Part shown: positions 1 through 64,000 of the stretch, one piece after another
Layout: each line of letters opens with the position of its first letter
How positions within the stretch are numbered: position 1 is the first letter of the stretch
DNA from: Psammoneis japonica
Lineage: Eukaryota
Reading direction: 5' to 3'
DNA: 64,000 bases
Assembly: GCA_008632985.1 (NCBI GenBank)
Contig: QPGO01000078.1
Location: 1 to 64,000 of the forward strand
Program-made: the position numbers and the translations under genes
Notes under the pieces: generated by a model
What the model was told of the DNA's origin: nothing
Databases searched by the model: none
The model's input: the letters and a program-made list of their open reading frames with translations, nothing else

Positions 1-632
1 CTTCAAATCGAGTTTCAATAGCGCCTGCGGCAACGCCCCTCGCAGCACCATTTCCAATAATCCTGAAACACCGCTCCAATGGCTAGCTAACGCTCATTGA
101 CGACGGGTGAAGATTAGACTGGAGCCACAATGGTTTTAATACAAACCATAGAAAGAGGGATGCCAAAATACTCTAAGCTTTAAGGAGGGCTCTTCAATCT
201 GTCAAGAACGAACAGAAATTGCAACACAAGAGGTGAGTGACGAGTTCTACAAATGGAAAAAGTACCAAGGCATTTCTCATCCATTTTTTGCGTTTTTCAT
301 ACCTTTCTTTCACATATTCATTTATCATAGAGAATTGTAATGCGTGCTTTGTTGGTACAGCAGCAGCACAAGTGACGGCGGCAATGTCGACTGCCGGCTC
401 TTGTGGCTGTCATGGTCGATTTTTTTGTGTTGTGTCGGAGGGAAACGACTGACACGACGTAGATTTCTACGTAGAAATCATACCATGAGTACTTCAACAC
501 CACAATGTCCGTGTCAGTGCCTCGCACGAATTTACTTCAACATGCGAGTCACCCGGAGATCTGACACATCGGGTTGCGAAAATGGAGAAAGAATTGTGAG
601 AATTGCTCTCAAAACCACTTCCACATTATAGA

Positions 633-2951
633 TCAAGCTCGCTGCACTCGCAACCCCTTCCTCTCTCCCTTTCTTTCTCCCCTCTTCCTCCTTCTTTCTC
701 CTCTCCCCTCCCCCCCTCTCTTGGAGTCACTGACCCCCCCTAAACCCCGCATGGTTGCTGCAGGCCAGCACTGCTCCGACTTCGGCACTGGAGCATCCAA
801 TCCCTTCGAGGTTTCTTTGGCATTCAAAACTGCATCCTTTGTGTCGGTTGTAAATAGCGACAGTCCACTGTCTGGATCTAGATGCCCTCCAGCAGCGGGG
901 GCTCCATCAGAGGCAGCACACTTGTGTCGAGCAAACCAATCCTCGAGCAACGTGAGCCTTTTCTCCAGCGGGTGCCTCCAGAGACGAATGTGTTCCTGGC
1001 AGTGCTTCCACCTTGAAGAGTGCATGACATCGTGCATCTCCTCATCAGAATGCTTCTTGTTGTTTGGCGTGCCATCCTTCAAGGCTTGCATCACAGCTTG
1101 GCGGTCGGACCATTCGGCACATGATGCGGTTGCTTTGAGATCACTGACAGCTTGCCAACAATCAGCATGTTCTTTTCGGAGCGTTCTTGCAATTCGGTGC
1201 ATCCAATGAAAGAGCCCAAGGAGACAGATCATGTTCATTCCGAATGTCATCTTCCACAACTCCGACTCATTCGGCCAGGTGTCGCTGTGGTGGAGTTTTG
1301 GGCGTGCGTTCTTTCGCCTGGCAAACTGTTCTGCCGCGTGAGCAAAATCTTTTGCTTCCAATGTTGGGGTTGGGCAAGCGGTTCCCACCTGCCCCTTTTC
1401 GTTGCACATGGTGAACAGGCCTGCCACTCCGCCTGCTTTCTTTGAGCAGTTTTTGAGAATTTGAAAAGTGTGGTCGGATGCGACGCTCACGGCGGCTCCA
1501 ACCATCTGCAACAATCTCGTGCACCTGTCACACGAGGACGTGTCAAGAGCCGTCAATTTCGATTTGCCAGGTTCGTCATAAAGATCAAGAAGTGCTGAGG
1601 GTGATGGGCTGCACCCGCCCATCCAATCCTCGAAAGACACCCACTCTTTGCTTTTGTCGATGGCTCGGCAGCAGTGCTCTTTCTGGAGGTCCACGAAACA
1701 GGCGGCTCGCATTTGGTGCAGCATGTGCGAGAACTCACCCCCATTTGCATGCGTGACAACAAAGGACTCAAGGAGTCTTGCAGTTTCCTTGGTGAGATGC
1801 CACTTGTTGCTTACACTGGCATGCTCAGGCAATGTTGGATGTGCTGACTGTGGGCTTTTTGGCAGCTTGTGCAGCAGTCGACCGTCGTTGCCCTTGCATC
1901 GAATTTTGCATTTGTTGCATTCGCACCACATTGACACCGCCACATGCGTCTTCCCGCTGATGCAACACATTGGTGTCGCCCCACCATGTCGAGCAAAGTC
2001 CATGCGATCATGAATCATTTCCCCGTCACACTCTCCGTCAATGCAGGAGAGATAGATGTTAGGATGGTTCAGCTCCCAACAAACGATGCACACTGTCACA
2101 CCTTGCAGCTGATGGCAGCAACAATCAGGCGGTGAAGTGCAGTCATCCTTGGGAACTTGAAAAGACACTGCACCAGGAGGAAAAGCACCATCCTTGACCT
2201 CCAGAATCTCATTGAGCTTGGGGCTTTTTGCTGCAGCAACAGGACACTTGTTGCTGCCTTGTTCGAATCTCGGCTTGACAGAATCCAACAGACAACTGAT
2301 GAGAGCACTCACTGCAGCCGGGCACTTCGTCCTCTCCTCTGAGTTCTCACACTTTTTCACGCGTGCTCGAATCTCTCGTTTCAAAGTCTCAACCGAAAAT
2401 TTAGCATCAGTGGCCGACTTGTGGGCATTCTCGGCGCGCTCCATGGGGCCTGCAGCATCAGCCACCCCCGAATTCACCGGCTTGCATGTGTTGGCAACAC
2501 CTGGAGGAGGCAACACAGCTTGAGCTGCAGGTTTCTGTTTTCCAAAATGGTCTCGCATGGTTGACACTCCCTTTTCTGGAGCATCCAGAATCGTGTTGTT
2601 TGTTTCGTGAAGCTCTTTGTCACGTCGCTCTGCATCCATGGTGGCTTTGGTGACGTTCACTTGCAAGCACCTCTTTGAAAATTTGCATGTGGGATCATGG
2701 CCATGATGACATGCAGGACCTTTGTCACATCTCTTGCATGTCTTCGTTCTGTCGTCTACTCTTGGCACCTTACGCCCACTAAAATCGCTCTGATGCGTCC
2801 GCTTCTGGCGTGTGTGCGCTTGGCTTTTGCTCGCTTTGATGGAGCCTTTGCGTTTCTGGGATTGAACTCCCATGTTGCTAAAGAAAGGATGTAGCTGCCG
2901 CTCTGCAGCCACTTTTGTTGGAGCAGATTCTTCGGTTGCGTCCGTCATCAT
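633..2951 (-). pseudogene. Zisupton/KDZ-like (DUF6729-type) DDE transposase, TpA-hypermutated and C-terminally truncated
   Basis: 772-aa ORF with SDHTFQ...TMCNEKGQV...SDTWP...LGLFHWMHRI and a final SKRG, matching the remembered Zisupton-type motif order (DxTxK, NExGxI/V, YxD, xxFHxMxR, RGxSxxE). Only 2 Tyr in 772 aa, with many Cys/His. Homology ends in a purine-only run. Assignment is by motif recall. Confidence 0.7.
654..722. repeat. 69-nt pure pyrimidine (C/T) tract
   Basis: Only C and T from 654 to 722, at the point where the transposase is cut off. Confidence 0.95.
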
Positions 2952-3238
2952 CGAAGCACCAGCAGAGATTGTACTTTTCTCTCTCGTGGTTTTTTTTTTG
3001 TGAGAGAATTTTTCTCATCGCGTGAGAAGTCTGTGTTGTTGTGATTTTCCGTGGCGCGAAAGGAAGAGATTGTCGGTCTCCGCATCATTCTGATTCTTGT
3101 GTCTGCTTTTGGAGAGCTGTCTCAACCTCCTCGTCCCTAAGTGATTGCGTCAGATTTTCCAAAAAAATGTTAATTAATTGATCGGAAAGTCGAGGACTTT
3201 CCGAGAGTCTCCCTTAAGTAGAAATCCCAAATGCTGAA

Positions 3239-3250
3239 TTCTGATTGGCT
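3239..3250 (-). promoter_or_regulatory. AGCCAATCAGAA CCAAT box upstream of the transposase
   Basis: ttctgattggct on the + strand, about 290 nt upstream of the transposase ATG. The same 12-mer occurs at the ends of the 54.6-60.6 kb element. Confidence 0.45.
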
Positions 3251-3911
3251 CTCGTAGCGCCATTCCTAATCCTCCCTCGATGATGCTCGAATCCGAGGCA
3301 AACAAATGGCGCTCTAGGGCCACTGTATCTTGATGAGAATGCCATGAACACTCCCAACAATCAAAACCATGTTGTATTTCAATAACTTACACACGTTTCT
3401 ATCGAGACATCTGAGAAAAAATAAATGCTTAATTTCATCTCTGAGTCGAAAGAGAATGGCAAAAACATCATGCAAGAGCATTTCGACGAATTTTTCTGCT
3501 GCAGAATTGCTTTCAAAGCCTGGTAAGTCTCTTGCATGAGAAATCAATAAAAATCGATTGAATACTCAAAAGAATGATGCATGTTATGATTGTGATTGAT
3601 GTCGTTTACTGTATTGCATTCTTCGAAGAAGCCGCATCATGGTCTTTCGGGTTTTTTCGAGAAGGCCGCGGTTTCATTATTCTCGTTATTTCGATATCCG
3701 TATGAATACTTTATATTCAAAGCTTTCATCCGTTGCGCACGCAAGTCGAGCTCGAATTAGATCTCAACGGAAATCTAGAAATATAATGATATACATTCCG
3801 TATGTCAGGAATGTCTCCACGAAAGATCCAAGATCCAGGATCCGGAGGAGCCGAGGATCTGTCCATGTTTTCTTGCCACTTGTATCCATGCACTTGCTTG
3901 TCCCGACCCTG

Positions 3912-4760
3912 ATGATGCCACAGCCTTGTGTTTCTGCTGTAATTTCTCTCTTGTTGCTATCATGTTTAATTAAAGCCGTCCTTGCGTTTTCGTCAGCCTC
4001 GGGGTTTGTTTTGCACGTGGATGAGGCAACGACGCTCACAAGCGGCACAGCCATGTTGCCTCCCATGGTGTCCGTGCCATGCTCTGTTGGCGCAGGCATT
4101 ATTCACGAAATGGTCAAGCCTCCCAATGTGGATGACTTGTACGAGTGGTATGTTTCGACTAGAAAAGAACCGCACGCTGATCCGAGTTGGGGCGTGCTGT
4201 GGCCAACGGCGGTGAGCTTGGCTAATTTTTTAGTGGAAAACCCCGACCTTGTTCGAGACAAGGACGTGGTGGAACTCGGAGCTGGGTTGGGACTTTGTGG
4301 ACTCGTTGCGGCGGGGCTTGGGGCTTCTTCCGTTGTTTTAACGGATCGTGAACCCTTTGCGTTGCATTGCGCCTTGTCGACGGCTCAAGTGAACCATTTG
4401 ACGGGGGTGGAGGGTGCGATTGTGGATTGGTGCGACAAAACCAGCATGTTAGACTCTGCCGACGTAATTATTGCCAGTGACGTGTTGTATGATGGAGAAA
4501 CAATTGATGCGTTTGCTTCAACGTGTCGAAGAATCTGTAGAACAGGTGGTATGGTCTTGGTTACGGACCCGGTCAAGGAGCGATACGGCGGTGCACGAGC
4601 CAAGTTGCAGTCCAGCATGGGAGGCGCAACAATACCAGTAGAAACCACAGAATTGCCAATTTGTGCACAAAAGCACGACAGACAGCTTTATTCAGTGGAT
4701 GGAAAAGACCATGCCCGTCGAATGAAGGAGCCGACGGTCTTACTGCGCTGTAAGCTTTAG
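3912..4760 (+). CDS. Class I SAM-dependent lysine methyltransferase (METTL21/Methyltransf_16-like), probably plastid-targeted
   Basis: WGVLWPTAVSLA, VVELGAGLGLCGLVAA, VVLTD, DW and IIASDVLYD motifs. Signal peptide followed by VLA-FSS. Start at ATG 3912 (3888 possible). Confidence 0.85.
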   Translation: MMPQPCVSAVISLLLLSCLIKAVLAFSSASGFVLHVDEATTLTSGTAMLPPMVSVPCSVGAGIIHEMVKPPNVDDLYEWYVSTRKEPHADPSWGVLWPTAVSLANFLVENPDLVRDKDVVELGAGLGLCGLVAAGLGASSVVLTDREPFALHCALSTAQVNHLTGVEGAIVDWCDKTSMLDSADVIIASDVLYDGETIDAFASTCRRICRTGGMVLVTDPVKERYGGARAKLQSSMGGATIPVETTELPICAQKHDRQLYSVDGKDHARRMKEPTVLLRCKL

Positions 4761-4894
4761 AGATTTGAGCCAAAGTCACATCACGAAACCGAGACGTCCA
4801 TCTAGAATGTCATACACCGCAGTAGGATCTAGCGGATATCATCTACGGTTTGTGTACGCCGCATACTAACGTATGTTACTTGCCGACTATCTTC

Positions 4895-5401
4895 ATGGGT
4901 CATGTTGGATACAATGGCGGGATTGAAGTATCACTTTTATTCTTGCGGAATAGCATCATAAAAGGCGAGACACAAGAGCACGCTATTGTTGGCGCAATGG
5001 GCCTGATCTTTACTTCGTTTGGGAACACTGTGCTCTCACAACTCGTTGCTTGTGGAGGCGTCCCAAATATTCTGGTTGGCCATGATCAATACCCAGAGAA
5101 TGAAGTTATCGTTTCAAACAGATGTGGAATCATGGCAACCTTGTCCGTTTCGAATGGTGGGCATCTATCCGAAGGGCTTTTTGGGGTTGGATTTCGACAT
5201 CCATTTGTGGTATTCCTACTTTTCATCGGCAGTTTAGGTCACTGGCGAAAGCGTAAAGTAGAGAGTGGTTTTGTTTGTATCTTCTTTCTTTTGCGGTGTC
5301 TATCCAGTTGCTGTCTGAAACATGGACTAGCCATTAAGCATAGCGGGAGGAAGAAAGGATATGCGACAGTAACAATTTCATCCCCAAATTCATTCTCTTA
5401 G
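4895..5401 (+). pseudogene. Possible ARM-repeat fragment or degenerate ORF
   Basis: LVACGGVPNILVGHDQYPENEVIVSNRCGIMATLS resembles one armadillo repeat. The rest is unrecognisable. Confidence 0.3.
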
Positions 5402-5552
5402 CACTATCGTACGAAGTCTCGTCAGCCCTCACCGAGCCTGTTGAGAATTTCAAAAGTTCGAGGGAATTGCCCAAGGTATGACATGCTATCACAGAAGATT
5501 CACTACATGCAACGACACTACAAACACCGTCGCTCCTATCTTTCGCGAAAAG

Positions 5553-5984
5553 TTATTTTGTTACTCCACTCTTTGCCTCCTTGATTACTTCCTGTCGAAA
5601 CTTTGATGCTTCCATGGTATCAATCGAAAGCCTGTTATCCTTCAGGACATAATCGTAACCAAAGAAATTCAACACAAAACCAAGGACAAGAAAGGCCCAT
5701 GCTCCCGCCGTGACTGCTTGACCCAGACGCGAAACAATGCTTGTGGGACTATTCCCAGACGTCAACCACTGATCCACACTTGTATCGCCGTCAGTTTTGG
5801 GTTTTTCTTCCTCATTATTCTTTTTGTTGGCCCAGAGTACTTGAGCTGATTGTTCCACACGACGGCTGCTTGCGCGGCTTTGTTGTTGCACGACGAGCCG
5901 TGGCGCAAACGCCGACGAAGTGTCAAGCATGAGCACAACCCAAACAAGCGCAGCCATGCAGCAAAATACAAACCTTTGCATCAT
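5553..5984 (-). CDS. Small plastid-targeted membrane protein of unknown function
   Basis: MMQRFVFCC...TSSA-FAP bipartite signal, a transit peptide, and one TM helix (AWAFLVLGFVLNFFGY). Confidence 0.8.
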   Translation of the reverse strand: MMQRFVFCCMAALVWVVLMLDTSSAFAPRLVVQQQSRASSRRVEQSAQVLWANKKNNEEEKPKTDGDTSVDQWLTSGNSPTSIVSRLGQAVTAGAWAFLVLGFVLNFFGYDYVLKDNRLSIDTMEASKFRQEVIKEAKSGVTK

Positions 5985-6326
5985 TTCTTCTTGTTTCGTT
6001 ATGTGCTTTTGCTCTGGATGCGAACAGAAGTGTTTCTTTCCCTTGTTTTGCCTGTTTCCTTTCGGCTGTGACGTGGTCGGTGGTCGGTCGATTTTCGAAT
6101 GTTGCGTCGTCGTGTTGTCGGTCAGCGGCAATTTTTTCTACATACTGTAGGTACGTTCTCGCGCAAGTCGCGCTTTCTGATTGAGTCACGAGGTAAATCC
6201 CGTTTCCATGTTGTGTAGAAGAATTCTACGTGGTTTCTCGTGTATTAAAAACAACTTGGTATCTTCAGACCCTTGCCCGAGAGCCGACAGTGAGGCCTCT
6301 GTTTGGCTTGTTGCAACAGCGAAAAC

Positions 6327-7157
6327 ATGGCATCAACCGAACAGCCCTTGGAGGAGCGCTTACAGCACCTTCAACGTCTTAATGCAGATCGCTGGAATAC
6401 CTTGAAGGAATTGAATCGAGAATGGAATCGTCTAAACAGCTCGTTAGAACAGGAACCTGCCGTTTCTCGTTTCGAAAAGCGAGAGGCTGCGCTGCAGGCC
6501 GAGCAGGACGTCTTACGAGCAGACGGCACCCATGCAAACGAGGCACATACAAAAACGCAACATGAGTTGGAATCTGAGTTTGATGCGGAATTGATTGAGT
6601 GCTACGACAGTCTAAAAGAAACAAACGCGGTGTTGGATCTGGAATTGGAAATGAAATCACGAAAGCTAATCGAGATGAACGGGTTCCTAGAAGAACAAAA
6701 GAACGTGCAAGAGGCACTCGAGATTATGGTAAAGAAAAAGCCAAACGAAGAGGTGGATGAGGAGGAGGAGGATTCTTCGTCTCGGCTAGAACTCTTGCAG
6801 AATGAAAACAAAAGACTCCGGAGTGATTTACAGTATGTCTGCCGTTTTTGGGAAAGAGAAAAAGAGCGGGAACGACAAGAACTGCAAGACATGGACGAAA
6901 GTGACGATGATATGATTGTGGAACTGCACCCCAGACGTCACAAAAAGGGGGCGGACCATGGAGGCGGGTTCTGGAAGCTAGATCAACTGGTGCTCGAACT
7001 GACCAAGAGATTCATGCAATCTCCCACCGACCCTTACATTTCGGTAGACGGGTTTCCCATTGATCCAAGACACGTAGATCTCCTTCGGCAATGTCATGTA
7101 ATTGAGGAGACTGAAGATTATGGGACTAGAATATGTCTGACGGACTATACTCGGTGA
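6327..7157 (+). CDS. CENPK: CENP-K-like (Mcm22/Sim4) kinetochore protein
   Basis: Long coiled coil, then C-terminal LDQLVLELTKRFMQSPTDPYISVD...PRHVDLLRQCHVIEETEDYGTRICLTDY, resembling the CENP-K head (...P.DPYV....P..V.LL....I........RI.L..F). Length is 276 aa. Confidence 0.65.
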   Translation: MASTEQPLEERLQHLQRLNADRWNTLKELNREWNRLNSSLEQEPAVSRFEKREAALQAEQDVLRADGTHANEAHTKTQHELESEFDAELIECYDSLKETNAVLDLELEMKSRKLIEMNGFLEEQKNVQEALEIMVKKKPNEEVDEEEEDSSSRLELLQNENKRLRSDLQYVCRFWEREKERERQELQDMDESDDDMIVELHPRRHKKGADHGGGFWKLDQLVLELTKRFMQSPTDPYISVDGFPIDPRHVDLLRQCHVIEETEDYGTRICLTDYTR

Positions 7158-7425
7158 CAAAAAGATCGGCGCCACAACAGCAGCGTTGAAAAAGTTCATT
7201 TGAATAGCTACTATTCAAATCAAACACATTTCAATATTTTGTTTCCTCTCTCCTCTCACTTTGAACAGTCCGCCATACGTGTCTTTCGATACCCTACATA
7301 ATATTGAGTAGTCGAAGTGTAACGTCTTCCGTTTGATAGTCGACAGTCGGACAAGAACAACACCGTTCAATGTTGCAAACGAAAGATTGCAGTAGTCAAT
7401 CACTCTCTCTCTCTCCAAGCCAGCC

Positions 7426-7878
7426 TCACTCTTTTGCTTTAGGTTTTGCATGCTTTGATTCTTGAACATATTTTCCCACAAAGTGCGCAAAAACGGGATG
7501 CAGTGGAATCTCAATCCACATCCATCTCGGAACGGGTATTTGTACATTGTTAAGGACAGCACCTATCAAGGTGAAAAGACCAATCAAATGCGACAAAATA
7601 ATGGGACGGGTTCCAATCACTGCCGCAACATAGCCACCAATTATGGATTGCCCAAAGTGTGCACAAAATACCGCAAAAAATGCTGGCAAGGGTAAGTTTG
7701 CAATGTAGTCGCCAAACGCCTCGGTGTCGTCAAACGAAACGCCATCGGGCAGCGGATACAGGTAGTTTACATTGAGCATAACGATGCTCATGTTGATGAC
7801 AGAGCCAAGAACGAGGCCGACAATGAGACCTGCAATGTTGCGGCGGACAGCATGAGTGGTGTCGTGGGTCGGCGTCAT
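7426..7878 (-). CDS. Four-TM hypothetical membrane protein of bacterial-like family
   Basis: Intronless 150-aa ORF with RNIAGLIVGLVLGSVINM...YPLPDGV...AHFGQSIIGGYVAA...P.W, a pattern recalled from small bacterial membrane proteins. Confidence 0.7.
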   Translation of the reverse strand: MTPTHDTTHAVRRNIAGLIVGLVLGSVINMSIVMLNVNYLYPLPDGVSFDDTEAFGDYIANLPLPAFFAVFCAHFGQSIIGGYVAAVIGTRPIILSHLIGLFTLIGAVLNNVQIPVPRWMWIEIPLHPVFAHFVGKYVQESKHAKPKAKE

Positions 7879-8003
7879 GTCAACAACAATGACCAAAGCA
7901 AGATCGATCCAAACAACGCCATAGCGAAGTGCTGGGTACGCATCGAGTAACTTCTGGATAACGTCGACTGACGCACCGCGCTGTGGCGCATGCGCAGTGG
8001 ATT

Positions 8004-8069
8004 TCATCGTGGGACCCCACAAATACGGAGGGACACGTAACCCGGAAATGTAGCAATTTTGATTTTTTG
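8004..8069 (+). repeat. Left TIR (TpA retained)
   Basis: tcatcgtgggaccccacaaatacggagggacacgtaacccggaaatgtagcaattttgattttttg. Confidence 0.92.
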
Positions 8070-8161
8070 CTCATGACGCGTGAGACAACAAAATAAACAA
8101 AGATGCCGTTGCGTTTGACACTCTCATTCTAGCCGCTGAAACACTCCTTCCGCAGTATATC

Positions 8162-9433
8162 ATGGCACCGACGTCTCTCAAGCGTAGTACGAACAGTCAA
8201 AAGGCAGAGGCTCCAAAACGACGCCGTTCTGCTTCCAACGAGCCTGCTGACAGTTCGCACGCCGATGCTGTTGCTCAGGCAGGCACGCGACTTGGGAAGG
8301 AGCTTGCCGATGCCAACCAGGCGGAAACCATGGTTCAACTGAGACGTAGTAGCCGTGCGCGAAGAATGACTGATGCTGGGGCTCAATGCCAAATGGCAAA
8401 CAGGCAGAGACGGGAGCGGAATCGACAAACGCATGATGAGGAGAATGTGACTGCCGAACAACCCCCCCGCGAGTCGGAAGAAGAAGGGGCAGTCGAGCCT
8501 CCACCCACAGCGGAAGGAGAGATAGACGATGAAGTGGAGGTGGAAGAGGAAGAAGGTGCTCCTCCAGCTGAGGAGGAAGAAGCGACTTCACCAGCAGCAT
8601 CTGCGGAAGAGGAAGGAAAGGAAGAAGAAGGTGCTCCTCCAGCTGAGGAGGAAGAAGCGACGTCAGCAGCAGCTTCTGCAGAAGAGGAAGGAAAGGAAGA
8701 AGAAGGCGCCGCAACACGCAATCCCTTTGAGCATCCCGAAGACTGTGCACCTAGAAATGAATCAAACATTGGTCGGCATGATGCGCAGGAGCTCAAAAGG
8801 AAGAAGAAAGGCACGAACAACATGACTGGAGCCAAGAAAAGATGAAACCTGACGGATCTTCCACGAAGTGCACGAGCTTCCTTCGACCACAACATGAGAA
8901 CGAAATTTGGCCGTATGACAAAGAATGCACGCGGTGTGCTTAAGTGCTGTGCACTCGATCCTGAAAGTGAGTTGTTCGAAATCAGCCCAAAAGTCAGGGT
9001 GACTCTTGCGATCGAGACTGATGTGAAGCATTTCAAATCAAACAAAGAAGCAGAAAGTGGTTGTCTCACAGAATGAGAAAAAGTGGACAAACTCAAAAGG
9101 GAGAGGCCGTTGCTAATTCTCGTATCCAACAGCAGGGAGGATGTGAGGAGCACCTTCACTGCAGTTGAGTCACACCCAAATGAAGCCAAGCAGTTGCACA
9201 AGGAAAAGAAAGAGGCCGGTGGGACAGCTCGGTTTTCTGACTTGCAGACTGCTGAAGTGCATGAGCTGCATGGCATGGGCAATGAAGATGAGGCAGAGGA
9301 ATTCATGAAAATGACAGTGGATCCGGGGAAAGAGGGTGAATGGACTGGATCCAACACTGGTCCTCGTCAAGCACTTGAAAAGCTGATGAGGCGACGGCAA
9401 TCAAACCCAGTGCAGCATTGCAACAATGCATGA
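8162..9433 (+). pseudogene. Accessory ORF of the TIR element (acidic, low-complexity N-terminus), interrupted by TGA stops
   Basis: ORFs 8162-8845, 8894-9076 and 9083-9433 share one frame and are separated only by TGA codons. Confidence 0.55.
8549..8710 (+). repeat. 75-bp coding tandem repeat (about 2.2 copies; EEGAPPAEEEEATSxAASAEEEGKE)
   Basis: Units start at 8549, 8624 and 8699. Confidence 0.9.
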
Positions 9434-9479
9434 GTCGCAACAATGTATGATGTGAATGTGCCTCTCTAATTGTTCTAGT

Positions 9480-12400
9480 CTAAGATGGTTGTGTGGATCG
9501 CTTCTTTCTTCGTGGGCTGGAGAGGCTGACGATGGAAGAATCGATGCTACCCAGAGTTGAGGCTGACACTTGACCAAGCACTTGGTCCTGCAACTGAGAC
9601 AAGTTCTCGTGCTGTGAGGCGGCAAAGTTGCGGGAACAATCCACAGTGCACTGCTGTCGGCCTCCAGACCTTGACTCTGTTGTCCCATGACAGAACGGCA
9701 TCCTCGTCTGCTTTTTCAGACGAGCCACATCAACCCCGTCCGATGCATGTTCCTTGTCAAACAATTCTTCCTTTCTCTTTTTTCGAGCATCGTAAAAACC
9801 AGGAACCTTGTTGAGATGCTCTCGACCCTTTGTCACCATGGTGAGATGCCAGTCTCGAGCAGCAGCAGTTTCCATGCCCTCAATGGCTACGTCTGCGGGG
9901 AAGGCCCGTTCGAATTTCTGCTTCTGTCGCCGTCCAGGATTCATTTGTTTTATCCTGTCTCTTGACACCTTGCATTCTGCCGAGAGAATTTTTTTAGTGT
10001 GCGCACCTTTTATTTTCTTCATCTCTTTCTTGCTGTCCGACATGTGCTTTTTGACAAAATTGTCACGAGCATCTTCAAGCTCTTCGAGGGTCGCTCGAGG
10101 TGGCTTTGGAAGTGCCTTTTGATTGACGGGGTTGGGGTTGCTCTTGTTGAAGGGATCAGCTTTGTGACAATCAAGGGCAGCCATTTCTCCCAGTTCAGCG
10201 AGGAAGCAGTTCATGGGATCAACTCGGTGCTTCCCTTTTGGCGTCCACATCGCCTGAGGTTCCTCCTTTCCAAGAATTTCCGGTGGGCTATCATGGCGCA
10301 CTCCTAGGCAGTTCACATCCCACAACTGACAGACCATGGTGCAAAACGTACGACCAAGATTTAGAGGCCTGTCACTCTTCGGAATGGAACTCAACAAGTG
10401 TCGCTTCGAGAGACGCCCTGGTTCTTCCTTCAGATTCGTGTTGCGGTTCACATTTCTTGTGGCAATGATTTTTTTCACATTCATCTGCATTCTGATGATA
10501 GAAAGTAACTTCTCAAAGTTAGATGTACATTGTAGCAGCATGGTGCATCAACTTTGTTGACGCACCTGTCAATGCACTCCTCTTTCAGTTTCGAGTTTCC
10601 CAAGTCTTGCGTGCCGCATCCGATTGAGGTGTCCTTCTGTTGGAATTCTTGGTGTCGATCGGCGCACACAACAGCTCCTTGTTCTGTCTTCTTGAACACC
10701 GCAAACTTCTTGAACATGGCTTTGTCTTTTTCAGACATGGTGCACTCTCGCTTTGCGTCTTCCTCGGCGATCCTCATGTGTCCAGTGGCATTTGCAATCG
10801 AAAAAATGTTGGCGGCAACAAACATGTCTCCGTCTCCATTGCCATCCCCTGCATCAGATTCAGCAACTTGGTGCATGATGCACATGAGGGCAGTGTTGAC
10901 ATCACACTCGTTTGTCGACTCTTCCGGGCATGCCGCCATTCACTTCCGGACGCAATCTTGGAGCTCAACAGGAGAGAACTGGATTTTGCCGTCCCTGTCT
11001 AGCTTTGACCCATTCACCCTCATCCATGCCATGACACCAACACAAACATGGGCGTTGAAACACTCAAACAGCTCGTCGTCGTGTTGGTTTGGGTTTGGAG
11101 GATCGCACAGCCACATGACCTTTTTCAAAGTCGGGCGCCATGCCAATGCCAAGTCCTGAAGTCGGATCTTTCCGATGTTCCTCATGCCTCTCCTTTCGGC
11201 GGACTTTTTACCTCAATGGAAACCTCCACAACAAACCAGAAGCATGTCACACACACCGGGGTTTTCAGTCTGCATGGACAACATTTGTGCTCCTGGCTGT
11301 CCATCCACACAGAAACACAAGTGTCCCCCTGCCATTGATGGTGCGTCGGGATTGCCATCCTTCAAAGCACACCAATCCTCGCCTGCGGTGTTCATCCAGT
11401 GTCATGCAGCACATTTTGCTCTCTCTTCCACTCCTTCCTTTTTTTTTGCTGGATTCTCTGGGATGCACGTGTCGGGGAAGGCATTGTTCAAATCGCACTT
11501 GTCCTCACCCTGGACATGAAGGATCCTCGTGCGCAGCTGAGGGGCATTGCAATCAATGAGACGATGCGTGCCACATTCTCCATGACCTAAATTCACATCA
11601 TCAACAACGCATCGTTTCCCTGTCTCAATGATGGTCTTCATTGCCGGAAAGTCCCCAAACAAGTCCATGAAGTTTCGAACCAATTTACCTTTCAGATTGT
11701 GCATGATCGTGCAGCGAGAATCTTGGGGCAAGAGATCTTCCGGTGTGAGTGTCCGTCTTGTTGTTTCCCATCTGTTTTGTTCATGAGAAAGTCCGGCCGT
11801 AAGCTCCTTTGCTTCTTCCTCCTTGTTCACTGTCACCTGCTGGGTTGTGAAATGGTGCATGGCAGTGCACCCGTCTGTGACAAGCCTTTTGTCAAGATTG
11901 TCCAAACTGATCCCCAACTGATCACCTTTCTGAATGTCGAGTTGGCGCACAAATTCATCATCTGCCTCAGCAATGTCCTTGCATCGAACGGAACTTCTTG
12001 AGAGGGAGAGACCCCAATTGTGGAAGCAAAAACTCTTGGTGCTTGACGATGACTTGGAAAGGACCTCTGCTGAAGTCCTTTGGAAAGGCGTTGGTTCATT
12101 GCTCGCAACATTTCTGATGAGCTCTGCGCAGACGAATGCCTTGTTGCGAATTCTCTTTGTCACATCTGTCACTTTTCCACAGTCTTGCTCTCTTGAGCCT
12201 GTCATCAGGTGCTCCATAAAAAGATTCAAGAGGCTCTTGTCATTGTTGGCAAACCCTTGTAGCTCATCTATAGAGCCGTTCCAATGGAGAGCCGGATCTC
12301 GGCATTCCGCTTCAGGCTGCACCAAGAAAGCATGAAGTGCCAAAGCAAGTGAACAAAAATCGGTCTTCACATCTGCAGAGAAACATCCCAACTCAGCTGC

Positions 12401-12877
12401 CCGCAAATTTGCAAAAAACGACCATCCGCGTGCACCAGTGGCAACTCCATCCCCCCCTGTCGCAACTGCAAAAACCACTTCGTTCTTTTGTTCACGCGAA
12501 GGAAGACACAAGAAATCATCAAGAGCTTCAAAGCCATCAATGTCAAAATGTGAGCATGAAGACTCTTGCTGTGTGACTCTAGTGCCAGACTCTCTGCTTC
12601 GTGGCGTAACTGCTCTTGACCCATCGGATTCTCTGGGAGCATTTTCTCGAGCTAGCGTGTCTCGGCAAGCAACGCACTTGTGGCAGTCAGCACGGCTGTC
12701 ACAGCTGGGACAAATGGGCCCTTCACAAAGTCGCTGTGCATGCATTTCTCCAAAGCAGTGCGGGTACAAATGGCACCCACACGGACGCATGGTGAAGCAC
12801 GTCTTGCTCTTCAGTGCTTCTTGACACGCCGTATTTCCACAGCTTTCTGGGGAGGCAGCCTTCCTTTTTGATGACAT
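9480..12877 (-). pseudogene. Large transposase-like protein with N-terminal RING-like finger (DUF6589-like DNxD...DG.P...GGFH...D..QE), fragmented
   Basis: CGCHLYPHC...CPSC, LGISLDNLD, CVDGQP, VCCGGFH and ADRHQEFQQKD occur in order across ORF fragments. Superfamily is uncertain. Confidence 0.55.
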
Positions 12878-13018
12878 GACAATCTTCCACAGTGCCAAAC
12901 AGTCTTCTTGTGGAGTGTGACAAGTGATTGGAGCAGAGGATTGAGCTGCACAACGACTGTGCACTCTCCATCGGACGCAACAGTGTTTGTGGTCATGCAT
13001 CTTTCATCGAGAAAAAAT

Positions 13019-13084
13019 CAAAAAATCAAAATTGCTGCATTTCCAGGTTGCGTGTCCCTCCGCATTTGTGGGGTCCCACTGTGA
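13019..13084 (-). repeat. Right TIR (TpA-mutated)
   Basis: Reverse complement is tcacagtgggaccccacaaatgcggagggacacgcaacctggaaatgcagcaattttgattttttg, 60/66 identical to the left TIR. Confidence 0.92.
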
Positions 13085-14673
13085 GATTGGTGGGTAGACT
13101 GCGTGCCGGTGACCCTTGCCACCTTTCGAGCGGTGAGCATCTTTGTTTTGGTCCAATGCAGCCTGAACCCCTGAAAAAGGGGTGGACAATTTCGGACCGC
13201 CTCGTGCAACACAAGGTTGCTCTTGGTGGCAGTTGTGAGGTTCTTTGGGCACGGGGACAATCCTGCATCAGGGAATGGTCGGACAAATTCATGGAACCCA
13301 CCCCACTGTCTCTTCTCAATGGCCACAAAGAGAGCAATGTCAATCATTGAATCGAGCTGCAGTGAAGAGTTGTCACTGTTGTCAATGACTGTGACAGGCA
13401 ATGAGGACAATCCCTCCTGGATGTCATCACATGCATCAAATGCACCGTGTTCTTCAGCTGCAGGGTCTTCTTCTCAACAATGACACCGGATTGCACCCCT
13501 CCCATCTGACACTTCAGATCCAATTGTCCAATCTTGAAGATGTGTTCCTGTCCTTTCAACCACCCCTGAGCAAGTTTCTTCCCTGCCTTTGTCTGGCTCA
13601 ATGCCTCATGTTTGCTGTTGAGGCATGCCTTGCACTGGGGGTTGTCTTCTGCAGCGCTGGCATTGCTGCGCCGTCTGCCACTGGCTTCTCTGGCAATGAC
13701 CCAACTTCGTCTGGGAGCACTCGGCAATTTGACAGTTGCTGATGGGGTTTGAGTTGCCAGGAGTTGGTGTGGTCATTTGCACAATGCTGTCTGGCAGACC
13801 ATGGTCTGGCTGCTGCATTGTTGATCACAGTTCTCTTGCTTTGATCAACAGCAAAAACATGATGGATTGCTGGTCTCCTTCATTTGTGCTGTGCTGTGCA
13901 GTGCAGAAAGAAAACTGCATCCACTGAAATGAATGACCAAGCCATGGCCCATTGACATTTTGGTCCCCGGCAACAGAGTTGGTGATGGTCATGAGAAGGC
14001 ATCTTTGTCGCCCAAACTTGACTTTGTGCGACACTGACTGTGTGGTGTCAATGTCAGCCCAGGTGGACCAAGACTCAAGAGTGGTCAGTCGCTGCTTTTT
14101 TTGCTCAAATTTGGTGGAACAGCTCTTGATTTGTATGATTTTTCCTGAATTTCACAGTCCTTCACAATGGTGAAAACAACAAGCCACAAAGTCTGTGATG
14201 GAGGTGGTCTGATCACAAACTCTTGTTTGTTTGTGTTCCTTTTGCATCAAAGATTACACACACATCAAAAGTTTGCAGATGCCCCACTGCATTTTCAAGA
14301 AAGATCAATGATTGCATCATCATCATGCTTTGATTGTGGTGCACAATGTTCTCATTTCCTTGTGCAATCCGGTGTGAATGCAAGCAATTTTTGCACTCAA
14401 AAATGAACACTGCAAATGATCTCATTCAAATGCCATGACAATTTTAGGATGAATGCGGCAATGACCCCCTTGATGGTTTTTACATGGGGCCAGGGTCAAC
14501 TTGGAATTAAGGTGGTGCAGGTGCAAAGGTGGGCCAGATTCTGCGTGTGCAGAACTTAGCACATTTTCTACACAAATTGCCAAAGTCACCTTGCCAACTT
14601 GAGCCCTTTCCCAGACGATGGAAACTTGAACATTTCACACAACGAAGTGTCCAGGCTGCTCAGTTTCACTCCC

Positions 14674-14843
14674 CTCAACTTGTTCATTGAGAGAAACTGC
14701 AAGTTTTCATGCATTTTTGAAGATGTGCACTGAGTCCACTGGCAATCAGAAAGGCACCAAAATTGGGAAGTTCAAGTTTCATGGAGCTGTGGCAAATGAT
14801 GAATGCCTGAAAACTTGCAGTTTCTCTCAACAAACAAGTCAAG
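14674..14843. mobile_element. 170-bp MITE-like element with 42-bp inverted arms
   Basis: 14674-14715 and the reverse complement of 14802-14843 differ only by two CA/TG swaps and one transversion. Confidence 0.7.
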
Positions 14844-14859
14844 CCATCAACATGTGGAG

Positions 14860-15830
14860 GTCTCTTTTTGCACAAGCTTGCATTTTTTTAAAACTGGATG
14901 CTTTGCACAAAATGCACGCACTCGTTGCCAAAATAAAAATTTCAGTGACAGGCCCAACTTCCAACTTTGTCCATTCACAACAAGACACCACAGAGTGCAC
15001 AGACAATGGTCATGACCATGCATGATCTTGGACTTGTTGAGTGTGGACATGTCCACAGCCAGTCAAACACCAATTGTTGGCATTTCCTCCTGGAAAGTTG
15101 TGGCTCACCTCCCACAAGCAGTGTGATTTTGGAGAAAAACAGTGGCACTTTGAACCTGACAACTGCACCAAATCCAACAACTGGCATTTGAAGGTTGAGA
15201 AGTGCAGTTCACACACAGGTCTGACAGCCCTGATGGGGGCTGGACAAACTTGCAACAAGTGTTTTGGGGTTCTCAGAGGTGTCTCCGCAAAATGACAAGG
15301 GCAGTGCACGAGAAAATTCAAAATCACAAGCTTTTTGAGAAAACATCTCTGCACATCAATCCTGCCTTGAGGATGGATTGTTCATTTGCGGTTGATTTTT
15401 TATTTGGAGCTTGCACTTTTCCACAAAAACCCGGATTCCTTGCACCAATTGCACGCGTTCACCAAAACAACATTTCAGCAACAGGTCAAACTTTGTCTGT
15501 TTGCAAGACAACACAGAATGCACATGTGATGGTTGCGACCATGCATGATGTGCAGCTTGGCAACTGGGTGTGCAGACATGTCCACAGCTGGTCAAATGCC
15601 AGTTGCTCCTGGCATTTCATGGAAAGTTGTGGCTTGTCCACCACAAGCAGCCAGCCCGATTTTGGCAGAAAATGGTGGTTTGTCACGCACAACAACCAAG
15701 GCAAATGCAACAATTGGCATTTGAAGGTTGACATGGTGTGCAGTTCACACAGAGGTCTGACAGCCCTGATGGGGGCTGGACACACTCATGTGTTTGGGGG
15801 TGCTCAGAGGCGTCACAAAATGATGGTTCT
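14860..15830 (+). repeat. Diverged tandem duplication, unit about 530 bp
   Basis: Shared blocks in both halves, e.g. gaccatgcatgat, gacatgtccacagc, ggaaagttgtggct, ggcatttgaaggttga and ggtctgacagccctgatgggggctggaca. Confidence 0.8.
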
Positions 15831-16177
15831 GTTTTTGCCTTGGACTTAACTGCAGACACCGCATGGCTTGCATTTGTGAACACACAACAAAAGAGTGAGT
15901 GCAACGATCTGTCAATGCACCAGTTTTCTGAACACAATCCACCATGCTTCTGTTCTTTTCATGTTTTACACTGTTGATCACAATGCTGTTCACTGGATTG
16001 ACTGGTGTTGTCATTGTTTGACAAAAGCTGTCATAAAAATGGGGCGCAAATGCTTCAAGGCAAATGCATGAGAGGGGGCATGGGAATTGCCAATGCACCA
16101 TTTTCATTCATGCATTTAGCGTGCACATGTGATGAAGCATCATTTGTGCTTTTTCCCCAGGAACTCACGCTTCCCGT

Positions 16178-16464
16178 GGAACAACATGGCAAAAGGTGGC
16201 AATCCCGGGGAATTTTGGGGATTCCCACGGTGAAACCAAACTGAGCATTAAAAAAAACAGTGCATGACAATGACCCATCCTTCAATTGCTTTCTGCTCTG
16301 AACTTGCAGCTGCACATTGTGGAGCAACATGGCAAAAGGTGGCAATCCTGGGGAATTTTGGGGATTCCCATGGTGAAACCAAACTTGGCTTTAAAAAAAA
16401 ACAGTGCGTGACAATGATCCATCCTTCAATTGCTTTCTGCTCTAAACTTGCAGCTGCACATTGT
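16178..16464 (+). repeat. 143-bp tandem duplication (2 copies)
   Basis: Copies start at 16178 and 16321. Differences include three CG versus TG/CA and one TA versus TG. Confidence 0.9.
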
Positions 16465-16844
16465 CAGTGTGCTTTCATTGACCACTCAGTGGTCTGGTTG
16501 GATGGAAGCTTTGTGCATTTGTCCCATCTGTCCTGTTCATCTCCTGAAGATGTGCAGATGGTCACCTGAAGACAGACGCACTGTTGCACCTGCGTGTCTT
16601 GATTTGTCACACATGCCGGTGGATCACATGGCAATGCTGGCAGCTTCGGCCATTGCGTGGTCAATGATGTGCACACGGGTTGATCTTTTTTCAAGAGTTT
16701 TTGCCCACACCATCTAAACCAGTGCAGCAAGAGGCACTGACTGTGACAACATGGAACACAACTGTCTGGGTTTCTTCTGGCCACTTCAACACTTGAGCCA
16801 GGCATCCTGATCCTGCCTGCATTGCTGTCCCTTTGCTCTGCCAA

Positions 16845-18100
16845 ATGTCAAACTTCAACACCCCAGATGAAGAGAAACAGCAACACCAACATGAGCCTTT
16901 GGATTTGTCTGCATTGCTGACAGCTTTGGAAGCTGGAGATGAAGATGTGATTTCTGTTTGGCAACAACTGGTTGAATTTTTGACTCTTGGAATGGTGCAC
17001 AAGCCAGTCCTTCTGGCAGGAATGTTGGCTTTCTCTGTGGAATTGACAAGAGTCACTTCCAGATCATCACATTGCAAAATGATGGACCTGCTGGACAGTG
17101 AGTGGATGACATTTTCGGAAGCCAACTTTTCCATGGTGTCACAAAATTGGGAGGCTTTCATTGGCCAGAGAATGGCTCTTGATGCCAATGTTGCAACTTT
17201 CTTCAACACAACCAGACAAGAAGCCCTTGACTTGTCCACAAGCATTTCCAAAAGCCCAAATTGAATGCTGGTAATGGCTTGACACCTGTGCAATTGTGCT
17301 TGTTTGACAAGATGGCAAACTTTGCAGACAAGGTGCATTCATGTCCCAAAAATGGTGAAATTAAAAATGCTGTGCTTGGATTTACTGGCGTGCAGCTGCT
17401 GCTGTGCTTGGCATGCCATCTGAGACTCAACAAGACAGGCTTGCTTTCTGCAAAGCAGTCTGTGGGAGTGTCAGAGAAGGAAATTCATCCGCAACACCGG
17501 CCTCTGGGACAAATTGGCCCCCTTCAATTTGCTGTCATTTTTGAGAAAGAGGAGTGGTTTGACAAGAAACCTGGTGTTGTTGTGTTGCCAGTGATGGAGG
17601 CTGATCAAGCCTGGAACTGGAATGGTGGCCATGCAAGATTGTCATCATGTGTGAGGATGTTGCCAGAAAAGCCAGCGCTTGAGCCATTGCAAGCAGGATT
17701 GGTCTAACGTTGATGAGCCGAACCCAATTCAAGATGCAAGTGCTGGCAACATCAGAAAATCAGCCTCACTTTTGTGCCACGTAACCAAAGCATCAGCCTT
17801 TTTCTTGGAACACAAAAACAGGCCTGATGGTGGAGGGGGTGCTGTGCTTTGGAGAAAGTTCCATGTTGAACTTGAAATGACTTGACTCACCTCAGCTGTG
17901 GTGATGCATCTCCTCCCAGAGGACAACCTTTGAGGCAGGATCTTGGTGGTGATCCCCAGAGCAGAGTGTCCAGAAGGAAAGATTGTGGTGATCAAGGTGA
18001 AGACATCATTGCAGTGCACCCAGACCCGTTGCTGCTTGCTTCCAAGTCATCTGTTGACTGGACTTGATGCTTCCATTTCCCGATGATGGCAGAAGCCAAG
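16845..18100 (+). pseudogene. Degenerate copy of a diatom hypothetical multigene-family protein
   Basis: WFDKKPGVVVLPVM...WNGG and HPDPLLLASKSSVDW resemble a recalled diatom family. Frameshifted and mutated. Confidence 0.3.
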
Positions 18101-18888
18101 CCATCTGAAATTCCAGCAACAGGAGACTGCCTTGATGACACAATTTTCCTTCCAATGAAGCATCCAAAGCATCAGTTTTCTTGAGCTTGTGTTGGATTGA
18201 ATCCATTGCATGGCAATGCCTCTTGCCACCACTGCAGAAACTGTTCAGTTGCAGCAGCTGATTGTTTCTGCTCTCACGGCTGCTGCCATTGTCCCTTGCA
18301 TGCAGGTGCTCCATGTGGACTCAAAAAGGCTGTTTTTGACTGACTCCTTCTCCAATGACTCACTCAAGAAAAAACTCAAATGACGACAAAGGATGGCCTC
18401 TTGTTGTTGATTGCAAGCAATTGGATGATTTTTGTGACAGTTTGATCAGTTGTGAATGCTTGACTGGTCCCCAAGATTGTGCACTTGAAGGTTTTGCAAA
18501 GATTGAAGAGGCACTTGAGAAAACTGCCAGGAACTTTTGTGCTTGAATGTCACCAAAATGCCACACTTTTGTGTGCAATTCATTTGTTTTTGCCTCTCCA
18601 TCTTCCTCCCTTGTGGTTGCACCCATCTGTTCTGATGACTTGGCATCCCACGTTGTGTGGCTGGAGCAGGTTGCAAGCAGATGAGACATTGTGTCATGAA
18701 AAGACAAAATGTCCAACAACATCGATTGTGCCACTGCAGCCCAGCACAGACTTGCTGTCAATGACAATGGTGGAACACAAGAATGTGGGAAAGCATGTGG
18801 CATCAAGAAGAAGATTGAAGTCCAGATGGTCTGTCAATTGCCACAAGACACTTCAGAGAGTGGAAGGCTGAATGCTTGCACACCGATG

Positions 18889-21800
18889 TGTGACATGGTC
18901 TTCAACACATTCATGCATCAACATGCCTCAAGCTGTGAGACACAAACACCCGACAAAAGACCGCCATCAATGAATGGGCCAATCACAGATGACACAACAA
19001 TTTTGAAGTTTGCCAAACAGCTGTTTCTCATTGTCTCCATGAACCAAAAGAGCATCTGCTGTTTGCCTGCAAAGACTTTGAACAATGGCATCAAGAATGG
19101 CTGAATTGTTTCACCAAACTCAGAGGAAACCACTGATTTAAAGATGATCCAGTGTGGGGTGAGATTCTCTCATGCTTTTGATCATTTCAAGAGTTGACTG
19201 GAGATGATGTGAAGGAAATCAATGAGAGCACATGGTTGCATCTGGGCTCAGTGCAGTGGAAACAGACATCCCAAGCAATGAAACCTGCGTTGTTGCCACC
19301 AATCTTGACAGGAATGCTGTCAATGATGGAATTTTCAAGAAGGTGCCAGAAGAAACACATTCAAAATCTCTTGCACAGCCACCTCCTCCAACCCCCACAG
19401 CCACCCATTGGCCATGTGGTCCTGCTCTGAGAGCAAGCAACAACCTCAAATGGGAAAAAAGTGGAACACCAGGTGCAAGCATGTGGATTTTCAAGATCAG
19501 ATGTCCAAGGACATTTTGTCTGCAGCCTGTCCAGATGCTCATGTCAAGCAAGCTGGGGATGAACCAACAGGCATGTGGACTCACTTTTCAAGCTTTCCCA
19601 TGGCCATTGCCCTTTCTGATGATGAGCCTCAATGAGAACATGGAGATGAAGAAAGCCAGTGGCACTGTTGACATTTTTGAGGTTTCTGTGGATGATTCAG
19701 AGTTGATGAGGTCAGGAGTGATGGTCATTGGGTGAGGTCAGCCTGTGTTTTACAAGTTGAGTCCATTGTCTTGAGGCATCTGCTCATGAGAAAAATGCTT
19801 GTTTCATGTGGCTCCAAGGAGAGAAACCGGTGTTGTCAACTTTCCTGTTGCTGTGATGGGTTTTGTTTGCAAGAAAATTCTAAGAATCAGTCAGAGGATG
19901 TGTCACAGATGACCCAGTTCCCAGCTTTTGTGCTGCAAGACAATGGCTGTGCACCACAAGCTCCAGCAGGGGGAGAGCACAACTGTGAGTCTGGTTTTCT
20001 CAACAACTTTGGCTGCAGAGACAACTGGGTTCTTGTGGTTCTGTCTAGAGTGACAACAAGAAAGGGACGTTGTGCATTTGCTCAGTGCAACCTCAGCTGA
20101 TTGACAGCACCCTGAAAGACCTTGGCTTTGTCAACAAAAATGGCTCTCCTTGGAAGGGCATGACCACCAGAGATGCTCCTGCATTGTCTGTGTGTCTCAT
20201 TGGGCCCAATTTTGGCAGCCCAAAATTTGATTGTGATCTCAACTGTCACTTGGTCATGGGCAAAGCAAACTTCCTGGAGAAGTCTGCTTGACCTGAAATT
20301 GCATGCTCAACTCACCAGTTGGCTTGTTTCACCACCAACATGAAGCTGTCACACAGAGCAGCCCTCAAAGACAAAGGACACTGACTCAGGACACAACTGA
20401 CCAAACAGATGGTGAAGGGGGGCACCTCTCTTGAGGTTGTGCAATGCAGCACAGAGGACAACAATTGCAGCAGGCAGACAACAAGATGTGCTAAAGATGC
20501 ACATTGTGAGAAGATTTCGCAGTTGACTGGAGATGACATTTTGACCTGATGGTCATGTGTGTCACTCCAATTGCTGTTGCCAGAAGACTCAGTGGATGTT
20601 TCTTCCAGAAGTGGAGATTGATGACCGGAAGCATCATCCACAAATCAGCCTTGGTGTTTGACTCATGACTCTCCCTCTCAAACAAGAAGAGAAGGAGGAC
20701 AAACAGTCACCAGCTCATGAGGGCTTTACGACCAATTTGGAATGGATCAGCAGCCAATCCTTTGGCAAACTGGTCGGCAAGCCAGGCAGCAGAGCTGACA
20801 GGCTCAATCTTGATCTCTAAAGCTTCAACCTCATGTGAAACCATTGGTGCAAAATGCTGGTGCACTTGGTTCATGGGGACAATTTAGGCACAAAAGCAAA
20901 TTGGAGGCAAGCAGCATTGTCTTCATGTGCAACAGATCATGGCAGGTTGGCAGTGTTGATGGGTGAGGCATTGGCACCATTGTTGGCCTCTGTGGGAATG
21001 CCTTGGAGTGGGCAGTTGCCTCATTGCAAGCACCCGGTTGCACAAAGACATGCGTGTCAATTTCTTTCAAGATCTTGCAAAGGGGGATGAGATCACACAT
21101 TGCTTGGGAAGAGTGCAACACACTTGGCTTCCATTGCAGAAAGTGCTGCCAGGGTCTGCAGCTTGGACACCCAGATGATGGGACATCTCAATGGATGACA
21201 TGACCGGTGCATGACTTGACAGAAGTGGGGGTTTGTCCATCTTCAGTGCTGAAGAGTCCTGCAAAATGAGCATCAACACAACAATCATGCCAATGAACAG
21301 CAGCAGTGGGTGCTGGGATGAGACCCTTGCATGTCAGCAGTGTCCTTCAAGCACCAAAGAATGCACTTGATGGCAACAGCATGGGAGGCCTTGGGAGCAA
21401 AGGTAAACCAAGCAACTTGGTGGGCAGTGCAGGCAATGTCTGGGCAGCTGTTGGATGCCAGACACATCAACATGCCAACCATGGAGTGACAGTCACAAGG
21501 TTCATTGAATGGCAGGCCTTCAGAATTGCTGTCAACAGGTGCAGGAAGTGCAGGAGCAGGAGCTCCATTGCAGTTTTCCATCTTGGCGGTGTGCAGCACT
21601 TTCTCAATTGGGCCAGGTTGGGTTGGCAGGAATTGGCTGTCCTTGAGTTTCTGGATTTTGACACCCAAAAAGTCACCAACTTTGCCTTCATCATGCAGGT
21701 TGAAGACATGGCATTGCTCATCATTGGAGACACCCAATTTGGCAATCTCAGCTTCAAGTTCTTCAGATGATGCTCTGGCAAATGCCTCTCTTGAGGTTGT

Positions 21801-22900
21801 GCAATGCAGCACAGAGGATGACAATCGCAGCAGGCAAACAACAAGATGTGCCAAAGATGCAAATTGTGAGAAGATCTCACAGTTGACCAGAGATGACAAT
21901 TTCACCCAACGGTCATGCATGTCACTCCAGCTGCTGTTGCCAGAAGACTCAATGGACATTTCTTCTGGAAGCAGAGGTCAATGACCAGAAGCATCATCTG
22001 TGAATCAGACTTGCCATTTGACCCATGACTCACTGTGTTCAGGGCCCACCTGACAATGTCAAGAGCTTTGAGTGCTTCATGGATGCTGATTTCTGTCAAG
22101 TGGAGTGGAGCCCCTCTGCACTGGTCATCAAAATTGCAGACCCAGTTGGCCCTCAGCAACAGTGAGAGCAAATGCTGTCTGGCCCTGTTGGCTGCAACTT
22201 GGCACATGAAGGCATCTGTGCACCTGTTGAAAGAGATCAACAAGGTGCATTGTCCAGCAACAATCATGCCAAGCGTCTGCTTCAATTTTTTTGAAAAAAC
22301 TTGGCTGCACTCAAAATTGCAAAGGTGCCAAAGATGAGGCCAAGAACATGTCATGTCAACAACATCTGCCACCATTTTCACTCTGAGGATGCCAGCGGAC
22401 ATTTGCCAATCAAGGTCATTGGCATCAAGCTCCAGCACACTGACTTCTTGACCAAAATGCCAGACCCATCAATGTTTGTGCACCAACTTGACCTTTCACA
22501 TGAGGAAGTGTGACATTGTCTGTGCACTCAAGCATCAACATGCCTCAAGCATGAAAACCCAACAAAAAACCACCATCAACAAATGACGAGCCAATCACAG
22601 ATCACACAACAATGACAAGAATGAGGCATCTGGTTCAAATCAAGAATGGAGCATGCTTCCATTCTTCTTTTGTGCAATCAAGAACTTCTTGTTGTTGACA
22701 AGCCTTTGCACTGTGTTCATCTGCATTGGCTTTGGCACAAATGCAAGGCACTTCTTGTTTTCATGCTCTTCTGGTTGAATGTTGGCTGGCACAGTTCTGA
22801 TTCTCACAATTTAGAAATTGAAGAATCTGATCACTGCTTGGTTGCCTTTGCTGTTTTATGGCTCCATGGTGCAAACTGCCACAAACCCTGAACCAAGCAT
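18889..22900 (+). mobile_element. Ty1/copia LTR retrotransposon remnant A (RT + RNase H), internally deleted
   Basis: LTR-like direct repeats start at 18889 and 22509 (tgtgacat...gcatcaacatgcctcaagc...gccaatcacagat). A purine tract gaggaag precedes 22509. RT: QPQLIDS.LKDLG...GKANFLEKS..PEIA. RH: DADF, GAPLHWSSKLQTQLALS, PKMRPRT.H, DFLTK. Right end is approximate. Confidence 0.8.
20398..22032 (-). mobile_element. Ty1/copia remnant B nested in reverse orientation inside A
   Basis: ~250-bp direct repeats (about 20424-20672 and 21783-22032) flank RT (DEGKVGDFLGVKI...MVGMLMCLASNSCPDIA..AHQVA.F) and the RH end. A purine tract gagaggg abuts the downstream LTR. Confidence 0.8.
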
Positions 22901-22919
22901 TTGACTGCCCATGCTGCCC

Positions 22920-23335
22920 ATGATGTGTCATCCCAAACCACACATGACCAAGTCTTCCACATGTGCAGTGCATGTGAACATGCATTGCAAACAAATTCTG
23001 CAATGGAGTGCTCCATGTGTTGCAAGCTAACTCCACAACAGACTTCTCTGCAACTGTTCCATGCCAGCATCCCAAATTGTGCATGACCAAGTCTTCTGCA
23101 TGCACAGAGTGTGTGGAGATGCACTGCAAACTGATTCTGCAATGGCCCACTCCATGTGCATTGCAGCCAATTCTGCAACAGACCACTCTGCAACAGGCTG
23201 AGATGGAATTGAAACTTCCAGGTGCAGGTGCAGAGTCATTCTGTGCTGACATCCCAAATGATGCATGACCAAGTCTTTCACATGTGCAGATCATGTGGAC
23301 AGCATGTGTTGCAAGCCAACTCTGCAATGAGCTGC
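22920..23335 (+). repeat. Degenerate tandem repeat (three catgaccaagtctt-anchored units)
   Basis: Motif at about 22944, 23082 and 23264, each followed by similar ttgca...ctgcaatg sequence. Confidence 0.7.
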
Positions 23336-24226
23336 TGCCACCTCCAAGTGTCCATGGCTGTCATGCTTGTTGACCAAAGTCTTCTCCAACTTGTCAGTGC
23401 ATTCATTCACCAGCACAGCTGCTGCATTTGTGTGGGGAGCAACCTTCTTTCCCCTTGGCTTTGCAACAGCACCCAGCAAGTCCTTCTTGCAGAGAGCTCC
23501 TGCTGTTTTGGAGGCAGCGGTGGCTTCTGAGGCAGTGCCAAAATGTGATCAGGTGCAGGGACCGGCAGTGTTGTCAGCTTGGTGTGCGGCGTGCATTGGA
23601 GCTTTGGCCCTTTCTCTGGATGGGTCCCACTCTGGAGACACTGTTGACGAATCTTGTGACAAAATCTCATCATGACAACTTGGAGCCCTTCCCAGAGGGG
23701 TGTGAGAGCATGACAAGCTGCTGCCAGCTCTCATTCAACTGAGCTTGTTTGATGTTGCACTGTTTTTATTTTTGCTTTTTTGTGCATTGCAGTGAGCAGA
23801 GCAACTGCAGAAAAAAATCAAAGTTTACATGGGGCACCTGTGTGCAAGGGACAATGTGTTTTTCATGCATGAGCTGGGGACAAAAGGCAAAAGGGAGAAA
23901 GGCAGGAAAACGCACAAAAAAGGTGCACACCATGCTTCTGAAGCCTGATGGAAGCACATGACATGGGCAGGAGGAGGGGAAAATGGGAAAAGAAAGTTTT
24001 TGTTTTTCACACAACTGCCACACCAGCAGAGGCCTGTGCAGAGTTTCTGCTGGATCAACGTTTGTGATGATTGGTGATTGGTGCCATGCAGTGGTGTGAG
24101 GCTGAATGTGGGCCGGCACTTTCAACACCGGAATGGCATTGAATCACATTGTTGTGATTCACAAACAAGAAGAAGCCAACTCTGCCAGCAACAAAAAGGA
24201 ACACAGTTGGATGAACAACATCAAAC

Positions 24227-26900
24227 ATGCCCAAGACTCCTCCTTCCAAGAAGTCTGCTGCTCACTCTGAGAACTGCCCTCCTTCTGGTGGAAGTGGGGT
24301 CACATCATCACCTCAACCTGCAGACCCAACTGCCGTCATGGACAAACATCAGAGTTGCCACAGAGATGAGGAAAGAGATGGTCCCAAGAAAGATTTGGAG
24401 GAGATGTTCACTGATTTGGAGGAGATGGCCACCAAGATGGTTGCCAAGGAAGATTTGACAAAGAAACAAGATGGGCCAAAAGAGTGGGAGCTCTTTGTTG
24501 AAGACAAGGTGTGCTCTCCATGGTGAGGCACAAATTTGGCAACAATTTCAGCAAAAGGTGATTGCTTTGCCATCAAGTCCATCCATGATGCAATCAAGCT
24601 ATCTCCAAACAAGCTGACCACAGCAAAGTCCCCGACAATGGTTCAAAGCTGGATGACCGTGTTTGTGTGGTGAATGTCATGGCCAACATTTTGGAACCTT
24701 TGGTTGATTCTTCAGCAAAATTGGCAGTCACGGCTGTCTGGAAACAATTGCAAGATGATTTTTTTGGTGATGTCACATTCAAGGACAAAAAGAAGAAAAT
24801 TTACAATGCAAAACATGCATTGAGAATCAGGGGTCACTGCAAGTTGAGCTTTGGCAGCACTGTTTGGGTGGTCAAAAAACTCAGCAACACATCAACGGTC
24901 CAGGGTCAAGAAGAAGACAAGGCTGCCAGAAAGAAGATGACAGAAGGCCAGTTCAAAAGAAAGCTTGAAGGATCCAGTGGGTGCTCCTCAACAACAAGGA
25001 CAATGTGCTGACACAATGTGAGGGACTGGGAATTTTGTTCTGCACTGTGCTGTTTCCACTGTCCCTGAGGATTGCAAAGGCAACAAAGATGCCATCAAAT
25101 TGTGGATTGAAAACAAGTGTGACATTTTCAATTTCAAGAAAGAAGTGGAGTGTGACCTTCAGCCAAGGGTTGAGCTGATCCATCCATGTGCAACTGTCCA
25201 TTGTGGTGAAATCAAGTTAAAGATCAAACACTGCAACAAGGCCAAGCTGCAGATGGCAGAACAAGCTCAGCTGAATGAGTTTGCCCTCAACACCTCTTTT
25301 TGGGAATGAACCATTCGTGAGCATCATCAAGAAAGGACATCTCTTTGTTTTGGAAGCTGCCCATGGTGATCAGCAAACAACTCCACAGGTCAACAGCAGC
25401 ACTTGTGTGTTTGCACACAAAGTCAACTGATTTTTCGTTTGTGAAGGATGGCATGGAGCAAGGTGCAGCAAGCAGGGTCTGCAGCATTGATGTCAATGAA
25501 AAAAGGATGCATGGCAATCAGTGCATGTTGTCAGTCAAATGTCATCTCCAGTTGCAACTGAAAGTCTTGGAGACTGCCACAGCAATTAGATTCTTGTTTG
25601 CTGGATCAACAAGCCAAAACATGACAGACAAGATGGCCCTGAGATAAGGGTCAAGAGTGCACAGAATGTGTGAACAATCTCATGTGTCACTTCATCACAT
25701 CTCAGACCTGGTCCATGGCATTGCAAACTGCATTTGGAAGAAAGTTGCCAGGAAGCCTGTGAATGGTTCAGTTGATTTCTTGGCAAGGATTGGAGTCAAA
25801 GGTGGAGCAGCACCCATTCCTGTCTGTGCCAAGAAGCCAAGTTGCTTGTGCTTTTTGACATCCTTGGCAGACAACTGCCCTTGCTCTTCTTTGGTGATTC
25901 CAAAGGAGATGATGCAGGAGAACCTTGCTTCTTTGAAGCAGAGTCTTCATCAGAGGACAATTGGCAAGCTGAAACAGGACACAACAATCCCCAAATGGAC
26001 CTGGCTTGCCACATGTGGTCGGCAAGTTGGAGACACATTGGCGCTCACCAAGCATTCCAACCTGGAGAGCACATGAGAGCTGACCTCCTGAACAGCACAG
26101 ATGGCTTTGCAATGCTGGGCAACACTGCCCAACTCAAAAAATGTCCCAGTGACAGTTTGGACATTGTTGGGCACACCAGCGGCAATCTCACAAGTGTTGC
26201 CACAGCTCTGGATCCACTTGTGTCTAGAGACACCAAAGGCTGCATGACAATGATGCAAAATCAACTGCCAGAGCACAGCATTGTCAACATTGTCAGCAAG
26301 AACACTGGGTGCAAGGCAAAAGTTGCCAATGGCAACAACCACATTGTTGCAATCACGTGCTTGACCCTCAGTGTGCAGCAGCCTTGGAGAGTTGTCAGAC
26401 ACATTGACTGAGAAGTGCTGAACAAGGTTGCAATCTTTTTCAACAATCATGTTCCAAACTCTGCACCACATCCACAATGGGGCAAGGAAGCTCAAATTGT
26501 TGGTGGTCTTTGACAAGAAAGAATCAGTGGATGCAATTGGTGGTCAGTCATCAAAGGAGAAGCCATGAGTGCAAACCAGGGGTGCCTTGTTGACCACACT
26601 TTGGGGGACAAAGATTGATGACTTGATCAAAAATGGACATCAAAGCACAGACATTGAGGGCAGCAAGATGATCTAAGATGGACCAAGAGTTGCCTGAACC
26701 TGACTTGACTGCTGCTCCAATCAACCAACAAAAACTGAGTTGAAAGTGGCCACAGTCATTGCCACATGAGCGCCAGCTGCTTGCAACAGAAGGCAAGGGA
26801 ATGACACAGTGCCAGGCATCCTTGACTTGCCTCTTCACATCCCTTTTCTTCCAGGTTTCAAGGGAAGCAAAGTTGCCAGCAAAAGGTTGATGAGGGTTGC
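24227..26900 (+). pseudogene. Unassigned degenerate TE ORF (gag/ORF1-like)
   Basis: Chain of + strand, protein-like, Tyr-poor ORF fragments starting MPKTPPSKK. No diagnostic motif recognised. Confidence 0.3.
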
Positions 26901-27329
26901 CTCTGACTTGGCAGCCATTTCAGAGGAGAACAGCAGGCAGGAGTGGCCATTGCCAGAAGGTTGGTGGTGCCAAGAACCCACCATGTGACCAGAGAATGTC
27001 CTCTTGGTGCTCAGTCATGATGCTCACCCCACTTTCACCTGTCACCTATCACATGTGACAAGCCCAGTTCTCATTGTCCCTCAGCAGCTTGCCAATGATT
27101 GCAGTGAACTCAAGTTCACCAGTGGCTTTTCTTGAGTGATTTGGGGTGCAGTGGTCTTTTGCATGCATTGGTTGTTGTCCAGGCAGTGTTTGGATTAGGA
27201 ACATGTGGGATTCTCTCCATGAAAGGCTCACAATCTTTGAAGCAGTGAAAGATTGTCTGTTTTGTTCTTTGACATGATTTTGTTGCTGGCTGCATTGCTG
27301 TTCACTTGCTTTGTCAGAGCTGTGAACAC

Positions 27330-28080
27330 AATGAGGATTGGTGTTGTCTCTGTGACCCCTGTGCATTGTTGTTCAAGCATGGCACAACCTTGGCATTTCT
27401 GCACTCTGTCAAATTTGCATTCCAGGGTGTGTGAAAGAGAGTGTCAGGGCCAACTGTCAACAACAAAAACTGAGTCTAAACAGAACACTCACCTGCATTG
27501 GCAGTGAGGGTTTGACATGAGAATCCCTGCCAGCAAATGGCACCACAACCTTGACACATCTTGCACTTTGTCAAATTCATGTTTGGGGTGCACAAAGAGG
27601 GTGCAGAGCCAGCTGACAACAGAAAAACTGAAACTCAATGAGAACACTCACCTGCATTGGTGGCTGCAGGAATCCTCAACAGCAAATGTGATGTGCTGTT
27701 GTTCAAGCACAACACAACCTTGCTGTGTCCTGCACTCCATTAAATTTGTGTTCCAGGGTGCATGGAAGAGTGTGTCAGAGCCAGCCAACAACAAAAAAAC
27801 TGAAACTCAAAGAGAATGCTCACCTGCATTGGTGGGAACAATGCGAGAATCCACAGTGGCCCAGCAAATGATGTGATGTTGTTCATGCATGACACAACCT
27901 TGACATGCCCTGCACTCTTTCAGATTTAAACTCTGGGGTGTGCAAAAGAGAGTGTCAGAGCTGACCAACAACACAAAAGCTGAAAGCCAGTGACAATGCT
28001 CACTTGCATCAGTGGTGAGAACAATGCCAGAATCCCTGCCAGCAAATGGCACATTGTCACTCAAGCATGACACAACCTTG
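27330..28080 (+). repeat. Minisatellite of ~165-180-bp units (about 4.5 copies), resuming at 30107-30350
   Basis: Recurrent cacaaccttg...gtcaaatt...gtgtcagagc...aaaactga...ctcacctgcattgg. Confidence 0.85.
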
Positions 28081-28199
28081 ATGCACCGTGCATGCCACCC
28101 AATGCCACTTCAACCACTCTGCCAATTTCTGCAGCCAGCATCATCTGACTCTGCCAATGAATGATCTTCATCAAGACAATCCTTCCTCACATGCCCAAC

Positions 28200-30106
28200 C
28201 TTGTTGCATTTCCAGCATTTAATCTGCTTTTTCTCACTCTGTGCAAAACTTGTGCCCTTGTTTTTTTGTCAGTCATGCAGGTGCTGTCCAACACCTGCAG
28301 TGCCTCCTTGGCTGAATTGAGACAAATGTCAACCCACAGTGCAAACTGTCAATGCAGGTCTTTGAAGACATGCCAGCATTCCTCAGCACATTCCATTGGC
28401 GTTGCCACCAACAAACTTGTTCCTTTCTTTGTTCTGGGTGTCATCAGCACCCTTGCCAAACCCATCTTCTTTCTTGGCAATTTCTTCTGATGATCCTGCC
28501 ACAGGACATTTCCACCATCTCAACAATGCTCATGAACGAATCACAGTGATCTTGAAGCGCCTCTCCCTCTCATTTTGATGGAATGAGCACCAACTGTTTC
28601 CAAGCCTTGGCTGCCTGGACATGTGGGCACATCTTCTCATTTGCATTGAACAAGATCAACTTGCAAATTTTCAACAGTGCTGCTTCTTCATGACTCTCAT
28701 AAACTCCATGCTGCTCCTCCAGTCTTGTGACAAACAGCCTTTGCACATTGTCCCATGATTGTGCCAAACACCTCTGCCTTCTGTGCCTTGCAGATTGTGC
28801 TCTGTTTCACATGGCAATTGTGTTGCTTGCCCCAGACTGCCTTTTCCTTCTCCAACATGGTGTCTCCCAGTGGATGCTCTGGATCTTTTGGTGGCATGCT
28901 CTCCTGCCCCAGAGATGCCAGCAAGTGCATCTCCGACCCAAACAATCTTCCAACATGCTTGCTGATCTTCCTCGTGGTTTCCATGCAACCATCTGCCTGT
29001 CATCTGAACTCAGCAATGGAGTCACACACCTGCTCCTTTAATTCTTTTGTGCTTCCATGCTCAGCTGTGTCCTTGCCCATGTTTTTTGGGACTCATGTCA
29101 AAGCATCATGGCTTGCCAGCAGCTTTGTGCTTGGTCTCATCAACCCTGACACAACCTTGCCGCTTGCCATGCCCTCTTTTTGCATGCAGACCCTTGACAG
29201 CTTCTTCAACAGCAAAGCCCTCCAGAGATCATTTCTCTGCCCTCATCAAGCTGGCTTGTTTGCCACAGTCCATCAACATGAGACATGCCTTTGGACTCCT
29301 GTTGACTTTTCCCCCAGCCTTTTTCTCTTTGGATTCCTGATGTCTTCCCAGCCTTTGCCTCTGGATTCCTGATGACTTCCTGGCCTTGGAATGACACCAC
29401 TTGTTTGAGTGTTGTGCTGTGACTTTTTGGTTTCTGTGTTGAAGTTTCATGGCTTGCCGACTGGCACCATGTTCAGTCCTGCTGACCCATGCTCCTCACC
29501 AAGTGGCTTGCAACAAACACACTCCAAATGCTGCCAACCACCATCACCATGTCAACCAAGTGCAGAAGCTAAAAATGAGCACAAGACCCACAACTCAAAC
29601 TGAGTTGCAAATGTAAGTTTGCCATGTTGTTCGACACATTCCAGCCCCAGGTGGGACTCCATGTGACATTGGGCCCGCAGAGTTCTGCCTGTGTGAGCTC
29701 TGCAGCAAAATTGTCAAGCAATGAATGTGTGGATGGTCGCCAACAGAATGAGAGGCAATTTTGAAAATCTCTCCTCTTTTGCACTTGAAGTGCATCATTG
29801 ACAGCATGCCTCTGAGTGTGTTCTTAAGACATCAAAGAACATGCCCAGCCTGTTTTCATTGCCACAAATGCAGAAAAAATGGAGAGCCTTTGGCTTTGCA
29901 AAAGAGAGCACGAAACAATTTCACAGAAAATCACACAGAAATCTGTGCACACTGCATGCAGCATGATCCAAAAAACTCTTGATGTCACACAAGGTCCCAC
30001 CAGAGCTGGAGTGTGACCGTCCACAATCATGCCAGCGCATCTTGCACCGCAACCTTGTGTGTGTCTGTCATGCAAAACTGCCTCCAACCCCAACATTCCA
30101 ACAACA
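28200..30106 (-). mobile_element. Copia remnant C: 5' LTR (30106-29662), PBS-like site and gag fragment
   Basis: Minus strand reads TGTTG...TCACA, followed directly by TGGAGTCCCACCTGGGGC. Gag-like QADGCMETTRKISKHVGR...EKAVWGKQ...KAEVFGTIMGQC. Confidence 0.65.
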
Positions 30107-30350
30107 GAAGAGTGTCAGAGCTGACTGACACCAGACAAACTAAAACTCAGTGAGAATGCTTGCCTGCATTGGCTGTGGGAACAATGTGAGAATCCCTGTC
30201 AGCAGCAAATGATGTGCTGTTGTCCAAGCATGACGCCCCTGCACTCTGTGTCAGTTTGCACTCTGTCAAATTTGCACTCTGGGGTGCACAGAAAAAAGTG
30301 TGGTCGAGCTAACTGACAACAGAAAAGCTGAAACACAATGAGAATGCTCA
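30107..30350 (+). repeat. Continuation of the ~170-bp minisatellite
   Basis: agtgtcagagctgac...gcctgcattgg...gtcaaatttgcactctggggtgcaca. Confidence 0.8.
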
Positions 30351-31984
30351 CATTCTGCATCAGCATTGGGCTTTCAAAACTCGAAACACAAAGCTGAAGA
30401 TGGCACAACTCTGCCGCTGCCCAGCAGCAGTTTTCAAACAAAGAAATGACATTTCCAAGCAACCAAGGCACAGAGAAGATGATGAGCCACTCTGAAACAC
30501 AGAAAATCAGCAGAGTGACCAAGAAAACACTGGGCAGGCAATCTTGGGATGGAATGCCATGGCCATGATGAAGTGGCGGTTGGATTTAGCGAGCGTTGAG
30601 CGAGCAGCTCGTGTGCGGTGCCCTTTATTTGATCGAAAAGGTTTTCTTCAAGTTGGAGCCACGAACAGAGGTCTCCTATCTGTTCTTATTACGGACATTG
30701 GGGCAACTAAAGTCTCACGCAAAGTCATTTCAAAAAACAAGCATAGACTATAGACAGTCATAGTCGCAGTCATCATCTTTCTAATGTGCAACTATGACAG
30801 TCATTATTCCAGTCATAGTGCAATGCCATTGCTAATTTTGTCGATACACAACTCTATCTACTCTCTACTACAGTACAGTATGTAGCTACCGCGACCGGTA
30901 GAGTAATAAATACGCAACAAGCACGAGACATAACAGTTCTGCAAGAAAACATTCCGAAAAATTTGCGAAGGCATCATTCTGAATTACCATTGTATAATAT
31001 ACGACTTCTTCCAGATTCGACACTGTCGGTGTTCACATTGCTTTTTGTTCAGTGATTGTACGTTTGACAAGCCTGTGTGTTGAAAACGAGCTTGATTTCT
31101 GACGCCGCCTGATGCTTCAACTAACCAATGGCTTTGCCCGGCCTCATTTGACCTCTGTCTTGTAGATCCAGACAATCCACAAAAAAAATTCGCGTCTGAT
31201 CAACCACGTATCGATCTCCACCCTTCAGCTTCTCATTAATCGTGACCTGTGCCGCACATTGGTGAGATTCTAGCGCACTCGAAAAGCGTCTCGGCATCAC
31301 TCGAATAGACCGTAACGGGCATCGTTGTTTACCCTGTTTGGATGCGATACGCGGATACACGTGACACCAGCGTAGAGTTTGTACGAGATTCTACGACAAT
31401 TTGAACCACGAAAGTAAGTCTTTTTTGAAACCGAAGCCAGTATGACCCAAGAAGTATGACAGGTATTTGATTGTGGAAATTTGCCCGGCACTTCGTTTGT
31501 CTCTTACAGGTTTACTTTGCTCCCCTAAAGCCATTGTGTCTTTCAGTAAGTACAAGTATCGTTATTTCTGTTACTCTAGAGGTGCAGGATGGGTGTGCTC
31601 AGCTCTGTAAGCTTTGTCCTTTGATGACCTTTTTCGACACAGACAAGGCACCCTTGTCTCTCTCGAGAAACACTCTTTTGATACATCGTGACCCCTTTTC
31701 CCGTACCATACTATTGGTGAGATATACTGACACACTTGACTGCAACGAAGCGAAAAAAGGCCGAAATTCCCTTTGGCGGATCCCTGACTCGACACTTAGG
31801 CGTACATACAGTAGAAAGTGCGCGGCGCTATACGGCAAACTTCAACCAACTCCGGTGAGTCTGTTTTGAACCGGATCATTCTGACACTGTTTGCACTGTA
31901 TTGTCATAACGCTAAACTGAAAGTTCTATCCTTGATTTCGCCTCTTTTCAATTCAGACAAGCTACGAACATCCGATTTTGAAGT

Positions 31985-34900
31985 ATGAAGCTTTTGCAAC
32001 TATCGGTAAAGTCTAACGTTGGCTTATGTAGGATGGTCCTAAGCATCCTTCTCGGTTTCATCACTTCGACCTCCTCCGAAGCTCTTAATGTTTCGGGTGC
32101 CGCTTTGCAGATAGACTCCACCACCACTTGGTCCTCCGTGGACAGCCCCATACAAGTGGATGGATTGTTGGAAATTGGTTTTGGTGGTACCTTGGTGATT
32201 GAAGCCGGTGTGAAAGTTGTGTTTCAAGACGCGGATTCTGGGATTCTCAACAATGCAGGTACCTTGTTGGTGCTTGGAGACAATGCTAACTTTGTCGAAA
32301 TGGTACCCAGCAGTAGCTCGTGGCGGGGCATTGAGTTTGGTCCCTCGTCCGTTCCAGCCTCTTACGTTGAAAATGGAGATTCTGACGACGATATTACTTT
32401 CACCACTGGAAGCGTCATGCAGTACGCAAAGCTGCACCAAGCAGGCAACCCCTCGTCCTACCACGCGCTAGACTTCCGCCAAGGTTCGGCACCCTACCTG
32501 TCCAATGTAGAATTGATTGAGTGTCGTGCTCCGTCTGACTGGCTAGTCTATGTGCAAAACTTGCAAAGTTACTTTGTCGCTGAAACGCTAAAGGTGCCAA
32601 CGGAACTTCACCTTCCTACGCTCCTAATCAGTTCATGTACATTTCGGGCCAGTCCTCGTCTGTGGGCGTTGTAGCCTTGAAGGGTGTAGAAACCAAAGTC
32701 CAAGTTTCCGTCCGGGCCCTCTACGTTGAATCTTTGAGTCGTGTGTCCGTCGTCGATTCCATCTGGCGCGGCCCTGTCAACGTCGCATACTGCAAAAGTT
32801 GACGTTTGCAAGGAACCAAATCGATTCCACACATCGAAACTCGGTTGCGTTGCAAACCAGTAATGTGGGTGCCACTGACGGCCCCGTCGTGATTCAAGAC
32901 AATGAAGTACGAGTGCAACCCGGCTATGACGGCATGGCCCACAGGAATTGGCGTTCGACAATGCCATCCCGTAGTGTCGTCCAAGGCAACCAGCTCTGGT
33001 TTGGTCGTCTCTACTTCTCCACCTTTTATGTCCAGAATATAAGCATTGCCAACAATCGCGTGGACGCAGCAGTCGTGGTGGCATGTACGTGATCGCTGGC
33101 AGCTCGAACAGTCCTGAGGATTGCATGATTGTGAACAATACATTGGCCAGCACTTCGAGTACCTCTAACAGATATCCCGTGGCACGTTTCCAGCCATACT
33201 CTTACTACAATATCATGGTGCGCCAGAATAGCATCGTTGATTCAACGGCGCCGACATTGATCTACCTTGTCGGGAACAGGCAGTACAGGTCGTCATCCCA
33301 TGTTTTTGAAAATAATTTGGTGGAGAATTGTGTTGGTATCAATGAACTTCTACGTTTGCAGGACTATCCCTTCACTGTCTTTACGCGCAATCGATTTGTG
33401 AACGCAACGGCGCCATGGTCGGTCTGGGTAGAATCTTCTCAATCTTTGACGTCTATCATCCTCGACGATAAAGACGCATTTCGGATCCGTCTTCCGTCCA
33501 ACTACTGGGGTTCCTTCTTCCAAGAAGATATCCAAGGTCAACGATCTTCAGTACATGACGGTTTTCAAACGTCATCTCATCCCATTGTGGATTTTGAAAC
33601 TGTCTTATCCAATTCCTCTTCGGACGCCGTCCTCATGCCGGTGGACTTGCCGGAGCTGTATCTCGAGGATGGATCCATTGGGGGTTACCTCACGAATGGG
33701 ACCTTCTTGTTGTCGAATGTTGGACAGAGCAACTACAACGTGAGCCTTGCTCTGTTCGTCGGAAACAACGCGACTTTGATCCTTCCGGCTGGCATTAACC
33801 TCTCCTTTGCACCCAATCGCGGTATTGTGGTATGGGGGAGAGGATCTTTGGTTACAAACTCGTCCATGACTTCGCCTACGATCCTCAAGGCCACGCATGC
33901 TAATGAAGAATGGAAGGGCATCGTCGTTCTCACTGAAGATGCCCTTGAACTTTCTCATGTCGTCATTGAGCAAGCTCAAACTGGTATTGAGCATATTGGG
34001 CGTGGGGGGCTTTCGGTTCAAAACATTGTGATAGAGAATGCAACCGACGCCTGCATTTACTCGAATGGCCCATCGAGTGGATGGAACACCGACAGGAACA
34101 CATTAACTCTAAGCGATAGCAGTCTCTTCAACTGCGGCAACGACGGTGTCTTCATCAACTACCGCTTTGTCATCGAAATCATGGATGTTTCGATTGTCGG
34201 GGCGTCAAACGGTGTAGATACTGGTGGGTATCTGGCTGCTTTCAAGCTCATATCCTCTACAATCCGGTCAATGTCAAGTTATGCAATCGACGTTGATGAC
34301 TTTTGGTACACTGACTCAATATATGATGTCTCCCACAACTCCTTCATCGATAATATTCGAGGGCTCGACTTCTACTGTAGCTCTTTGTGCGCTGCCAACG
34401 TGACTAACAACACATTTATTGGAGACTCGGTGGCTCGTTTCTCGGGCCCGTTCTTCTGGAGAAGTTATGGGTCGAACGAGGTTCGCTTGGAAGGCAACAG
34501 CTTCGCGCAGTGGAATTTGACGCGGGGTTCTGCAGTTACTGTCGATTATTCGGCTAGCAGCAATGAGGGAAGTGGACTTGAGATGCATGGCAACTCCTTT
34601 CGGAATATACGATGTTCGAACATACTTGATTTGTCGTATCGAACGACAAAATTTCCAACCAATGTCGGCAACCTTTTTGAAGAGAATTTGGAGGCAACTG
34701 GGTCATATCAGACAAGACCTGCTCTTTTCTTGCTTCGCCGTTGGCCTTCGTCCTTGGGCACTGACCCGTCACCAACACTAAGGCATAATATCTTCACGAC
34801 AGACCTTAATCATACTGAGCAGGTGTTTATTGAAGTTCTTCAAAGTTCTGATGACGTCCCTGAGATCGATGCGTCGCTGTCGTTCTGGAACACCAACGAC

Positions 34901-37900
34901 ATCTTTTTTCTCCTCGACAAAATACATGACGGGCTTGATTCGGTTGACTTGTCGACTATTGTGTACAACCCCTTCCTTTTGACTACGGATCCGGAGGGGC
35001 CTGCTCAGAATGCGACACCCCCATTCCTGCGACCTGGAAATGTCTTGAGTGGACGCCTTGGGGCTGGTGAGACATTGGCACTTGCTCAAAACTCGACCTA
35101 CTTTGCTGTCGGGTCCCTGATTATCGAAGGAACGCTTATTCTGGAAGCTGGCGTTGTGCTCAAAATGGACCCTGGGGCCAGCTTGTCCGTCTTTGGTGAG
35201 CTGCAAGCTGTAGGCAATGAGACTCATCCAATCGTAGTCACCCGAAGAGTAGAAAGTGAAGCTTGGGGGCAGATTAAGGTGCTTGATAGTTTAAACGCCA
35301 CTCAGTTTCAGATGAGCCACGTTCATATTGTGGGCGCCGGTCTTGACTCGATCGCAGCGCTGGAAACGGAAAGATTCACATCACTGAATGGCGTAAGGAT
35401 CGCAGATTGTGATGGTGGAGCGGTGCGAGCTACTGGTCCCTTTGTAGCAAATGAGTTTGCCTTTGAAGACAACGCAGGGCAAAGAAACGTGCATCTCTCC
35501 AACCAGGTCGACGCCAGGCTGACGAATGGGTTGCTTTCAAGTCCTTCAACGTATCAGCTCTATGCTGATACCCGTTTATCATTGGAGCTCCAAGACGTCG
35601 AAATCCTCCCGAAAAGCACGTTCTCGTACGGATTATATCTGTCAAGTGTGACTTACGTGAACCTCTTGAGTGTTTACTACAATGCGTCACTTGTTCCAGG
35701 TGTTACCCGTAGCGCCATCTACCTTAATTCGCCATCATATCTGACTCGATTCAATATGACGAATTGCGTCCTCGATGTGGAAGACGTAACTTCATACGAC
35801 ATGGCTGTTTATATCAGAGGACGCTTTTCTTCCAATGTCAGTTTGGCCAGCAGCTCCATCACCGCAGGTACTGCGCAGTGGCTTGTGTAAGTCGATGTTT
35901 CGAAAAAGTTTGTTGAATGGACGTACTCTATTATTTCTCACTATTGTCCATTTACTACAGATATGCAAGTTTTACTGGCGACTTTACCATGCAAGACATG
36001 GAGCTTGCGGGAAGCTACCTGAGAGATGGTGTATTGTACGTAAATGTCTACAGGAATGCGCTGATCCAAGGCAATCGAGTTCGAGACAGCGAGTGCAGCA
36101 CCGACAACTGTTTCCACATCCGAAGTGACTTCTACACACAACCAAACAGTGCTATCCTCTATAGCAATTTCATAAGTGGGACCAAGGTTGGAGGAGATAA
36201 AAGCATCTTCGCCGTTGGCTCTAATGTGCCTGTTGTCTTTGAAAACAAGATTGGTACGAACTGCACGGGTTATGGCGCATTTGACTTGCTCAATGTGCCC
36301 TCAGTTGTGAACCTGACGAGAAACATCGTCGAGTCCGCCACTTTTCAATTCCTGATGGTTACGTCTACATTAGAGACGAACGTTGAGAATGGGATCCACC
36401 GGATTGGGCCCAATTATTGGGGAGTCGTTGATGTCGAAGTACTGCGACAGAAAACATTCGATGGCCTCGACGACTTTTCATTGGCTGTTATAGAGTACTC
36501 CGGAATTTTCATCGACGACGCTTTAGAGATTTTTCTAGCGGCTCCACCGGCTGGGTCAATCCTCGATGTTGGTACCAAAAGGATCAGTGGAGCAATCACA
36601 GAAGCTGTGACTCTGGTTGTGCCTGCTGGTCTCTATTATGCAGAAGAGTCTATCGTTGTACAACATCCTGATGCACTTCTTGTGTTGGAGGCCGGCGTTG
36701 TAATCATGTTTGCCGAAAATGCCGGTATCCGTGTGAGAGAAGGCACCCTAAAAATCCTGGGAACTGAAGGTGACCCTGTTCAGCTGGTTCCAACGGATGA
36801 GAAAGCAACCGAGTATGGTGATGAGAGCGTCGTGGAGACAGACAGTTGGGGAGGAGTGTGGTTTGCCCCTGATTCCAATAGCACAGAGTTCTTTGATTCT
36901 GTTTACCTCGATGGCTCTGTCATCGAGAATTGCGAAATCATCAAGGCTGGAATGTTCCAATCCCGAGCCATCTACTTTGACGGTGCCAGTGTGCTGCTGG
37001 AGAATGTTTCCGTACGACAATCAAGGGGAACCGGGATATACTTGTTTTCCCCGCAGTCATCAGTTCTCTTTCGAGATGTGGAGGTATCGCAGTCGAGCAG
37101 CCTTGGAATTTACATAGAAAGGGCCACTGCCACAATATCAGGAATTCGCCTCAATGTCTCAGACAACACCGCCTCTGGCCTTTATCTGAATATCCATGGT
37201 GACGTTCAGATTACAGACTCCATCTTTCGCCGCAACCAGCGGTCCTCCACCAGCGGGCGACAGGTACGATCAACTCAAGGCGAAGGTTATCTTAACATCA
37301 CTCAAAGCGAGTTTGCAGATGCATCGGGTTACGGCATGCACGTTTCCAGTAGCCAGTTTCCCGGGCTTTCTGTAAACGTAGAAAGCGCCAGCTTTACTGG
37401 ACTCCACCGTCCTTTGTTTGTTTCTGCCAGTAGATTTGCCAACGATGTCATCTTGGTTCGACTATGGTGAGTTCTGTGAAACGACAAGAGCTTTGTCTGG
37501 AGCCGTGATGGAAGTGAGTCTCATATTTACCTTGGTATTGTGACAGCTCTTTTGTCTCCAATGTTTGCGGGTCCAGTGCATGCCGTTCGATTGACCTGTC
37601 ATCCTATCAAAGAATCAGTTTCCAGGCCAACAGGATTGAAAATGCAGTTTCGAGTACAATCGTTCGTCTTTTTTCTCCATACTCATCGTTCTACAACTCC
37701 GTTGGGACAACGGTGTCATTCGAAGGAAATATACTGAGATCAAATCTGGCAGCCTCCAGCTCTTCCGGTGACTTCGCAGTTTTGCTGATTGGAAGCTCTG
37801 GTCCTGCCACCTATGACCTAATTGGAAATGAATTTTCCAATCCGGCCTCCCAGTTCTTTATTTCGTCCAGTGCTTATACCGGCTCTAATCCTTCGGAAAT

Positions 37901-40900
37901 GGTCGTCAACGCGACTAATAATCTGTTCAACTTTGGAATAGAACCAACCTCCGAAACCATTGATAATCGTATTTTTGACGATGACGAGTCGGCATCCAAG
38001 CCCAAGATTGTTTTTGAACCATTTCTTGGCTTGAATTTCACAGCCGAGTGCGGTAGCGACTGCAGTGGGCGCGGTTCCTGTGTCTTTCCTGGATACTGTA
38101 TCTGCGAACGAGGCTGGGGTGGAGACATTTGCTCTTTCCCCACGTGTGAGAGCCTTGGCTTCTGTAGTAACCGGGGCAGTTGTGTTGACTTTGACGTTTG
38201 TGACTGCGACGAAGGCTGGCTGGGTTCAGGATGCGCAGTCGCTGACTGTTCTCAACGAAACGAGTGCTTTGAAAACGGCTTTTGCGCGGAGCCGAATGTT
38301 TGCACCTGTTTCACCGAACTCGGATATACAGGCGATGATTGTTCAGACTGCACACTCAACTTCAGGCTGATCGACGGCAGTTGTGTGGAGTGCGAAGTCT
38401 GCTTCAACGAAGGAACATGCAATGAAATAGCTGGTTGTGACTGTGTCGGAAATTTCGCAGGGATCCAGTGCCGAGAATGCAAACAAGGTTTTTTTGGACC
38501 AGCGTGCACCCCCTCGCCTTTTATCACTAGTGTTGCTCCAAACGATGCTGCTGATCTTGGCGGATTTCCTGTCCGTGTTGATGGAATTAATTTTGGTGTG
38601 TCCGGCGTCTCGCTTCAATGTATCTTTTCCGGTCTTGGCTCCTCGGGCATTGTTCCGGCAACCATCCTTTCGGATGGAGTTGTCCAGTGCACCACACCGT
38701 CTGTTGTTGTGGGAAGCTCTGGAATTCGGTCATCTTCTCTAAGGCTACGGGTGGATGGAGATCTCTCGTTTAACAGTGTCCCGTTTACATTCTATGGACA
38801 GTGCCCTGAGGGGAGCTGTGTGAAAGGATTTTGCTCGTTTGGTCGGTGCCAGTGCCTCTACGGATTTGGTGGTGAAGCTTGCGATGTCGCCCTTGTAGCT
38901 CCAGCTGTGGAATCCCCAGACGTTTTTGACCTCCGCGAAGCTCAGTCCTTCGAGTACCAGTTTGTGCTCCTGGAAGGAACGACTCCCGTTGAATGGTCAA
39001 TTGTAGGCGGGTCCAAACCGGAGGGAATGACAATTGACAGCGCGACTGGGTTTCTGTCTTGGTTGTCACCGGTAACTAATTCCAATACAATCGCAGTACG
39101 TGTTCAGGCCCAGAATATTTTTGACCGAGTAGTGGTAGAGCTTTTCTTGCGCGTTTCGCCATCCTACATTGTCCAAGTCGAAACTTCGACTGTGAGCCGT
39201 CGCCGACCGGCTAGCAGGTTTCCTTTCAGCATTGAAACGGTGGACATTGACACTCTACAACCTGTCGGCGACAAGCTTGCGGATCTATGGATAAAACCAC
39301 AGGCTTCGACACTACGGCGGAAACTCACAGTTCGCACTGATTCGTCCGGAAAATTCTCCCGTTCCTACCAACCGTATGGATCAGGTAAGAGCCACGTCGC
39401 AAATGCTGTTCTTTAGTGCATTCTCTAGGGGATGTCCTCTCATCTCGATGTTTCAGATGTAGGATATTATGATTACGGAGGGGAGCATCCAGATTTCGAT
39501 AACATGACAGCACAGGGTACCTTTGCTATTCGAGGCATTGATGTATCCCCTAGGAATTACTTGCTCAAAGGGATATCTGGAGAGGCGAAAACTGAGCAAG
39601 ACGTATTCGCGTTTTCTTTTTATGGTGGCGAGTTCTCCGGTTTGGTTCTTGAAGTCGAGGGCGATGAGGGAATTTCGGTTCAGACAAATCTCACTCAATC
39701 AGGCCCTGCAGGGTCAATGTCGCTGCGTGTGCAATCGGAGGAAGCCATTGCAAGGCAACTCGTTTTCACCCTCCGGTCGAGTGAGGGTGATATTACCAAT
39801 TTCTTTGCCTTTGTGGACATCCGCGACCGAACGCCGAAACTCCAGATCACGTCGTCGCCTTCCATCGACATCAATGTTGCGCGTAATGGCCAAGCGCGCT
39901 ATATTGATGTCGTGCTCAAGAACATCGGGAGTCGTGATAGTGGCGCCATCGAAGTGGACATTCCTCCGCAACCCGTTCTGAGCTCCGTTTCGGGAACCAC
40001 ACTTGCGGGATTAGATGTGGACGAGAGTCGCAAGGTCTCCCTCAAAGCCGCAGCAAGTCCGGAAATGGAACTTGGCACAAGTTACTTTGGAACCTTGGTT
40101 TTCAAGACTGAAGGTTCCACAAATGTTGTGCTGAATTACAGGTACGTTAGACATGTGCAAGATTTGCTGAAGTCCACATTATCTGTGCCTTATCCGTCTT
40201 TCTTCTCAAAGAGTAACTGTTGTTAGCACGGTGCCCGCATCCTTGACGGTAATCACGGAAAACGAAGCCACTTACTTCGACCCCGAAATACCGAATCTCG
40301 CCGACGTGGACGTTCGTGTGCGGAGCTTGACCGTCGGTACCTCCATTTCTCTTTCCAGTGGACCAAACGGAATTGTCATCTTCCCTGACTTGGTGGAAGA
40401 CGTTTACGAAGTTGTTGCGCAGAAGTTGAAACATGCTCCATTTAAAACGAATGTTTTCCTGCAAGCTCCAGGCCAGACGCTTCGGGCCTTCCTACAGGCC
40501 CAAACCGTCTCTTACACGTTCACCGTAATTGAGGTTGACATCATCGATAGCTACATCGTTGAGGTAGAATCGACCTTTGAGACTTTTGTCCCAGCCCCAA
40601 TTGTTATTTGGGACCCAGCACGAGCAGATTGGGAGGGGATTGAAAACGGACTCGTTGCCGAGTTCCAGTTAACCGGCACAAACATTGGGCTTATTGAAGC
40701 AGAAAATGTGACCCTTCAGTGGCCTAAGTTCTGGAGAGATGTCGAATTTGTCTTTCCAGAGGACTTGCAGATCAACGAGGACGGGTCGTTTGAGTTGGGC
40801 AATCTCCCCGCCAACTCGAGTATAGCGATTCCTGTTCAGGTCGTTCCGTTGCCTAGTTTCCAAGTGCCCGATGACAGATATTTGCGCCGCTTTGAACGGG

Positions 40901-43900
40901 GAGGAATTTTATTCTTGCCGCCCAGCGATGAATCTTGGGACGCAGAGCCGGGCCCAAGCTACATTGTCATACCCGATGAAAACCCCGAGGATCGCGTGTT
41001 TGTTCAGTGGAATCTCAACCGGACAATTGACTACTACTACGTCTACTTGACGCAAACTCTCTACACGTTGGTGTATCAAGGTGATACACCCGTTGACACC
41101 ATCATCACATACAATGCCACCTTGCCAAATGAAGACCGCCGTTTGATGGACACTTTCAAAGGTCTGGAAACATCGCACGAGCATAGACGTGAGCTTCAGT
41201 GCGGACTATTCCAAGCTTGGACGGGCTTTCAGACGGCAATGTGTGCGTTTTGCGGGGCTGGCGTTGGTTTTGCAGTGGCTCCTATTCCTTGTGCTGTTCT
41301 TCAAGGTCTTTGCACCGGCGCCACTATTGCAAACTGTAAGCCAAACGTCCATGTTTTGACAAATCTTTGACGTGAAACGCTTCTGTTGTTCAAAGGTCAT
41401 GCTCACCGTTGTCCTTGTCCTTACCACAGTGGCGACGGCCGCAGCTGCATTGTTCTTTTACTCTTGCGGTGGGCCTAGAGTGAGTGGCCACGATTTTGGG
41501 AACCCCGGAGGTAAGCACTATAGACGACGTCCAATGTAGTTCTGTACCTGCCGTTCAATTCAAGGAGCACATCTAATATCGTTTCTGCTTTGCCAGACGA
41601 TTTCACCCCCTTTGGGTCCTTTGAGACACCGGACGACTGTGGTGGAGGCGGCGGTGGAGGCGGTGGTGGAGGGGGTGGTGGTGGTTCTGGGGGTGGGGTG
41701 GTGCAACGTAGTGGCAACGGCTGTGGCAGGGGTGGGCGCCGTCGGAGACAGCTACACGCACTCAACGAGAACGTTACCATTTATTCTTCCGATCGCTACC
41801 TCGAGAGCGAGTGCCCGGTTTGCTCGGAAGAAAACTTGAAAATAGTATTCACCCAAGTTCTCGATAGAGAGCTTGTACTTCTCAAAGCGGAATCCTCATT
41901 TGATGTCTGTGTCGACCAAGCGCTGTCTACCAGTGGCATCCGAAGCTTGTTTCCTTGTATCTTCAGAAACGTGCTTGAAATCATTGATCTTGTGCCCTTG
42001 TTGTCACAAGTGGTGACGTGCGAATTGAACAGTGCTGACTGTTACGGAAATCTTAGTCAACGACCCGGTCAAAGGAATCTCTTGATCCAAGCGGGTCGAA
42101 TGAAGTCGTTTGTAGAGCTTGCGCTGCTTCCTTTTGGCGGCAGTGTTGTTGGTGATCCTTTCGTCAATGCTACTGCTCAAATCAATCTGACACAAATTAA
42201 AGAATTCGACGACACATTAACAAGTGTCTTGAGCGACAGCAGCGAAAATGCAGAAGCCATCTCTGCGTCAGAGCTCGGAGCCTTGCTCGACATCAGAATA
42301 CCATATCCGAGCGAAGCAGACATTGGCAGCTTTACCAACACCTGGAACCGAAGCTTGGCTTTGTGGGAAGCGGGCGTGTTTAGCTCCAATGAAACAGAAG
42401 GATTTTTTGATCTGGTGTCGCCAGCAGATTTGATCAATGCTTTCAAGGCCAACCGAGCCTCTGTGAAACGTGAAGGCTTTTCTGGATTTGGTGAAGCTTG
42501 GACGAGTGCTGTCGAGGGCCAGCAATTCGAAGAAGCAAGGATATTGGCCGGTGTTTGTGCCAATGTTCGCGTCCGCATTCAACAAGAGTTGACATTGACA
42601 AGAACGGGCTTTGAGGCGCGCCTGGAAATCTCCAACGATGGCTCGGTGCCATTGGAGGATCTGTCTGTCGTTCTTCGTGTGAGTCCGTACGACAATTTTG
42701 AGCAGGACAGCACGGACCTCTTTGTGTTTGATGAGCCACAGCTCTTTCAAGTGACGAGCATCGATGGAACGGGCACCATTGAAGCTCAAACGTCCGCTCA
42801 GGCTACGTGGCTTATCATACCCTTGACGGAGGCGGCACCGCAGCTGCCAACTCCATACGATGTTAGTGGTCTCCTGGTTTACACAATTGAGGGTGTAGAG
42901 TACATTCAGAATTTGGCTCCCGATACTATAACCGTTCGCCCCGATCCCCAACTGTATCTGACGTACTTTTGGTCGAGAGTTGCATACGCGGACGACCCAT
43001 TCACTTCCGATATAATCGAACCGTCCATACCGTTCCAGCTCGCCGTACTGATTGAGAATCAAGGGTTTGGAGATGCCCGTCGTGTCCAGATTGCGTCGTC
43101 TCAACCCGAGATTATAGAAAATGAAAAAGGACTGCTCGTCAACTTTACAATTGTCGGCTCTAGACTCGGTAACGAACCAACCTCCAACACGCTCAATGTG
43201 GAGTTTGGAAACGTCCCGGCACGATCAAATGCCATTGGAGTTTGGGATATCGTTTCGACGCTCAAGGGGACATTCTCCAATTTCTCGGCGACCTTTCGAT
43301 ATAATGGTCCGGTTGATGATGAAAGGCTGTCCTTGATTGAATCTGTTAGAATCTTTGAGTTGGCACACCTTGTGCGTGTTACAGGGGATCATCCTGCAAT
43401 GCCAAACAGTCTGGGTTATGTCGATGATGGGCTGAATGATTTCTTGTGCAACCAGTTTCCAGACGCTTTCTTTTTACCGGATACTGTGTTTACGTCGGAC
43501 AATCGAGAAAGCAACTACTCCGTGTCACGAATTGTGGATGTGGGCATGACGGAGGCCCCTGTGTATGACATGGATGAAGGGACGGTTACGGTGTTGGTGC
43601 ATCACAACTTGTCCAATACGGATCGAGCTTTGTTGTTCGATTGGGTCTATACTCGCTTCGACGATCCCATGGGAGGAACGGACTACATTTTGCAGTCAGC
43701 CACACGGACCGATGTGGATTATACGCTTATACCGAAGGAAAACTCGTGGCAAACGTCGTGGACGGACCGCTTAATTGGAGATGTTATTGATCGGCGAGAC
43801 CATATTCACTTGTTTGATTATGGAGTTGCGCCGACGTATCGCCTTGTCTACTCAAAACAGGAGCCCGTGTCTAATCTACGCGTGACTGCAAATACCAACA

Positions 43901-46842
43901 CCTCAGTTTCGATTGCATGGGACCCAGCTGCCGGAGCAAGTGCTTGTTACATTGTGATGAAACGCTTGGGTGCCAGGAGCCTTTACCCTGTGGCCGAGTT
44001 TGTGCAAGTCGAGTCCTACACTCTAAACGATCTCACGCCTGGCACCGAGTTTGAGATTAGGGTTTTCACTGGGGATAGGGGTAACTGGGAAAAGACTGGG
44101 AAGGCTGTCATTGGAGCAACAACGGGAATATCGTTGTGTGGAAATCGTGTCCTTGATCCCTTTGAGGAATGTGACGACGGACCCTTGCCAGACACAAATT
44201 GCACGAACTCTTGCGTGTTCCTGGCCGACACGACCGAAGCGCCTTCCTTAATGCCATCCGTCAGCCCGTCAGAGTCCTTGAATCCCTCTCTGAGTACGAG
44301 ACCGTCCAGCTCGTTTTCTCCCTCAGCGTCTCTTGCCCCTTCTCAATCGCCAATTTCGAGTCCATCCCAAATGCCAAGCTCTGTGCCGTCGGGCTTCCCA
44401 TCAATCTCTAGCTATCCTTCTGCTACTCCAAGCTCTTCCGAGGCACCACCCTTGCCACCAAACGACCCTTTAACGCCTTCAACAGAACCGAGTAATGCCC
44501 CGTCGCTCCACCCTTCAGCGGAGCCCTCCTCATTTCCGACGGCTGCCTCGAATTCATCTCCTAGCGATGTGCCTTCAAAAACGCCTTCATCACAACCTAG
44601 TAAAATCCCGTCGCTCACTCCGTCGGTTATCCCGAGCTTGTCTCCATCTGCAGTCCTGAGTTTGGTTCCAAGTGATGTACCATCTACAACTCCATCTTCC
44701 AGACCTAGCGACGTGCCGCTCTTGATGCCATCAACGGTTCCATCTACTACACCTTCTTCACTTCCGAGTTCGGCTCCTAGTGATTTGCCATCTGCATCGC
44801 CATCATCTCAGCTCGACGGTGTTCGGCCCTTGTCCTCAACCGTTCCATCGACTACACCGAGTGCGGCTCCTAGTGACGTACCATCTACAACTCCATCATC
44901 TCTGCCCAACGGTGTACTGTCCTTGACGCCCTCAACCGTTCCATCGACTAAACCGAGTGCGGCTCCTAGTGACGTACCATCTACAACTCCATCATTTCAG
45001 CCCAGCGGTGTGCCGTCCTTGACGCCCTCCACCGTTCCATCGACTATACCGAGTGCGGCTCCTAGTGACGTACCATCTACAGCTCCATCATCTCAGCCCA
45101 ACGTTGTGCCGTCCTTGACGCCCTCCACCGTTCCATCGACTACACCGAGTGCGGCTCCTAGTGACGTACCATCTACAGCTCCGTCATCTCAGCCCAGCGG
45201 TGTACTGTCCTTGACGCCCTCCACCGTTCCATCGACTACACCGAGTGCGGCTCCTAGTGACGTACCATCTACAACTCCATCATTTCAGCCCAGCGGTGTG
45301 CCGTCCTTGACGCCCTCCACCGTTCCATTGACTGCATCGAGTGCGGCTCCTAGCGACGTACCATCTACAGCTCCATCATCTCAGCCCAACGATGTGCCGC
45401 CCTTGATGCCCTCCACCGTTCCATCGAATTCACCGAGTGCGGCTCCTAGTGACGTACCATCTACAACTCCATCATCTCTGCCCAACGGTGTACTGTCCTT
45501 GACGCCCTCAACCGTTCCATCGACTAAACCGAGTGCGGCTCCTAGTGACGTCCCATCTGCAACTCCATCATTTCAGCCCAACGGTGTGCCGCCCTTGATG
45601 CCCTCCACCGTTCCATCGACTACACCGAGTGCGGCTCCTAATGACGTACCATCTACAGCTCCATCATCTCAGCCCAGCGATGTGCTCTCCTTGACGCCCT
45701 CAACCGTTCCATCGACTACACTTTCGACAGTTCCGAGTGAGGCTCCTAGTGCGGTGCCTACGACAATCTCTTTCTCTGAAACGAGTGATGTCCCGTCTTT
45801 TACTCCTTCAACGGCGCCCTCTGCAACTCCTTCTGCAGTTCCAAGTTCGGCTCCAAGTGATGTACCTTTGAAAACACCGTCAGTAGAATCGAGTGACATC
45901 CCGTCTCTCACCCCATCGACTGTGCCCTCGACCACCCCGTCAGCTGTACCGAGTTCGTCTCGTGATATACTTTCACGAACACCATCTTCCGAACCCAATG
46001 ATCTCCCATCGATTAGACCGTCAGGGGCACCCTCAATCACCCCTTCTGTTGCACCAAGTGATTCTATCATTGAACCGTCGCCTCCCAAGAATCCAGCGGT
46101 GGAAATAACCACCGTTATTATCGGAGGTGGTGGTGGGGTAGAATCTGTCGGAGACGAACTGATATTTGAGTATGTCGTGTTCAACTCGGGTGATGTCCCT
46201 TTGACCGACATTTCCGTCACAGATTTAGCCGCCGGTGTCAATCCTGGCACCACAGACGTCAGGAGTGGCGACGCCTCGTTGGAACCAGGCGAGACACTTG
46301 TCTATCAAGGCACTTCGATTGCCAAATCGGGTCTCCAAGAAAGCATTGGTGTTGTCACCGCCAGATATATTGACAAGGTGGTTTCCGATCAGTACCTTAA
46401 ATGGTATGTGGGCGTTCATGACGGAGAAGACGAAGGATGTAAACCAAAAACCTGGAGACAGTCGAAAAACTTTCGGTTCTGGCAGGGTTATCAACGACTC
46501 GACAAGTTTGACAATGTGTTTGGTGTCCGGGCTTTTCGACGCAAGAGCATTTTTCTTGTGATAAAGAAAAGTGGATCAAGCAGAAAGAAAGCACTTGGCC
46601 GACATGCCGTAGCTGCGCTTCTCAATGCTTCCAATCGGAATGTGTCGTACGGTATGTCAAAAGAAGATGTCATTCGTTTTGTCAAACAAGCATATGAAAC
46701 CCGAAACTACAAGGAAGCTAAATCGTTGTTGAAGCGGCTAAACAAGCGGAAGTGTCCCTCCCTGGGCAGCAATCAGGCACCCCGACCTCCTCGTGGTGAC
46801 AACTTGTTCTTTCGTCGGTCCCCACGCAATCGTGGAAACTGA
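31985..46842 (+). CDS. Giant secreted protein (~4,790 aa): signal peptide, parallel beta-helix repeats, EGF repeats, IPT/TIG, Ig-like domains, FN3, Pro/Ser/Thr repeats, DUF7507-like and C-terminal domains
   Basis: Frame-consistent GT-AG introns at 35887-35960, 37467-37546, 39385-39456, 40142-40211, 41336-41429 and 41511-41596. EGF CSGRGSC...C.C..GW.G..C. FN3 VSNLRVT...WD...YTLNDLTPGTEFEIRV. Three apparent -1 frameshifts near 32595, 32797 and 33066. Confidence 0.85.
44858..45720 (+). repeat. 96-bp coding tandem repeat (9 copies; PSAAPSDVPSTxPSxQPxGVxSLTPSTVPSTT)
   Basis: cgagtgcggctccta recurs every 96 nt, from about 44858 to 45625. Confidence 0.95.
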
Positions 46843-46959
46843 CAACAACGTATAGCGGTAGTTGAGGACGATTTCACGGTTAGAGTACACATGGGATTCC
46901 AAGTACGACGCTCAGTTTTCATGCCCTATTTCAATTTTTCGTTCTATACAATTCATAAA

Positions 46960-52700
<5,741 letters not shown>

Positions 52701-52894
52701 TTAGCGTTTAGGCCCTAGCGTTACAGGTTTCTTGCTCCGTTAGTGAATTGACTTTCCATAGAACGTATATTGGAATTTATGTGGTACTCCCACAACGTGA
52801 AAGGCCAAAGATACTCTCCTCAAGCAGAAATCACTTCTTTCGACGCCACCGCTGGGTGCTGTGCTTGCCACTGTTCTTTGAGGTTGTCGCACCC

Positions 52895-53501
52895 ATGAGA
52901 CTCGTGGTACAACGGGTCAAGTCGGCCTCTGTCACTGTAGAGGGAAATAAGGTCTCTTCGATTGGTCCTGGAATCTTGGCCTTGATTGGCCTACACGAAA
53001 ACGACACGCCAGAAGACCTTTCGTATTGCTGCAAACGTTTGTTGGGTGCAAAGCTCTGGTCAAATGAGAATGGAGGCCAGTGGAGGTACGAAAATCTAGA
53101 CGATTGATGATCTGTGGATCTTGCATGACAAGTGATGCCTGTTTTCCACAACTGTTCAACACCACTTTCTTTTTTAAACTTTTTGTCGCTGCGTCAGACA
53201 CGGTGTGAAGCAAAAGCAGTACGAACTGCTGTGTGTGAGTCAGTTCACTCTCTATGGGACATTATCAAAGAAAAATCAGCCCGACTATAAGCGTTCCATG
53301 AAGGCAATACCGGCCGAAGCTCTTTACATTGAGTTTTTGGAAATGTTGCGACAACAATACCAACCAGAAATGATTCAAGACGGTGTCTTTGGAGCCATGA
53401 TGGACGTGGAACTCGTCAATGACGGGCCGGTTACGATAATGATTGAAAGCGAACCAAAGGCGACCGGTGAAGATGAAAACGATGTAGAGAAAAGAGCTTG
53501 A
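52895..53501 (+). CDS. DTD1: D-aminoacyl-tRNA deacylase
   Basis: MRLVVQRV, LCVSQFTLYG and GVFGAMMDVELVNDGPVT motifs. Intron 53086-53197 joins the frames. Confidence 0.95.
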
Positions 53502-53709
53502 GTTTGAAGGAACCGCAAGACAGTTGAACAAGTAGTCGAGAGAACAACATTGACAACAACACAAAGTAAGCATCTAAGGGTTAATTTCTTAGGATTGAGC
53601 AAGAAAGGACGACAGTATGCCTCCTGCTCCCTTTTAACATATTCACAATTATCTTCTCTCTAGACCGGTCTGTACAACATTCATATCAACAAAAAGAATT
53701 TTCTCGCGC

Positions 53710-54344
53710 CTATTCTTTTTTCGGAGGAGCTCCAGCAGTTTCCATTTCATCAATCACTTTAATCATTTTGTCCACGTGCTTCCTCACCAATTCAGGGTTA
53801 AACTGTGCAGGATCGCTATTCTTCGTATTATCTCGAAGCATAAAACGACCAATAAGGCTTTCCCGAGAAACAGACAACCAATGTTTCTTGCTGACGGAAT
53901 CGTAGCTGGTCCTGATTGCGAGAAACAAAGAAAAAATAGCAGAAGCACAACCATGTCGAATGTGAGATAATATTTTTGGGTAAAGAAAGTGCCTGATACA
54001 CTCTATACCATCCAAATAACGTACCAGATTCGACCGGGGTCACTATCTTCGTCTTGTCGGGGAGGAAACTGAAGCACAAAAGTTCCGTTTGCCCTCAATT
54101 TGAGTCCACCGTCGAGACCATGACGAACTACCCAGTCATGTCGGGACTCTTGCAGGTACTCCAAAACAACCTTTGAGAGGTGATGAACATAGACCGGGTA
54201 GACACCCCTGTTGTTGTCAACTTCGGCAGCATCGTTGGAGCTGAATTGTCGTTGTTGCAAAGTAGGTTGCTGCGACGACGCACATGGAGGGACCAAGCGA
54301 CGCAACGCAGGACCACGTGCTCCTCTTGACAGAATAAGGGACAT
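53710..54344 (-). CDS. Hypothetical protein, probably mitochondrial
   Basis: Arg-rich presequence ending RQFSS. Intron 53912-54024 (GT-AG) gives GRIW-TSYD. Confidence 0.75.
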
Positions 54345-54599
54345 GTTACGGGCGAATCAACGAGTACAAACAACGATATTTGGTGGACGGAACTTTCTTC
54401 TTTTCCTTTTGCCGCTTTTGTTCTCGCAGCAATGTTGAACAAGCATCAACGCTCGTCCAAAACGAGAAAGTTTGATGAGTGAGAATGATGTCAGAAAAAT
54501 GAGGGTGACGTGATGGATGTAATTAACATTGGAAAGCTACAGATGTGAATGTGCATTATGATCGGGGAGAATTCCGGAATGTTATTCCTGCGGGGTGCG

Positions 54600-57500
54600 C
54601 TGCGCGGCGGGTGGCAGGTTCGCACTTTTTGATTGAGCATGGCTCATAGTTGATGCTACTGGATCTTTTACTCGAGAGCTCGAATCCCAGTACGTGGGTT
54701 TTGCACTGCCAAAAACACGCCGAAACCGCGCGAAGAGTAAAAGATCTTGAGATTCAGCCAATCAGAAGACGCGGAGCCAATCTTTCACGCTCGCTTCAGC
54801 AATAAATGCTTGTGTGGTGGAACCGCGCCCAAAAAAAATGTAGAAACAAACCCCGCAAGACAACTCGCAAAAAACAACTCCACACTCCCTGCCACATCGA
54901 CGTTCGAATCGTTTTGTTGTCAAAAACAACCATGGCACCAGGCAGAAAGAAAGGATCAAAGGACAAGAAACAAAGGAAGAAGAGGCGAGCTTTGACTCCA
55001 GAGGAGAAAGCAGAGAGGAGGAGGCAAATGGCTGCAAAAAAGGCCCGAAAGGGCAGGGAGGCCATGGCTGTGGCTCTGAATGGCGGCGCTGTAAGAACTC
55101 AAGCATCTTCTCCCAGGGCAGAGGAGAACAATCCACCAGAAGTTCAAGATGTGGATGAAGAAGAAGGGCAGCAAGACCCAGACAGAGACGAGCCCTCTTT
55201 GAGGATTGAGGACTTGCCTCCCGTGGTGGCAGAGCTGGATGATTTTGCTGAGTGTGATGATCTCATGGATGAAGACATCAGTGGACCCGGCGGGACCATG
55301 CTCAAATGCCTGAGGGCAGTCCGTGATAGACTCAGGGAAGAAACCACTGGGAATCTCGGCGGGGCTCTGAACAGAAGGTGGCTCTTGGAGCAGCTGAAAG
55401 AAAGTGATTGGAGAACTCCTGTCACAGATGCACGGAAGACTTGTCAGAAGCTTGGCATTGATTGTGAAGAGCCTTCATGCTGCCGAGAGATCATTGTTTG
55501 GCTGCCTCACATCAGGTGGGGTCCAGAAGCCACTCCATTTTGTGTCTCGTGCGGATCGAACCATCGAGTTGGCATTCACGGATGTCAAACAAATCACCAT
55601 GCAAGACGAGTTGTTGCCTGAACACATGCTGCTGTGCTGTGACAGCCCAGTGCATTTGTCACGGCTGCAAGGAACAACGAAGGCAAGGTGACGATGACGT
55701 GAGACAACACACTTTTGTGGGCCACAATCCCGCATCCACTGAACTGCTTCCTTGTGGATGCGGCGATGAGTTTCCTGCTTTCCTCACTCACAGGGCCGGA
55801 GTTGACAAGGAAACAGTGCTAGACCTCATGCGTCCAGTGCACGCAAAGGAATGCGCCCGGAAGCCCTTTCCAGCCTGCTTCTTGAGTTGCACTCCAAAAA
55901 GCACTGCCGTGAATGCATCAAACGGGAGAATGAGCACAAGCGTGAGAGGATGTTGAATCCAGAAGTCCGACGAAGCATGCACTCACCATTCTCTGACAAA
56001 TCTGGGATGTGACGGGCTTGTCCCCACCGGAAAGTATCTCGCTCACGTTCACAAGGAGTGCCACAAAACCATTCGATCGCATTTGGACAAGGAAGTGAAG
56101 AAGAGAGGTGCGCGCCGCCTTCACATTGATGCTTCATTCAAAGAAGCAAAACACCTTTGTCAATGCCACGGCAACCCCACATTCAAGGGGCTTGTCACCC
56201 ACGCAAATGAGTTTGGTGAGATGAGAATGCAACACCACGTGGCATCCGACAGCCATGACCAGATGCGGAATGCAATGTCCGCCTTTCTGAAGACAATTGA
56301 AGCGCATGGGCAGGATCCCGTGGAGCTTGCATTTGCCGACAAACCTGGTGCCGACAAAGCTTTCCTGCTTGACACGATTCCATCCCTGCAAGAATTTGAA
56401 GAACTGCACAACAAGAGCTGCACTGCAACCACCTCCGCTGCGGACAATGAATTCCCTGTCTGCAAAATTAACCCTGAAGACGTTCGTGTCCTGTGCAGCA
56501 ATGCTGAAACAGATGCGGCCATTGATGCTCTGCGAGACGTCACAAAGCAGAGAGCGGAAGGTGAGCGGGTGATCGGGCTAGATTGCGAGTGGCCAACAGT
56601 TGAGAACTCACGGGGCATGGTTGCATCAAGCGGCAAGACGGCCACAACGCAGCTGGCCTGCCGCTCAGATGACGGTGCCACCAAATGTCTCATGATGTCA
56701 TGGGGCAAAAGAGAAACATGCCACCCCGCCTTCGAGCTTTCTTGACCGACCCAGACATTCCATTTGCAGGCGTTGGAGTCACCGGCGACCTGAAGAAAAT
56801 TGGGAGAGATTTTAAGGATGAAAGATTAACCAAGAACTTGCCAAACGTTCAGAATCTCGGAATCTACGCTCGAAAGCGAGATGTGGCACATGACGGCACT
56901 GTTGGGCTCGACGCACTGGTCAAGCTGACCCTGAAAGAGACGCTGGAAAAACCAACAAATGTGAGACTGTCAGATTGGTCTGTCAAGCCACTCAGTCCAG
57001 AGCAAGCTGAGTGCGCTGCTGTTGATGCGGCCAAATCACTTGAGGTTTGCTTGTGCCTCAATGGGATGCCTGATCTTACAATGAGACTGTCCTCCAACGA
57101 GGCTGTCTCGAACATGGAAGTAGACGTTGTTCCAAGTCGTGGAAGTGTTTCGTCAATGGCAACAAGAGCTGGCTGGGGAATCATCACAGATGAAATGGAA
57201 GTCGCGAGTCCACCGAACTGCGCACCTTCCAAAATGATGGTTCAAAACACCAGTCACGCAAGAATTGTACGAGTCGACAAGGTGACTGCACCTCATCTCG
57301 TGGCACCTGGATTGAAAAAAAGCACTGGTGAAAAAGTCTGTCTGGGTGACTTTGGTGAGAGTCCATTTTCCGTAATGCTGCCGTTGTCCATGCTGAAGCA
57401 TCATGTGGAAAATGAAGATGTCCGAGATGCCCCTGCAGTCGACCGCATTGGAAACCAGAATGAAAACAACACAAGGACGGCACCTGCACCAGCACCCACA

Positions 57501-60500
57501 GCTGTAGAGCAAGAAGATGAAAGTGAGGAATTCGAGGAAACCAATGTTGACAATGATGACGCGCTTGATGCCAATTCCGCAACACTTGCCATGGAAGACA
57601 TCGAACACATGCGGCAATGCAAAGCCACAGCTAGCGACGCCGAGGCCGGGCGAATCACTCTTTCTCATCCTCATTTAGATGACCCGCTGCAGGCGCAAGA
57701 AGCACAGAACGTGTTCTCCGCGGTGAACGGCGACGGCTTTCATGGTGTTGACCGGCCAAAGACACCAGTTCGTCACATGTTCAAAAAGGCAATGAAAGTG
57801 GCACTCCGTGAAGCCGAGCATGCTTGGAATCCACAAAAACTAGAAGAAGCAAAGCAGGCCATGGTGGCTGATGGGTTGTCCGATGCCGAAATTGAACTTG
57901 AAATGTGCTGCCGAGCAAAGTTCTTTCGAGACTGTGTCGATCGCCGCAAGCTCCCTCCTGGACAGCTGCACTGGCGAGTCCACGCTGTCTGTGAGCTGCT
58001 GGGTTCCAAGACAGACAGTGCAACTGGACAACCACTCTTCAACAAGAAAGCCTGGAAGAAAGCCAATGGCGTGTTAAAAGACATTCTTGCAGGATGCGTG
58101 TCGGACCCTCCTGGAGTGTCATTCTGTGCTCTGCGCCTCGACAGCTCAGGAGAACCTGCAAAGAACAAATGCGGATTTCATCTGCTCGATTGCAACAGGG
58201 GAACAAGTGATGTTGAGTCGATTCACAAGCAAATGGTGACAACATTTGGAACGTGGTGTACCGGGGTGGAAATGTCTGACTGCCTTTTAAGTGAACGCCG
58301 GCATCGTCACAATCATCGATGCTCGGAGCGTCGACGACAGGGCTTCCCAAAGATTGGCCACTTCGACACGTGGTTGATTGACAGGCTGCAACTTCTCGTC
58401 ATGGACAATCACGGCGTCCTCTTGCATCCAGAATGGACAAATTCTAGCGACTACAAAGATGCAGCCGAGAGCTTTGATGCCATGCCCCTGCAAAATCAGG
58501 AGTTGGCAAACGCGGTCGAAGCTATACAGTTCGAGACCTGGACCAAGAGTGATGCGGGAAAACCAGGTGAGGAGAAAAAAGTGAAACTCGCTAGAGACCA
58601 GGCACATCTTGCTGCAGCAATGGGAGCCAAGCTCCCTTTCTTGCCTGTGCATGGTGTGGACGAGTTTCAACTTTTCTCCCGGTTTTGCCTCGAGTCTCCC
58701 TGCAACGCCGCACAGTTCTGTCTCGATTGGACCAAGCACTGCAACGGCACAACGATTTTTCCCAAGCTAGAGGTGCATCTTAACCTGCATCATGAAAAGT
58801 GGAAACGAAATCAAAGAGCCAAGGATGCAATTCAAGGTGCAAGGACTATCTTTGATGCACTGGCGCACCTGAATCAGACTCTTCTACCCGATGCTACAAC
58901 TGACGAGACCTCCAGCGATGTCGAAATAGAAGTCTTGGAAGACGGCAACTCCAACAAAGGTGATGCTCAACAGCAACAGCCCCCAACTCGCTCTGTGCAC
59001 TGGCCGATCCCACTTGCACCACGTGCTCTTGAAGTTCCATCCGAGAATGCTCGTCGCAACGACGACAGAATCATTGTAGTGGGCGGCACGCAAACATGCC
59101 CCGTGCACCCCATGTTGGCGGAAGGTGAACCTGCAAATGAAAGAGGCCCGAGAACAAGAAAGAGAGGTGAGCGCAGTGGTGACAACAAGAAAAGAAATAA
59201 ACGTCGTTGCATGCGCTGCGTCGAATTTGAGGGCGGGAACGCATGTGAATGCAAAGGCCGACATCCCTCGCACGGACGAGAGAAATGTGAATATTTCAGG
59301 GACAATGGGGATCCTGTTACTCACTCGTAGAAGAAAACTTACCTTATTTAGTCAATTGCTTTGAACATGTACACAAGCACAACACTAGCACCAAATCCGT
59401 CTTCATCCATTGGCACCGTGCGGATGGCGCGGGCCGCAGATGCAACAAAATGAGAACCAAGAGTGCAGGGTGAGCATGGCATGACTGTTTCAGGGAATAA
59501 GGAAAAACACATAGAACCATACTTAAACTATCTCACCATTCTCTGGCAACAAGTAGATTCCAAAATAATGTCATTCATTAGTCACGTCGACCACCCGTGG
59601 TTCGAGTACTTGATGCACTGTGTGTCTTGAGGTACCGTGTGACTTGAGGCATTGTTGCACTCCAGTTGGTGAGTCTTGAAGTGCCTCTTGATCTGCTCCA
59701 CTCGTCGTGGGATGGGCATTCAATTTTTGTAACTTGGTGACACTTCGTCACATAAATTAGGGACTTGCTGACGACAACCCTAGATTGATAAGGTGCAAGT
59801 CGTTCTAGCCCTTATCTATAGATCCGAAGGCCTTCAGAAACCACGAGAAGCCTCCACCTTGGACGAGATGGGAGCGACTCAGAAGCAACTGAACTGAAAT
59901 ATGTGAAACAATAAGGCAGAGAGCTAGACTGTGAGTAGTTGTCGAAACAGAAATCAGGCATATCATGAATGTTAACCAACAGATACCATCTTTTCAGCAT
60001 CTTACCTTGCACAATGATTCGATCGTGATGCCAATTCCATTGTCATTATGGAATCATTTGTACAATGATACATCATACGTCCGCTTCAGTCCTATGGTAA
60101 TGGAGACATTCTGGCTTGTAGCAACACCCAAACAATGAAGGTGACGACGGTGATGGTTTGCTGTTTGATGTGTTTGCTTTTTGAAAGAGAAATGGGAGCG
60201 ACGCTCAGTTTATGCTTCCTCTATAGAGACGAGTAAATTTATATAAAATTTGAACGACTAGTGCGAGTAAGCAAGGTCAATCTCACAATCGAACTGACGT
60301 ATGACAGACGTGCTGGATTCTGATTGGCTGAGGGGAAACATCTTTTACTTTTGTTCGGTTCTGATTGGCTGAAAGGAAGTGACGAAAGCCTTTTTTACTC
60401 AATTCTGATACGTATGGATCAGCACAAATTTTACATGCGCTTTTCTGGTAGGCCCACACACGTGCAGAACTTCGAGCTCCAAAGCCGCTTCTAAAAACAT

Positions 60501-60620
60501 CCAAAATGGTCTCGAGCTCCCGAGCAAAAGAGCTTCTAAAATGGAGGTTGGAAATGTAACGCCGACATCCACAAAACACAACGCTTTTCGAACGATGTTG
60601 TTGCAAGGCGAAAAAACAGA
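54600..60620. mobile_element. Zisupton/KDZ-like DNA transposon with imperfect subterminal inverted repeats
   Basis: 54664-54683 pairs with 60512-60531, and 54736-54767 pairs with 60318-60349, as inverted motifs. Outer ends are approximate. Confidence 0.65.
54932..59330 (+). pseudogene. DUF6729/Zisupton-like transposase with inserted DEDDy (WRN/RNase D-like) 3'-5' exonuclease, frameshifted and hypermutated
   Basis: Transposase: FPAFLTHRAGVDK, IDASFK, ANEFGEMR, AFADKP, then DGFHGVDR and RGTSDVESIH. Exonuclease: VIGLDCEWP, GVGVTGD, RLSDWS.PLS.EQ.ECAAVDA. Frameshifts near 55615, 55850 and 56700. Confidence 0.8.
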
Positions 60621-60621
60621 G

Positions 60622-60698
60622 TCTCTTCTCTCCTTTTTTCTCTTTTCTTTTCTCTTCTTTCTTTTTCTTTCCTTTTTTCTCCTCCTCTCTTCCCTTCC
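60622..60698. repeat. 77-nt pure pyrimidine tract
   Basis: Only C/T from 60622 to 60698, at a junction between two repeats. Confidence 0.95.
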
Positions 60699-60699
60699 G

Positions 60700-61950
60700 C
60701 TCTAAAATGCGCTCCAGTGGCATGGCATAAAAACCTTGAGCATTTCTATTTCTCCATCTGTTTGAGTCCCTTTTTCATTTTTGGGAAGCCTTTTCGTTAA
60801 AATGAATGACAAAAAAGAGAGAGCGCCAAAAAGATGGCCCACACATGTCGTCGACGAAACATGGCTCACATTGGCAATCAGCAGAAAAACTGAGAGTCAA
60901 ACATCAACCATCGGCGGAAAGAAAAGAGCCTCCACTGCTTGATTTGCAGCTGCCAGGCTGAAAAAAGGCAAGATCAAATCAGGTCAAATGTTTTTGTGAA
61001 AAAAAAAGGTCAGGGTCACCCACAAGGCTGTGTGTGAGCAGCTCTGAGCTCTGCTTCTCACACTGCACAGAGCTTGCTGATTGCCCATGATGAAATTCTG
61101 AAACACAAAATTCCAGCTGTTGTTTGTGTGTTGCCCCACATTTGCCAGCATGTGGTTTTCAAAACTGCTTTGTGCTGGCCACAGGCTTGTTGCAAGATTT
61201 GGTGAATGTCAGCACAAAAGTCTGCTGCACAAAGTGCTGGAAACACCCAGGCATTTGTGGAAGTCCTCCTGTGGCAACAGCCATTGGTTTCGTGAGATGA
61301 AGAAACTGAGCAGTTGGTGTGTTGCAGAACACTGCTTTCCACTCACTTTTGATGCTCGTGGTTTCTGCAAGGAAGCAAGCTGATTTTTCCCTTTTCTTGG
61401 GTGTGGAAACAATGTGTTGTTGTCAAATCTCATTGGCTCACTCAGCACCCTGATGATTTGCTGCTTCAAGCACATCATGTCTGCTTCACAAAGGCAGGCA
61501 GCACTGCTTGCCAACAAAAAACTTGGTGGCAACCAGCCCTTTTGCTGCAGGAGGAGAATGCCTTGTGGAAGAAGCTCTGGAATTCTCACTCACAGCCAGT
61601 GCTCTTTCTGAGATGAGAGATGTCATGTGCACGTGCAACTTTTGTGGAAAAGAATCTGAGGACAAAATGGTTGGCAACTGGCCAGCCATTCCTTTGCATT
61701 GCAGCAATGACTGTCTCTTGTGACGGATTCGGAGAAGCACAGGAGGTGTGTAATGAGGTCAGGCAGAAGCCCAGGAACTGCTCCCATGCTTTAAATTGTG
61801 CTGCCCTGTGGATAGCTGATTCGCTTCACTTGAGTTCTGCACACTTGATGAATTGTCTTGCCAGCTTCAAGCTGGGGGGAAACATGTCACTCACTCTGGG
61901 CATATGTTCAACCATCCTTCCAGAAGGTCTCCGGAAGTCTCGCGGACAGT
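60700..61950. mobile_element. Unclassified TpA/CpG-depleted repeat remnant
   Basis: Same compositional signature as the other TE blocks. No motif recognised. Confidence 0.55.
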
Positions 61951-62101
61951 GCGCCATACACAGTCGTAGCTTATAAGTTTCTATACCTTTTTCCAAAGCT
62001 TTCTCTTCTTTTCTTTTATCGATTAATAGCAATTCATAGCGACTACTTTGGCTGCGGTAAAATTATCTAGATTGAAGAAACTGTAGTCGTTCGTCCGTTT
62101 A

Positions 62102-62193
62102 GATCTTTCAAAGGCTCTCAGTCACACGTCATTATTTGATAGCCTTCGATCTTTCAAAGGCTCTCAGTCACACGTCATTATTTGATAGCCGTC
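62102..62193 (+). repeat. 46-bp tandem duplication downstream of the PP2C stop
   Basis: gatctttcaaaggctctcagtcacacgtcattatttgatagcc at 62102 and 62148. Confidence 0.95.
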
Positions 62194-62233
62194 TACGTAT
62201 CGTCTCTGCTCAATGAAACTGAAAACATGGCGA

Positions 62234-63502
62234 TCAAATGAGTTTCTTGACAATGAGCGTAATGTCATCTCTGTACCAACTCTCATTCTTGGGTGAAACA
62301 GCGAGAATCGTGTCAAGGCAAGTCACCAGCGGGTGATGATTCTTTCCCCTGTAGAAGCAATCAGCAAAGCGCTTGGCAAAAAATTGTGGGCGGCGTGCAT
62401 CCCATAAACCATCACTGGCGGCCAATACGAAACTTTGTTGTGGCAACAACGTTTCGAGATTCAGTACGTCCACAATCGGTTCAGCCGTCACGCCAACCGC
62501 TCCCCACTCCCAATCACCAATGCTACGACTCATTGCCAATCCAATCATCTCATGGTAAGCGACATGAGCCGTGCTATAAACAATCACCCGAGAAAGGGCT
62601 GGATTATTTGGTGGAGTATGAATGGTGCCATTCAACGCCTCAATCCTTGCACGTTCGTCTGGCAAATGTGGCTTGTCTCTACGACTCGCATAGGTTACGT
62701 TCTCGGCATTGGAAGATACCGTAACCACAAGTGTTCGGCTATCACCAACATTTGCTATAAACAGCTTGTTTCCTCGTCGTAGAGTAACTGACGCTGTGCA
62801 GCCACCCAGCATGGCATTTGGAGGTGCGTTGGCGTCAACCTCCACAAATGTATCCTTTAGGGTTTGCGCAATCCATGCATCATCCTGTATCCCTGAAACT
62901 TCATTGAACTTTCTTGCCAATGCATATGGAAGCTCCTTGGATGCATAACGAGCTACGAAATGTCCGTGTCGACCATGACCATCAAAAATTCCAATAAAAA
63001 AGTCAGAGGACGAAACCGTCTGCAACGTCGGAAAAGGATCCAACACAATGGCAGCATCCTGGTTGCCGGTCGGCTTTCGATTACTCATACGAGTCAAAGT
63101 TGCCATATCCATTGTTCCAAAGGGGAGAACGGGAGGCGGTTTTCTCGGATATTTGTTTCTAAATGTTCGAATGGATTCAATGTCATCTCGAACGTCGTCC
63201 ATTTCGTGAGGGAAAATTGGGCAACCATAATTTTCGCAGTCACTTTCAATACGACGACCGTTGTTTTCATTCGCTGTAAAATCGGGGATGCTCTTTTCAA
63301 CAGAGGTCGCCAAAATGCTTCTAGAGTACCACCTTGTACACGTCAATGCCAATCCAACTAAAACGCACAACGAAATTCTTTGATATCCAAAGGATCGTGC
63401 TTGGACCACGACTTTTTTCCCGTGAATTTTTTCTTCGTCGCTTTTCACAGAATTTCCAAGGCGTGAGGAGAGCCCTATTGATTGAGATGCTCGTGATCTC
63501 AT
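62234..63502 (-). CDS. PP2C/PPM family protein phosphatase with an N-terminal hydrophobic segment
   Basis: NQD, GIFDGHG, ANVGDSR, GLAMSRSIGD, LASDGLWD and DDIT motifs. Start at ATG 63502 is inferred. Confidence 0.9.
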   Translation of the reverse strand: MRSRASQSIGLSSRLGNSVKSDEEKIHGKKVVVQARSFGYQRISLCVLVGLALTCTRWYSRSILATSVEKSIPDFTANENNGRRIESDCENYGCPIFPHEMDDVRDDIESIRTFRNKYPRKPPPVLPFGTMDMATLTRMSNRKPTGNQDAAIVLDPFPTLQTVSSSDFFIGIFDGHGRHGHFVARYASKELPYALARKFNEVSGIQDDAWIAQTLKDTFVEVDANAPPNAMLGGCTASVTLRRGNKLFIANVGDSRTLVVTVSSNAENVTYASRRDKPHLPDERARIEALNGTIHTPPNNPALSRVIVYSTAHVAYHEMIGLAMSRSIGDWEWGAVGVTAEPIVDVLNLETLLPQQSFVLAASDGLWDARRPQFFAKRFADCFYRGKNHHPLVTCLDTILAVSPKNESWYRDDITLIVKKLI

Positions 63503-64000
63503 ACAAGAGTCATCAGCATTTAGGTAGTGCCGCAGCTCTATGCCGCGTTGGCGAAATGAGAAGGAAGGATAGATCGCAAAAATCAAAGATCTGGTCCCGT
63601 AATCCCGCACTGTACCGTACAGAGTGCAGACCTTGATTTGATGGACGACGAGGAAGAGAAGATAGAGCAAACAAAGCATCCTGGTAGTCTAGTTACCCTT
63701 GTGGATTGAGTCTCTGGTTTGACAGACCTGTTTTACTATGTACCGTAAGGTGTGCTAGTGTGCACATTCCTCACATTCAAAAGTTGAAAATTGCTCAAAT
63801 TTTATCGACTAATCTACCGGTTGCCATCATGCTTCACCATGTCTTACCTCGTAACTTCAACCAGTTCGACTTTCGATCTGCTAACTTTTTTCCTACCCTA
63901 CCATCGATTTTATTAGGTACTTCTAGTCATCCAACGAATATTGAAAATGAAGAACTGAGCTACTTTAGCTCTCTTATTCTAAGTACTGTGCATCCTGAAA

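Follow-up and report, generated by a model that had tools for sequence, protein, structure and literature searches.

About half of the window, i.e., of the whole 64-kb stretch of DNA analysed, consists of inserted or repeat-like sequence whose TA steps have almost all turned into TG or CA; it alternates with genes of ordinary composition. In the control region of same-strand packed ORFs (Table 1), 1-kb TA observed/expected ratios (O/E) were 0.36–0.77 and CpG O/E was ~1. The D-Tyr-tRNA deacylase gene has one GT-AG intron of ~110 nt, the only intron seen in the window; the PP2C catalytic domain and a methyltransferase gene are uninterrupted. When DNA outside the blocks was pooled (28,138 nt), TA O/E was 0.56 and CpG O/E 0.98, and Tyr content ranged from 1.8 to 4.4% in eight flanking ORFs. 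Segmentation on TA-free gaps delimited six erased blocks, 33,967 nt in all, with 128 TA, whereas base composition predicts ~2,257 and the host O/E ~1,266. TpA O/E was 0.00–0.13 per block versus 0.56 in flanking genes, and values for the entire window were 0.29 for TA, 1.44 for CA, 1.49 for TG and 0.63 for CG. The hand counts of the original prediction (0 TA and 20 CG at 1261–1560, 1 TA and 1 CG at 21301–21600, 14 TA and 21 CG at 34261–34560) were exact, as were its Tyr counts for two encoded proteins (2 in 772 aa and 3 in 881 aa).

Table 1. Erased blocks, elements and unaffected regions of the window
Feature	Position	Strand	Characteristics
Block A, TpA-erased core	880–2757	-	5 TA, O/E 0.047; CpG O/E 0.67; TG 180, CA 190
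Element B1, TIR-bounded insertion, ~5.1 kb	8001–13087	-	TIR pair of ~69 nt, 89.9% identity
B1 left TIR	8001–8070	+	Outside erased zone; 3 TpA kept (8024, 8038, 8051)
B1 right TIR	13018–13087	-	Inside erased zone; 0 TpA; TA-free gap 12832–13095
Block B2, decayed, without recognisable content, 17.5 kb	13096–30587		57 TA, O/E 0.047; CpG O/E 0.13
Control region, same-strand packed ORFs	30588–47268	+	Beta-helix, EGF, He_PIG, fn3, DUF7507 domains (Pfam)
Block C, without recognisable content, 5.1 kb	47270–52402		5 TA, O/E 0.014; CpG O/E 0.21
Control region, D-Tyr-tRNA deacylase gene	52403–54841	+	PF02580 split over two ORFs; TA density normal
Element D, pseudogene of ~1,500-aa protein	54842–59330	+	WRN-like 3'-5' exonuclease domain and DUF6729
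Block E, without recognisable content, 0.95 kb	60799–61751		0 TA; CpG O/E 0.21; edges sharp on each side
Control region, PP2C phosphatase gene	61752–64000	-	PF00481, E 1e-28; TA O/E 0.61–0.62

The core of block A sits in a selfish-element-like gene (ORF 633–2951, 772 aa), towards either end of which depletion fades gradually; the protein has homologs P0014 (41% identity) and P0015 (31%, weak DUF6729). Element B1 contains three minus-strand ORFs of 324, 353 and 532 aa, each with 0–0.3% Tyr. Among 1.84 billion representatives, the 532-aa ORF had two relatives at E ≤ 0.001, the substantial P0016 (E 1.9e-52) and a 125-aa protein (E 3.8e-04). The B1 erased zone (8189–13095; 41 TA, O/E 0.134; CpG O/E 0.67) begins ~190 nt inside the left end and continues into the older block B2, which harbors several short internal repeats, tandem or dispersed, and whose right boundary at 30587 is sharp to ~100 nt. 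Block C has a longest TA-free gap of 2,198 nt and a (CA)48 microsatellite detected by TRF. Element D is composed of a fully erased core (54842–58445; 20 TA, O/E 0.098; CpG O/E 0.71) and a partially erased 3' part (58446–59330), with two frame changes near 55.6 kb and 56.7 kb. A tblastn match of P0003 covers 55145–59327 in three frames, a PDB profile matched the WRN exonuclease (E 5e-27), and eleven homologs at 36–46% identity contain PF01612, some of them also PF20499. Terminal repeats of A and D were not detectable. A scan of 103 ORFs that are 110 aa or longer and overlap or adjoin the blocks revealed no real Pfam match and no reverse transcriptase in any block, and block DNA had no relatives in IMG/VR. 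The original prediction treated every repeat block as a transposon and the signature as transposon-restricted; this is only partly verified, A, B1 and D being the blocks with signs of a mobile or selfish origin, and TIRs being present in B1 only. A and D are members of widespread selfish-looking gene families, whose proteins are at most putative transposases. For B2, C and E, which have no recognisable content and constitute 23.6 of the 34 kb, the term mobile DNA is an extrapolation, and the claimed silenced state of the repeats is only partly shown.

We compared the dinucleotide composition of the blocks with that of the host DNA. In all six blocks the ratio of TG+CA gain to TA+CG loss was 0.72–1.11, and TG equalled CA in each block (e.g., 2017 vs 2006 in B2). 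A runs test gave z from -1.7 to +2.6, the same as in host regions, indicating independent events. Loss of TpA depended on the 3' neighbour in the order TAT, TAC > TAG > TAA, and edges of the erased zones were sharp, with a fall-off within ~100 nt of insertion borders. Dinucleotides other than those of the TpA signature were unaffected, including ApA (O/E 1.22 in blocks vs 1.17 in host DNA); A/T runs of at least 5 nt were not depleted (4.6 per kb vs 2.9 per kb), in accordance with the surviving poly-A runs noted in the original prediction. CpG O/E divided the blocks into A, B1 and D (~0.7) and B2, C and E (0.13–0.21). In the former, 76–92% of TpA was gone relative to the host O/E while CpG O/E was still ~0.7. 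Calculated from block O/E and assuming a host-like ancestral composition, for which host DNA and remote relatives (no more than 56% identical) served as proxies, TpA loss was ~4–6 fold ahead of CpG decay.

These values bear on the idea that erasure results incidentally from error-prone replication or repair of late-replicating heterochromatin, e.g., by a Y-family polymerase, rather than dedicated editing or defence. The erased zones act like chromatin domains, with the B1 zone running unbroken into B2, and the activity in 11 of 15 lines of the alga Bigelowiella natans described in a preprint (Mettrop et al., bioRxiv 10.64898/2026.01.13.699255) points to regulation or state dependence. However, the WA->WG bias of Pol eta, which the original prediction listed as a candidate, predicts loss of ApA and is contradicted by the ApA and A/T-run values given above. 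Near-total erasure confined to one dinucleotide, and a lead over CpG decay that polymerase error could hardly produce, also make this explanation very unlikely.

Relatives of three block-encoded proteins revealed the direction of the change. Among 27 columns with conserved Tyr, one was kept, 9 contained Cys and 7 His, so that the predicted gain of Cys/His at conserved Tyr sites was confirmed in 16 of 27. None of eight was kept in block A (His 3, Cys 2), none of seven in B1 (Cys 2, His 1) and one of twelve in element D (Cys 5, His 3), in which 287 of 363 conserved non-Tyr columns were retained. Since Cys results from A->G on the sense strand and His from the antisense strand, both strands were hit. 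When TpG or CpA was reverted to TpA, 15 sites in D and 10 in A regained the residue of the family consensus, compared with 0–4 and 1–2 for control reversions (ApG, CpG, GpG); the substitutions thus have the TpA-context excess for which the original prediction had asked. The B1 TIR alignment contains seven mismatches, three of which are TA in the left copy and TG, CA and CA in the right copy, and one CG of the left copy reads TG in the right. The left-TIR TA steps correspond to TG/CA in the TIR that lies inside the erased zone, and therefore erasure happened in place. TA O/E at 80 metagenomic D-family loci was 0.28–1.11 and none was TpA-poor; hence lack of TpA is not a family trait, and family members are not equally TpA-free. 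TpA loss is derived and occurred in place.

Two explanations are contradicted by these data. Intrinsic or selected TA avoidance holds that the elements evolved without TA, for example as an escape from insertions that target TA or from a nuclease that cuts it, and retain their function. The open ORFs of 772 and 881 aa would agree with it, but open frames are expected anyway when TA->TG/CA makes no new in-frame stop. Replacement of conserved Tyr in 26 of 27 columns, the two frame changes in D, the absence of TA-poor relatives among the 80 loci and the TA-bearing left TIR of B1 make it scarcely credible. Equally implausible is RNA editing followed by reverse transcription, in which ADAR-like A-to-I edited transcripts would be copied back into DNA. 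ADARs favour a 3' G, in contrast to the TAT, TAC > TAG > TAA order. B1 is bounded by TIRs that differ in place, an asymmetry that contradicts this route; no block contains a reverse transcriptase, outcomes are strand-symmetric, and the erased zones take in non-coding DNA without recognisable content, although a 5' U is preferred by ADARs according to the Discussion of the preprint (bioRxiv 10.64898/2026.01.13.699255).

It is also conceivable that dense modification at TpA was misread as TG/CA during base-calling or assembly and that the real DNA is still TA. In some long-read chemistries, modified bases do lead to systematic errors of the consensus. Nevertheless, strand disagreement should yield CG together with residual TA, whereas the minima of CG and TA coincide, and independent decay is seen in B2, C and E, which have no recognisable proteins, and in the frameshifts of D. 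One public run contained 0.70 of 31-mers sampled from 52001–62000, a region about half TpA-erased, so that the erased version is, at least in part, present in a run that may be the assembly's own source and is thus not independent. In the preprint, genuine B. natans mutations of the same type were called from Illumina data. We regard an artefact as having only a slim chance of being correct.

Based on these results, the reading that we favour, with a probability of roughly 0.7, is that the blocks represent mobile, selfish or repeat DNA inserted into the genome of an intron-poor eukaryote, and that targeted and strictly TpA-specific A:T->G:C transitions erased their TpA. The analysis demonstrated the signature, direction, specificity, symmetry and borders of this process, and all tests run agreed with the predicted separate, strand-symmetric, TpA-specific process that acts on inserted DNA and spares host genes. 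The transitions would strike at the DNA level after insertion, converting each TA to TG or CA with equal odds and independently per site over many generations until almost no TA is left, and would halt ~100 nt from insertion borders, sparing adjacent genes. Tyr codons would end as Cys or His. In-frame stops cannot be created, as the only such change is TAA->TGA, already a stop, and long ORFs such as those of 881 and 772 aa consequently persist in dead elements. A second, slower process in the same blocks would convert CpG to TpG/CpA, presumably by 5mC deamination, and on the extent of this slower loss A, B1 and D would be young blocks and B2, C and E old ones. Within this explanation, the chemistry has a little less than an even chance of being deamination of adenine to inosine, with a TadA/ADAT2-like enzyme acting on DNA. 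Targeting may depend on chromatin state or on small-RNA/homology recognition of insertions, and the process may serve genome defence.

A different chemistry would be a miscoding thymine modification, in which a TET/JBP-like dioxygenase oxidises the T of TpA in heterochromatin to 5-hydroxymethyl- or 5-formyl-uracil; the oxidised T would occasionally pair with G, resulting in T->C at TpA on either strand. Because TpA is palindromic, all sequence results fit this equally, the neighbour preference being read as R-T-A. 5-Formyluracil leads to A:T->G:C transitions, and dinoflagellate 5hmU is reportedly enriched at TpA. On the other hand, a literature search linking hydroxymethyluracil, dinoflagellates and TpA found nothing, and excision repair should add transversions or indels; yet the 881- and 772-aa ORFs are open, with two frame changes in the 4.4 kb of element D. 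We consider thymine modification unlikely.

TpA-specific erasure resembles fungal RIP and the RIP-like CpG hypermutation of basidiomycetes, in which transitions likewise restricted to insertions or repeats inactivate mobile DNA and leave a dinucleotide footprint with sharp borders. RIP is a C->T process (CpA->TpA in Neurospora) that creates TpA and makes stop codons, whereas the process described here destroys TpA, raises GC content and cannot make stop codons. Unlike RIP, events are independent from site to site, without strand-coordinated tracts in the runs test, and the window gives no evidence of duplication dependence or a premeiotic burst. Deamination of 5mC at CpG in methylated repeats also yields TpG/CpA and is probably the cause of CpG loss in B2, C and E (O/E 0.13–0.21), but cannot remove TpA, which A, B1 and D lost with CpG O/E at ~0.7. 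The natural target of TadA and ADAT2-ADAT3, A34, always follows U33, which builds in a 5' T/U requirement. We know of no natural enzyme that erases TpA in chromosomal DNA. The 5' T/U requirement of these enzymes and of TadA-derived DNA adenine base editors is like the TpA target seen here; the 3' pyrimidine preference matches the UAC loop of TadA only partly. ADAT2 of amphioxus and Trypanosoma reportedly acts on DNA, and the preprint names an ADAT2 homologue as candidate enzyme for B. natans (bioRxiv 10.64898/2026.01.13.699255).

The original prediction knew of no description of the process; the same TpA->TpG/CpA hypermutation was, however, first reported in 2026 in one alga, in mutation-accumulation lines of B. 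natans with integrated NCLDV/virophage DNA (Mettrop et al., bioRxiv 10.64898/2026.01.13.699255). According to the preprint, two viral insertions acquired 231 mutations, of which 230 were A->G/T->C, all at TpA; the genome contains 124 TpA-depleted/CpA+TpG-enriched clusters, and transposon-type Pfam families are enriched among TpA-poor CDS. Its targets are viruses and its mutations were measured directly in lines, whereas here the targets are transposon-like or without recognisable content, with no IMG/VR relatives, and the signature is a fossil one. The gene structure also differs, with a mean of 8 introns in a B. natans gene (PMC13746701, Table 1) in contrast to the intron-poor genes of the window, and on this basis the organism studied here appears to be a different one. 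Both systems share an identical dinucleotide target, products and strand symmetry, restriction to non-host insertions beside normal genes, and a lasting footprint in which TpA is depleted and CpA+TpG enriched; of our 64 1-kb windows, 25 pass the preprint's thresholds (rho TpA ≤ 0.43, rho CpA+TpG ≥ 1.52). Depletion here is saturated (O/E 0.00–0.13), in contrast to rho 0.45 in the B. natans NCLDV region. The preprint's numbers correspond to 211/(3132 × 6169), i.e., ~1.1e-5 mutations per TpA per generation, at which 95% of TpA would be erased in ~3e5 generations, so that saturation is expected. CpG co-decay and a 3'-neighbour preference are absent from the preprint's main text, in which 'CpG' and 'trinucleotide' have no occurrences. 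Saturation, the 3'-neighbour preference and TpA loss ahead of CpG loss are thus what the present window adds to the B. natans system.

Dinucleotide counts over the whole window gave observed/expected (O/E) ratios of 0.29 for TpA, 1.44 for CpA, 1.49 for TpG and 0.63 for CpG. The original prediction, that TpA is converted to TpG or CpA in transposons alone by a new genome-defence system, had drawn on hand counts in three 300-nt segments, and our recount was identical. Using TA-free gaps, we delimited six TpA-erased blocks (see table). TpA is nearly absent from these blocks (O/E 0.00-0.13) and normal, as predicted for host genes, in the remaining 28,138 nt of host DNA, with an O/E of 0.56 for TpA and 0.98 for CpG. 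The blocks, spanning 33,967 nt, contain 128 TpA versus about 2,257 expected by base composition and about 1,266 if the O/E of the adjacent DNA applied, and the longest stretches without TA reach 2,198 nt. Most borders are sharp: TA density changes within about 100 nt at 8188, 30587, 47269, 52402, 54841, 60798 and 61751, and gradual edges were detected only at the 3' end of block D (58.4-59.3 kb) and at both ends of block A.

TpA-erased blocks of the window, classed by their CpG content
Block	Positions	Class	CpG O/E
A	880-2757	young	about 0.7
B1	8189-13095	young	about 0.7
B2	13096-30587	old	0.13-0.21
C	47270-52402	old	0.13-0.21
D	54842-58445	young	about 0.7
E	60799-61751	old	0.13-0.21

Our analysis revealed the fate of the missing TpA. 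The ratio of TG and CA gained to TA and CG lost is 0.72-1.11 in all six blocks, the CpA/TpG O/E is raised to 1.3-1.9, and the young blocks have a GC content of 0.50-0.52, compared with 0.48 in the host. Other dinucleotides are essentially as in host DNA, with the exception of GpC, whose frequency is increased by 0.012 to 0.028 in all six blocks. Such a gain is an expected side product of TAC to TGC and GTA to GCA changes if these are favoured, and it independently fits a preference for a 3' pyrimidine. The strict TpA specificity proposed on the grounds of surviving poly-A runs was borne out, since neither ApA (O/E 1.22 in the blocks, 1.17 in the host) nor A/T runs of at least five nucleotides (4.6 per kb in the blocks, 2.9 per kb in the host) are reduced. 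The same values contradict mutagenesis of the Pol eta type (WA to WG), one of the candidates initially put forward, which would be expected to mutate A after A or T alike. A (CA)48 microsatellite at 50523-50616 lies within the TpA-free block C, and may be either an ordinary CA repeat or a product of TpA erasure in a different repeat.

The loss of TpA is derived, context-specific, and occurred in place, as indicated by four independent lines of evidence. First, relatives of the block-encoded proteins have a normal tyrosine content. The comparison involved 11 homologs (36-46% identity) of an 881-aa ORF in D, 2 homologs of a 772-aa ORF in A, and one cluster of relatives of a 532-aa ORF in B1. At 27 columns with Tyr conserved among the relatives (12 in D, 8 in A and 7 in B1), the window proteins keep a single Tyr and have Cys at nine and His at seven; in D, 287 of the 363 conserved non-Tyr columns are kept. 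TpG and CpA counts are equal within each block (2017 vs 2006 in B2) and Cys and His both arise, so both DNA strands have been affected equally, which agrees with the strand-symmetric mutator originally envisaged. Second, we computed TpG to TpA and CpA to TpA reversions and scored recovery of the family consensus residue, with ApG, CpG and GpG as control contexts. TpA-context reversions recovered the consensus at 15 D sites and 10 A sites, versus 0-4 and 1-2, respectively, for the controls, a TpA-context excess in the substitution spectrum. Third, B1 carries terminal inverted repeats (TIRs) of ~69 nt, of which the left one lies just beyond the erased zone and contains three TpA; in the right TIR, inside the zone, these three sites read TG, CA and CA, and one CG of the left TIR has become TG. 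Fourth, a TpA O/E of 0.28-1.11 was obtained across the entire set of 80 metagenomic loci that code for D-protein relatives (L001-L080, kept out of 105 confirmed relatives); TpA poverty is thus not a property of the family, and these relatives, distant ones of at most 56% identity, are not equally TpA-free.

Selected avoidance of TA was considered and rejected, because conserved Tyr has been lost, frameshifts are present and the relatives have normal TA. It is also unlikely that the blocks are an artefact of assembly, as CG was not created where TA was lost and the blocks bear independent signs of decay; in addition, of three sequencing runs listed, which belong to one sample or study and include no RNA run, one, which may be the source of the assembly, contains 0.70 of the words sampled from a half-erased stretch.

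The identity of the erased DNA differs among blocks. D represents the pseudogene of a protein of roughly 1,500 aa that combined DUF6729 with a WRN-like 3'-5' exonuclease domain; the pieces of the pseudogene lie in three frames with no gap between them, which implies two frameshifts. The family, represented here at 54935-59330, is widespread in marine and freshwater metagenomes, where the 105 relatives were confirmed. The family of the A protein is distantly related to that of D, with one A relative (P0015) giving a weak DUF6729 match (E 0.014). Members of both families occur on numerous short contigs from aquatic metagenomes, and some are present in near-identical form on as many as 8 contigs. 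A search for terminal inverted repeats was negative for the surroundings of A and D and for six metagenomic relatives, and our search for literature on DUF6729 returned none. IMG/VR contained no relatives of the D family or of the flanking ORF at 35917-37470, and a viral origin is thus not supported. The DUF6729/WRN-like exonuclease family may represent an uncharacterised class of eukaryotic mobile element.

Among 103 ORFs overlapping or abutting the blocks, Pfam searches gave only two sub-threshold matches at chance level, with no reverse-transcriptase domain in any block and no recognisable coding content in B2, C and E, which total 23.6 kb. One B1 ORF has a faint PHROGs helicase match (E 3.8e-4), and a 353-aa ORF of B1 has no homologs among longer proteins. 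A 75-nt tandem duplication (8549-8706; 2.1 copies, 95% match) is present in a Glu-rich coding stretch of B1. The claim that erasure is confined to transposons is therefore supported for B1 by its TIRs and plausible for A and D; its extension to B2, C and E is an extrapolation, as their origin is unrecognisable. The left ~190 nt of B1, including the left TIR (8001-8188), are not erased, while its right end, adjoining older erased DNA, is; the mutated zone therefore follows the edge of a domain and not the exact terminus of the element.

Several properties of the blocks bear on the mechanism. The choice between TG and CA at successive sites is random (runs test, z -1.7 to +2.6, as in the host), and the test gave no sign in the blocks of the strand-coordinated tracts seen in RIP or APOBEC kataegis, which fits many independent hits across many generations. 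Relative to the host, TpA survival follows the order TAA > TAG > TAC > TAT, and the ten strand-collapsed NTAN classes fit an additive model of the 3'-neighbour effect: ATAT has no survivors (0/74-equivalent), and TTAA and CTAA are over-represented 3.75-fold and 3.24-fold. The effect (chi-square p = 2e-5 in young and 5e-19 in old blocks) is suggestive of a 3'-neighbour preference; in the old blocks, other mutations may have generated some of the surviving TpA anew. RNA editing by ADAR followed by retrotransposition was rejected: B1, bounded by TIRs, acquired its mutations in place, no reverse-transcriptase domain was found in the blocks, the equality of TG and CA denotes strand symmetry, and TAG outlasts TAC and TAT in spite of the 3' G preference expected of ADAR.

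In the young blocks, TpA is reduced by 76-92% relative to the host O/E and CpG by only about 30%, corresponding to a 4-6-fold higher per-site rate of TpA loss if host-like ancestors are assumed; in the old blocks both have been lost. TAA and TAG have been removed, leaving TGA as almost the sole stop codon, and since TA to TG or CA changes never create an in-frame stop, dead elements retain long open frames.

The account best supported by this evidence is that a targeted, TpA-specific A:T to G:C process would have acted at the DNA level, repeatedly, on inserted DNA, with a slower CpG decay of the 5mC type superimposed. The core of the original prediction, a separate process of this kind, is upheld. 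The leading candidate for the chemistry is adenine deamination by a TadA/ADAT2-like enzyme, a family whose 5' U/T requirement is intrinsic. This requirement is also argued for in a preprint on the alga Bigelowiella natans (Mettrop et al., bioRxiv 10.64898/2026.01.13.699255). A miscoding modification of thymine fits the sequence equally well, because TpA is palindromic.

The genes around the blocks were examined with regard to the host. Neither the PP2C gene (481 aa) nor the lysine-methyltransferase gene (373 aa) is interrupted, nor are seven other ORFs of 229-1750 aa, and the sole intron recognised, of the GT-AG type and about 110 nt long (about 53087-53197), lies in the D-Tyr-tRNA(Tyr) deacylase gene (52712-53498, + strand). 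The intron density of the window looks low; B. natans genes average 8 introns, whose mean length is 182 nt (PMC13746701, Table 1). Eight ORFs of the window had no exact counterpart in a collection of 15 billion proteins, and the nearest Atlas clusters, from diatoms in the case of PP2C and from green algae in that of the methyltransferase, are not decisive. Judged from these sequences, the host is probably not B. natans. The seven large ORFs lie at 31985-46842 (+), on one strand, with spacers of 5-243 nt and no introns, a layout that is operon-like and unusual for a eukaryote. They encode beta-helix/NosD, EGF/teneurin-EGF, He_PIG, fn3 and DUF7507 domains, and their TpA O/E is 0.36-0.77. Inside the 1750-aa ORF, a 96-nt tandem repeat (44764-45721; 10 copies, 89% match) codes for a Pro/Ser/Thr-rich unit of 32 aa, typical of a surface or mucin-like protein.

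We place at about one in two the probability of the furthest-reaching reading, i.e., that a host other than B. natans carries a wider, hitherto unrecognised eukaryotic genome defence, with a DNA adenine deaminase or thymine modifier as candidate agent, which has its own TAY > TAR rule and strips transposon-like insertions of all their TpA at a pace exceeding that of methyl-CpG decay. If true, TpA-specific A:T to G:C editing would not be a chlorarachniophyte oddity, and the enzyme would constitute a naturally occurring A-to-G editor of DNA with TpA specificity, of interest to the base-editing field. The window shows that TpA erasure can go to completion on transposon-like DNA and that it respects insertion borders to about 100 nt. 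Proteins are killed by Tyr to Cys or His changes and not by stops, and the resulting dead elements with long ORFs are a trap for gene prediction. The 3'-neighbour preference is measurable, and any candidate enzyme must reproduce it. With a host other than B. natans, the system would be phylogenetically wider than reported, and blocks free of TpA and rich in TG/CA would then offer a simple genomic marker for the system and, by comparative genomics, for its enzyme.

The only documentation so far of a targeted A:T to G:C process at TpA is a 2026 preprint dealing with one alga, and our literature search found no other report of such TpA erasure. The statement in the original prediction that no description was known thus gives way, as TpA hypermutation of this type had already been described in B. 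natans. In mutation-accumulation lines, one integrated giant-virus region and one virophage region together accounted for 231 of the 302 nuclear point mutations, and all but one of these 231 were A to G or T to C; every GC-biased change hit TpA, and the rate was about 6e-7 per site per generation, a measured, ongoing elevation of roughly 1000-fold. The authors also found 324 TpA-poor CDS, among which DDE and reverse-transcriptase domains are enriched, as well as 124 clusters of TpA-depleted, CpA+TpG-enriched 1-kb windows, and proposed an ADAT2-like DNA adenine deaminase; the main text of the preprint does not mention CpG or trinucleotide context (bioRxiv 10.64898/2026.01.13.699255). With clusters defined as at least three consecutive 1-kb windows showing both TpA depletion and CpA+TpG enrichment, such clusters are present here: 25 of 64 1-kb windows passed both cluster thresholds of the preprint, with runs of 17 (13001-29001) and 5 (47001-51001) consecutive windows. 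From its numbers we calculated about 1.1e-5 mutations per TpA per generation, at which 95% of TpA would be erased within about 3e5 generations, so saturation is what the process predicts. The near-exclusive occurrence of A to G and T to C changes at TpA is shared by our window, as read indirectly from a fossil signature. Regarding restriction to foreign DNA, host genes are normal here and borders sharp, with A, B1 and D selfish-like and B2, C and E unrecognisable. The window is probably a saturated, transposon-directed instance of B. natans-type TpA hypermutation in another lineage. In contrast, fungal RIP (C to T, CpA to TpA) raises TpA and AT in duplicated DNA, whereas here TpA is removed and the GC content of the young blocks is higher. 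To our knowledge, the classical repeat-directed mutators, i.e., RIP, 5mC decay and APOBEC, all produce C to T changes, of which A:T to G:C change at TpA is the mirror image.

Follow-up and report, generated by a model that had tools for sequence, protein, structure and literature searches.

The window analysed here, 64,000 nucleotides at the start of contig QPGO01000078.1 of Psammoneis japonica (assembly GCA_008632985.1), carries near its left end a long open reading frame, 633-2951, in DNA depleted of TpA. We wanted to know whether this ORF is a gene, how TpA was lost from it and from other blocks of the window, and whether the loss of TpA is separable from the loss of CpG and precedes it.

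Dinucleotide composition of six blocks

We counted dinucleotides in six blocks (Table 1), the limits of which had been set by eye from 200-nt counts before o/e was computed, and in four stretches of host DNA used as a reference. TpA o/e was 0.00-0.14 in the blocks and 0.51-0.61 in host DNA, while o/e of CA and TG was 1.30-1.91 across the blocks and 1.11-1.22 in host DNA. CpG o/e was 0.67-0.70 in blocks A, B and E, 0.13-0.21 in blocks C, D and F, and 0.98-1.04 in host DNA. The sequence-only reading had described the regions at 0.6-3, 8-13 and 55-59 kb as stripped of TpA, rich in CpG and carrying long ORFs. The loss of TpA was confirmed (o/e 0.09-0.14); CpG is retained there but is not abundant, as it lies below the host level of ~1.0, and the long ORFs are present but as relics. 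The regions at 13-30, 47-52 and 60.7-61.9 kb, described as lacking both dinucleotides, indeed lack both (TpA o/e 0.00-0.05).

Table 1. Blocks, elements and relic genes in the window.
Feature	Coordinates	Strand	Description
Block A	880-3000	.	TpA o/e 0.09, CpG o/e 0.69; TpA-depleted, CpG-retaining
Block B	8200-13000	.	TpA o/e 0.14, CpG o/e 0.67
Block C	13000-30500 (feature 13090-30500)	.	TpA o/e 0.05, CpG o/e 0.13
Block D	47200-52400	.	TpA o/e 0.02, CpG o/e 0.21
Block E	55000-58800	.	TpA o/e 0.13, CpG o/e 0.70; TpA-depleted, CpG-retaining
Block F	60800-61750	.	TpA o/e 0.00 (0 TpA in 951 nt), CpG o/e 0.21
Relic ORF, DUF6729-like transposase gene	633-2951	-	772 aa; homologs P0001, P0002
Element B	8001-13087	-	5.1 kb; 69-nt inverted repeats 8001-8069 and 13019-13087
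Element B relic gene	10736-12874	-	zinc-finger-like N-terminus, without family name
Element E gene relic	54935-59327	+	~1500 aa, DUF6729 + 3'-5' exonuclease; three frames now

Blocks A, B and E, from which ~75-85% of the host-level TpA is gone, still have 5-8.5 TpA per kb, and most of their CpG, CGN arginine codons and conserved Arg remain. In C, D and F residual TpA was 0-3.3 per kb, and the longest run without TA (2198 nt, 50204-52402) lies within block D (P ~8e-37 at host TA density). The edges of the domains are sharp to ~200 nt, and the adjoining host genes show normal TpA. For elements A, B and E, limits of the depletion lie at ~880, ~8200 and ~59200. TpA is also normal in high-copy DNA at 1-600 and 8001-8200, therefore repeat status is not sufficient for targeting. 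The host ORFs are long and uninterrupted here; for one of them, 33083-35890, the nearest protein atlas clusters are bacterial beta-helix proteins.

We then divided the window into 64 segments of 1 kb. TpA o/e was below 0.2 in 32 of them, and 23 of these 32 also had CpG o/e below 0.5, compared with 0 of the 32 segments without TpA depletion (Fisher p = 4e-10); loss of CpG without loss of TpA was found in no segment. The two losses are thus separable, as had been claimed, since A, B and E are depleted in TpA with CpG mostly retained, and the gene of element E has kept 20 of its 23 conserved Arg columns but none of the 9 Tyr columns. The further claim, that TpA is lost before CpG, agrees with this nesting, because DNA that has lost CpG is always depleted of TpA as well; the ages of the blocks and 5mC as the cause of the CpG loss are what we infer. 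For dating insertions the TpA 'clock' gives an almost binary reading in this window, since no block is less than 75% depleted.

Relic genes and repeats in the blocks

No live gene occupies 633-2951: the ORF is what remains of a DUF6729-like transposase gene, probably of the Mutator type, and the relic is present in many copies. Block A sits inside a multi-copy repeat, 1-3335, the limits of which were drawn by depth (summed contig depth 960-2020 over 1-3335, ~56 in unique DNA). We identified two homologs, P0001 (E 4e-111, 41% identity) and P0002 (E 5e-78). None of the 8 Tyr columns common to both is kept in the ORF (3 His, 2 Cys, 3 other), and only 2 of its 773 codons encode Tyr. Pfam gave no match to the ORF (gathering cut-off of DUF6729, PF20499, 27 bits), and P0002 scored 15.4 bits for PF20499, under that cut-off. 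The nearest protein atlas clusters (score 0.92-0.93) contain DUF6729 in 11-78% of their members, and a profile comparison of the A family with the E family gave 48% probability. Judged by these similarities the ORF behaves like a DUF6729 relative, and it is a candidate member of PF20499.

The gene of element E was recognised by 11 homologs (E 7e-233 to 3e-135), of which 7 carry PF01612 together with PF20499 and 3 carry PF01612 alone; one of the homologs, P0003, scored 49.9 and 43.2 bits for the two domains. The N-terminal parts of the homologs align to 54935-56700 and the C-terminal parts to 56700-59327, and the architecture with both domains is that of the full-length relatives. In the window the homologs align in three frames (tblastn), the frame shifting at ~55.6 and ~56.7 kb, and the ORF itself scored 21.3 bits for PF01612, below the cut-off of 23.6. 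The 9 lost Tyr columns now read 5 Cys, 3 His and 1 Val, and conserved columns of other residues are kept (W 9/9, L 38/41). Residual TpA per kb climbs from 3 through 6 and 8 to 10 between 55 and 58.8 kb, the depletion being weaker towards the 3' end. We compared E with 80 environmental relatives, which had TpA o/e of 0.22-0.96 and CpG o/e of 0.41-1.40. None of them fell below 0.2 for TpA, and the CpG value of E lies within their range. A scan of IMG/VR gave no relative of the E family, and a literature search on DUF6729 found no paper. A 35-nt inverted pair of 80% identity (54733-54767 and 60318-60352) may bound element E or may be due to chance.

Element B is depleted of TpA from ~8200 to 13087, and its inverted repeats are identical at 62 of 69 positions; no convincing target-site duplication was found at its ends. 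The only strong match to its relic gene among 1.84 billion representatives searched was P0014 (758 aa, E 2e-52), residues 11-751 of which align to 12874-10736 (tblastn). The 532-aa ORF of the element has 1 Tyr codon in 533. Summed depth over B is 100-480, and two copies differ from the window copy by ~12% (110/888 and 109/858 letters). By depth A, B and C are multi-copy.

The long ORFs of A, B and E exceed those found in 200 of 200 dinucleotide-preserving shuffles, and three-base periodicity in these blocks reaches 3-11. In C, D and F the ORFs are at the level of chance (91, 48 and 138 of 200 shuffles reach their length), and most periodicity values of C and D lie at 0.5-2. The long ORFs of A, B and E are nevertheless relics and not intact genes, with 1-3 Tyr codons remaining per relic ORF. 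That their frames have stayed open is partly due to the process itself, which destroys TAA and TAG and gives rise to no new ones.

Block C is 17.4 kb long, a mosaic of repeat families without a recognisable gene, and its depth (up to 20 kb only) is 76-2750. Most differences between its internal repeats are TG/CA double mismatches, with 2-7% transversions, and one listed copy of C differs at 163 of 1477 letters. Block D carries a (GC)n(CA)48 microsatellite at ~50508-50616. We considered the CpG-richer islet at 50.4-51.0 kb as a younger insertion nested in D and dropped this idea, as part of its CpG is the (GC)n run and boundaries were not found. In C, D and F there was no Pfam match, and no tblastn match with all 15 homolog proteins. 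These three blocks are only putative mobile-element DNA, and they may never have been coding. A Pfam search for transposase, reverse transcriptase or integrase domains found none in any block in 12 and then 89 ORFs, the 89 being selected longer frames among 161 stop-to-stop frames of at least 90 aa. A search of the whole window against Rfam gave no match.

Direction of the change and a proposed two-step process

The loss of TpA is mutational, and TA became TG or CA on both strands. The counts of TG and CA are nearly equal (2008 and 1997 in C, 205 and 201 in A), strand runs are absent (z from -1.7 to +2.6), and Tyr columns have turned into both Cys and His. From these three observations it follows that TA is changed on either strand. 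In the inverted repeats of element B, all 3 TpA of the left repeat are TG, CA and CA in the right one, and a single left-arm CpG corresponds to TG in the right arm. The excess of TG and CA divided by the summed deficit of TA and CG is 1.06, 0.72, 1.00, 1.11, 0.89 and 0.90 for A to F, and in block C the two sides are both 85.4 per kb. In C, D and F there is an excess of TG and CA of 76-91 per kb, a TA deficit of 35-38 per kb and a CG deficit of 46-51 per kb. The excess beyond the TA deficit is therefore approximately equal to the CG deficit, as decay of CpG driven by 5mC would give.

Comparison of copies points the same way. From 40 of 1708 copy-difference rows (contigs aligned at 80% likeness, positions 1-20000 only) we took the 22 that fall in blocks. 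TA stood against TG or CA in 8 of these and CG against TG or CA in 7; 2 rows were one TG/CA double difference and 5 were other changes.

We consider it fairly probable, on the whole, that dead mobile-element DNA was rewritten by a DNA-level hypermutation targeted to domains and then lost CpG more slowly. The first step would change TpA to TpG or CpA by A:T to G:C transitions on both strands, and would be the same process as the one followed in real time in Bigelowiella natans, for which the proposed agent is a DNA-acting adenine deaminase. Such a process would be self-limiting and would saturate fast, because its products TG and CA are not substrates. By removing TAA and TAG and creating none it would leave long open frames in which Tyr is turned into Cys or His. 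A second, slower step would turn CpG into TpG or CpA within the same silenced domains, most likely through deamination of methylated cytosine. A, B and E would then represent the first stage, with TpA gone, CpG mostly left and the gene still recognisable, and C, D and F the second, with TpA, CpG and the coding signal gone.

The rates of the two steps may be estimated by analogy. The B. natans preprint gives a hypermutation rate of ~6e-7 per site per generation, ~1000-fold raised, describes the hypermutation as episodic, and bases the G/C>A/T estimate in hypermutable viral DNA on a single mutation (10.64898/2026.01.13.699255). With these rates the half-life of TpA would be ~6e4 generations, versus 2e7-1e9 for CpG, values that are valid only if the present organism is alike. 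Borrowing them may be wrong, given that host ORFs are uninterrupted here and B. natans is intron-rich, with ~8 introns per gene according to PMC13746701. Several observations count against the two-step reading itself. The CpG-retaining families are not obviously young (the ~12% divergence between copies of B is similar to that of a C copy, and internal repeats of C have 2-7% transversions), a two-exponential fit gives differing rate ratios per block class unless a floor for TpA is assumed, some high-copy DNA escapes targeting, and C, D and F may never have been coding.

The similar divergence between copies of CpG-rich and CpG-poor families, although few pieces are listed, would be expected if CpG content reported state and not age. 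TpA hypermutation would then have acted on all these domains, and only C, D and F would be CpG-methylated heterochromatin, so that CpG would indicate the silencing pathway. The roughly bimodal CpG o/e between blocks fits such a scheme, and targeting could well be regulated, as hypermutation in B. natans is active in only some lines and regions, according to the preprint (10.64898/2026.01.13.699255). We regard it as rather unlikely, though it is the strongest competitor, since CpG o/e within C grades from 0.33 to 0.02 across 1-kb segments in a manner resembling decay, the window copy of A is already without CpGs that other copies retain (4 of the 11 A differences shown), and ORFs, periodicity and the last residual TpA vanish together with CpG across the blocks.

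Both losses end in TG or CA, the stoichiometry closes and CpG loss is confined to TpA-depleted DNA; one deaminase of the ADAT2 type with two substrates, TpA fast and CpG slow, would also produce this pattern with no need of methylation, and ADAT2 enzymes deaminating A and C are cited in the preprint (10.64898/2026.01.13.699255). We think this improbable, as the same preprint reports that 230 of 231 B. natans hypermutations were A>G or T>C at TpA, and the activity on C would have to be at least ~100 times weaker. By far the least probable explanation is that modified bases were miscalled, or that the DNA was natively poor in TpA on arrival. The public data in which the sequence was found are three runs, with no RNA run listed, all from a single sample and study that may itself have supplied the assembly, so that confirmation by them is not independent. 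However, block C is matched by a contig of single-copy depth with 4 mismatches over 718 nt, TA survives at some sites in other copies from these data, and the 80 environmental relatives of E show no unusual TpA. The Tyr columns turned into Cys or His, together with the asymmetry of TA versus TG/CA between the arms of B, indicate a change after insertion.

In all 3 relic genes the depletion begins at the 5' end and fades at the 3' end, the multi-copy terminal DNA escapes, and the TpA sites that survive in the blocks, 145 in number, show a flank bias. We would suggest, only tentatively and as a doubtful extension of the two-step reading, that the hypermutation may be anchored on the transcription unit of the element and not triggered by repeats, and that it may follow a four-base rule (RTAY first; TAA/TTA-type and YTAR last). 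As the host is not B. natans, an adenine-directed 'reverse RIP' could be a wider eukaryotic genome defence, and its TG/CA-rich products, decaying by CpG loss, may seed (CA)n microsatellites.

Comparison with known systems

ADAR and APOBEC editing resembles the process described here in producing deaminase-type transitions with a neighbour preference. The substrates of these enzymes are RNA or single-stranded replication intermediates, and their marks are runs with a strand bias. In our window, by contrast, a TIR-bounded DNA element was hit, and TG and CA are equal and interspersed. A strand-biased A>G change on the transcribed strand of a retroelement, as ADAR-like RNA editing would leave, was not observed, both strands being equally hit, and Pfam found no reverse transcriptase domain in any block ORF. 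According to the B. natans preprint, ADAR prefers U before the edited A (10.64898/2026.01.13.699255).

Decay of CpG through 5mC in vertebrates and plants is similar in that TpG and CpA replace CpG in repeats, with a deficit that is graded across blocks and usable as a proxy of age. It differs in that CpG decay here is confined to domains already hit by the TpA process.

RIP of ascomycete fungi is likewise restricted to transitions, specific for a dinucleotide and active on both strands, inactivates mobile DNA and can be followed by a dinucleotide index. In RIP the C of CpA becomes T, which creates TpA and many stop codons. Here TpA was destroyed and TAA and TAG were removed, and the multi-copy DNA at 1-600 and 8001-8200 escaped. 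The excess of TpA and deficit of CpA and TpG expected of RIP were not found in the blocks, where TpA is nearly absent and CpA and TpG are in excess. A literature search for another defence changing TpA to TpG or CpA returned only papers on RIP, besides the preprint on B. natans.

The core phenomenon, hypermutation of TpA only, is already described in B. natans (Mettrop et al., 2026 bioRxiv preprint, 10.64898/2026.01.13.699255), and for a process that erases one dinucleotide from invading DNA this preprint on one alga is the only source to date. In its data 230 of 231 hypermutations were A>G or T>C, all at TpA. Common to both organisms are the exclusive change of TpA to TpG or CpA on both strands, and sharply limited clusters, depleted in TpA and enriched in CpA and TpG, in foreign or mobile DNA. 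The affected genes are mostly unannotated, and in B. natans are enriched in DDE and RT domains. In our window the targets agree with this for A, B and E: A and E are DUF6729-type relics, B is TIR-bounded, and host genes are spared. The main text of the preprint does not contain the words 'CpG', 'context' or 'flank', and the link to CpG, the change of Tyr to Cys or His, the flank bias and the escape of the ends are absent from that text.

For annotators these results carry a warning that long ORFs in such DNA are no evidence of function. TpA o/e, CpG o/e and the replacement of Tyr by Cys or His provide a simple index for finding such domains in any genome, and a two-stage TpA/CpG scale could be calibrated to date insertions. 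The target in B. natans is a giant-virus insert that still bears TpA; here the targets are saturated transposon relics, and the window presents the end state of the process in transposons, with open genes nearly without Tyr codons, sharp edges and a bias in the flanks of the TpA sites that survive.

Composition of the window and its host genes

TpA o/e across the window was 0.29 (64 kb, 48% G+C) and the deficit was clustered in six blocks, A to F, with limits set by eye on 200-nt counts. In these blocks TpA o/e was 0.00-0.14, as compared with 0.51-0.61 in host-like stretches, in which CpG o/e was 0.98-1.04. The longest TA-free run measured 2198 nt (chance probability approximately 8e-37, given host TA density). 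TpA o/e was below 0.2 in 32 of the 64 1-kb windows, and CpG o/e was below 0.5 in 23 of these but in none of the remaining 32 (Fisher p = 4e-10). The feature is real and striking. The sequence-only reading had correctly described TpA as nearly absent from the six blocks, with CpG kept in A, B and E and lacking in C, D and F, although the CpG it called abundant was retained at about 0.7 of expectation.

Blocks and elements of the window
Feature	Positions	TpA o/e	CpG o/e	Description
Block A	880-3000	0.09	0.69	
Block B	8200-13000	0.14	0.67	
Block C	13000-30500	0.05	0.13	
Block D	47200-52400	0.02	0.21	
Block E	55000-58800	0.13	0.70	
Block F	60800-61750	0.00	0.21	
Element B	8001-8069 and 13019-13087			69-nt inverted repeats
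Element E gene relic	54935-59327			family of ~1500-aa proteins with DUF6729 and 3'-5' exonuclease; now in three frames

Six same-strand ORFs (33083-46842, + strand; 264-1750 aa, 5-243 nt apart) carry beta-helix, EGF/teneurin, TIG, He_PIG, fn3 and DUF7507 domains, and at 44764-45721 ten copies of a 96-nt repeat. They probably form a single very large gene, or an array of genes, for surface protein. In the atlas, the first of these ORFs was nearest to bacterial beta-helix protein clusters. A 400-nt TpA dip (42401-42800; 1 and 1 per 200 nt) was observed within an otherwise normal host ORF.

Direction of the TpA change and identity of the elements

We observed that TpA loss is mutational, in the direction TA to TG/CA. 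CA and TG o/e, 1.11-1.22 in host DNA, reached 1.30-1.72 in the CpG-retaining blocks (A, B, E) and 1.66-1.91 in the CpG-poor ones (C, D, F). Per kb, the excess of TG+CA over host DNA equalled the TA and CG deficits taken together (ratios for blocks A to F: 1.06, 0.72, 1.00, 1.11, 0.89, 0.90; both 85.4 per kb in block C), and TG and CA were equally frequent (2008 and 1997 in block C). TGCA and CATG were enriched 2-3 fold and GpC was raised in the blocks, as expected from conversion of adjacent TA or CG pairs.

A change of TAY to TGY yields Cys, and of TAY to CAY His. In ORF 633-2951 (- strand, block A) none of the eight columns with Tyr in both relatives, P0001 and P0002, retained it (3 His, 2 Cys, 3 other), and Tyr codons numbered 2/773 versus 16/482, 34/1751 and 36/936 in host ORFs. 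Likewise, the 881-aa ORF 56685-59330 kept 0/9 Tyr columns conserved among 11 relatives (5 Cys, 3 His, 1 Val), while other conserved residues were kept (W 9/9, F 11/13, L 38/41, D 19/21, R 20/23). Between the arms of element B, all three left-arm TpA read TG, CA and CA on the right; one left-arm CpG reads TG and three further mismatches are unrelated.

Depth and copy differences were taken from contigs of the sole public sample containing this DNA, at 80% likeness. Blocks A, B and much of C were multi-copy (summed depth 960-2020, 100-480 and 76-2750, respectively, vs approximately 56 in unique DNA). Differences between copies were mostly transitions (A>G at 301 places, T>C 336, C>T 334, G>A 332; 34-57 per transversion type). 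Among the 40 of 1708 differences listed, 22 lay in blocks: eight were TA vs TG/CA, seven CG vs TG/CA, two formed one TG/CA double difference and five were other. Internal repeats of block C (1833 aligned positions) showed 46 TG/CA double mismatches, 19 CG vs TG/CA, 9 TA vs TG/CA, 73 other transitions and 93 transversions; therefore each copy decayed separately.

ORF 633-2951 matched P0001 (E 4e-111) and P0002 (E 5e-78) and had no Pfam match; P0002 matched DUF6729 at 15.4 bits, below the cut-off of 27. In the atlas, the nearest clusters have DUF6729 (score 0.92-0.93), and MULE and Transposase_mut came up as weaker leads. We take this ORF to be the relic of a DUF6729-like and probably Mutator-type transposase gene, and its family placement is tentative. 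The element B gene had one strong relative, P0014, among 1.84 billion representatives, and no family name. A 75-nt tandem duplication (8549-8706; 2.1 copies, 95% match) in this element reads as Glu/Ala-rich on the + strand. For the 881-aa ORF we found 11 relatives (E 7e-233 to 3e-135). The element E family occurs widely in metagenome contigs from both marine and fresh water (105 relatives confirmed, of which 80 were kept), and was not found in IMG/VR viral contigs. A 35-nt inverted pair (54733-54767/60318-60352; 80% complementary) may mark the ends of element E as its terminal repeats, spanning 5.6 kb, or may be due to chance.

Long ORFs in A, B and E, noted from the sequence alone, exceeded 200/200 shuffles. 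As intact genes they did not stand: every conserved Tyr is gone, and the process removes TAA and TAG and creates neither, so their length is not evidence of function. Blocks C, D and F gave no Pfam or tblastn match; their ORF lengths were at chance and three-base periodicity was weak or absent.

Targeting and the order of TpA and CpG loss

Both strands were affected, with no strand-coordinated runs (runs test z -1.7 to +2.6). This and the inverted repeats that bound element B, a DNA element, speak against RNA editing inherited via reverse transcription. Block edges were sharp to about 200 nt and adjoining host genes were unaffected. Surviving TpA in C, D and F were of TAA/TTA type in 58/66 cases. 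RTAY (ATAT, ATAC/GTAT, GTAC) was nearly gone (2/66 vs 296/970, 31%, in host DNA), while YTAR made up 37/66 vs 160/970. The contexts of the survivors departed both from those of host TpA (chi-square 126, p = 8e-23) and from those expected if TpA had been re-created out of local TG/CA (chi-square 64, p = 3e-10); such a bias suggests that the mutator prefers a four-base motif.

The hypermutated domain was not the same as the repeat, as high-depth DNA at 1-600 and 8001-8200 had normal TpA. Smaller than the repeat, it looks anchored at the 5' end. The spared end was the 3' end in 3/3 relic genes, a weak pattern. TpA was normal at 1-880, 8001-8200 and 59200-60352, the 3' ends (in relic-gene sense) of A, B and perhaps E; multi-copy depth at 1-667 and 8005-8671 reached into those of A and B.

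The two processes had been proposed as separable clocks with TpA loss preceding CpG loss. Their separability is well supported. In A, B and E TpA was 75-85% below host level while CpG and conserved Arg remained, with a CGN share of Arg codons of 56-66% vs 67-71% in host ORFs, and CpG loss without TpA loss was never seen in 1-kb windows. CpG o/e of element E (0.70) was inside the range of its 80 environmental relatives (0.41-1.40), while its TpA o/e (0.13) was below all 80 (minimum 0.22, none under 0.2; median 0.60 by count of the sorted list). The CpG-poor blocks C, D and F, with their chance-level ORFs and weak or absent periodicity, also had fewer residual TpA. The temporal order, and its use for dating insertions, is plausible but unproven. 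CpG content could instead mark methylated domains rather than elapsed time, and the few copies listed for B and C were similarly diverged (approximately 12% and 11%). With rates borrowed from Bigelowiella natans (bioRxiv 10.64898/2026.01.13.699255), half-lives would be approximately 6e4 generations for TpA versus 2e7-1e9 for CpG. For timing purposes, TpA loss is close to a binary signal in this window.

The best explanation for the blocks is a TpA-directed hypermutation that has run to saturation in transposon relics, overlaid by a slower CpG decay.

Comparison with known systems

RIP is opposite in direction: it creates TpA. As far as the retrieved texts extend, a search for other reports of a TpA to TpG/CpA process gave, besides the B. 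natans preprint, fungal RIP papers only. In the available parts of that preprint (bioRxiv 10.64898/2026.01.13.699255), a mutation-accumulation experiment placed 231/302 nuclear single-nucleotide mutations in two regions, one an integrated giant virus and the other a virophage. Of these, 230/231 were A>G or T>C changes, each at a TpA, arising at approximately 6e-7 per site per generation (about 1000x background) and in some lines only. The genome held 124 TpA-depleted, CpA+TpG-enriched clusters with DDE and RT domains enriched, and an ADAT2-like adenine deaminase was proposed.

Host ORFs of the window are long and uninterrupted, in contrast to approximately 8 introns per gene in B. natans (PMC13746701), so the window may come from another species. 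The same 2026 paper reports an unusual abundance of ACn repeats in B. natans and other Rhizaria (PMC13746701), and a (GC)7(CA)48 microsatellite lies at 50508-50616 within TG/CA-rich block D; that TG/CA end products seed (CA)n-type repeats is speculation.

The core mechanism is already known from the 2026 preprint; the words CpG, context and flank are absent from its main text (bioRxiv 10.64898/2026.01.13.699255). To this the present analysis adds how CpG loss relates to TpA loss, the replacement of Tyr by Cys or His, the biased flanks of surviving TpA, the absence of strand-coordinated runs and the sparing of element ends.

What the first reader, a model, noticed from the sequence alone, without database searches (positions are those of the whole stretch)
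8004..8400. Mutation fades at TE edges next to host genes
The gene-proximal TIR and first ~350 nt of the element keep TpA (cagtatat, cgtagtacg, cgtagtagc), while the TIR bordering the repeat block is fully converted. Similar recovery occurs near 3100-3330, 30570-30800, 46960-47270, 52490-52740, 54600-54850 and 61970. This suggests targeting by chromatin domain rather than by TE sequence.
Basis: partly seen in the sequence, partly recalled or inferred. Interest (0 to 1): 0.72.

Follow-up and report, generated by a model that had tools for sequence, protein, structure and literature searches.

The report
Position-gated TA erasure in diatom transposons
In a diatom genome a mutation process rewrites TA to TG or CA inside jumping genes but usually stops a few hundred bases short of normal, gene-type DNA, so the same sequence is erased or spared depending on where it sits.

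Summary
Confirmed. Window 8004-13084 is a TIR transposon (4-bp TSD) of a pennate diatom. Its gene-side end keeps 11 of 14 former TpA sites, against 37 of 109 in the middle; the block-side TIR has lost all three. The same end in two sister copies beside TpA-poor DNA keeps 1 of 14 and 1 of 13. Among 40 copies of a related 251-bp MITE, 0 of 16 with normal flanks are converted, against 14 of 14 inside TpA-poor blocks. In a second family, terminal retention is 48/68 sites beside normal DNA and 4/28 beside blocks, with similar interiors. Position therefore gates the mutation. 'Next to host genes' is too narrow: some ends stay intact beside blocks, some spared ends have no gene near, 3' ends show little effect, and four of the seven listed edges could not be shown to be TE DNA. 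Best reading: an A>G mutator acts on silenced domains and is held back about 150-400 bp by open chromatin. The chromatin and the enzyme are inferred; RIP-like leakage remains a rival. TpA hypermutation is in print for Bigelowiella natans (preprint, no boundary analysis); this scan noted it, and edge gradients, on other DNA of this genome.

The parts
8004..13084 (.). Focal DNA transposon, TIRs of about 66-69 nt, two convergent decayed ORFs
   Evidence: sister copies on C98 and C24, distant relative on C77
8000..8003 (+). Left target-site duplication GATT
   Evidence: 4-bp TSDs also at most MITE copies
13085..13088 (+). Right target-site duplication GATT
8004..8355 (.). Spared zone: left TIR and start of ORF1, 11 TpA kept (8024, 8038, 8051, 8094, 8130, 8156, 8158, 8185, 8188, 8347, 8350)
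13019..13084 (.). Right TIR, all three TpA converted, one CpG lost
7429..7881 (-). Single-copy host ORF (151 aa, hydrophobic, no Pfam family); its start codon lies about 120 nt from the TE end, head to head with TE ORF1
   Evidence: (features 0.92 to unnamed bacterial clusters, recognition 2655); expression not shown
13089..30586 (.). Old TpA- and CpG-erased block (TpA o/e 0.05, CpG o/e 0.13). Its first 300 nt keep CpG (33/kb against 6/kb) but not TpA: perhaps the former edge, before the TE moved it away from the gene
   Evidence: the former-edge reading is inference from 10 CpG
757..3283 (-). TE1, 5' half of a 4.77-kb element without TIRs; the last ~146 nt keep TpA beside a methyltransferase gene
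1..747 (+). TE1 3' part, inverted against 757-3283, TpA largely kept
54640..60743 (+). TE3; left ~200 nt keep TpA beside host DNA; right arm 59300-60743 keeps TpA although a TpA-poor block follows (exception)
47269..52496 (.). TpA- and CpG-erased block; borders real, TE status of the recovered DNA not shown
60798..61750 (.). Short TpA- and CpG-erased block before the 3' end of a PP2C gene

Best explanation
Shown: a mutator converts TpA to TpG or CpA (A:T>G:C) in each copy after insertion, far faster than CpG decays, and its reach depends on position. Long elements are hit from the inside. Short elements are hit only when they sit in or beside an already erased block. Ends facing normal DNA are usually spared over about 150-400 bp. 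Inferred: the target is a silenced chromatin domain, of the kind that carries CG methylation and H3K9me/H3K27me3 on diatom TEs. The domain nucleates within long foreign or repeated DNA, merges with neighbouring domains and is held back by open chromatin, mostly that of host promoters and genes but for a time also the element's own promoter end. Inferred and weakest: the chemistry is A-to-I deamination of DNA by a TadA/ADAT-type enzyme that prefers TAY. At the focal site the TE landed about 120 nt upstream of a host start codon, at the old border between gene and block; the block's domain then covered the element up to the promoter's zone.
For: Twin TIRs differ only by neighbour. Same left end: 11/14 beside the gene, 1/14 and 1/13 beside TpA-poor DNA; the C77 relative keeps 4 TpA in its TIR-like start beside normal DNA. 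MITE, 40 copies: both flanks normal 0 of 16 converted (0/286 sites), both poor 14 of 14 (202/249), mixed 3 of 10 (26/180). Among copies with no transversion from the young reference copy, 0 of 10 with two normal flanks and 6 of 6 with two poor flanks are converted. 69 of 87 MITE substitutions are A>G at TpA, 2 are CpG>TpG. TE1, 13 heavily mutated copies: last 150 nt 48/68 kept beside normal DNA (9 copies) against 4/28 beside blocks (4 copies), per-copy p=0.007; interiors 35/196 and 9/88; the gap holds within the YTAR context (40/59 vs 10/33, two further copies included). Tandem siblings on C34: outer 5' end 6/7, inner 2/6. TE3 left ends: 3 of 4 with normal flanks keep 7-11 non-YTAR TpA in 250 nt, 6 of 6 with poor flanks keep 0-1. 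DNA with no second copy found is also erased. A decayed LRR gene copy is erased. TE methylation overlaps repressive histone marks in Phaeodactylum (PMC9998398, section 9).
Against: No chromatin, methylation or RNA data for this genome. 'Normal flank' is defined by TpA o/e of at least 0.3, a cut I chose after seeing the data, so part of the result only says that the mutation is regional. Exceptions: C110 keeps 14/14 terminal TpA beside a block; TE3's right arm in the window keeps TpA beside a block; the old copy L101 is fully converted beside normal DNA; L063 likewise; L050 keeps only 3/8 with a long ORF 52 nt away; the C98 right TIR is converted beside DNA that is only partly converted. TE1 3' ends show no clear neighbour effect (14/31 vs 25/42, summed by hand from seven rows). 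The flank-versus-retention correlation over 13 copies is not significant (p=0.07), nor is near-half against far-half in mixed MITEs (17/48 vs 9/42, p=0.17). No deaminase joined to a chromatin domain was seen among 10 PF00383 matches.
Confidence: 0.55

Rival explanations
1. RIP-like homology recognition with leakage. Duplicated DNA above a length threshold is paired and mutated, the effect falls off at the ends of the shared stretch and leaks a few hundred bases into neighbours. Ends beside unique DNA fade, ends beside other repeats are hit from both sides, and a 251-bp MITE escapes unless a neighbour's leakage reaches it. No chromatin border is needed.
For: It predicts the MITE and edge patterns as well. 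Tandem copies are hit more than most dispersed siblings (C5a, C34a/b). RIP leakage into single-copy neighbours is described (PMC3105345, passages). A length threshold and a bias to linked duplications in RIP are recalled, from no call.
Against: Seven of nine near-identical, dispersed 4.8-kb copies with normal flanks are almost untouched, while the three-copy focal family is heavily hit. In the C5 tandem one unit is hit and its twin hardly. Erased stretches with no second copy found exist, though the search misses diverged copies. The B. natans target region is reported as single-copy.
Confidence: 0.2
2. Element-intrinsic protection: TE termini are spared because of their own promoter, bound transposase or host factors, whatever the neighbour.
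For: C110: 9/9 non-YTAR sites kept in the first 400 nt against 44/127 inside, with a block as neighbour. TE3 right arm. CCAAT-type motifs at 3241, 54758, 60320 and 60361, all within spared zones (the promoter reading is recalled). In lightly mutated copies the peak lies 800-1200 nt from the 5' end.
Against: The same termini are converted in most block-flanked copies, and the two TIRs of one element differ. It can be a contributing factor but not the whole cause.
Confidence: 0.13
3. Survivor bias and age: mutation is blind to position, but insertions near genes are younger, or lineages in which mutation reached a promoter were removed by selection.
For: MITEs in blocks are somewhat older: 7 of 14 differ from their nearest copy by at least one transversion, against 4 of 15 with normal flanks. 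Young TE1 copies beside blocks can be intact (L120, L130).
Against: Age cannot differ between the two ends of one copy. Interiors of normal-flanked and block-flanked TE1 copies are about equally mutated while their ends differ. Selection on each TpA inside a dead TE end is implausible (inference).
Confidence: 0.1

Closest known systems
TpA hypermutation of integrated viral DNA in Bigelowiella natans (Mettrop et al., bioRxiv 10.64898/2026.01.13.699255; abstract, results and discussion read, parts 1-3 of 5; supplements closed)
   Same: TpA>TpG/CpA spectrum, regional, on foreign and silent DNA; TpA-poor sequences enriched for TE domains; an ADAT-type deaminase proposed
   Different: Here a stramenopile, with DNA transposons and near-complete erasure over 17 kb. 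The preprint measures rates directly but its main text has no hit for boundary, edge, border, promoter or diatom. Position dependence of one sequence and the width of the spared zone are not treated there.
Repeat-induced point mutation (RIP) and RIP leakage in ascomycetes (PMC3105345, passages only)
   Same: Works like it: a TE-directed mutator with a dinucleotide target, mutated blocks with transition borders, spill into neighbours
   Different: Opposite direction (RIP is C>T and makes TpA). Dependence on homology is not shown here, and many identical long copies are unmutated.
Gene-side LTR hypomethylation of mouse ETn/IAP elements (Rebollo et al. 2012, PMC3491417, abstract only)
   Same: The two ends of one element differ, the promoter-side end escapes silencing, and euchromatin is said to spread from the gene into the element
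   Different: There a reversible methylation state is measured; here a permanent sequence scar is read and the chromatin is inferred
DNMT5a-dependent CG methylation of TEs in Phaeodactylum tricornutum (Hoguin et al. 2023, PMC9998398, abstract and section 9)
   Same: TE-restricted silent domains in a pennate diatom; slow CpG loss in the same blocks fits 5mC decay
   Different: 5mC deamination explains CpG loss, not TpA loss; the section read reports no TpA effect

Membership tests
B. natans-type TpA hypermutation | Changes almost only TpA>TpG/CpA | tested here: met
   69 of 87 substitutions in 21 MITE copies; direction fixed by unconverted copies
B. natans-type TpA hypermutation | Regional, on foreign or mobile DNA, host genes spared | tested here: met
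   TpA o/e 0.05-0.13 in blocks and TE body against 0.55-0.57 in gene regions
B. natans-type TpA hypermutation | About 1000-fold rate, on in only some lines | not testable with these tools
   needs mutation-accumulation lines
B. natans-type TpA hypermutation | Same enzyme (ADAT2-like proposed) | tested here: inconclusive
   TadA/ADAT2-like ORFs are present (labels by eye), as expected for tRNA editing; no link to DNA shown
RIP | C>T transitions (CpA>TpA) | tested here: not met
   TpA is destroyed, CpA/TpG gained
RIP | Triggered by duplication; both copies at risk | tested here: inconclusive
   7 of 9 dispersed near-identical 4.8-kb copies with normal flanks almost intact, tandem copies hit more, one twin spared
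RIP | Premeiotic timing, RID methyltransferase | not tested
   not searched
Named 4-bp-TSD DNA transposon superfamilies (Sola, Academ; TSD lengths recalled) | Recognisable transposase of the superfamily | tested here: inconclusive
   ORF2 of the C98 copy: no Pfam hit, no homologues, features 0.96 to DUF6589 clusters at recognition 2252, below the tool's 2300 mark. Left unassigned.

The most novel reading that the evidence does not exclude
Diatoms have a chromatin-guided DNA adenine mutator that writes the extent of silent domains into the sequence and is excluded by open chromatin at about 100-bp resolution. Multi-copy TEs would then be a fossil map of past chromatin borders, and a TE's fate would depend on where it lands and how long it is, not on being recognised as a repeat.
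Probability: 0.4. Interest if true: 0.85.

Novelty: new variant of a known kind. Interest (0 to 1): 0.66.

Why it matters
How the TpA mutator picks its targets is left open in the one paper I found on it. Identical sequences at different positions give a natural reporter assay: 0 of 286 sites changed in one setting, 202 of 249 in another. That narrows the models to a chromatin domain or homology with leakage, gives a length scale (about 150-400 bp) for how genes are shielded, and names exact loci at which accessibility or methylation mapping would decide. It also extends the process to a stramenopile.

Tried and rejected
RNA evidence: no RNA holder was listed, so expression of the neighbouring gene is open. 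Ancestral TpA richness as the cause: inferred sites are about 40/kb in the spared zone and 25/kb in the middle, and retention per site still differs. Slow YTAR context as the cause: rejected for the focal end (10 of 11 non-YTAR) and for the TE1 contrast, but most TE1 terminal sites are YTAR, which inflates the raw end-versus-interior gradient there. Inheritance from a mutated donor: C98 and C24 carry different products at 11 of 27 sites where the window keeps TpA, so most changes came after insertion. Sister copies for the edges at 30.6, 47, 52.5 and 62 kb: none usable. Enzyme: PF00383 gave 10 matches, by eye dCMP deaminase, TadA-like, ADAT2-like, RibD-like, a deaminase fused to a 2OG-Fe(II) oxygenase, one more deaminase and a TpA-poor decayed copy; none singled out; ADAR/ADAT1-type families were not searched. 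TE superfamily: unresolved. Literature: eight searches listed no paper on TpA hypermutation in diatoms or on its borders; subscription journals are mostly outside the library.

Full report
Setting. The window is the start of contig C75 of a 91.4-Mb assembly. Named relatives of its PP2C gene are mostly from pennate diatoms (Mayamaea, Fragilaria, Phaeodactylum, Cylindrotheca, Fistulifera). The window is a mosaic: gene regions with TpA o/e 0.55-0.57 and blocks in which TpA is nearly absent and CpA/TpG are in excess. Younger elements have lost TpA but keep much CpG (focal body: TpA 0.13, CpG 0.65); the old block at 13.1-30.6 kb has lost both (0.05, 0.13).

The observation. The element is 8004-13084, bounded by TIRs and a GATT duplication. 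The TIRs differ at three TpA sites, kept on the left and converted on the right, and at one CpG. The first 351 nt hold 11 TpA, ten in the fast context; random placement gives P=0.0013 for either end and 0.043 for any such window. Using sites inferred from the three copies, the window copy keeps 11/14 on the left, 37/109 in the middle and 2/12 on the right. This site set misses positions where all copies changed alike, so middle retention is overstated. The change point lies at 8188-8398. The left neighbour is a single-copy 151-codon ORF whose start is about 120 nt from the TE; its expression is not shown. Of the six other edges listed, two are TE ends with sister copies (3137-3283, 54640-54841). 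Four could not be shown to be TE DNA.

Sister copies of the focal element. On C98 the left end sits in an 800-nt TpA-poor remnant and keeps 1/14; on C24 it sits in a block and keeps 1/13. The C24 right end keeps 3/6 in its last 190 nt, where it abuts the end of what looks by eye like another element, not a gene (3/12 against 7/90, p=0.09). The C98 right end keeps 0/12 although its flank holds TpA; that flank is rich in YTAR survivors (14 of 22 TpA in the first 600 nt, against 17% in gene regions), so it is itself partly converted. A 72-79% relative on C77 keeps four TpA in its TIR-like start beside normal DNA. C98 and C24 differ in product at 11 of 27 shared lost sites, so conversion followed insertion.

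A 251-bp MITE with the same TIR is the cleanest test. Two searches (each scored only the best 40 of 55 and 70 candidates) gave 40 distinct copies after dropping repeats of one locus and one duplicated locus; a few listed copies were not fetched. With flanks classed at TpA o/e 0.3 over 500 nt, 0 of 16 copies with two normal flanks have any conversion (0/286 sites), 14 of 14 with two poor flanks have many (202/249), and 3 of 10 mixed copies have three or more (26/180). In the first 21 copies scored, 69 of 87 substitutions were A>G at TpA and 2 were CpG>TpG. Restricting to copies with no transversion from the young reference copy leaves 0 of 10 against 6 of 6. Against this, block copies are on average somewhat older (7 of 14 vs 4 of 15 with a private transversion), and in mixed copies the half near the block is not significantly more mutated (17/48 vs 9/42).

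TE1, a 4.77-kb element without TIRs, gave 35 5' ends. In subfamily A (17 rows; one duplicate and three young copies dropped) the 13 heavily mutated copies keep 48/68 TpA sites in the last 150 nt beside normal DNA (9 copies) and 4/28 beside poor DNA (4 copies), per-copy p=0.007; at 150-420 nt the groups are equal (20/44, 8/20), and interiors are 35/196 and 9/88. Two of the nine share one flank. The rank correlation is weaker (p=0.07). Most terminal sites are YTAR, but the contrast holds within that class (40/59 vs 10/33). Flanks of the nine: methyltransferase, MraW, TIR-domain, LRR and SET-domain ORFs for five, a 904-codon ORF without Pfam family for one, and no supported gene for three. Whole-length profiles of 26 copies (22 in families of two or more) show that lightly hit copies between normal flanks mutate from inside, peaking 800-1200 nt from the 5' end (C330, C11); that 7 of 9 dispersed young copies with normal flanks are almost intact; and that the young copies hit hardest are block-flanked or tandem (C110, C172a, C5a). 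Exceptions: C110 keeps 14/14 sites in its first 400 nt beside a block (9/9 vs 44/127 non-YTAR); the very old L101 is converted beside normal DNA (not site-scored); 3' ends show no clear neighbour effect (14/31 vs 25/42, hand sum; row L110 repeats L115).

TE3 (54640-60743). Of ten left ends, 3 of 4 with normal flanks keep 7-11 non-YTAR TpA in 250 nt, and 6 of 6 with poor flanks keep 0-1; these relatives are only about 70% alike, so raw counts were used. Right ends are mixed: three with clearly normal flanks keep TpA (one is young throughout), three with borderline flanks do not, and three of four beside blocks are erased. The fourth is the window's own right arm, which keeps TpA over 59300-60800 and carries two CCAAT-type motifs.

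How it most likely works. Shown: direction, dinucleotide target, post-insertion timing, dependence on position and, less firmly, on element length. Inferred: a silent chromatin domain is the substrate and open chromatin the barrier. In Phaeodactylum, TE CG methylation coincides with H3K9me2/3 and H3K27me3 (PMC9998398, section 9), and CpG decays in the same blocks here. In mouse, the gene-side LTR of an ERV can escape methylation (PMC3491417, abstract), which is the same geometry. The chemistry is least certain. Products lean to the strand with TAY (88:29 and 58:35; sites recur across copies, so the counts are not independent), which fits a TadA-type deaminase (preference recalled), but no candidate enzyme stood out. 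The main rival is RIP-like homology detection with edge fall-off and leakage, which predicts much the same map; intact identical long copies and erased DNA without a found second copy weigh against it without excluding it.

What is known. The spectrum matches the B. natans preprint (10.64898/2026.01.13.699255; parts 1-3 of 5 read; its supplements are closed and may bear on borders). Its main text has no hit for boundary, edge, border, promoter or diatom. Eight literature searches listed nothing on this process in diatoms. This scan's earlier notes report the process and single-locus edge gradients elsewhere in this genome; they gave me the preprint and the YTAR control. What this report adds is a multi-family test of position dependence with its exceptions.

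Verdict. New variant of a known kind; interest 0.66.

Noticed in passing
window:13089-13390: First 300 nt beyond the right TSD keep CpG (33/kb against 6/kb deeper in the block) but only 1 TpA: possibly a former domain edge, read on two clocks
   Followed up: partly
window:1-747 and 757-3283: The two parts of TE1 are inverted against each other, with about 1.5 kb missing compared with full copies; rearrangement or contig-start artefact
   Followed up: partly
G000:C34, C5, C172 (L103, L105, L110): TE1 (4.77 kb, one ORF of about 1050 codons, no Pfam hit, no TIRs, ragged ends) forms head-to-tail tandems and one inverted pair; family unknown
   Followed up: partly
L172:313-1785 (-): Zinc deaminase domain fused to a 2OG-Fe(II) oxygenase in one ORF; a TpA-poor decayed relative of the deaminase part seems to lie in L177
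   Followed up: no
L183:946-2119: LRR gene copy with TpA erased, so host-type gene duplicates are hit too
   Followed up: partly
L032:4804-6555 (-): ORF2 of the focal family resembles DUF6589 clusters by features (0.96) with no sequence hit; may hint that DUF6589 is a transposon protein
   Followed up: partly
L088, L089, L121, L131, L052 flanks: Several TE1 ends abut short low-complexity runs very rich in CTAG/TAG
   Followed up: no
L036:29-1591: A 1.55-kb element with about 30-nt TIRs and TTAA at both ends, partly converted, right of the C24 copy
   Followed up: no
window:44738-45901: 96-bp tandem repeat inside a long host ORF keeps normal TpA, so tandem repetition alone does not bring erasure
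   Followed up: no
window:27370-28090, 30110-30360: Degenerate 170-180-bp tandem repeat inside the erased block
   Followed up: no

Follow-up and report, generated by a model that had tools for sequence, protein, structure and literature searches.

The window, a 64,000-nucleotide stretch of Psammoneis japonica DNA (contig QPGO01000078.1, assembly GCA_008632985.1), contains at positions 8004-13084 one decayed copy of a cut-and-paste DNA transposon that is present in many copies and is bounded by terminal inverted repeats (TIRs). The element interrupts the 5' part of a host frame, and a short target-site duplication lies directly outside the element's termini (Table 1). In-silico excision of 8004-13084 together with one copy of GATT joins two minus-strand coding-looking frames into one open frame of 320 codons, and the target duplication and the restored frame describe a single insertion.

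Table 1. Features of the element and its surroundings in the window.
Feature	Coordinates	Strand	Remarks
Downstream part of interrupted host frame	7426..8003	-	membrane-protein-like; Tyr 7/192 residues; codon-usage score positive; no Pfam match
Target-site duplication GATT, left copy	8000..8003	.	directly outside left terminus
Left TIR, 66 nt	8004..8069	+	retains TA at 8024-25, 8038-39 and 8051-52, and CG at 8042-43
Left 348 nt of element	8004..8351	.	near-genic TA density, 11 TA
Open frame with acidic 75-nt tandem duplication	8084..8845	+	putative coding; no Pfam match
TA-poor body and right end of element	8352..13084	.	TA 0.8 per 100 nt; 1-kb Rho TA 0.06-0.17, Rho CG 0.58-0.74
Single-frame putative transposase gene, N-terminal Cys cluster	10736..12874	-	homologous to orphan protein P0001, residues 11-751
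In-frame TGA	10940..10942	-	faces Gln in P0001
In-frame TGA	11213..11215	-	faces Arg in P0001
In-frame TGA	11402..11404	-	faces Arg in P0001; CGA in other copies
TA/CG-depleted 17-kb run	13001..30000	.	1-kb Rho TA 0.00-0.11, Rho CG 0.02-0.33, Rho CA+TG 1.72-1.99; abuts right end of element
Right TIR, 66 nt	13019..13084	-	TG/CA at all three TA sites, TG at CG site
Target-site duplication GATT, right copy	13085..13088	.	directly outside right terminus
Upstream part of interrupted host frame, or leader	13089..13473	-	already within TA/CG-depleted DNA

Other copies of the element were recovered among the contigs of two runs, X1 and X2. A total of 242 contigs from X1 aligned to the window, and alignments of other copies stop at 8002-8004 (nine loose ends in X1 and two in X2). 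The mean word depth was 43-67 in the left flank, 71-345 inside the element and 63-97 in the right flank. It reached 978 in the bin holding the left arm (7936-8169) versus 345 in the right-arm bin, with high-copy relatives of the terminal 48 nt placed on the left, a placement that hinges on the aligner's rule for ties. One contig with a depth of 219 has only two mismatches to 8004-8051. The copies diverge from the one in the window by <1% to >10% (91, 57, 60 and 34 of the 242 contigs per identity band) and transitions account for 83% of the 668 variant places among them. Many copies thus share the same termini, as in a multi-copy TIR transposon. One further contig joins position 7926 to 13099, about 80 nt and about 15 nt off the termini and not at them. 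The open host frame after excision and this skipping contig hint at a recent insertion. No further copy of the TIR was found within the window, TIR pattern scans of metagenome contigs (two) and viral contigs (one) gave 0 matches, and no relatives of the element were found in viral contigs. Rfam families in the window numbered 0, and Pfam matched 0 of the 5 frames of the element and its flanks.

The putative transposase gene is 713 codons long and its frame is interrupted by three TGA codons. The match to P0001 is strong (phmmer E = 1.9e-52; tblastn E = 7e-105, 32% identity, in one frame). At 11402-11407 two other contigs and P0001 give Ala-Val-Arg and the window gives Ala-Ala-TGA. Neither the element's protein nor P0001 matched a Pfam HMM at E up to 0.1, a PDB sequence search for a transposase domain returned just a weak RING-like match (E = 0.16), and the AlphaFold model of P0001, built from a 6-row alignment, was unusable with a mean pLDDT of 38.4. 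Protein searches with the element's frame, at near and shorter lengths, gave no matches, and a search with P0001 as the query returned nothing besides P0001. By language-model features the nearest named family for both proteins was the DUF6589 clusters (0.82-0.83), which is a lead only; we take DUF6589 to be linked to the Zisupton / KDZ-type transposases.

The element's protein contains 1 Tyr and 43 Cys versus 17 of each in P0001, an intact homologue, and 10 of the 16 aligned Tyr residues of P0001 face Cys (7) or His (3) in the element while none faces Tyr. The Tyr share is 0.1% in the element, 3.6% in the interrupted host frame, and 2.0-4.4% in the adjoining unmatched frame 32975-35890 and five host frames that carry Pfam domains. 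Erasure of Tyr to Cys or His (TAY to TGY or CAY) would polarise the underlying process as a loss of TA, provided that P0001 has kept the ancestral state.

The two TIRs match at 60 of 66 positions when 8004-8069 is compared with the reverse complement of 13019-13084. Two of the six differences lie in the outer 5 nt (left/right T/C at 8007 and C/A at 8008). The remaining four are all transitions and fall in the inner 61 nt, which are otherwise identical: 8025 A/G (TAC left, TGC right), 8038 T/C (GTAA left, GCAA right), 8043 C/T (CCCGG left, CCTGG right) and 8051 T/C (TGTAG left, TGCAG right). Three of these set TA in the left arm against TG or CA in the right arm and one sets CG against TG. The left inner arm contains 3 TA, 3 CG, 4 CA and 4 TG and the right inner arm contains 0, 2, 6 and 6, respectively. 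A sequence-only reading of this DNA had listed these four sites as the only inner differences, with all three TpA sites changed, and direct alignment of the arms agrees on both points; the one changed CpG that it reported is also present, and the proportion is one in three rather than one in four. An additional CpG straddling 8008/8009 differs between the arms via a transversion. Similarity past the 66-nt TIR was not found (local score 29 versus 24.5 +/- 4.6 for shuffles), the TIR pair is the sole long inverted repeat in the window, and the 26-nt inner end of the TIR occurs twice in the window versus 0 expected occurrences.

A chance test was carried out in which four context-free changes were placed in 61 nt in 200,000 trials. 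Loss of all three TA from the left-arm state occurred in 0.07% of trials and gain of at least three TA from the right-arm state in 1.4-2.0%. The arm pattern exceeds uniform chance whichever direction is assumed, and under this context-free null the gain of TA is 20-30 times likelier than its loss. The two arms alone are unable to polarise which version of the TIR is older.

The surroundings of the two arms differ sharply. The left flank of the element has 42 TA and 56 CG per kb and the right flank has 1 TA and 20 CG per kb. Within the element 11 TA occur in the first 348 nt and 39 in the following 4733 nt (Fisher p = 4e-4), and Rho TA is 0.29 for the whole window and 0.16 for the element. These values can be set against a recent preprint by Mettrop et al. 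(bioRxiv 10.64898/2026.01.13.699255), a mutation-accumulation study of the marine alga Bigelowiella natans that describes how integrated foreign DNA is hypermutated from TpA to TpG/CpA. Of 231 de novo changes that it counts in two integrated viral regions, 230 were from A/T to G/C, all of them on TpA (10.64898/2026.01.13.699255). The preprint's thresholds for TpA-hypermutated DNA are satisfied by 25 of the 64 1-kb bins of the window, including 17 of 17 in 13001-30000 and 5 of 5 in 47001-52000. All four full bins of the element (9001-13000) pass for Rho TA (0.06-0.17) and one of the four passes for Rho CA+TG (1.42-1.59). The depletion of TA and that of CG are correlated over 1-kb bins (Pearson +0.87). 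In the element TA loss is stronger and earlier than CG loss, because Rho TA has fallen to 0.06-0.17 while Rho CG still stands at 0.58-0.74.

Eight paralogous repeat pairs in TA-poor DNA have conserved 0 of 11 TA, 17% of 23 CG and 55-74% of other dinucleotides, and genic 96-nt tandem repeats have conserved 73% of 71 TA and 79% of 136 CG. Among old repeat copies the difference met most often is CA facing TG (57 cases). In the open reading frame at 56673-59330 the WRN-type exonuclease motif Y-x3-D reads C-x3-D. None of the 78 frames of at least 100 aa in the depleted zones had a Pfam match. When the element was compared with the run contigs, 18 of 19 single differences lay at YpR steps among the 40 of 676 differences listed. 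Among these same 40 the window has CA/TG against TA/CG of the others 13 times inside the element and the reverse 5 times, which is not significant (binomial p = 0.096), and for TA itself there is no polarity (window CA/TG against TA of the others 8 times, window TA against their CA 5 times). None of the 40 falls at 8004-8069.

We propose, with a probability of about 0.7, that a decayed TIR transposon has undergone regional TpA to TpG/CpA hypermutation that reached the right TIR and spared the left. According to this proposal foreign or repetitive DNA in this genome would be hit by a regional and context-specific hypermutation converting TpA to TpG or CpA, i.e. A to G on either strand, and a slower loss of CpG to TpG/CpA would go alongside it. 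The affected domain would comprise the body of the element, its right end and the 17 kb to the right, with an edge some 350 nt in from the element's left end, beside the host gene. Because the domain ends inside the left end, three TA and one CG would have survived in the left TIR and been lost from the right one. The steps of this scheme that can be read at the locus are the TIR differences, the regional TA/CG mosaic, the erasure of Tyr to Cys/His and the CGA-to-TGA stops. The TIR changes would have occurred in the right arm and at the present locus; mutation in the right arm is favoured because the arm in the CA/TG state abuts DNA with 1 TA per kb and the arm in the TA state abuts DNA with 42 TA per kb. 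The enzyme may be a DNA-acting adenosine deaminase, by analogy with the one proposed in the preprint for B. natans (10.64898/2026.01.13.699255), and CpG would be lost via deamination of 5-methylcytosine. The CpG-free zones and the CG/TG site of the arms call for a second process because the main text of the preprint reports no CpG-type changes. The claim of the sequence-only reading that TpA was converted to TpG/CpA with TA ancestral is probably right, its support coming from evidence outside the arms. Its description of the arms as an internal before/after control was overstated: the differences are real, and yet two arms cannot be polarised, the source copy was perhaps already unequal, and the CG/TG site calls for that second process beside the 230 of 231 TpA changes.

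Several other explanations of the arm differences were weighed. The TG/CA version, with TG at the fourth site, could be ancestral, in which case C-to-T changes at CpA/TpG, ordinary or RIP-like, created three TA in the left arm, and a T-to-C change created one CG there. This is what the context-free test favours (1.4-2.0% versus 0.07%), there are 12 CA/TG targets in the right arm versus 3 TA targets in the left, a stationary reversible process has equal flux both ways, and among the 40 of 676 differences listed the window has CA/TG against TA of the others 8 times and the reverse 5 times. However, the left arm would have to leave CA/TG at all four sites with the 61 nt otherwise unchanged, TA is depleted rather than enriched in the window and in the element (the opposite of RIP), the loss of Tyr from the element's gene would point to TA loss, the gradient of TA and CG in the flanks suits mutation on the right side, and the sole measured process of this kind, that of the preprint, is a unidirectional loss of TA. 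We consider the reversed direction improbable. It is less far-fetched, if still rather unlikely, that the loss of TpA is real and took place elsewhere, the arms of the source copy being already unequal or the ends of the family natively different, so that the copy moved in its present state. The 320-codon frame and the contig joining 7926 to 13099 would fit a young and perhaps polymorphic insertion, a copy with three stop codons would have moved in trans, and other copies range widely in their divergence from this one. Against this, the TA/CG gradient has no break between the element and its right flank, which suits action in situ, mutation as fast as the preprint finds it (in one line, as much as 2e-6 per site and generation; 10.64898/2026.01.13.699255) allows the quick loss of a few TpA, and the joint in the contig lies off both termini, so it does not demonstrate an empty allele.

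That no special process acted, and that four ordinary transitions on YpR arose by chance or by selection on binding sites in the TIR, appears very improbable. There are just four events and transitions already prevail among the copies, but the context-free models give p = 0.0007 to 0.02, and the mosaic extends over the window, with 25 of 64 bins passing the thresholds and the paralogous repeats keeping none of their 11 TA and few of their 23 CG. Two further candidates were considered. The presence of 5-hydroxymethyluracil at TpA, an idea taken from dinoflagellates, was dropped as the spliced-leader motif gave 0 matches and the X1 contigs sum to only 141 Mb at about 50-fold depth, less than dinoflagellate genomes would require; chemical mapping of this base in Breviolum is reported to have found no sequence motif for it (PMC11071213). 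As to a base-calling artefact on modified DNA, the contigs of a separate run reproduce the TA/CG-free DNA at 13100-14000 with few differences listed, although this run was perhaps made from the same sample as the assembly and would then be no independent control.

Regional hypermutation reaching the right TIR leaves room for a more speculative suggestion, which we regard as possible and hold only tentatively: the erasure of TpA and that of CpG may both come from a single domain-wide silencing and editing system that is aimed by chromatin domain and not by repeat identity. It is suggested because the domain edge lies within the transposon, 350 nt in from the side on which an active host gene stands, because TA is lost ahead of CG, and because CA-to-TG swaps pass through the unstable intermediates TA and CG. 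If so, TIR or LTR pairs lying across such edges would act as natural, calibrated recorders of the process, and the system may exist beyond the single species measured so far.

To our knowledge, the removal of TpA from invading DNA at the DNA level has been reported once so far, on two integrated viruses. The present locus adds the TpA-loss signature on a cut-and-paste transposon, a simple readout at the protein level (Tyr to Cys or His), a sharp boundary inside the element adjoining a host gene, and a parallel loss of CpG that goes unmentioned in the preprint's main text. Should a family consensus bear out the process, the paired ends of transposons could serve to time and map it without mutation-accumulation lines, and the domain edge could reveal how the machinery is aimed.

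The pattern can be compared with several known systems. Fungal RIP likewise hypermutates repeated or foreign DNA by transitions in a specific context and leaves compositional islands and nonsense codons. RIP converts C to T at CpA, raising TpA and lowering CpA/TpG. Here another base is affected and the change runs the other way, as TpA falls to a Rho of 0.00-0.11 and CpA/TpG rises to 1.7-2.0; the TpA enrichment and CpA/TpG depletion expected of RIP were not found, and RIP was rejected. The decay of CpG through 5-methylcytosine, e.g. in vertebrate Alu, resembles the changes of CG to TG/CA and of CGA to TGA stops (2 of the 3 stops face Arg in P0001), but such decay leaves the loss of TA unexplained. 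A literature search on DNA methylation in Bigelowiella returned nothing usable. ADAR and APOBEC editing in retroelements also produces deaminase-type transitions with a neighbour preference, and ADAR favours a 5' U (Discussion of 10.64898/2026.01.13.699255). These enzymes act on RNA or reverse-transcription intermediates, whereas here DNA itself would be the substrate because the affected sequence is a DNA transposon plus its genomic flank. The element resembles Zisupton / KDZ in its language-model proximity to DUF6589 and in the N-terminal Cys cluster of its protein; membership is not supported, as no Pfam match was found at E <= 0.1 and the duplication is 4 bp versus the 8 bp given for Zisupton (PMC12730594).

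The closest likeness is to B. natans, as far as the preprint's main text describes it. [quoted passage not shown] DDE endonuclease (transposase) and reverse transcriptase domains are enriched among low-TpA coding sequences in B. natans (10.64898/2026.01.13.699255). The target here differs in being a TIR transposon with unequal paired ends, and CpG is lost in parallel, while the term CpG is absent from the preprint's main text (10.64898/2026.01.13.699255). Depleted DNA takes up 25 of 64 kb here versus 124 clusters per ~95 Mb genome in B. natans, and the direction comes here from an outgroup comparison and in B. natans from de novo mutations, which are possibly another species' evidence. A foreign or mobile origin is indicated by the TIRs, the target-site duplication, the many copies with common termini and the orphan transposase-like gene, and the element is probably a further instance of this already known type of hypermutation.

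An exact comparison of the two ends of the element, a decayed transposon bounded by terminal inverted repeats (TIRs), determined that its 66-nt arms differ at six positions. Those in the inner 61 nt, which exclude the outer 5 nt, are all transitions (4 of 4), and the left inner arm contains three TA and three CG while the right inner arm contains no TA and two CG. The sequence-only reading had claimed that all three TpA sites of the inner arm differ between the TIRs, and this was borne out, as the 66-nt arms and the four inner transitions were re-read exactly; the accompanying count of one changed CpG in four is actually one in three. No similarity between the arms was found past 66 nt in an arm-to-arm comparison, and the TIR pair is the sole long inverted repeat within the window. 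The positions of the differences and of other features are included in the table.

Features of the window, with TIR bases as left arm/right arm and TA and CG as counts
Feature	Position	Strand	Left/right	TA	CG	Detail
Left TIR arm	8004-8069
Right TIR arm	13084-13019
Outer TIR difference	8007		T/C
Outer TIR difference	8008		C/A
Inner TIR difference	8025		A/G			TAC vs TGC
Inner TIR difference	8038		T/C			GTAA vs GCAA
Inner TIR difference	8043		C/T			CCCGG vs CCTGG
Inner TIR difference	8051		T/C			TGTAG vs TGCAG
Left flank	1 kb			42	56
Element, first part	first 348 nt			11	26
Element, remainder	4733 nt			39	192	Fisher p = 4e-4 vs first 348 nt
Right flank	1 kb			1	20
Element gene	12874-10736	-
Depleted zones	13001-30000, 47001-52000
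885-codon open frame	56673-59330	+
793-codon frame	633-3014	-
271-codon frame	54806-55621	+
Chain of very long open frames	32975-46842	+
Ten 96-nt tandem repeats	44738-45901					inside the chain
~180-nt units	27400-28100, 30100-30400
Old repeats	14875-15823, 16132-16464, 18885/22505, 20425/21785, 22926-23336, 27383-28092, 27769/30109

Contigs of public runs from one sample were aligned to 7000-14000, with a match defined as 80% or more. In one of these runs (X1) 242 contigs matched, 91 of them at no less than 99%, a further 57 at 95-99%, 60 at 90-95% and 34 below 90%. The left boundary of the element was confirmed, as the alignments of other copies end at 8002-8004. Inside the element the depth of this run was 71-345, compared with 43-67 and 63-97 in its left and right flanks, and it rose to 978 in the bin with the left terminus. 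What other families have in common with the terminus is limited to its first 30-48 nt. Far more abundant sequences carry this same stretch of 8004-8051 and then diverge, with loose ends behind 8034 and 8051, and seem to be a MITE-like or sister family with the same end. GATT is found immediately outside each terminus (a 4-bp duplication), and in-silico excision of the element together with one GATT results in a single open 320-codon frame from the two flanking minus-strand frames, both of which score as coding, which places the element within a host frame. A single 827-nt contig of the same run connects 7926 with 13099 and leaves out the element plus ~90 nt of flank; its joint is away from the termini, and it may represent an allele without the element. 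The unique flanks (7000-7935 and 13100-14000) differ from the run contigs at ~1.5% of sites, including double changes such as CG>TA at 7672-7673 and CA>TG at 13774-13775, which means that a different strain or haplotype was sequenced in the run, or else that reads and assembly are in conflict at YpR steps.

The element gene is one frame homologous to residues 11-751 of P0001, an orphan protein of 758 aa (phmmer E = 1.9e-52; tblastn E = 7e-105, 32% identity), and it is broken by three TGA codons, two of which lie opposite Arg in P0001. No Pfam family was matched by either protein. The nearest lead for both is DUF6589, by language model alone (0.82-0.83), and the AlphaFold model, with a pLDDT of 38, is not usable. 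The 4-bp duplication of the element does not fit Zisupton, for which PMC12730594 gives 8 bp.

Relative to expectation, TA occurs at 0.29, CG at 0.63 and CA/TG at 1.44-1.49 in the whole window, a composition that is a mosaic rather than a uniform bias. The depleted zones have Rho values (dinucleotide frequency relative to expectation) of 0.00-0.11 for TA, 0.02-0.49 for CG and 1.72-2.05 for CA+TG, and none of their 78 frames of at least 100 aa matches Pfam. Most bins there hold 0-7 TA and 6-22 CG per 2 kb. Gene-bearing stretches, for example 31001-47000, have a Rho TA of 0.36-0.77 and a Rho CG of 0.84-1.14, and the two values are correlated at +0.87 over the 64 1-kb windows. In some islands, namely the element (TA 0.06-0.17, CG 0.58-0.74), 1001-3000 and 55001-58000, TA is lost yet most CG is kept, and TA loss therefore seems to precede CG loss. 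The element lies on the edge between normal DNA on its left and depleted DNA on its right, and at all four inner TIR differences TA or CG is in the normal-side arm and TG or CA in the depleted-side arm.

The ~180-nt units each carry CTCACCTGCA, whose complement is a CAG|GTGAG splice donor; they may be exon-intron units, present several times over, of a gene on the minus strand that is now in TA/CG-free DNA. The chain of very long open frames encodes beta-helix, EGF/teneurin, TIG, He_PIG and fn3 domains and probably forms a single giant gene, with few introns, for a surface protein.

The direction of change was examined with P0001 as the outgroup. In the alignment P0001 has 17 Tyr and the element one; the 16 P0001 Tyr that are opposite a residue face seven Cys (TAY to TGY), three His (TAY to CAY) and no Tyr, and Cys numbers 43 in the element versus 17 in P0001. 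At 11402-11407, Ala-Val-Arg in two other contigs and in P0001 reads Ala-Ala-TGA in the window. Tyr accounts for 2.0-4.4% of five host frames that have Pfam domains and of the adjoining unmatched frame 32975-35890, 3.6% of the interrupted host frame, 0.1% of the element and 0-0.3% of three other long TA-poor frames. These comparisons polarise the process in the element from TA to TG/CA and from CG to TG, but not the TIR sites themselves. A WRN-like 3'-5' exonuclease domain is present in the 885-codon frame (PDB 2e6l, E = 7.5e-8); the frame has only three Tyr (0.3%), and the Y-x3-D motif reads C-x3-D. This frame has the look of a further gene with its TA erased, and may be mobile or viral. The 793- and 271-codon frames (Tyr 0.3% and 0%, Cys plus His 7-10%) have no relative in Pfam or PDB and carry an erased-Tyr signature like that of the element.

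Comparison of the window with itself gave 28 non-self pairs, from which the TIR pair and 12 pairs in coding tandem repeats were left out; eight non-redundant pairs of the remaining 15 were used (71-85% identity). TA was conserved in none of 11 occurrences, its partners being TG (5), CA (4) and others (2), and CG in 17% of 23, while all other dinucleotides were 55-74% conserved. The commonest difference was the double change of CA aligned to TG (57 cases). Between these old repeat copies it far exceeds CA or TG against TA (9) or against CG (16), an excess that would be the expected product of two unstable intermediates, TA and CG. In the control, the 96-nt tandem repeats of the large host gene, 73% of 71 TA and 79% of 136 CG occurrences were conserved; genic repeats keep both, and the instability is therefore regional. 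The 40 best-supported of 676 differences between window and contigs are mostly transitions at YpR steps and have no overall polarity (window TA against CA elsewhere, 5; window CA/TG against TA elsewhere, 8). Inside the element, again among the best-supported 40 of 676, there are 13 cases of window CA/TG against TA or CG in all contigs and 5 of the opposite kind (p = 0.096).

The process indicated by the TIR pair is real in the window. It had been proposed that TA is ancestral and that the TIR pair is an internal before/after control. The TA-to-TG/CA direction is probably right (a probability of about 0.7) on the evidence of the outgroup alignment, of the TA/CG gradient across the region and of the preprint discussed below; the pair alone gives no direction and is an illustration rather than a control. 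The main rival, that the arms were already unequal before this insertion, is unlikely. A model of four context-free changes in the inner TIR (200,000 trials) lost all three TA from the left arm in 0.07% of trials and gained at least three TA from the right-arm state in 1.4-2.0%. If the TIR pattern is taken alone, this test favours the reverse direction, which is improbable given the outgroup and the gradient. The inner pattern is not uniform chance, and coincidence is a very improbable account of it.

The TA-to-TG/CA change has a recently described counterpart. A preprint by Mettrop et al. (bioRxiv 10.64898/2026.01.13.699255) reports that 231 of 302 nuclear single-nucleotide mutations in Bigelowiella natans mutation-accumulation lines fell in two integrated viral regions, and that 230 of these 231 changed A to G or T to C, in every case on TpA. 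The rate was ~6e-7 per site per generation, with hypermutation in 11 of 15 lines. It also describes 124 genome-wide clusters of TpA-depleted, CpA+TpG-enriched 1-kb windows and an enrichment of DDE endonuclease and reverse transcriptase domains in low-TpA coding sequences, and an ADAT2-like adenosine deaminase is the proposed enzyme. Literature searches on TpA, CpG and TpG depletion in transposable elements and on TpA hypermutation turned up this preprint as the sole relevant paper. By the preprint's thresholds, 25 of the 64 1-kb windows pass, in runs that are 17 kb and 5 kb long. The TpA share of dinucleotides is ~3.3-4.2% where bins bear genes and 0.05-0.35% where they are depleted, compared with 4.1% in all coding sequences and 0.18% in the low-TpA subgroup of the preprint. 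The window differs in its parallel CpG loss, the word CpG being absent from the main text of the preprint. The locus is a further example of this recently described kind and adds to it a DNA transposon as a target, the parallel loss of CpG, and an abrupt boundary within the element, adjoining a host gene.

Follow-up and report, generated by a model that had tools for sequence, protein, structure and literature searches.

Fungal RIP changes C to T mostly at CpA, generating TpA and stop codons at the expense of GC. Hypermutation at TpA itself (TpA->TpG/CpA) has been described for integrated viral DNA in mutation-accumulation lines of Bigelowiella natans, with a DNA adenine deaminase as the proposed enzyme (Mettrop et al., bioRxiv 10.64898/2026.01.13.699255). 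According to this preprint, some lines reach elevated rates of about 1e-7 to 1e-6 per site per generation, two viral insertions were caught mutating, the long-term genomic signature is modest, and RT and DDE Pfam families are enriched in TpA-depleted coding sequences; the thresholds given are TpA <=0.43 and CpA+TpG >=1.52 (10.64898/2026.01.13.699255). Our literature searches for the same TA hypermutation in diatoms or elsewhere gave this preprint only. Transposons of diatoms have been described as CG-methylated via DNMT5a (PMC9998398).

Here, we analysed a stretch of 64,000 nucleotides from the diatom Psammoneis japonica (the window), starting from a short copia motif. One gene of the window likewise points to a diatom as the host. 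We favour, with a probability of roughly 75%, the reading that this motif belongs to a dead copia pol fragment in a transposon graveyard, in which TpA hypermutation and CpG decay have both come close to saturation. The motif lies in the largest of six blocks depleted in TA, which are listed with their rho values and have no strand:

13251..30500, main block poor in TA and CG, which holds the motif: TA 0.05, CG 0.13, TG 1.90, CA 1.81
47001..52500, second block poor in TA and CG: TA 0.03, CG 0.22
60751..61750, third, short block poor in TA and CG: TA 0.01, CG 0.22
501..2900, block poor in TA only, with the open reading frame (ORF) at 633-3014 (minus strand): TA 0.13, CG 0.67
8251..13250, block poor in TA only, whose minus strand has Tyr-free ORFs: TA 0.14, CG 0.66
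54751..59250, block poor in TA only, with a Tyr-poor ORF of 885 aa: TA 0.14, CG 0.73

Together, the blocks account for 35,650 of the 64,000 bases, with a TA rho of 0.01-0.14 and TG/CA values of 1.26-1.90. Neighbouring host genes show values of 0.57 for TA and 0.98 for CG, and the TA rho of host gene regions is 0.52-0.61. The main block, which spans 17 kb and breaks off sharply on the right at about 30.5 kb, contains 57 TA (1209 expected) and 120 CG (954 expected), and its non-coding parts are depleted to an equal degree. GC is 0.47-0.52 in the blocks and 0.45-0.50 in host DNA. The TG share of the main block is 0.500 and shows no significant over-dispersion on scales of 250-1000 bp, and the block at 47-52.5 kb shows mild TG/CA over-dispersion (p 0.006-0.036). 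The TA sites that survive are biased towards TAA/TTA.

The copia-related features are found within the main block:

20241..20330, plus strand, conserved copia pol motif of 30 codons; relatives read ..YRSVIGKLNFLEKSTRPDIAYAVHQCARF, and eight sites are altered TA->TG, CG->TG or CG->CA
20085..20405, plus strand, copia pol fragment A, first part, the RT end and RT-RNase H connection (profile positions 1027-1127, E 6e-21)
22049..22483, plus strand, copia pol fragment A, second part, the RNase H region (profile positions 1133-1300)
20710..21782, minus strand, copia pol fragment B, located inside fragment A and derived from another family, whose relatives read ..GMLMYLSANTRPDIAY..
20425..20671, plus strand, first copy of a direct duplicate of 247 bp that lies on either side of fragment B
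21785..22031, plus strand, second copy of this duplicate, 84% identical to the first

The motif translates as NCHLVMGKANFLEKSA, a stop and PEIACSTHQLACF, exactly as the original prediction had read it, with the codons TGT, CAC, TTG, ATG, TCT-GCT, TGA, TGC and TGT at the eight sites. It contains neither TA nor CG (6.3 and 4.8 expected from base composition, respectively) and has 11 TG and 8 CA. The prediction had given an ancestral residue and codon for each of these sites, and all eight exist in real relatives. Among 149 relatives obtained by HMMER search, the majority residues are, in order, Y (132/147), R (95/146), S (93/148), I (121/148), T (110/148), R (124/148), Y (98/146) and R (115/144). 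An intact motif could be located in 69 of 78 metagenome loci, representing 64 distinct DNAs, and these include every proposed codon: TAT in 35, CGC in 14, TCG in 7, ATA in 9, ACT in 11 (with TCT as the preceding codon in 12), CGA in 13, TAC in 23 and CGT in 6. The residues of the window (C, H, L, M, A, stop, C and C) occur at these sites in 1, 2, 0, 0, 0, 0, 0 and 0 of the same 64 DNAs, so that intact relatives with Cys, His or Met, which would have spoken against the proposed ancestry, are next to absent. Two elements of the prediction need to be narrowed. Its restriction to TA and CG transitions holds for the eight sites but not for five other differences within the 30 codons, four of which (E269, S273, T274 and L277) are each present in some intact relatives, while the fifth, A259, is Leu in 64/64 relatives' DNAs. 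Similarly, the assignment to copia stands, but the term RT motif is loose, because the 30 codons lie about 30 residues past the end of Pfam RVT_2, in the RT-RNase H connection.

Membership in Ty1/copia is supported by pol homology, since the relatives carry RVT_2 (PF07727) and a family profile based on the long polyproteins, 15 of the roughly 180 relatives, matches both fragment A and fragment B. Within this profile, whose positions refer to a copia polyprotein of about 1340 aa, only positions ~980-1308 are detectable in the window, and of pol only the C-terminal ~280 residues, so that we are dealing with fragments. Neither the family profile nor tblastn with 157 relatives revealed gag, integrase or an RT core upstream of the motif, and the domain order gag-PR-IN-RT-RH is not found in one element in the window; only in the relative P0013 was gag_pre-integrs seen ahead of RVT_2. 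A self-BLAST of the window (E<=1e-10) gave no direct repeat pair bracketing 20-22.5 kb that could represent LTRs, except for the internal 247-bp duplicate, and Pfam searches with three read-through translations of the window returned 0 families at E<=0.1. The copia relatives themselves come from aquatic metagenome contigs.

Fragment B displays the same exchange of Tyr for Cys or His and of Arg for Cys, His, Trp or a stop. The 247-bp copies differ by about 11 adjacent TG<->CA doubles, and some of their sites are still TA or CG in one copy. The two copies have thus mutated independently, after the duplication. Protein conservation, the copia remnant on the opposite strand and this duplicate pair all agree with the direction originally proposed, from TA to TG or CA and from CG to TG or CA. 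Across the three copia remnants, none of the 13 conserved Tyr and Arg columns is kept, as opposed to 83 of 114 other conserved columns (Fisher p=2.7e-7); the losses comprise all six Tyr (five replaced by Cys, one by a stop, none by His) and all seven Arg (replaced by Cys, His, Trp or TGA). Changes explicable by a single transition fall at TA or CG in 20 of 25 cases, eight of the 25 being in TA context. Ordinary decay has also been large, because 24 of the 44 conserved columns that have changed lie outside TA/CG transitions (single transversions in 8, at least two changes needed in 11 and transitions in a different context in 5); transversions, frameshifts and truncations are likewise present in the remnants.

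The two losses come apart in the TA-only blocks, which extend over ~11.9 kb. The ORF at 633-3014 (minus strand) is open, encodes 793 aa and is DUF6729-like and of transposase type, a family assignment that serves as a lead only. It has kept none of nine conserved Tyr (4 C, 3 H, 1 K, 1 S) and nine of 12 conserved Arg, six of them as CGN codons, which bears out the notion that DNA transposons are hit as well as retroelements. The 885-aa ORF in 54751..59250 resembles 3'-5' exonuclease/DUF6729 proteins, and searches of the ESM Atlas with the ORFs of these blocks gave scores of 0.84-0.92, again taken as leads only. Tyr makes up 0-0.4% of the ORFs in TA-only blocks, compared with 1.7-4.4% of host ORFs. 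The same dissociation is seen among copia relatives predicted in further public assemblies: P0126 has retained 0 of 8 Tyr and 12 of 15 Arg, and P0098 2 of 12 Tyr and 19 of 21 Arg. TA loss and CG loss are therefore two separable processes rather than one, and the existence of transposon-like blocks that lack TA but retain CG indicates that the TA process is faster or broader in its targets. Over whole loci, the 78 relatives' DNAs have a TA rho of 0.31-0.98, with partial and ambiguous depletion in a few (L072, L071), in a scan that required an intact motif, so that saturated copies were not recoverable.

The pattern and its direction, its limitation to transposon-like blocks, its strand symmetry and its separability from CG loss are thus evident in the window itself, whereas the end state would suggest adenine deamination and 5mC deamination as the underlying enzymatic activities, and a role in defence. 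In the first of these reactions, the A of TpA would be converted to G, appearing as T->C on the opposite strand, and each TA would finally become TG or CA, with the two strands equally affected. This step would remove all Tyr codons (TAY->TGY or CAY) and alter ATA, NTA and T/A junctions and, by the logic of the genetic code, could not make stop codons. For CpG->TpG/CpA, the simplest source would be the deamination of 5-methylcytosine in CG-methylated transposons, by which CGN Arg codons may turn into Cys, His, Trp, Gln or TGA.

Alternatively, a single machine of dual specificity, either RIP-like or a deaminase acting on A in TpA and on C in CpG, could have caused both losses. In three blocks, TA and CG depletion indeed coincide with identical sharp borders, and no block of the window has lost CG but retained TA. 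For enzymes of the ADAT2 type, deamination of A as well as of C in DNA is reported, and the same preprint notes an Asn associated with DNA editing in ADAT2/TadA-like deaminases (10.64898/2026.01.13.699255); DNMT4, which is related to fungal RID, is reported for many diatoms (PMC9998398). However, the three TA-only blocks combine a TA rho of 0.13-0.14 with a CG rho of 0.66-0.73, and both the ORF at 633-3014, with its intact CGN Arg codons, and the environmental relatives have lost Tyr and kept Arg, making a common machine unlikely. Hyper-editing of retroelement transcripts from A to I (and C to U), made heritable by reverse transcription and re-insertion, is a far less probable source and largely refuted. 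It would fit the preference of ADAR-type enzymes for U 5' of the edited A (10.64898/2026.01.13.699255, from its Discussion) and the coding-strand A->G changes that turned the conserved Tyr of the copia remnants into Cys five times and never into His. Yet TG and CA are balanced over the main block, the three copia remnants have coding-strand ratios of 56:59, 162:133 and 68:77, the DNA-transposon-like ORF shows Y->H next to Y->C (3 and 4 cases), and the non-coding DNA and the independently hit 247-bp copies likewise argue against an RNA intermediate.

Sequencing offers another conceivable source of the pattern, because a long-read basecaller could have miscalled bases that carry a modification (5mC in CG, an altered A or T in TA), and the errors could then have been fixed in the consensus. 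Such miscalls would account for sharply delimited blocks restricted to transposons and for changes resembling transitions at palindromic dinucleotides, and an unpolished long-read assembly might well diverge by about 1% and small indels from run X1, as the window does. X1, a run of unrecorded library type, shares its coded sample with the run that best matches the window and may itself have supplied the data for the window's assembly. The contigs of X1 are 97-99.5% identical to the block, their k-mer depth of about 45-55 is the same there as in the host DNA on its flanks, and they reproduce its TA- and CG-free sequence, which renders an artefact very unlikely. The sites at which X1 and the window differ are TG<->CA doubles, not TA or CG, and may reflect alleles or paralogues; runs X2 and X3 contain next to no words of the window, and the runs listed as matching it include none from RNA. 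Moreover, TG and CA do not alternate in long strand runs, Tyr-free copia relatives are present in ENA, JGI, MGnify and Logan assemblies, and miscalls of this kind are at odds with the transversions, frameshifts and truncations of the remnants. It is scarcely credible, finally, that the blocks consist of foreign DNA, or DNA of unusual composition, from which TA and CG were absent from the outset, owing to selection or donor composition, even though some viruses and expressed RNAs are reported to avoid UpA and CpG (PMC3829696). Where up to 89% of the 149 relatives have Tyr or Arg, Cys, His, Trp or a stop is found here, frames are broken by TGA (28 of the 30 stops in P0001), and rho values of 0.01-0.05 lie far below those of every one of the 78 relatives' loci.

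Hypermutation at TpA alongside CpG decay, as favoured here, raises the question of its distribution. It is tempting to speculate, albeit with more doubt than confidence, that TpA-specific, strand-symmetric A->G hypermutation of DNA may be a widespread, possibly ancestral genome defence of SAR protists, diatoms included, in which it would erase Tyr as a first-line, stop-free measure against transposons, before and independently of CpG-methylation decay, with a flanking-base preference that spares TAA/TTA. If general, diatoms and perhaps other SAR algae would possess a RIP-like defence of opposite chemistry, directed at A instead of C. Its action would explain why annotation by homology misses the old transposons of such genomes, as Pfam fails here, and TA rho together with Tyr-free ORFs would provide a simple genomic test to map the system across eukaryotes and seek its enzyme.

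The processes known from other organisms each share part of this pattern. As in fungal RIP, transitions in a dinucleotide context strike only repeats and transposons and stop at sharp borders, coding capacity is destroyed and duplicates are hit independently. In contrast to RIP, it is TpA that disappears, GC stays unchanged at 0.47-0.52 and no stops can arise from the TA process; rather than the TpA excess and AT enrichment that mark RIP, the blocks show a ~20-fold depletion of TpA. The 5mC-driven CpG decay of vertebrates, plants and diatom transposons resembles the CG component, with its CG->TG/CA changes, a CG rho of 0.13-0.22 and CGA->TGA stops, but does not account for the loss of TA. ADAR hyper-editing shares the A->G change and the preference for a preceding U/T, but it acts on RNA and is strand-specific, whereas the changes in the window extend to both strands, to non-coding DNA and to a DNA-transposon-like ORF; the strand-specific A->G bias in transcribed elements expected of ADAR is not seen in the main block, given its TG share of 0.500.

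The likeness to B. natans, as described in the accessible parts of the preprint, is closer. In both cases, A/T->G/C changes occur exclusively at TpA and yield TpG or CpA depending on the strand, kb-scale clusters lose TpA and gain CpA and TpG, and the targets are foreign or transposon-derived (here, copia and DUF6729/exonuclease-like ORFs) with host genes spared. TpA transitions, kb-scale clusters and transposon targets next to spared host genes are all found in the window. The differences lie in the host, a diatom (stramenopile) as opposed to a chlorarachniophyte (Rhizaria), in the degree of saturation (rho 0.01-0.14 over ~35.7 of 64 kb versus 0.45 in the NCLDV region of B. natans) and in the CpG loss superimposed on older-looking blocks, a component that those parts of the preprint do not describe. 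Thus, the feature is real, and its TA process matches the TpA hypermutation of B. natans and is new for diatoms as far as literature searches show. The window presents this process at saturation in another supergroup, with blocks stripped of TA and proteins that are Tyr-free and stop-free, and cleanly separable from CpG decay.

The 30-codon motif at 20241-20330 (+) reads AAC TGT CAC TTG GTC ATG GGC AAA GCA AAC TTC CTG GAG AAG TCT GCT TGA CCT GAA ATT GCA TGC TCA ACT CAC CAG TTG GCT TGT TTC, in exact agreement with the translation underlying the original prediction. Its 90 bases contain neither TA nor CG (6.3 and 4.8 expected from base composition), together with 11 TG and 8 CA. Pfam searches with read-through translations, in which stops were replaced by X, gave no match. 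With a cut-off of E<=1e-3, an exhaustive HMMER search with the region 19491-20712 (+) returned 149 relatives. Four of these reach E<=1e-10, and all 149 align across the stretch holding the motif. A scan of metagenome contigs, based on an alignment of 31 relatives out of 157, yielded 78 loci; the motif could be placed in 69 of them (72 instances, 64 distinct DNAs).

The eight reverted sites of the motif (majority residue of the relatives; window; proposed ancestral codon among the 64 DNAs; window's own residue among the 64 DNAs)
Site 252: Y in 132/147; C, TGT; TAT, 35; 1
Site 253: R in 95/146; H, CAC; CGC, 14; 2
Site 254: S in 93/148; L, TTG; TCG, 7; 0
Site 256: I in 121/148; M, ATG; ATA, 9; 0
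Site 266: T in 110/148; A, GCT after TCT; ACT, 11 (preceding TCT, 12); 0
Site 267: R in 124/148; TGA; CGA, 13; 0
Site 272: Y in 98/146; C, TGC; TAC, 23; 0
Site 279: R in 115/144; C, TGT; CGT, 6; 0

The ancestral residues originally proposed are thus the majority residues at all eight sites, and each reverted codon is present among the relatives' DNAs. Given how rarely the window's own residues occur there, the opposing possibility that intact relatives encode Cys, His or Met at these sites is not borne out in the 64 DNAs. The further differences E269, S273, T274 and L277 are each present in some intact relatives as well; A259, where all 64 DNAs encode Leu, is a change without explanation.

The relatives are Ty1/copia polyproteins of ~1340 aa, exemplified by the protein P0013, with a gag_pre-integrs domain at 282-340 and an RVT_2 domain at 854-1085. 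Even a profile based on 15 long relatives detected nothing of pol in the window beyond its C-terminal part. The motif falls in the RT-RNase H connection, ~30 residues beyond RVT_2. The remnants are arranged as follows.

20085-20405 (+): first part of copia pol remnant A, profile positions 1027-1127
20425-20671 and 21785-22031: 247-bp direct duplicate bracketing remnant B, 84% identity
20710-21782 (-): remnant B, of a second copia family, between the two parts of A, profile positions 980-1308
22049-22483 (+): second part of remnant A, profile positions 1133-1300

In length, the duplicate greatly exceeds a normal target-site duplication; for this reason, it may represent the partial tandem duplication of a 1360-bp unit. 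The dominant type of difference between its copies is an adjacent TG<->CA double difference (~11 cases); at other sites, one copy keeps CG or TA and the other has TG or CA. Such differences are expected if the ancestral sites were palindromic TA or CG and each copy was hit independently, on one strand or the other. They therefore give the direction of change without the protein argument, and the direction originally proposed proves correct both from this pair and from the relatives' residues and codons.

Three remnants were aligned to the 157 relatives: A (+), B (-) and, as a separate piece, the RNase H portion of A. The 127 columns in which 20 or more relatives align and a minimum of 70% share one residue were treated as conserved. 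None of the 13 Tyr and Arg columns is kept, compared with 83/114 for other residues (Fisher p=2.7e-7): conserved Tyr has become Cys (five times) or TGA (once), and conserved Arg has become Cys (two), His (one), Trp (three) or TGA (one). A single transition explains 25 of the 44 changed columns, 20 of these at TA or CG (A>G after T, 7; T>C before A, 1; C>T before G, 7; G>A after C, 5). The remainder comprises 5 transitions in other contexts, 8 single transversions and 11 columns with at least two changes. TA/CG transitions thus predominate, with 20/25 single transitions, but they are not the only decay, since 24/44 changed columns are of other kinds. In remnant B, some of these other changes are differences between families, as the relatives come mostly from the family of remnant A.

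The remnants lie in one of six depleted blocks with borders that are sharp at the 250-bp scale, summing to 35,650 of the 64,000 bases (rho, observed/expected ratio).

13251-30500: main block, holding the motif; TA 57 vs 1209 expected (rho 0.05), CG 120 vs 954 (rho 0.13), TG 1.90, CA 1.81
47001-52500 and 60751-61750: doubly depleted blocks like the main block
501-2900, 8251-13250 and 54751-59250: TA-only blocks; TA 0.13-0.14, CG 0.66-0.73

Host-gene regions have ratios of 0.52-0.61 for TA and 0.98-1.05 for CG. In the main block, TG/(TG+CA) is 0.500, and over-dispersion is not significant on any of the scales of 250, 500 and 1000 bp (p 0.07-0.16); the strands were thus hit equally, with no long one-strand runs. 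Mild over-dispersion is seen in the 47-52.5 kb block (p 0.006-0.036) and also in host DNA. Surviving TA in the doubly depleted blocks is mostly in NTAA/TTAN context (60/71, compared with 319/866 in host DNA and 40/94 in TA-only blocks), a bias that could stem from a preference of the hypermutation for certain flanking bases, or from new mutations of recent origin. The main block also contains diverged tandem or dispersed repeats (14875-15823, 16176-16464, 27360-28083 and 30108-30360; 68-93% identity), and 30751-31000, at its right border, has the densest TA among the windows examined (25 in 250 bp).

As for the host DNA, the PP2C gene at 62234-63688 (-) has best matches of 58% identity and named relatives exclusively from diatoms (Mayamaea, Fragilaria, Phaeodactylum, Cylindrotheca, Entomoneis, Fistulifera, Attheya and Thalassiosira; 33-53%). 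Judged from this single gene, the host is most likely a diatom. Successive long ORFs in different frames with tiny gaps, carrying beta-helix, EGF/teneurin-like, He_PIG and fn3 domains, span 32975-46842 (+), probably all belonging to a single giant gene for an extracellular protein, interrupted either by short introns or by frame errors of the assembly. One of them, of 1772 aa (41524-46842; fn3, DUF7507), includes tandem repeats at 44644-46059 (period ~96-108 bp, 81-87% identity), a region of high GC content (0.548) and strongly negative GC skew.

The TA-only blocks separate the two losses. Their ORFs contain 0-0.4% Tyr, compared with 1.7-4.4% in host ORFs, and normal Arg. ORF 633-3014 (-) has seven relatives (E 4e-111 to 2e-17); in columns with at least four of them aligned and at least 75% agreement, it keeps 0/9 conserved Tyr (4 C, 3 H, 1 K, 1 S) but 9/12 conserved Arg, six as CGA or CGT. 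TA loss has thus reached saturation in places where CG is intact, and no 1-kb window of the 64 kb shows CG loss without TA loss. A change of TA to TG or CA never yields a stop codon, and among CG changes only CGA to TGA does. Consistent with this logic, 28/30 stops are TGA when the doubly depleted region is read through, and the TA-only blocks retain long open, nearly Tyr-free ORFs: 633-3014 (-), 793 aa; 11402-13003 (-), 533 aa; and 56673-59330 (+), 885 aa. Since TA changes make no stops, this openness need not mean function. Pfam gave no match for these three except a weak 3'-5' exonuclease; as a lead only, ESM Atlas suggests Mutator-like transposon proteins of the DUF6729/exonuclease type (score 0.92 for the DUF6729-type resemblance of ORF 633-3014).

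The main worry is that basecalling artefacts at modified bases produced the TA and CG loss. Logan contigs of the sequencing run X1 are 97-99.5% identical to the block, with a k-mer depth of ~45-55 there and 46.9 in flanking host DNA; however, this match is not independent support, because the assembly may have been made from X1, whose library type is not on record. The differences between X1 and the window are mostly transitions (A>G 93, T>C 93, C>T 80, G>A 81; each transversion class 11-20) and, instead of TA or CG, show neighbouring TG<->CA doubles, which speaks against an artefact. Such doubles within 13001-32000 (e.g. 13774/5, 14755/6, 16051/2, 17931/2 and 19231/2) may be alleles or paralogues hit independently, hinting that the process was active after their divergence. 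Independent evidence against an artefact comes from copia relatives predicted from other public assemblies, with sources looked up for 10/157. P0126 (Logan) keeps 0/8 conserved Tyr and 12/15 Arg, P0098 2/12 and 19/21, and P0131 (MGnify, JGI, ENA) 0/4 Tyr. Of the 84 relatives in which four or more conserved-Tyr columns are covered, 8 keep no more than half of these Tyr (median kept, 0.86). Some environmental copia relatives, namely these three proteins, P0012 and two metagenome loci (L072:1501-3500, L071:2501-3788), show either a local and partial depletion of TA or a loss of Tyr while Arg is kept; through them, the TA process may thus be visible in other aquatic eukaryotes. Fungal RIP does not fit, since it creates TpA, and neither does RNA editing, given the strand symmetry and the fact that a DNA-transposon-like ORF is also hit.

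The motif is best read as part of a dead copia pol fragment shaped by two processes. TpA-specific, strand-symmetric DNA hypermutation, of the type described in Bigelowiella natans, would have acted earlier, or on more targets, and CpG decay, most simply by 5mC deamination, would account for the CG loss; the enzymes and a role in defence are presumptive. In the literature, we found TpA-directed hypermutation described only in a 2026 preprint on the chlorarachniophyte Bigelowiella natans, and none for diatoms. According to its text, two integrated viral regions are hypermutated in mutation-accumulation lines, almost exclusively by A->G/T->C changes and solely at TpA; 324 TpA-depleted CDS, enriched in DDE and RT domains, and 124 genomic depletion clusters are reported, with an ADAT2-like adenine deaminase as the proposed candidate (10.64898/2026.01.13.699255). 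CpG is not mentioned in its main text, whereas CG loss is present in our window. In diatoms, the RID-related DNMT4, whose function is unknown, occurs in many species, and transposons are described as CG-methylated through DNMT5a (PMC9998398).
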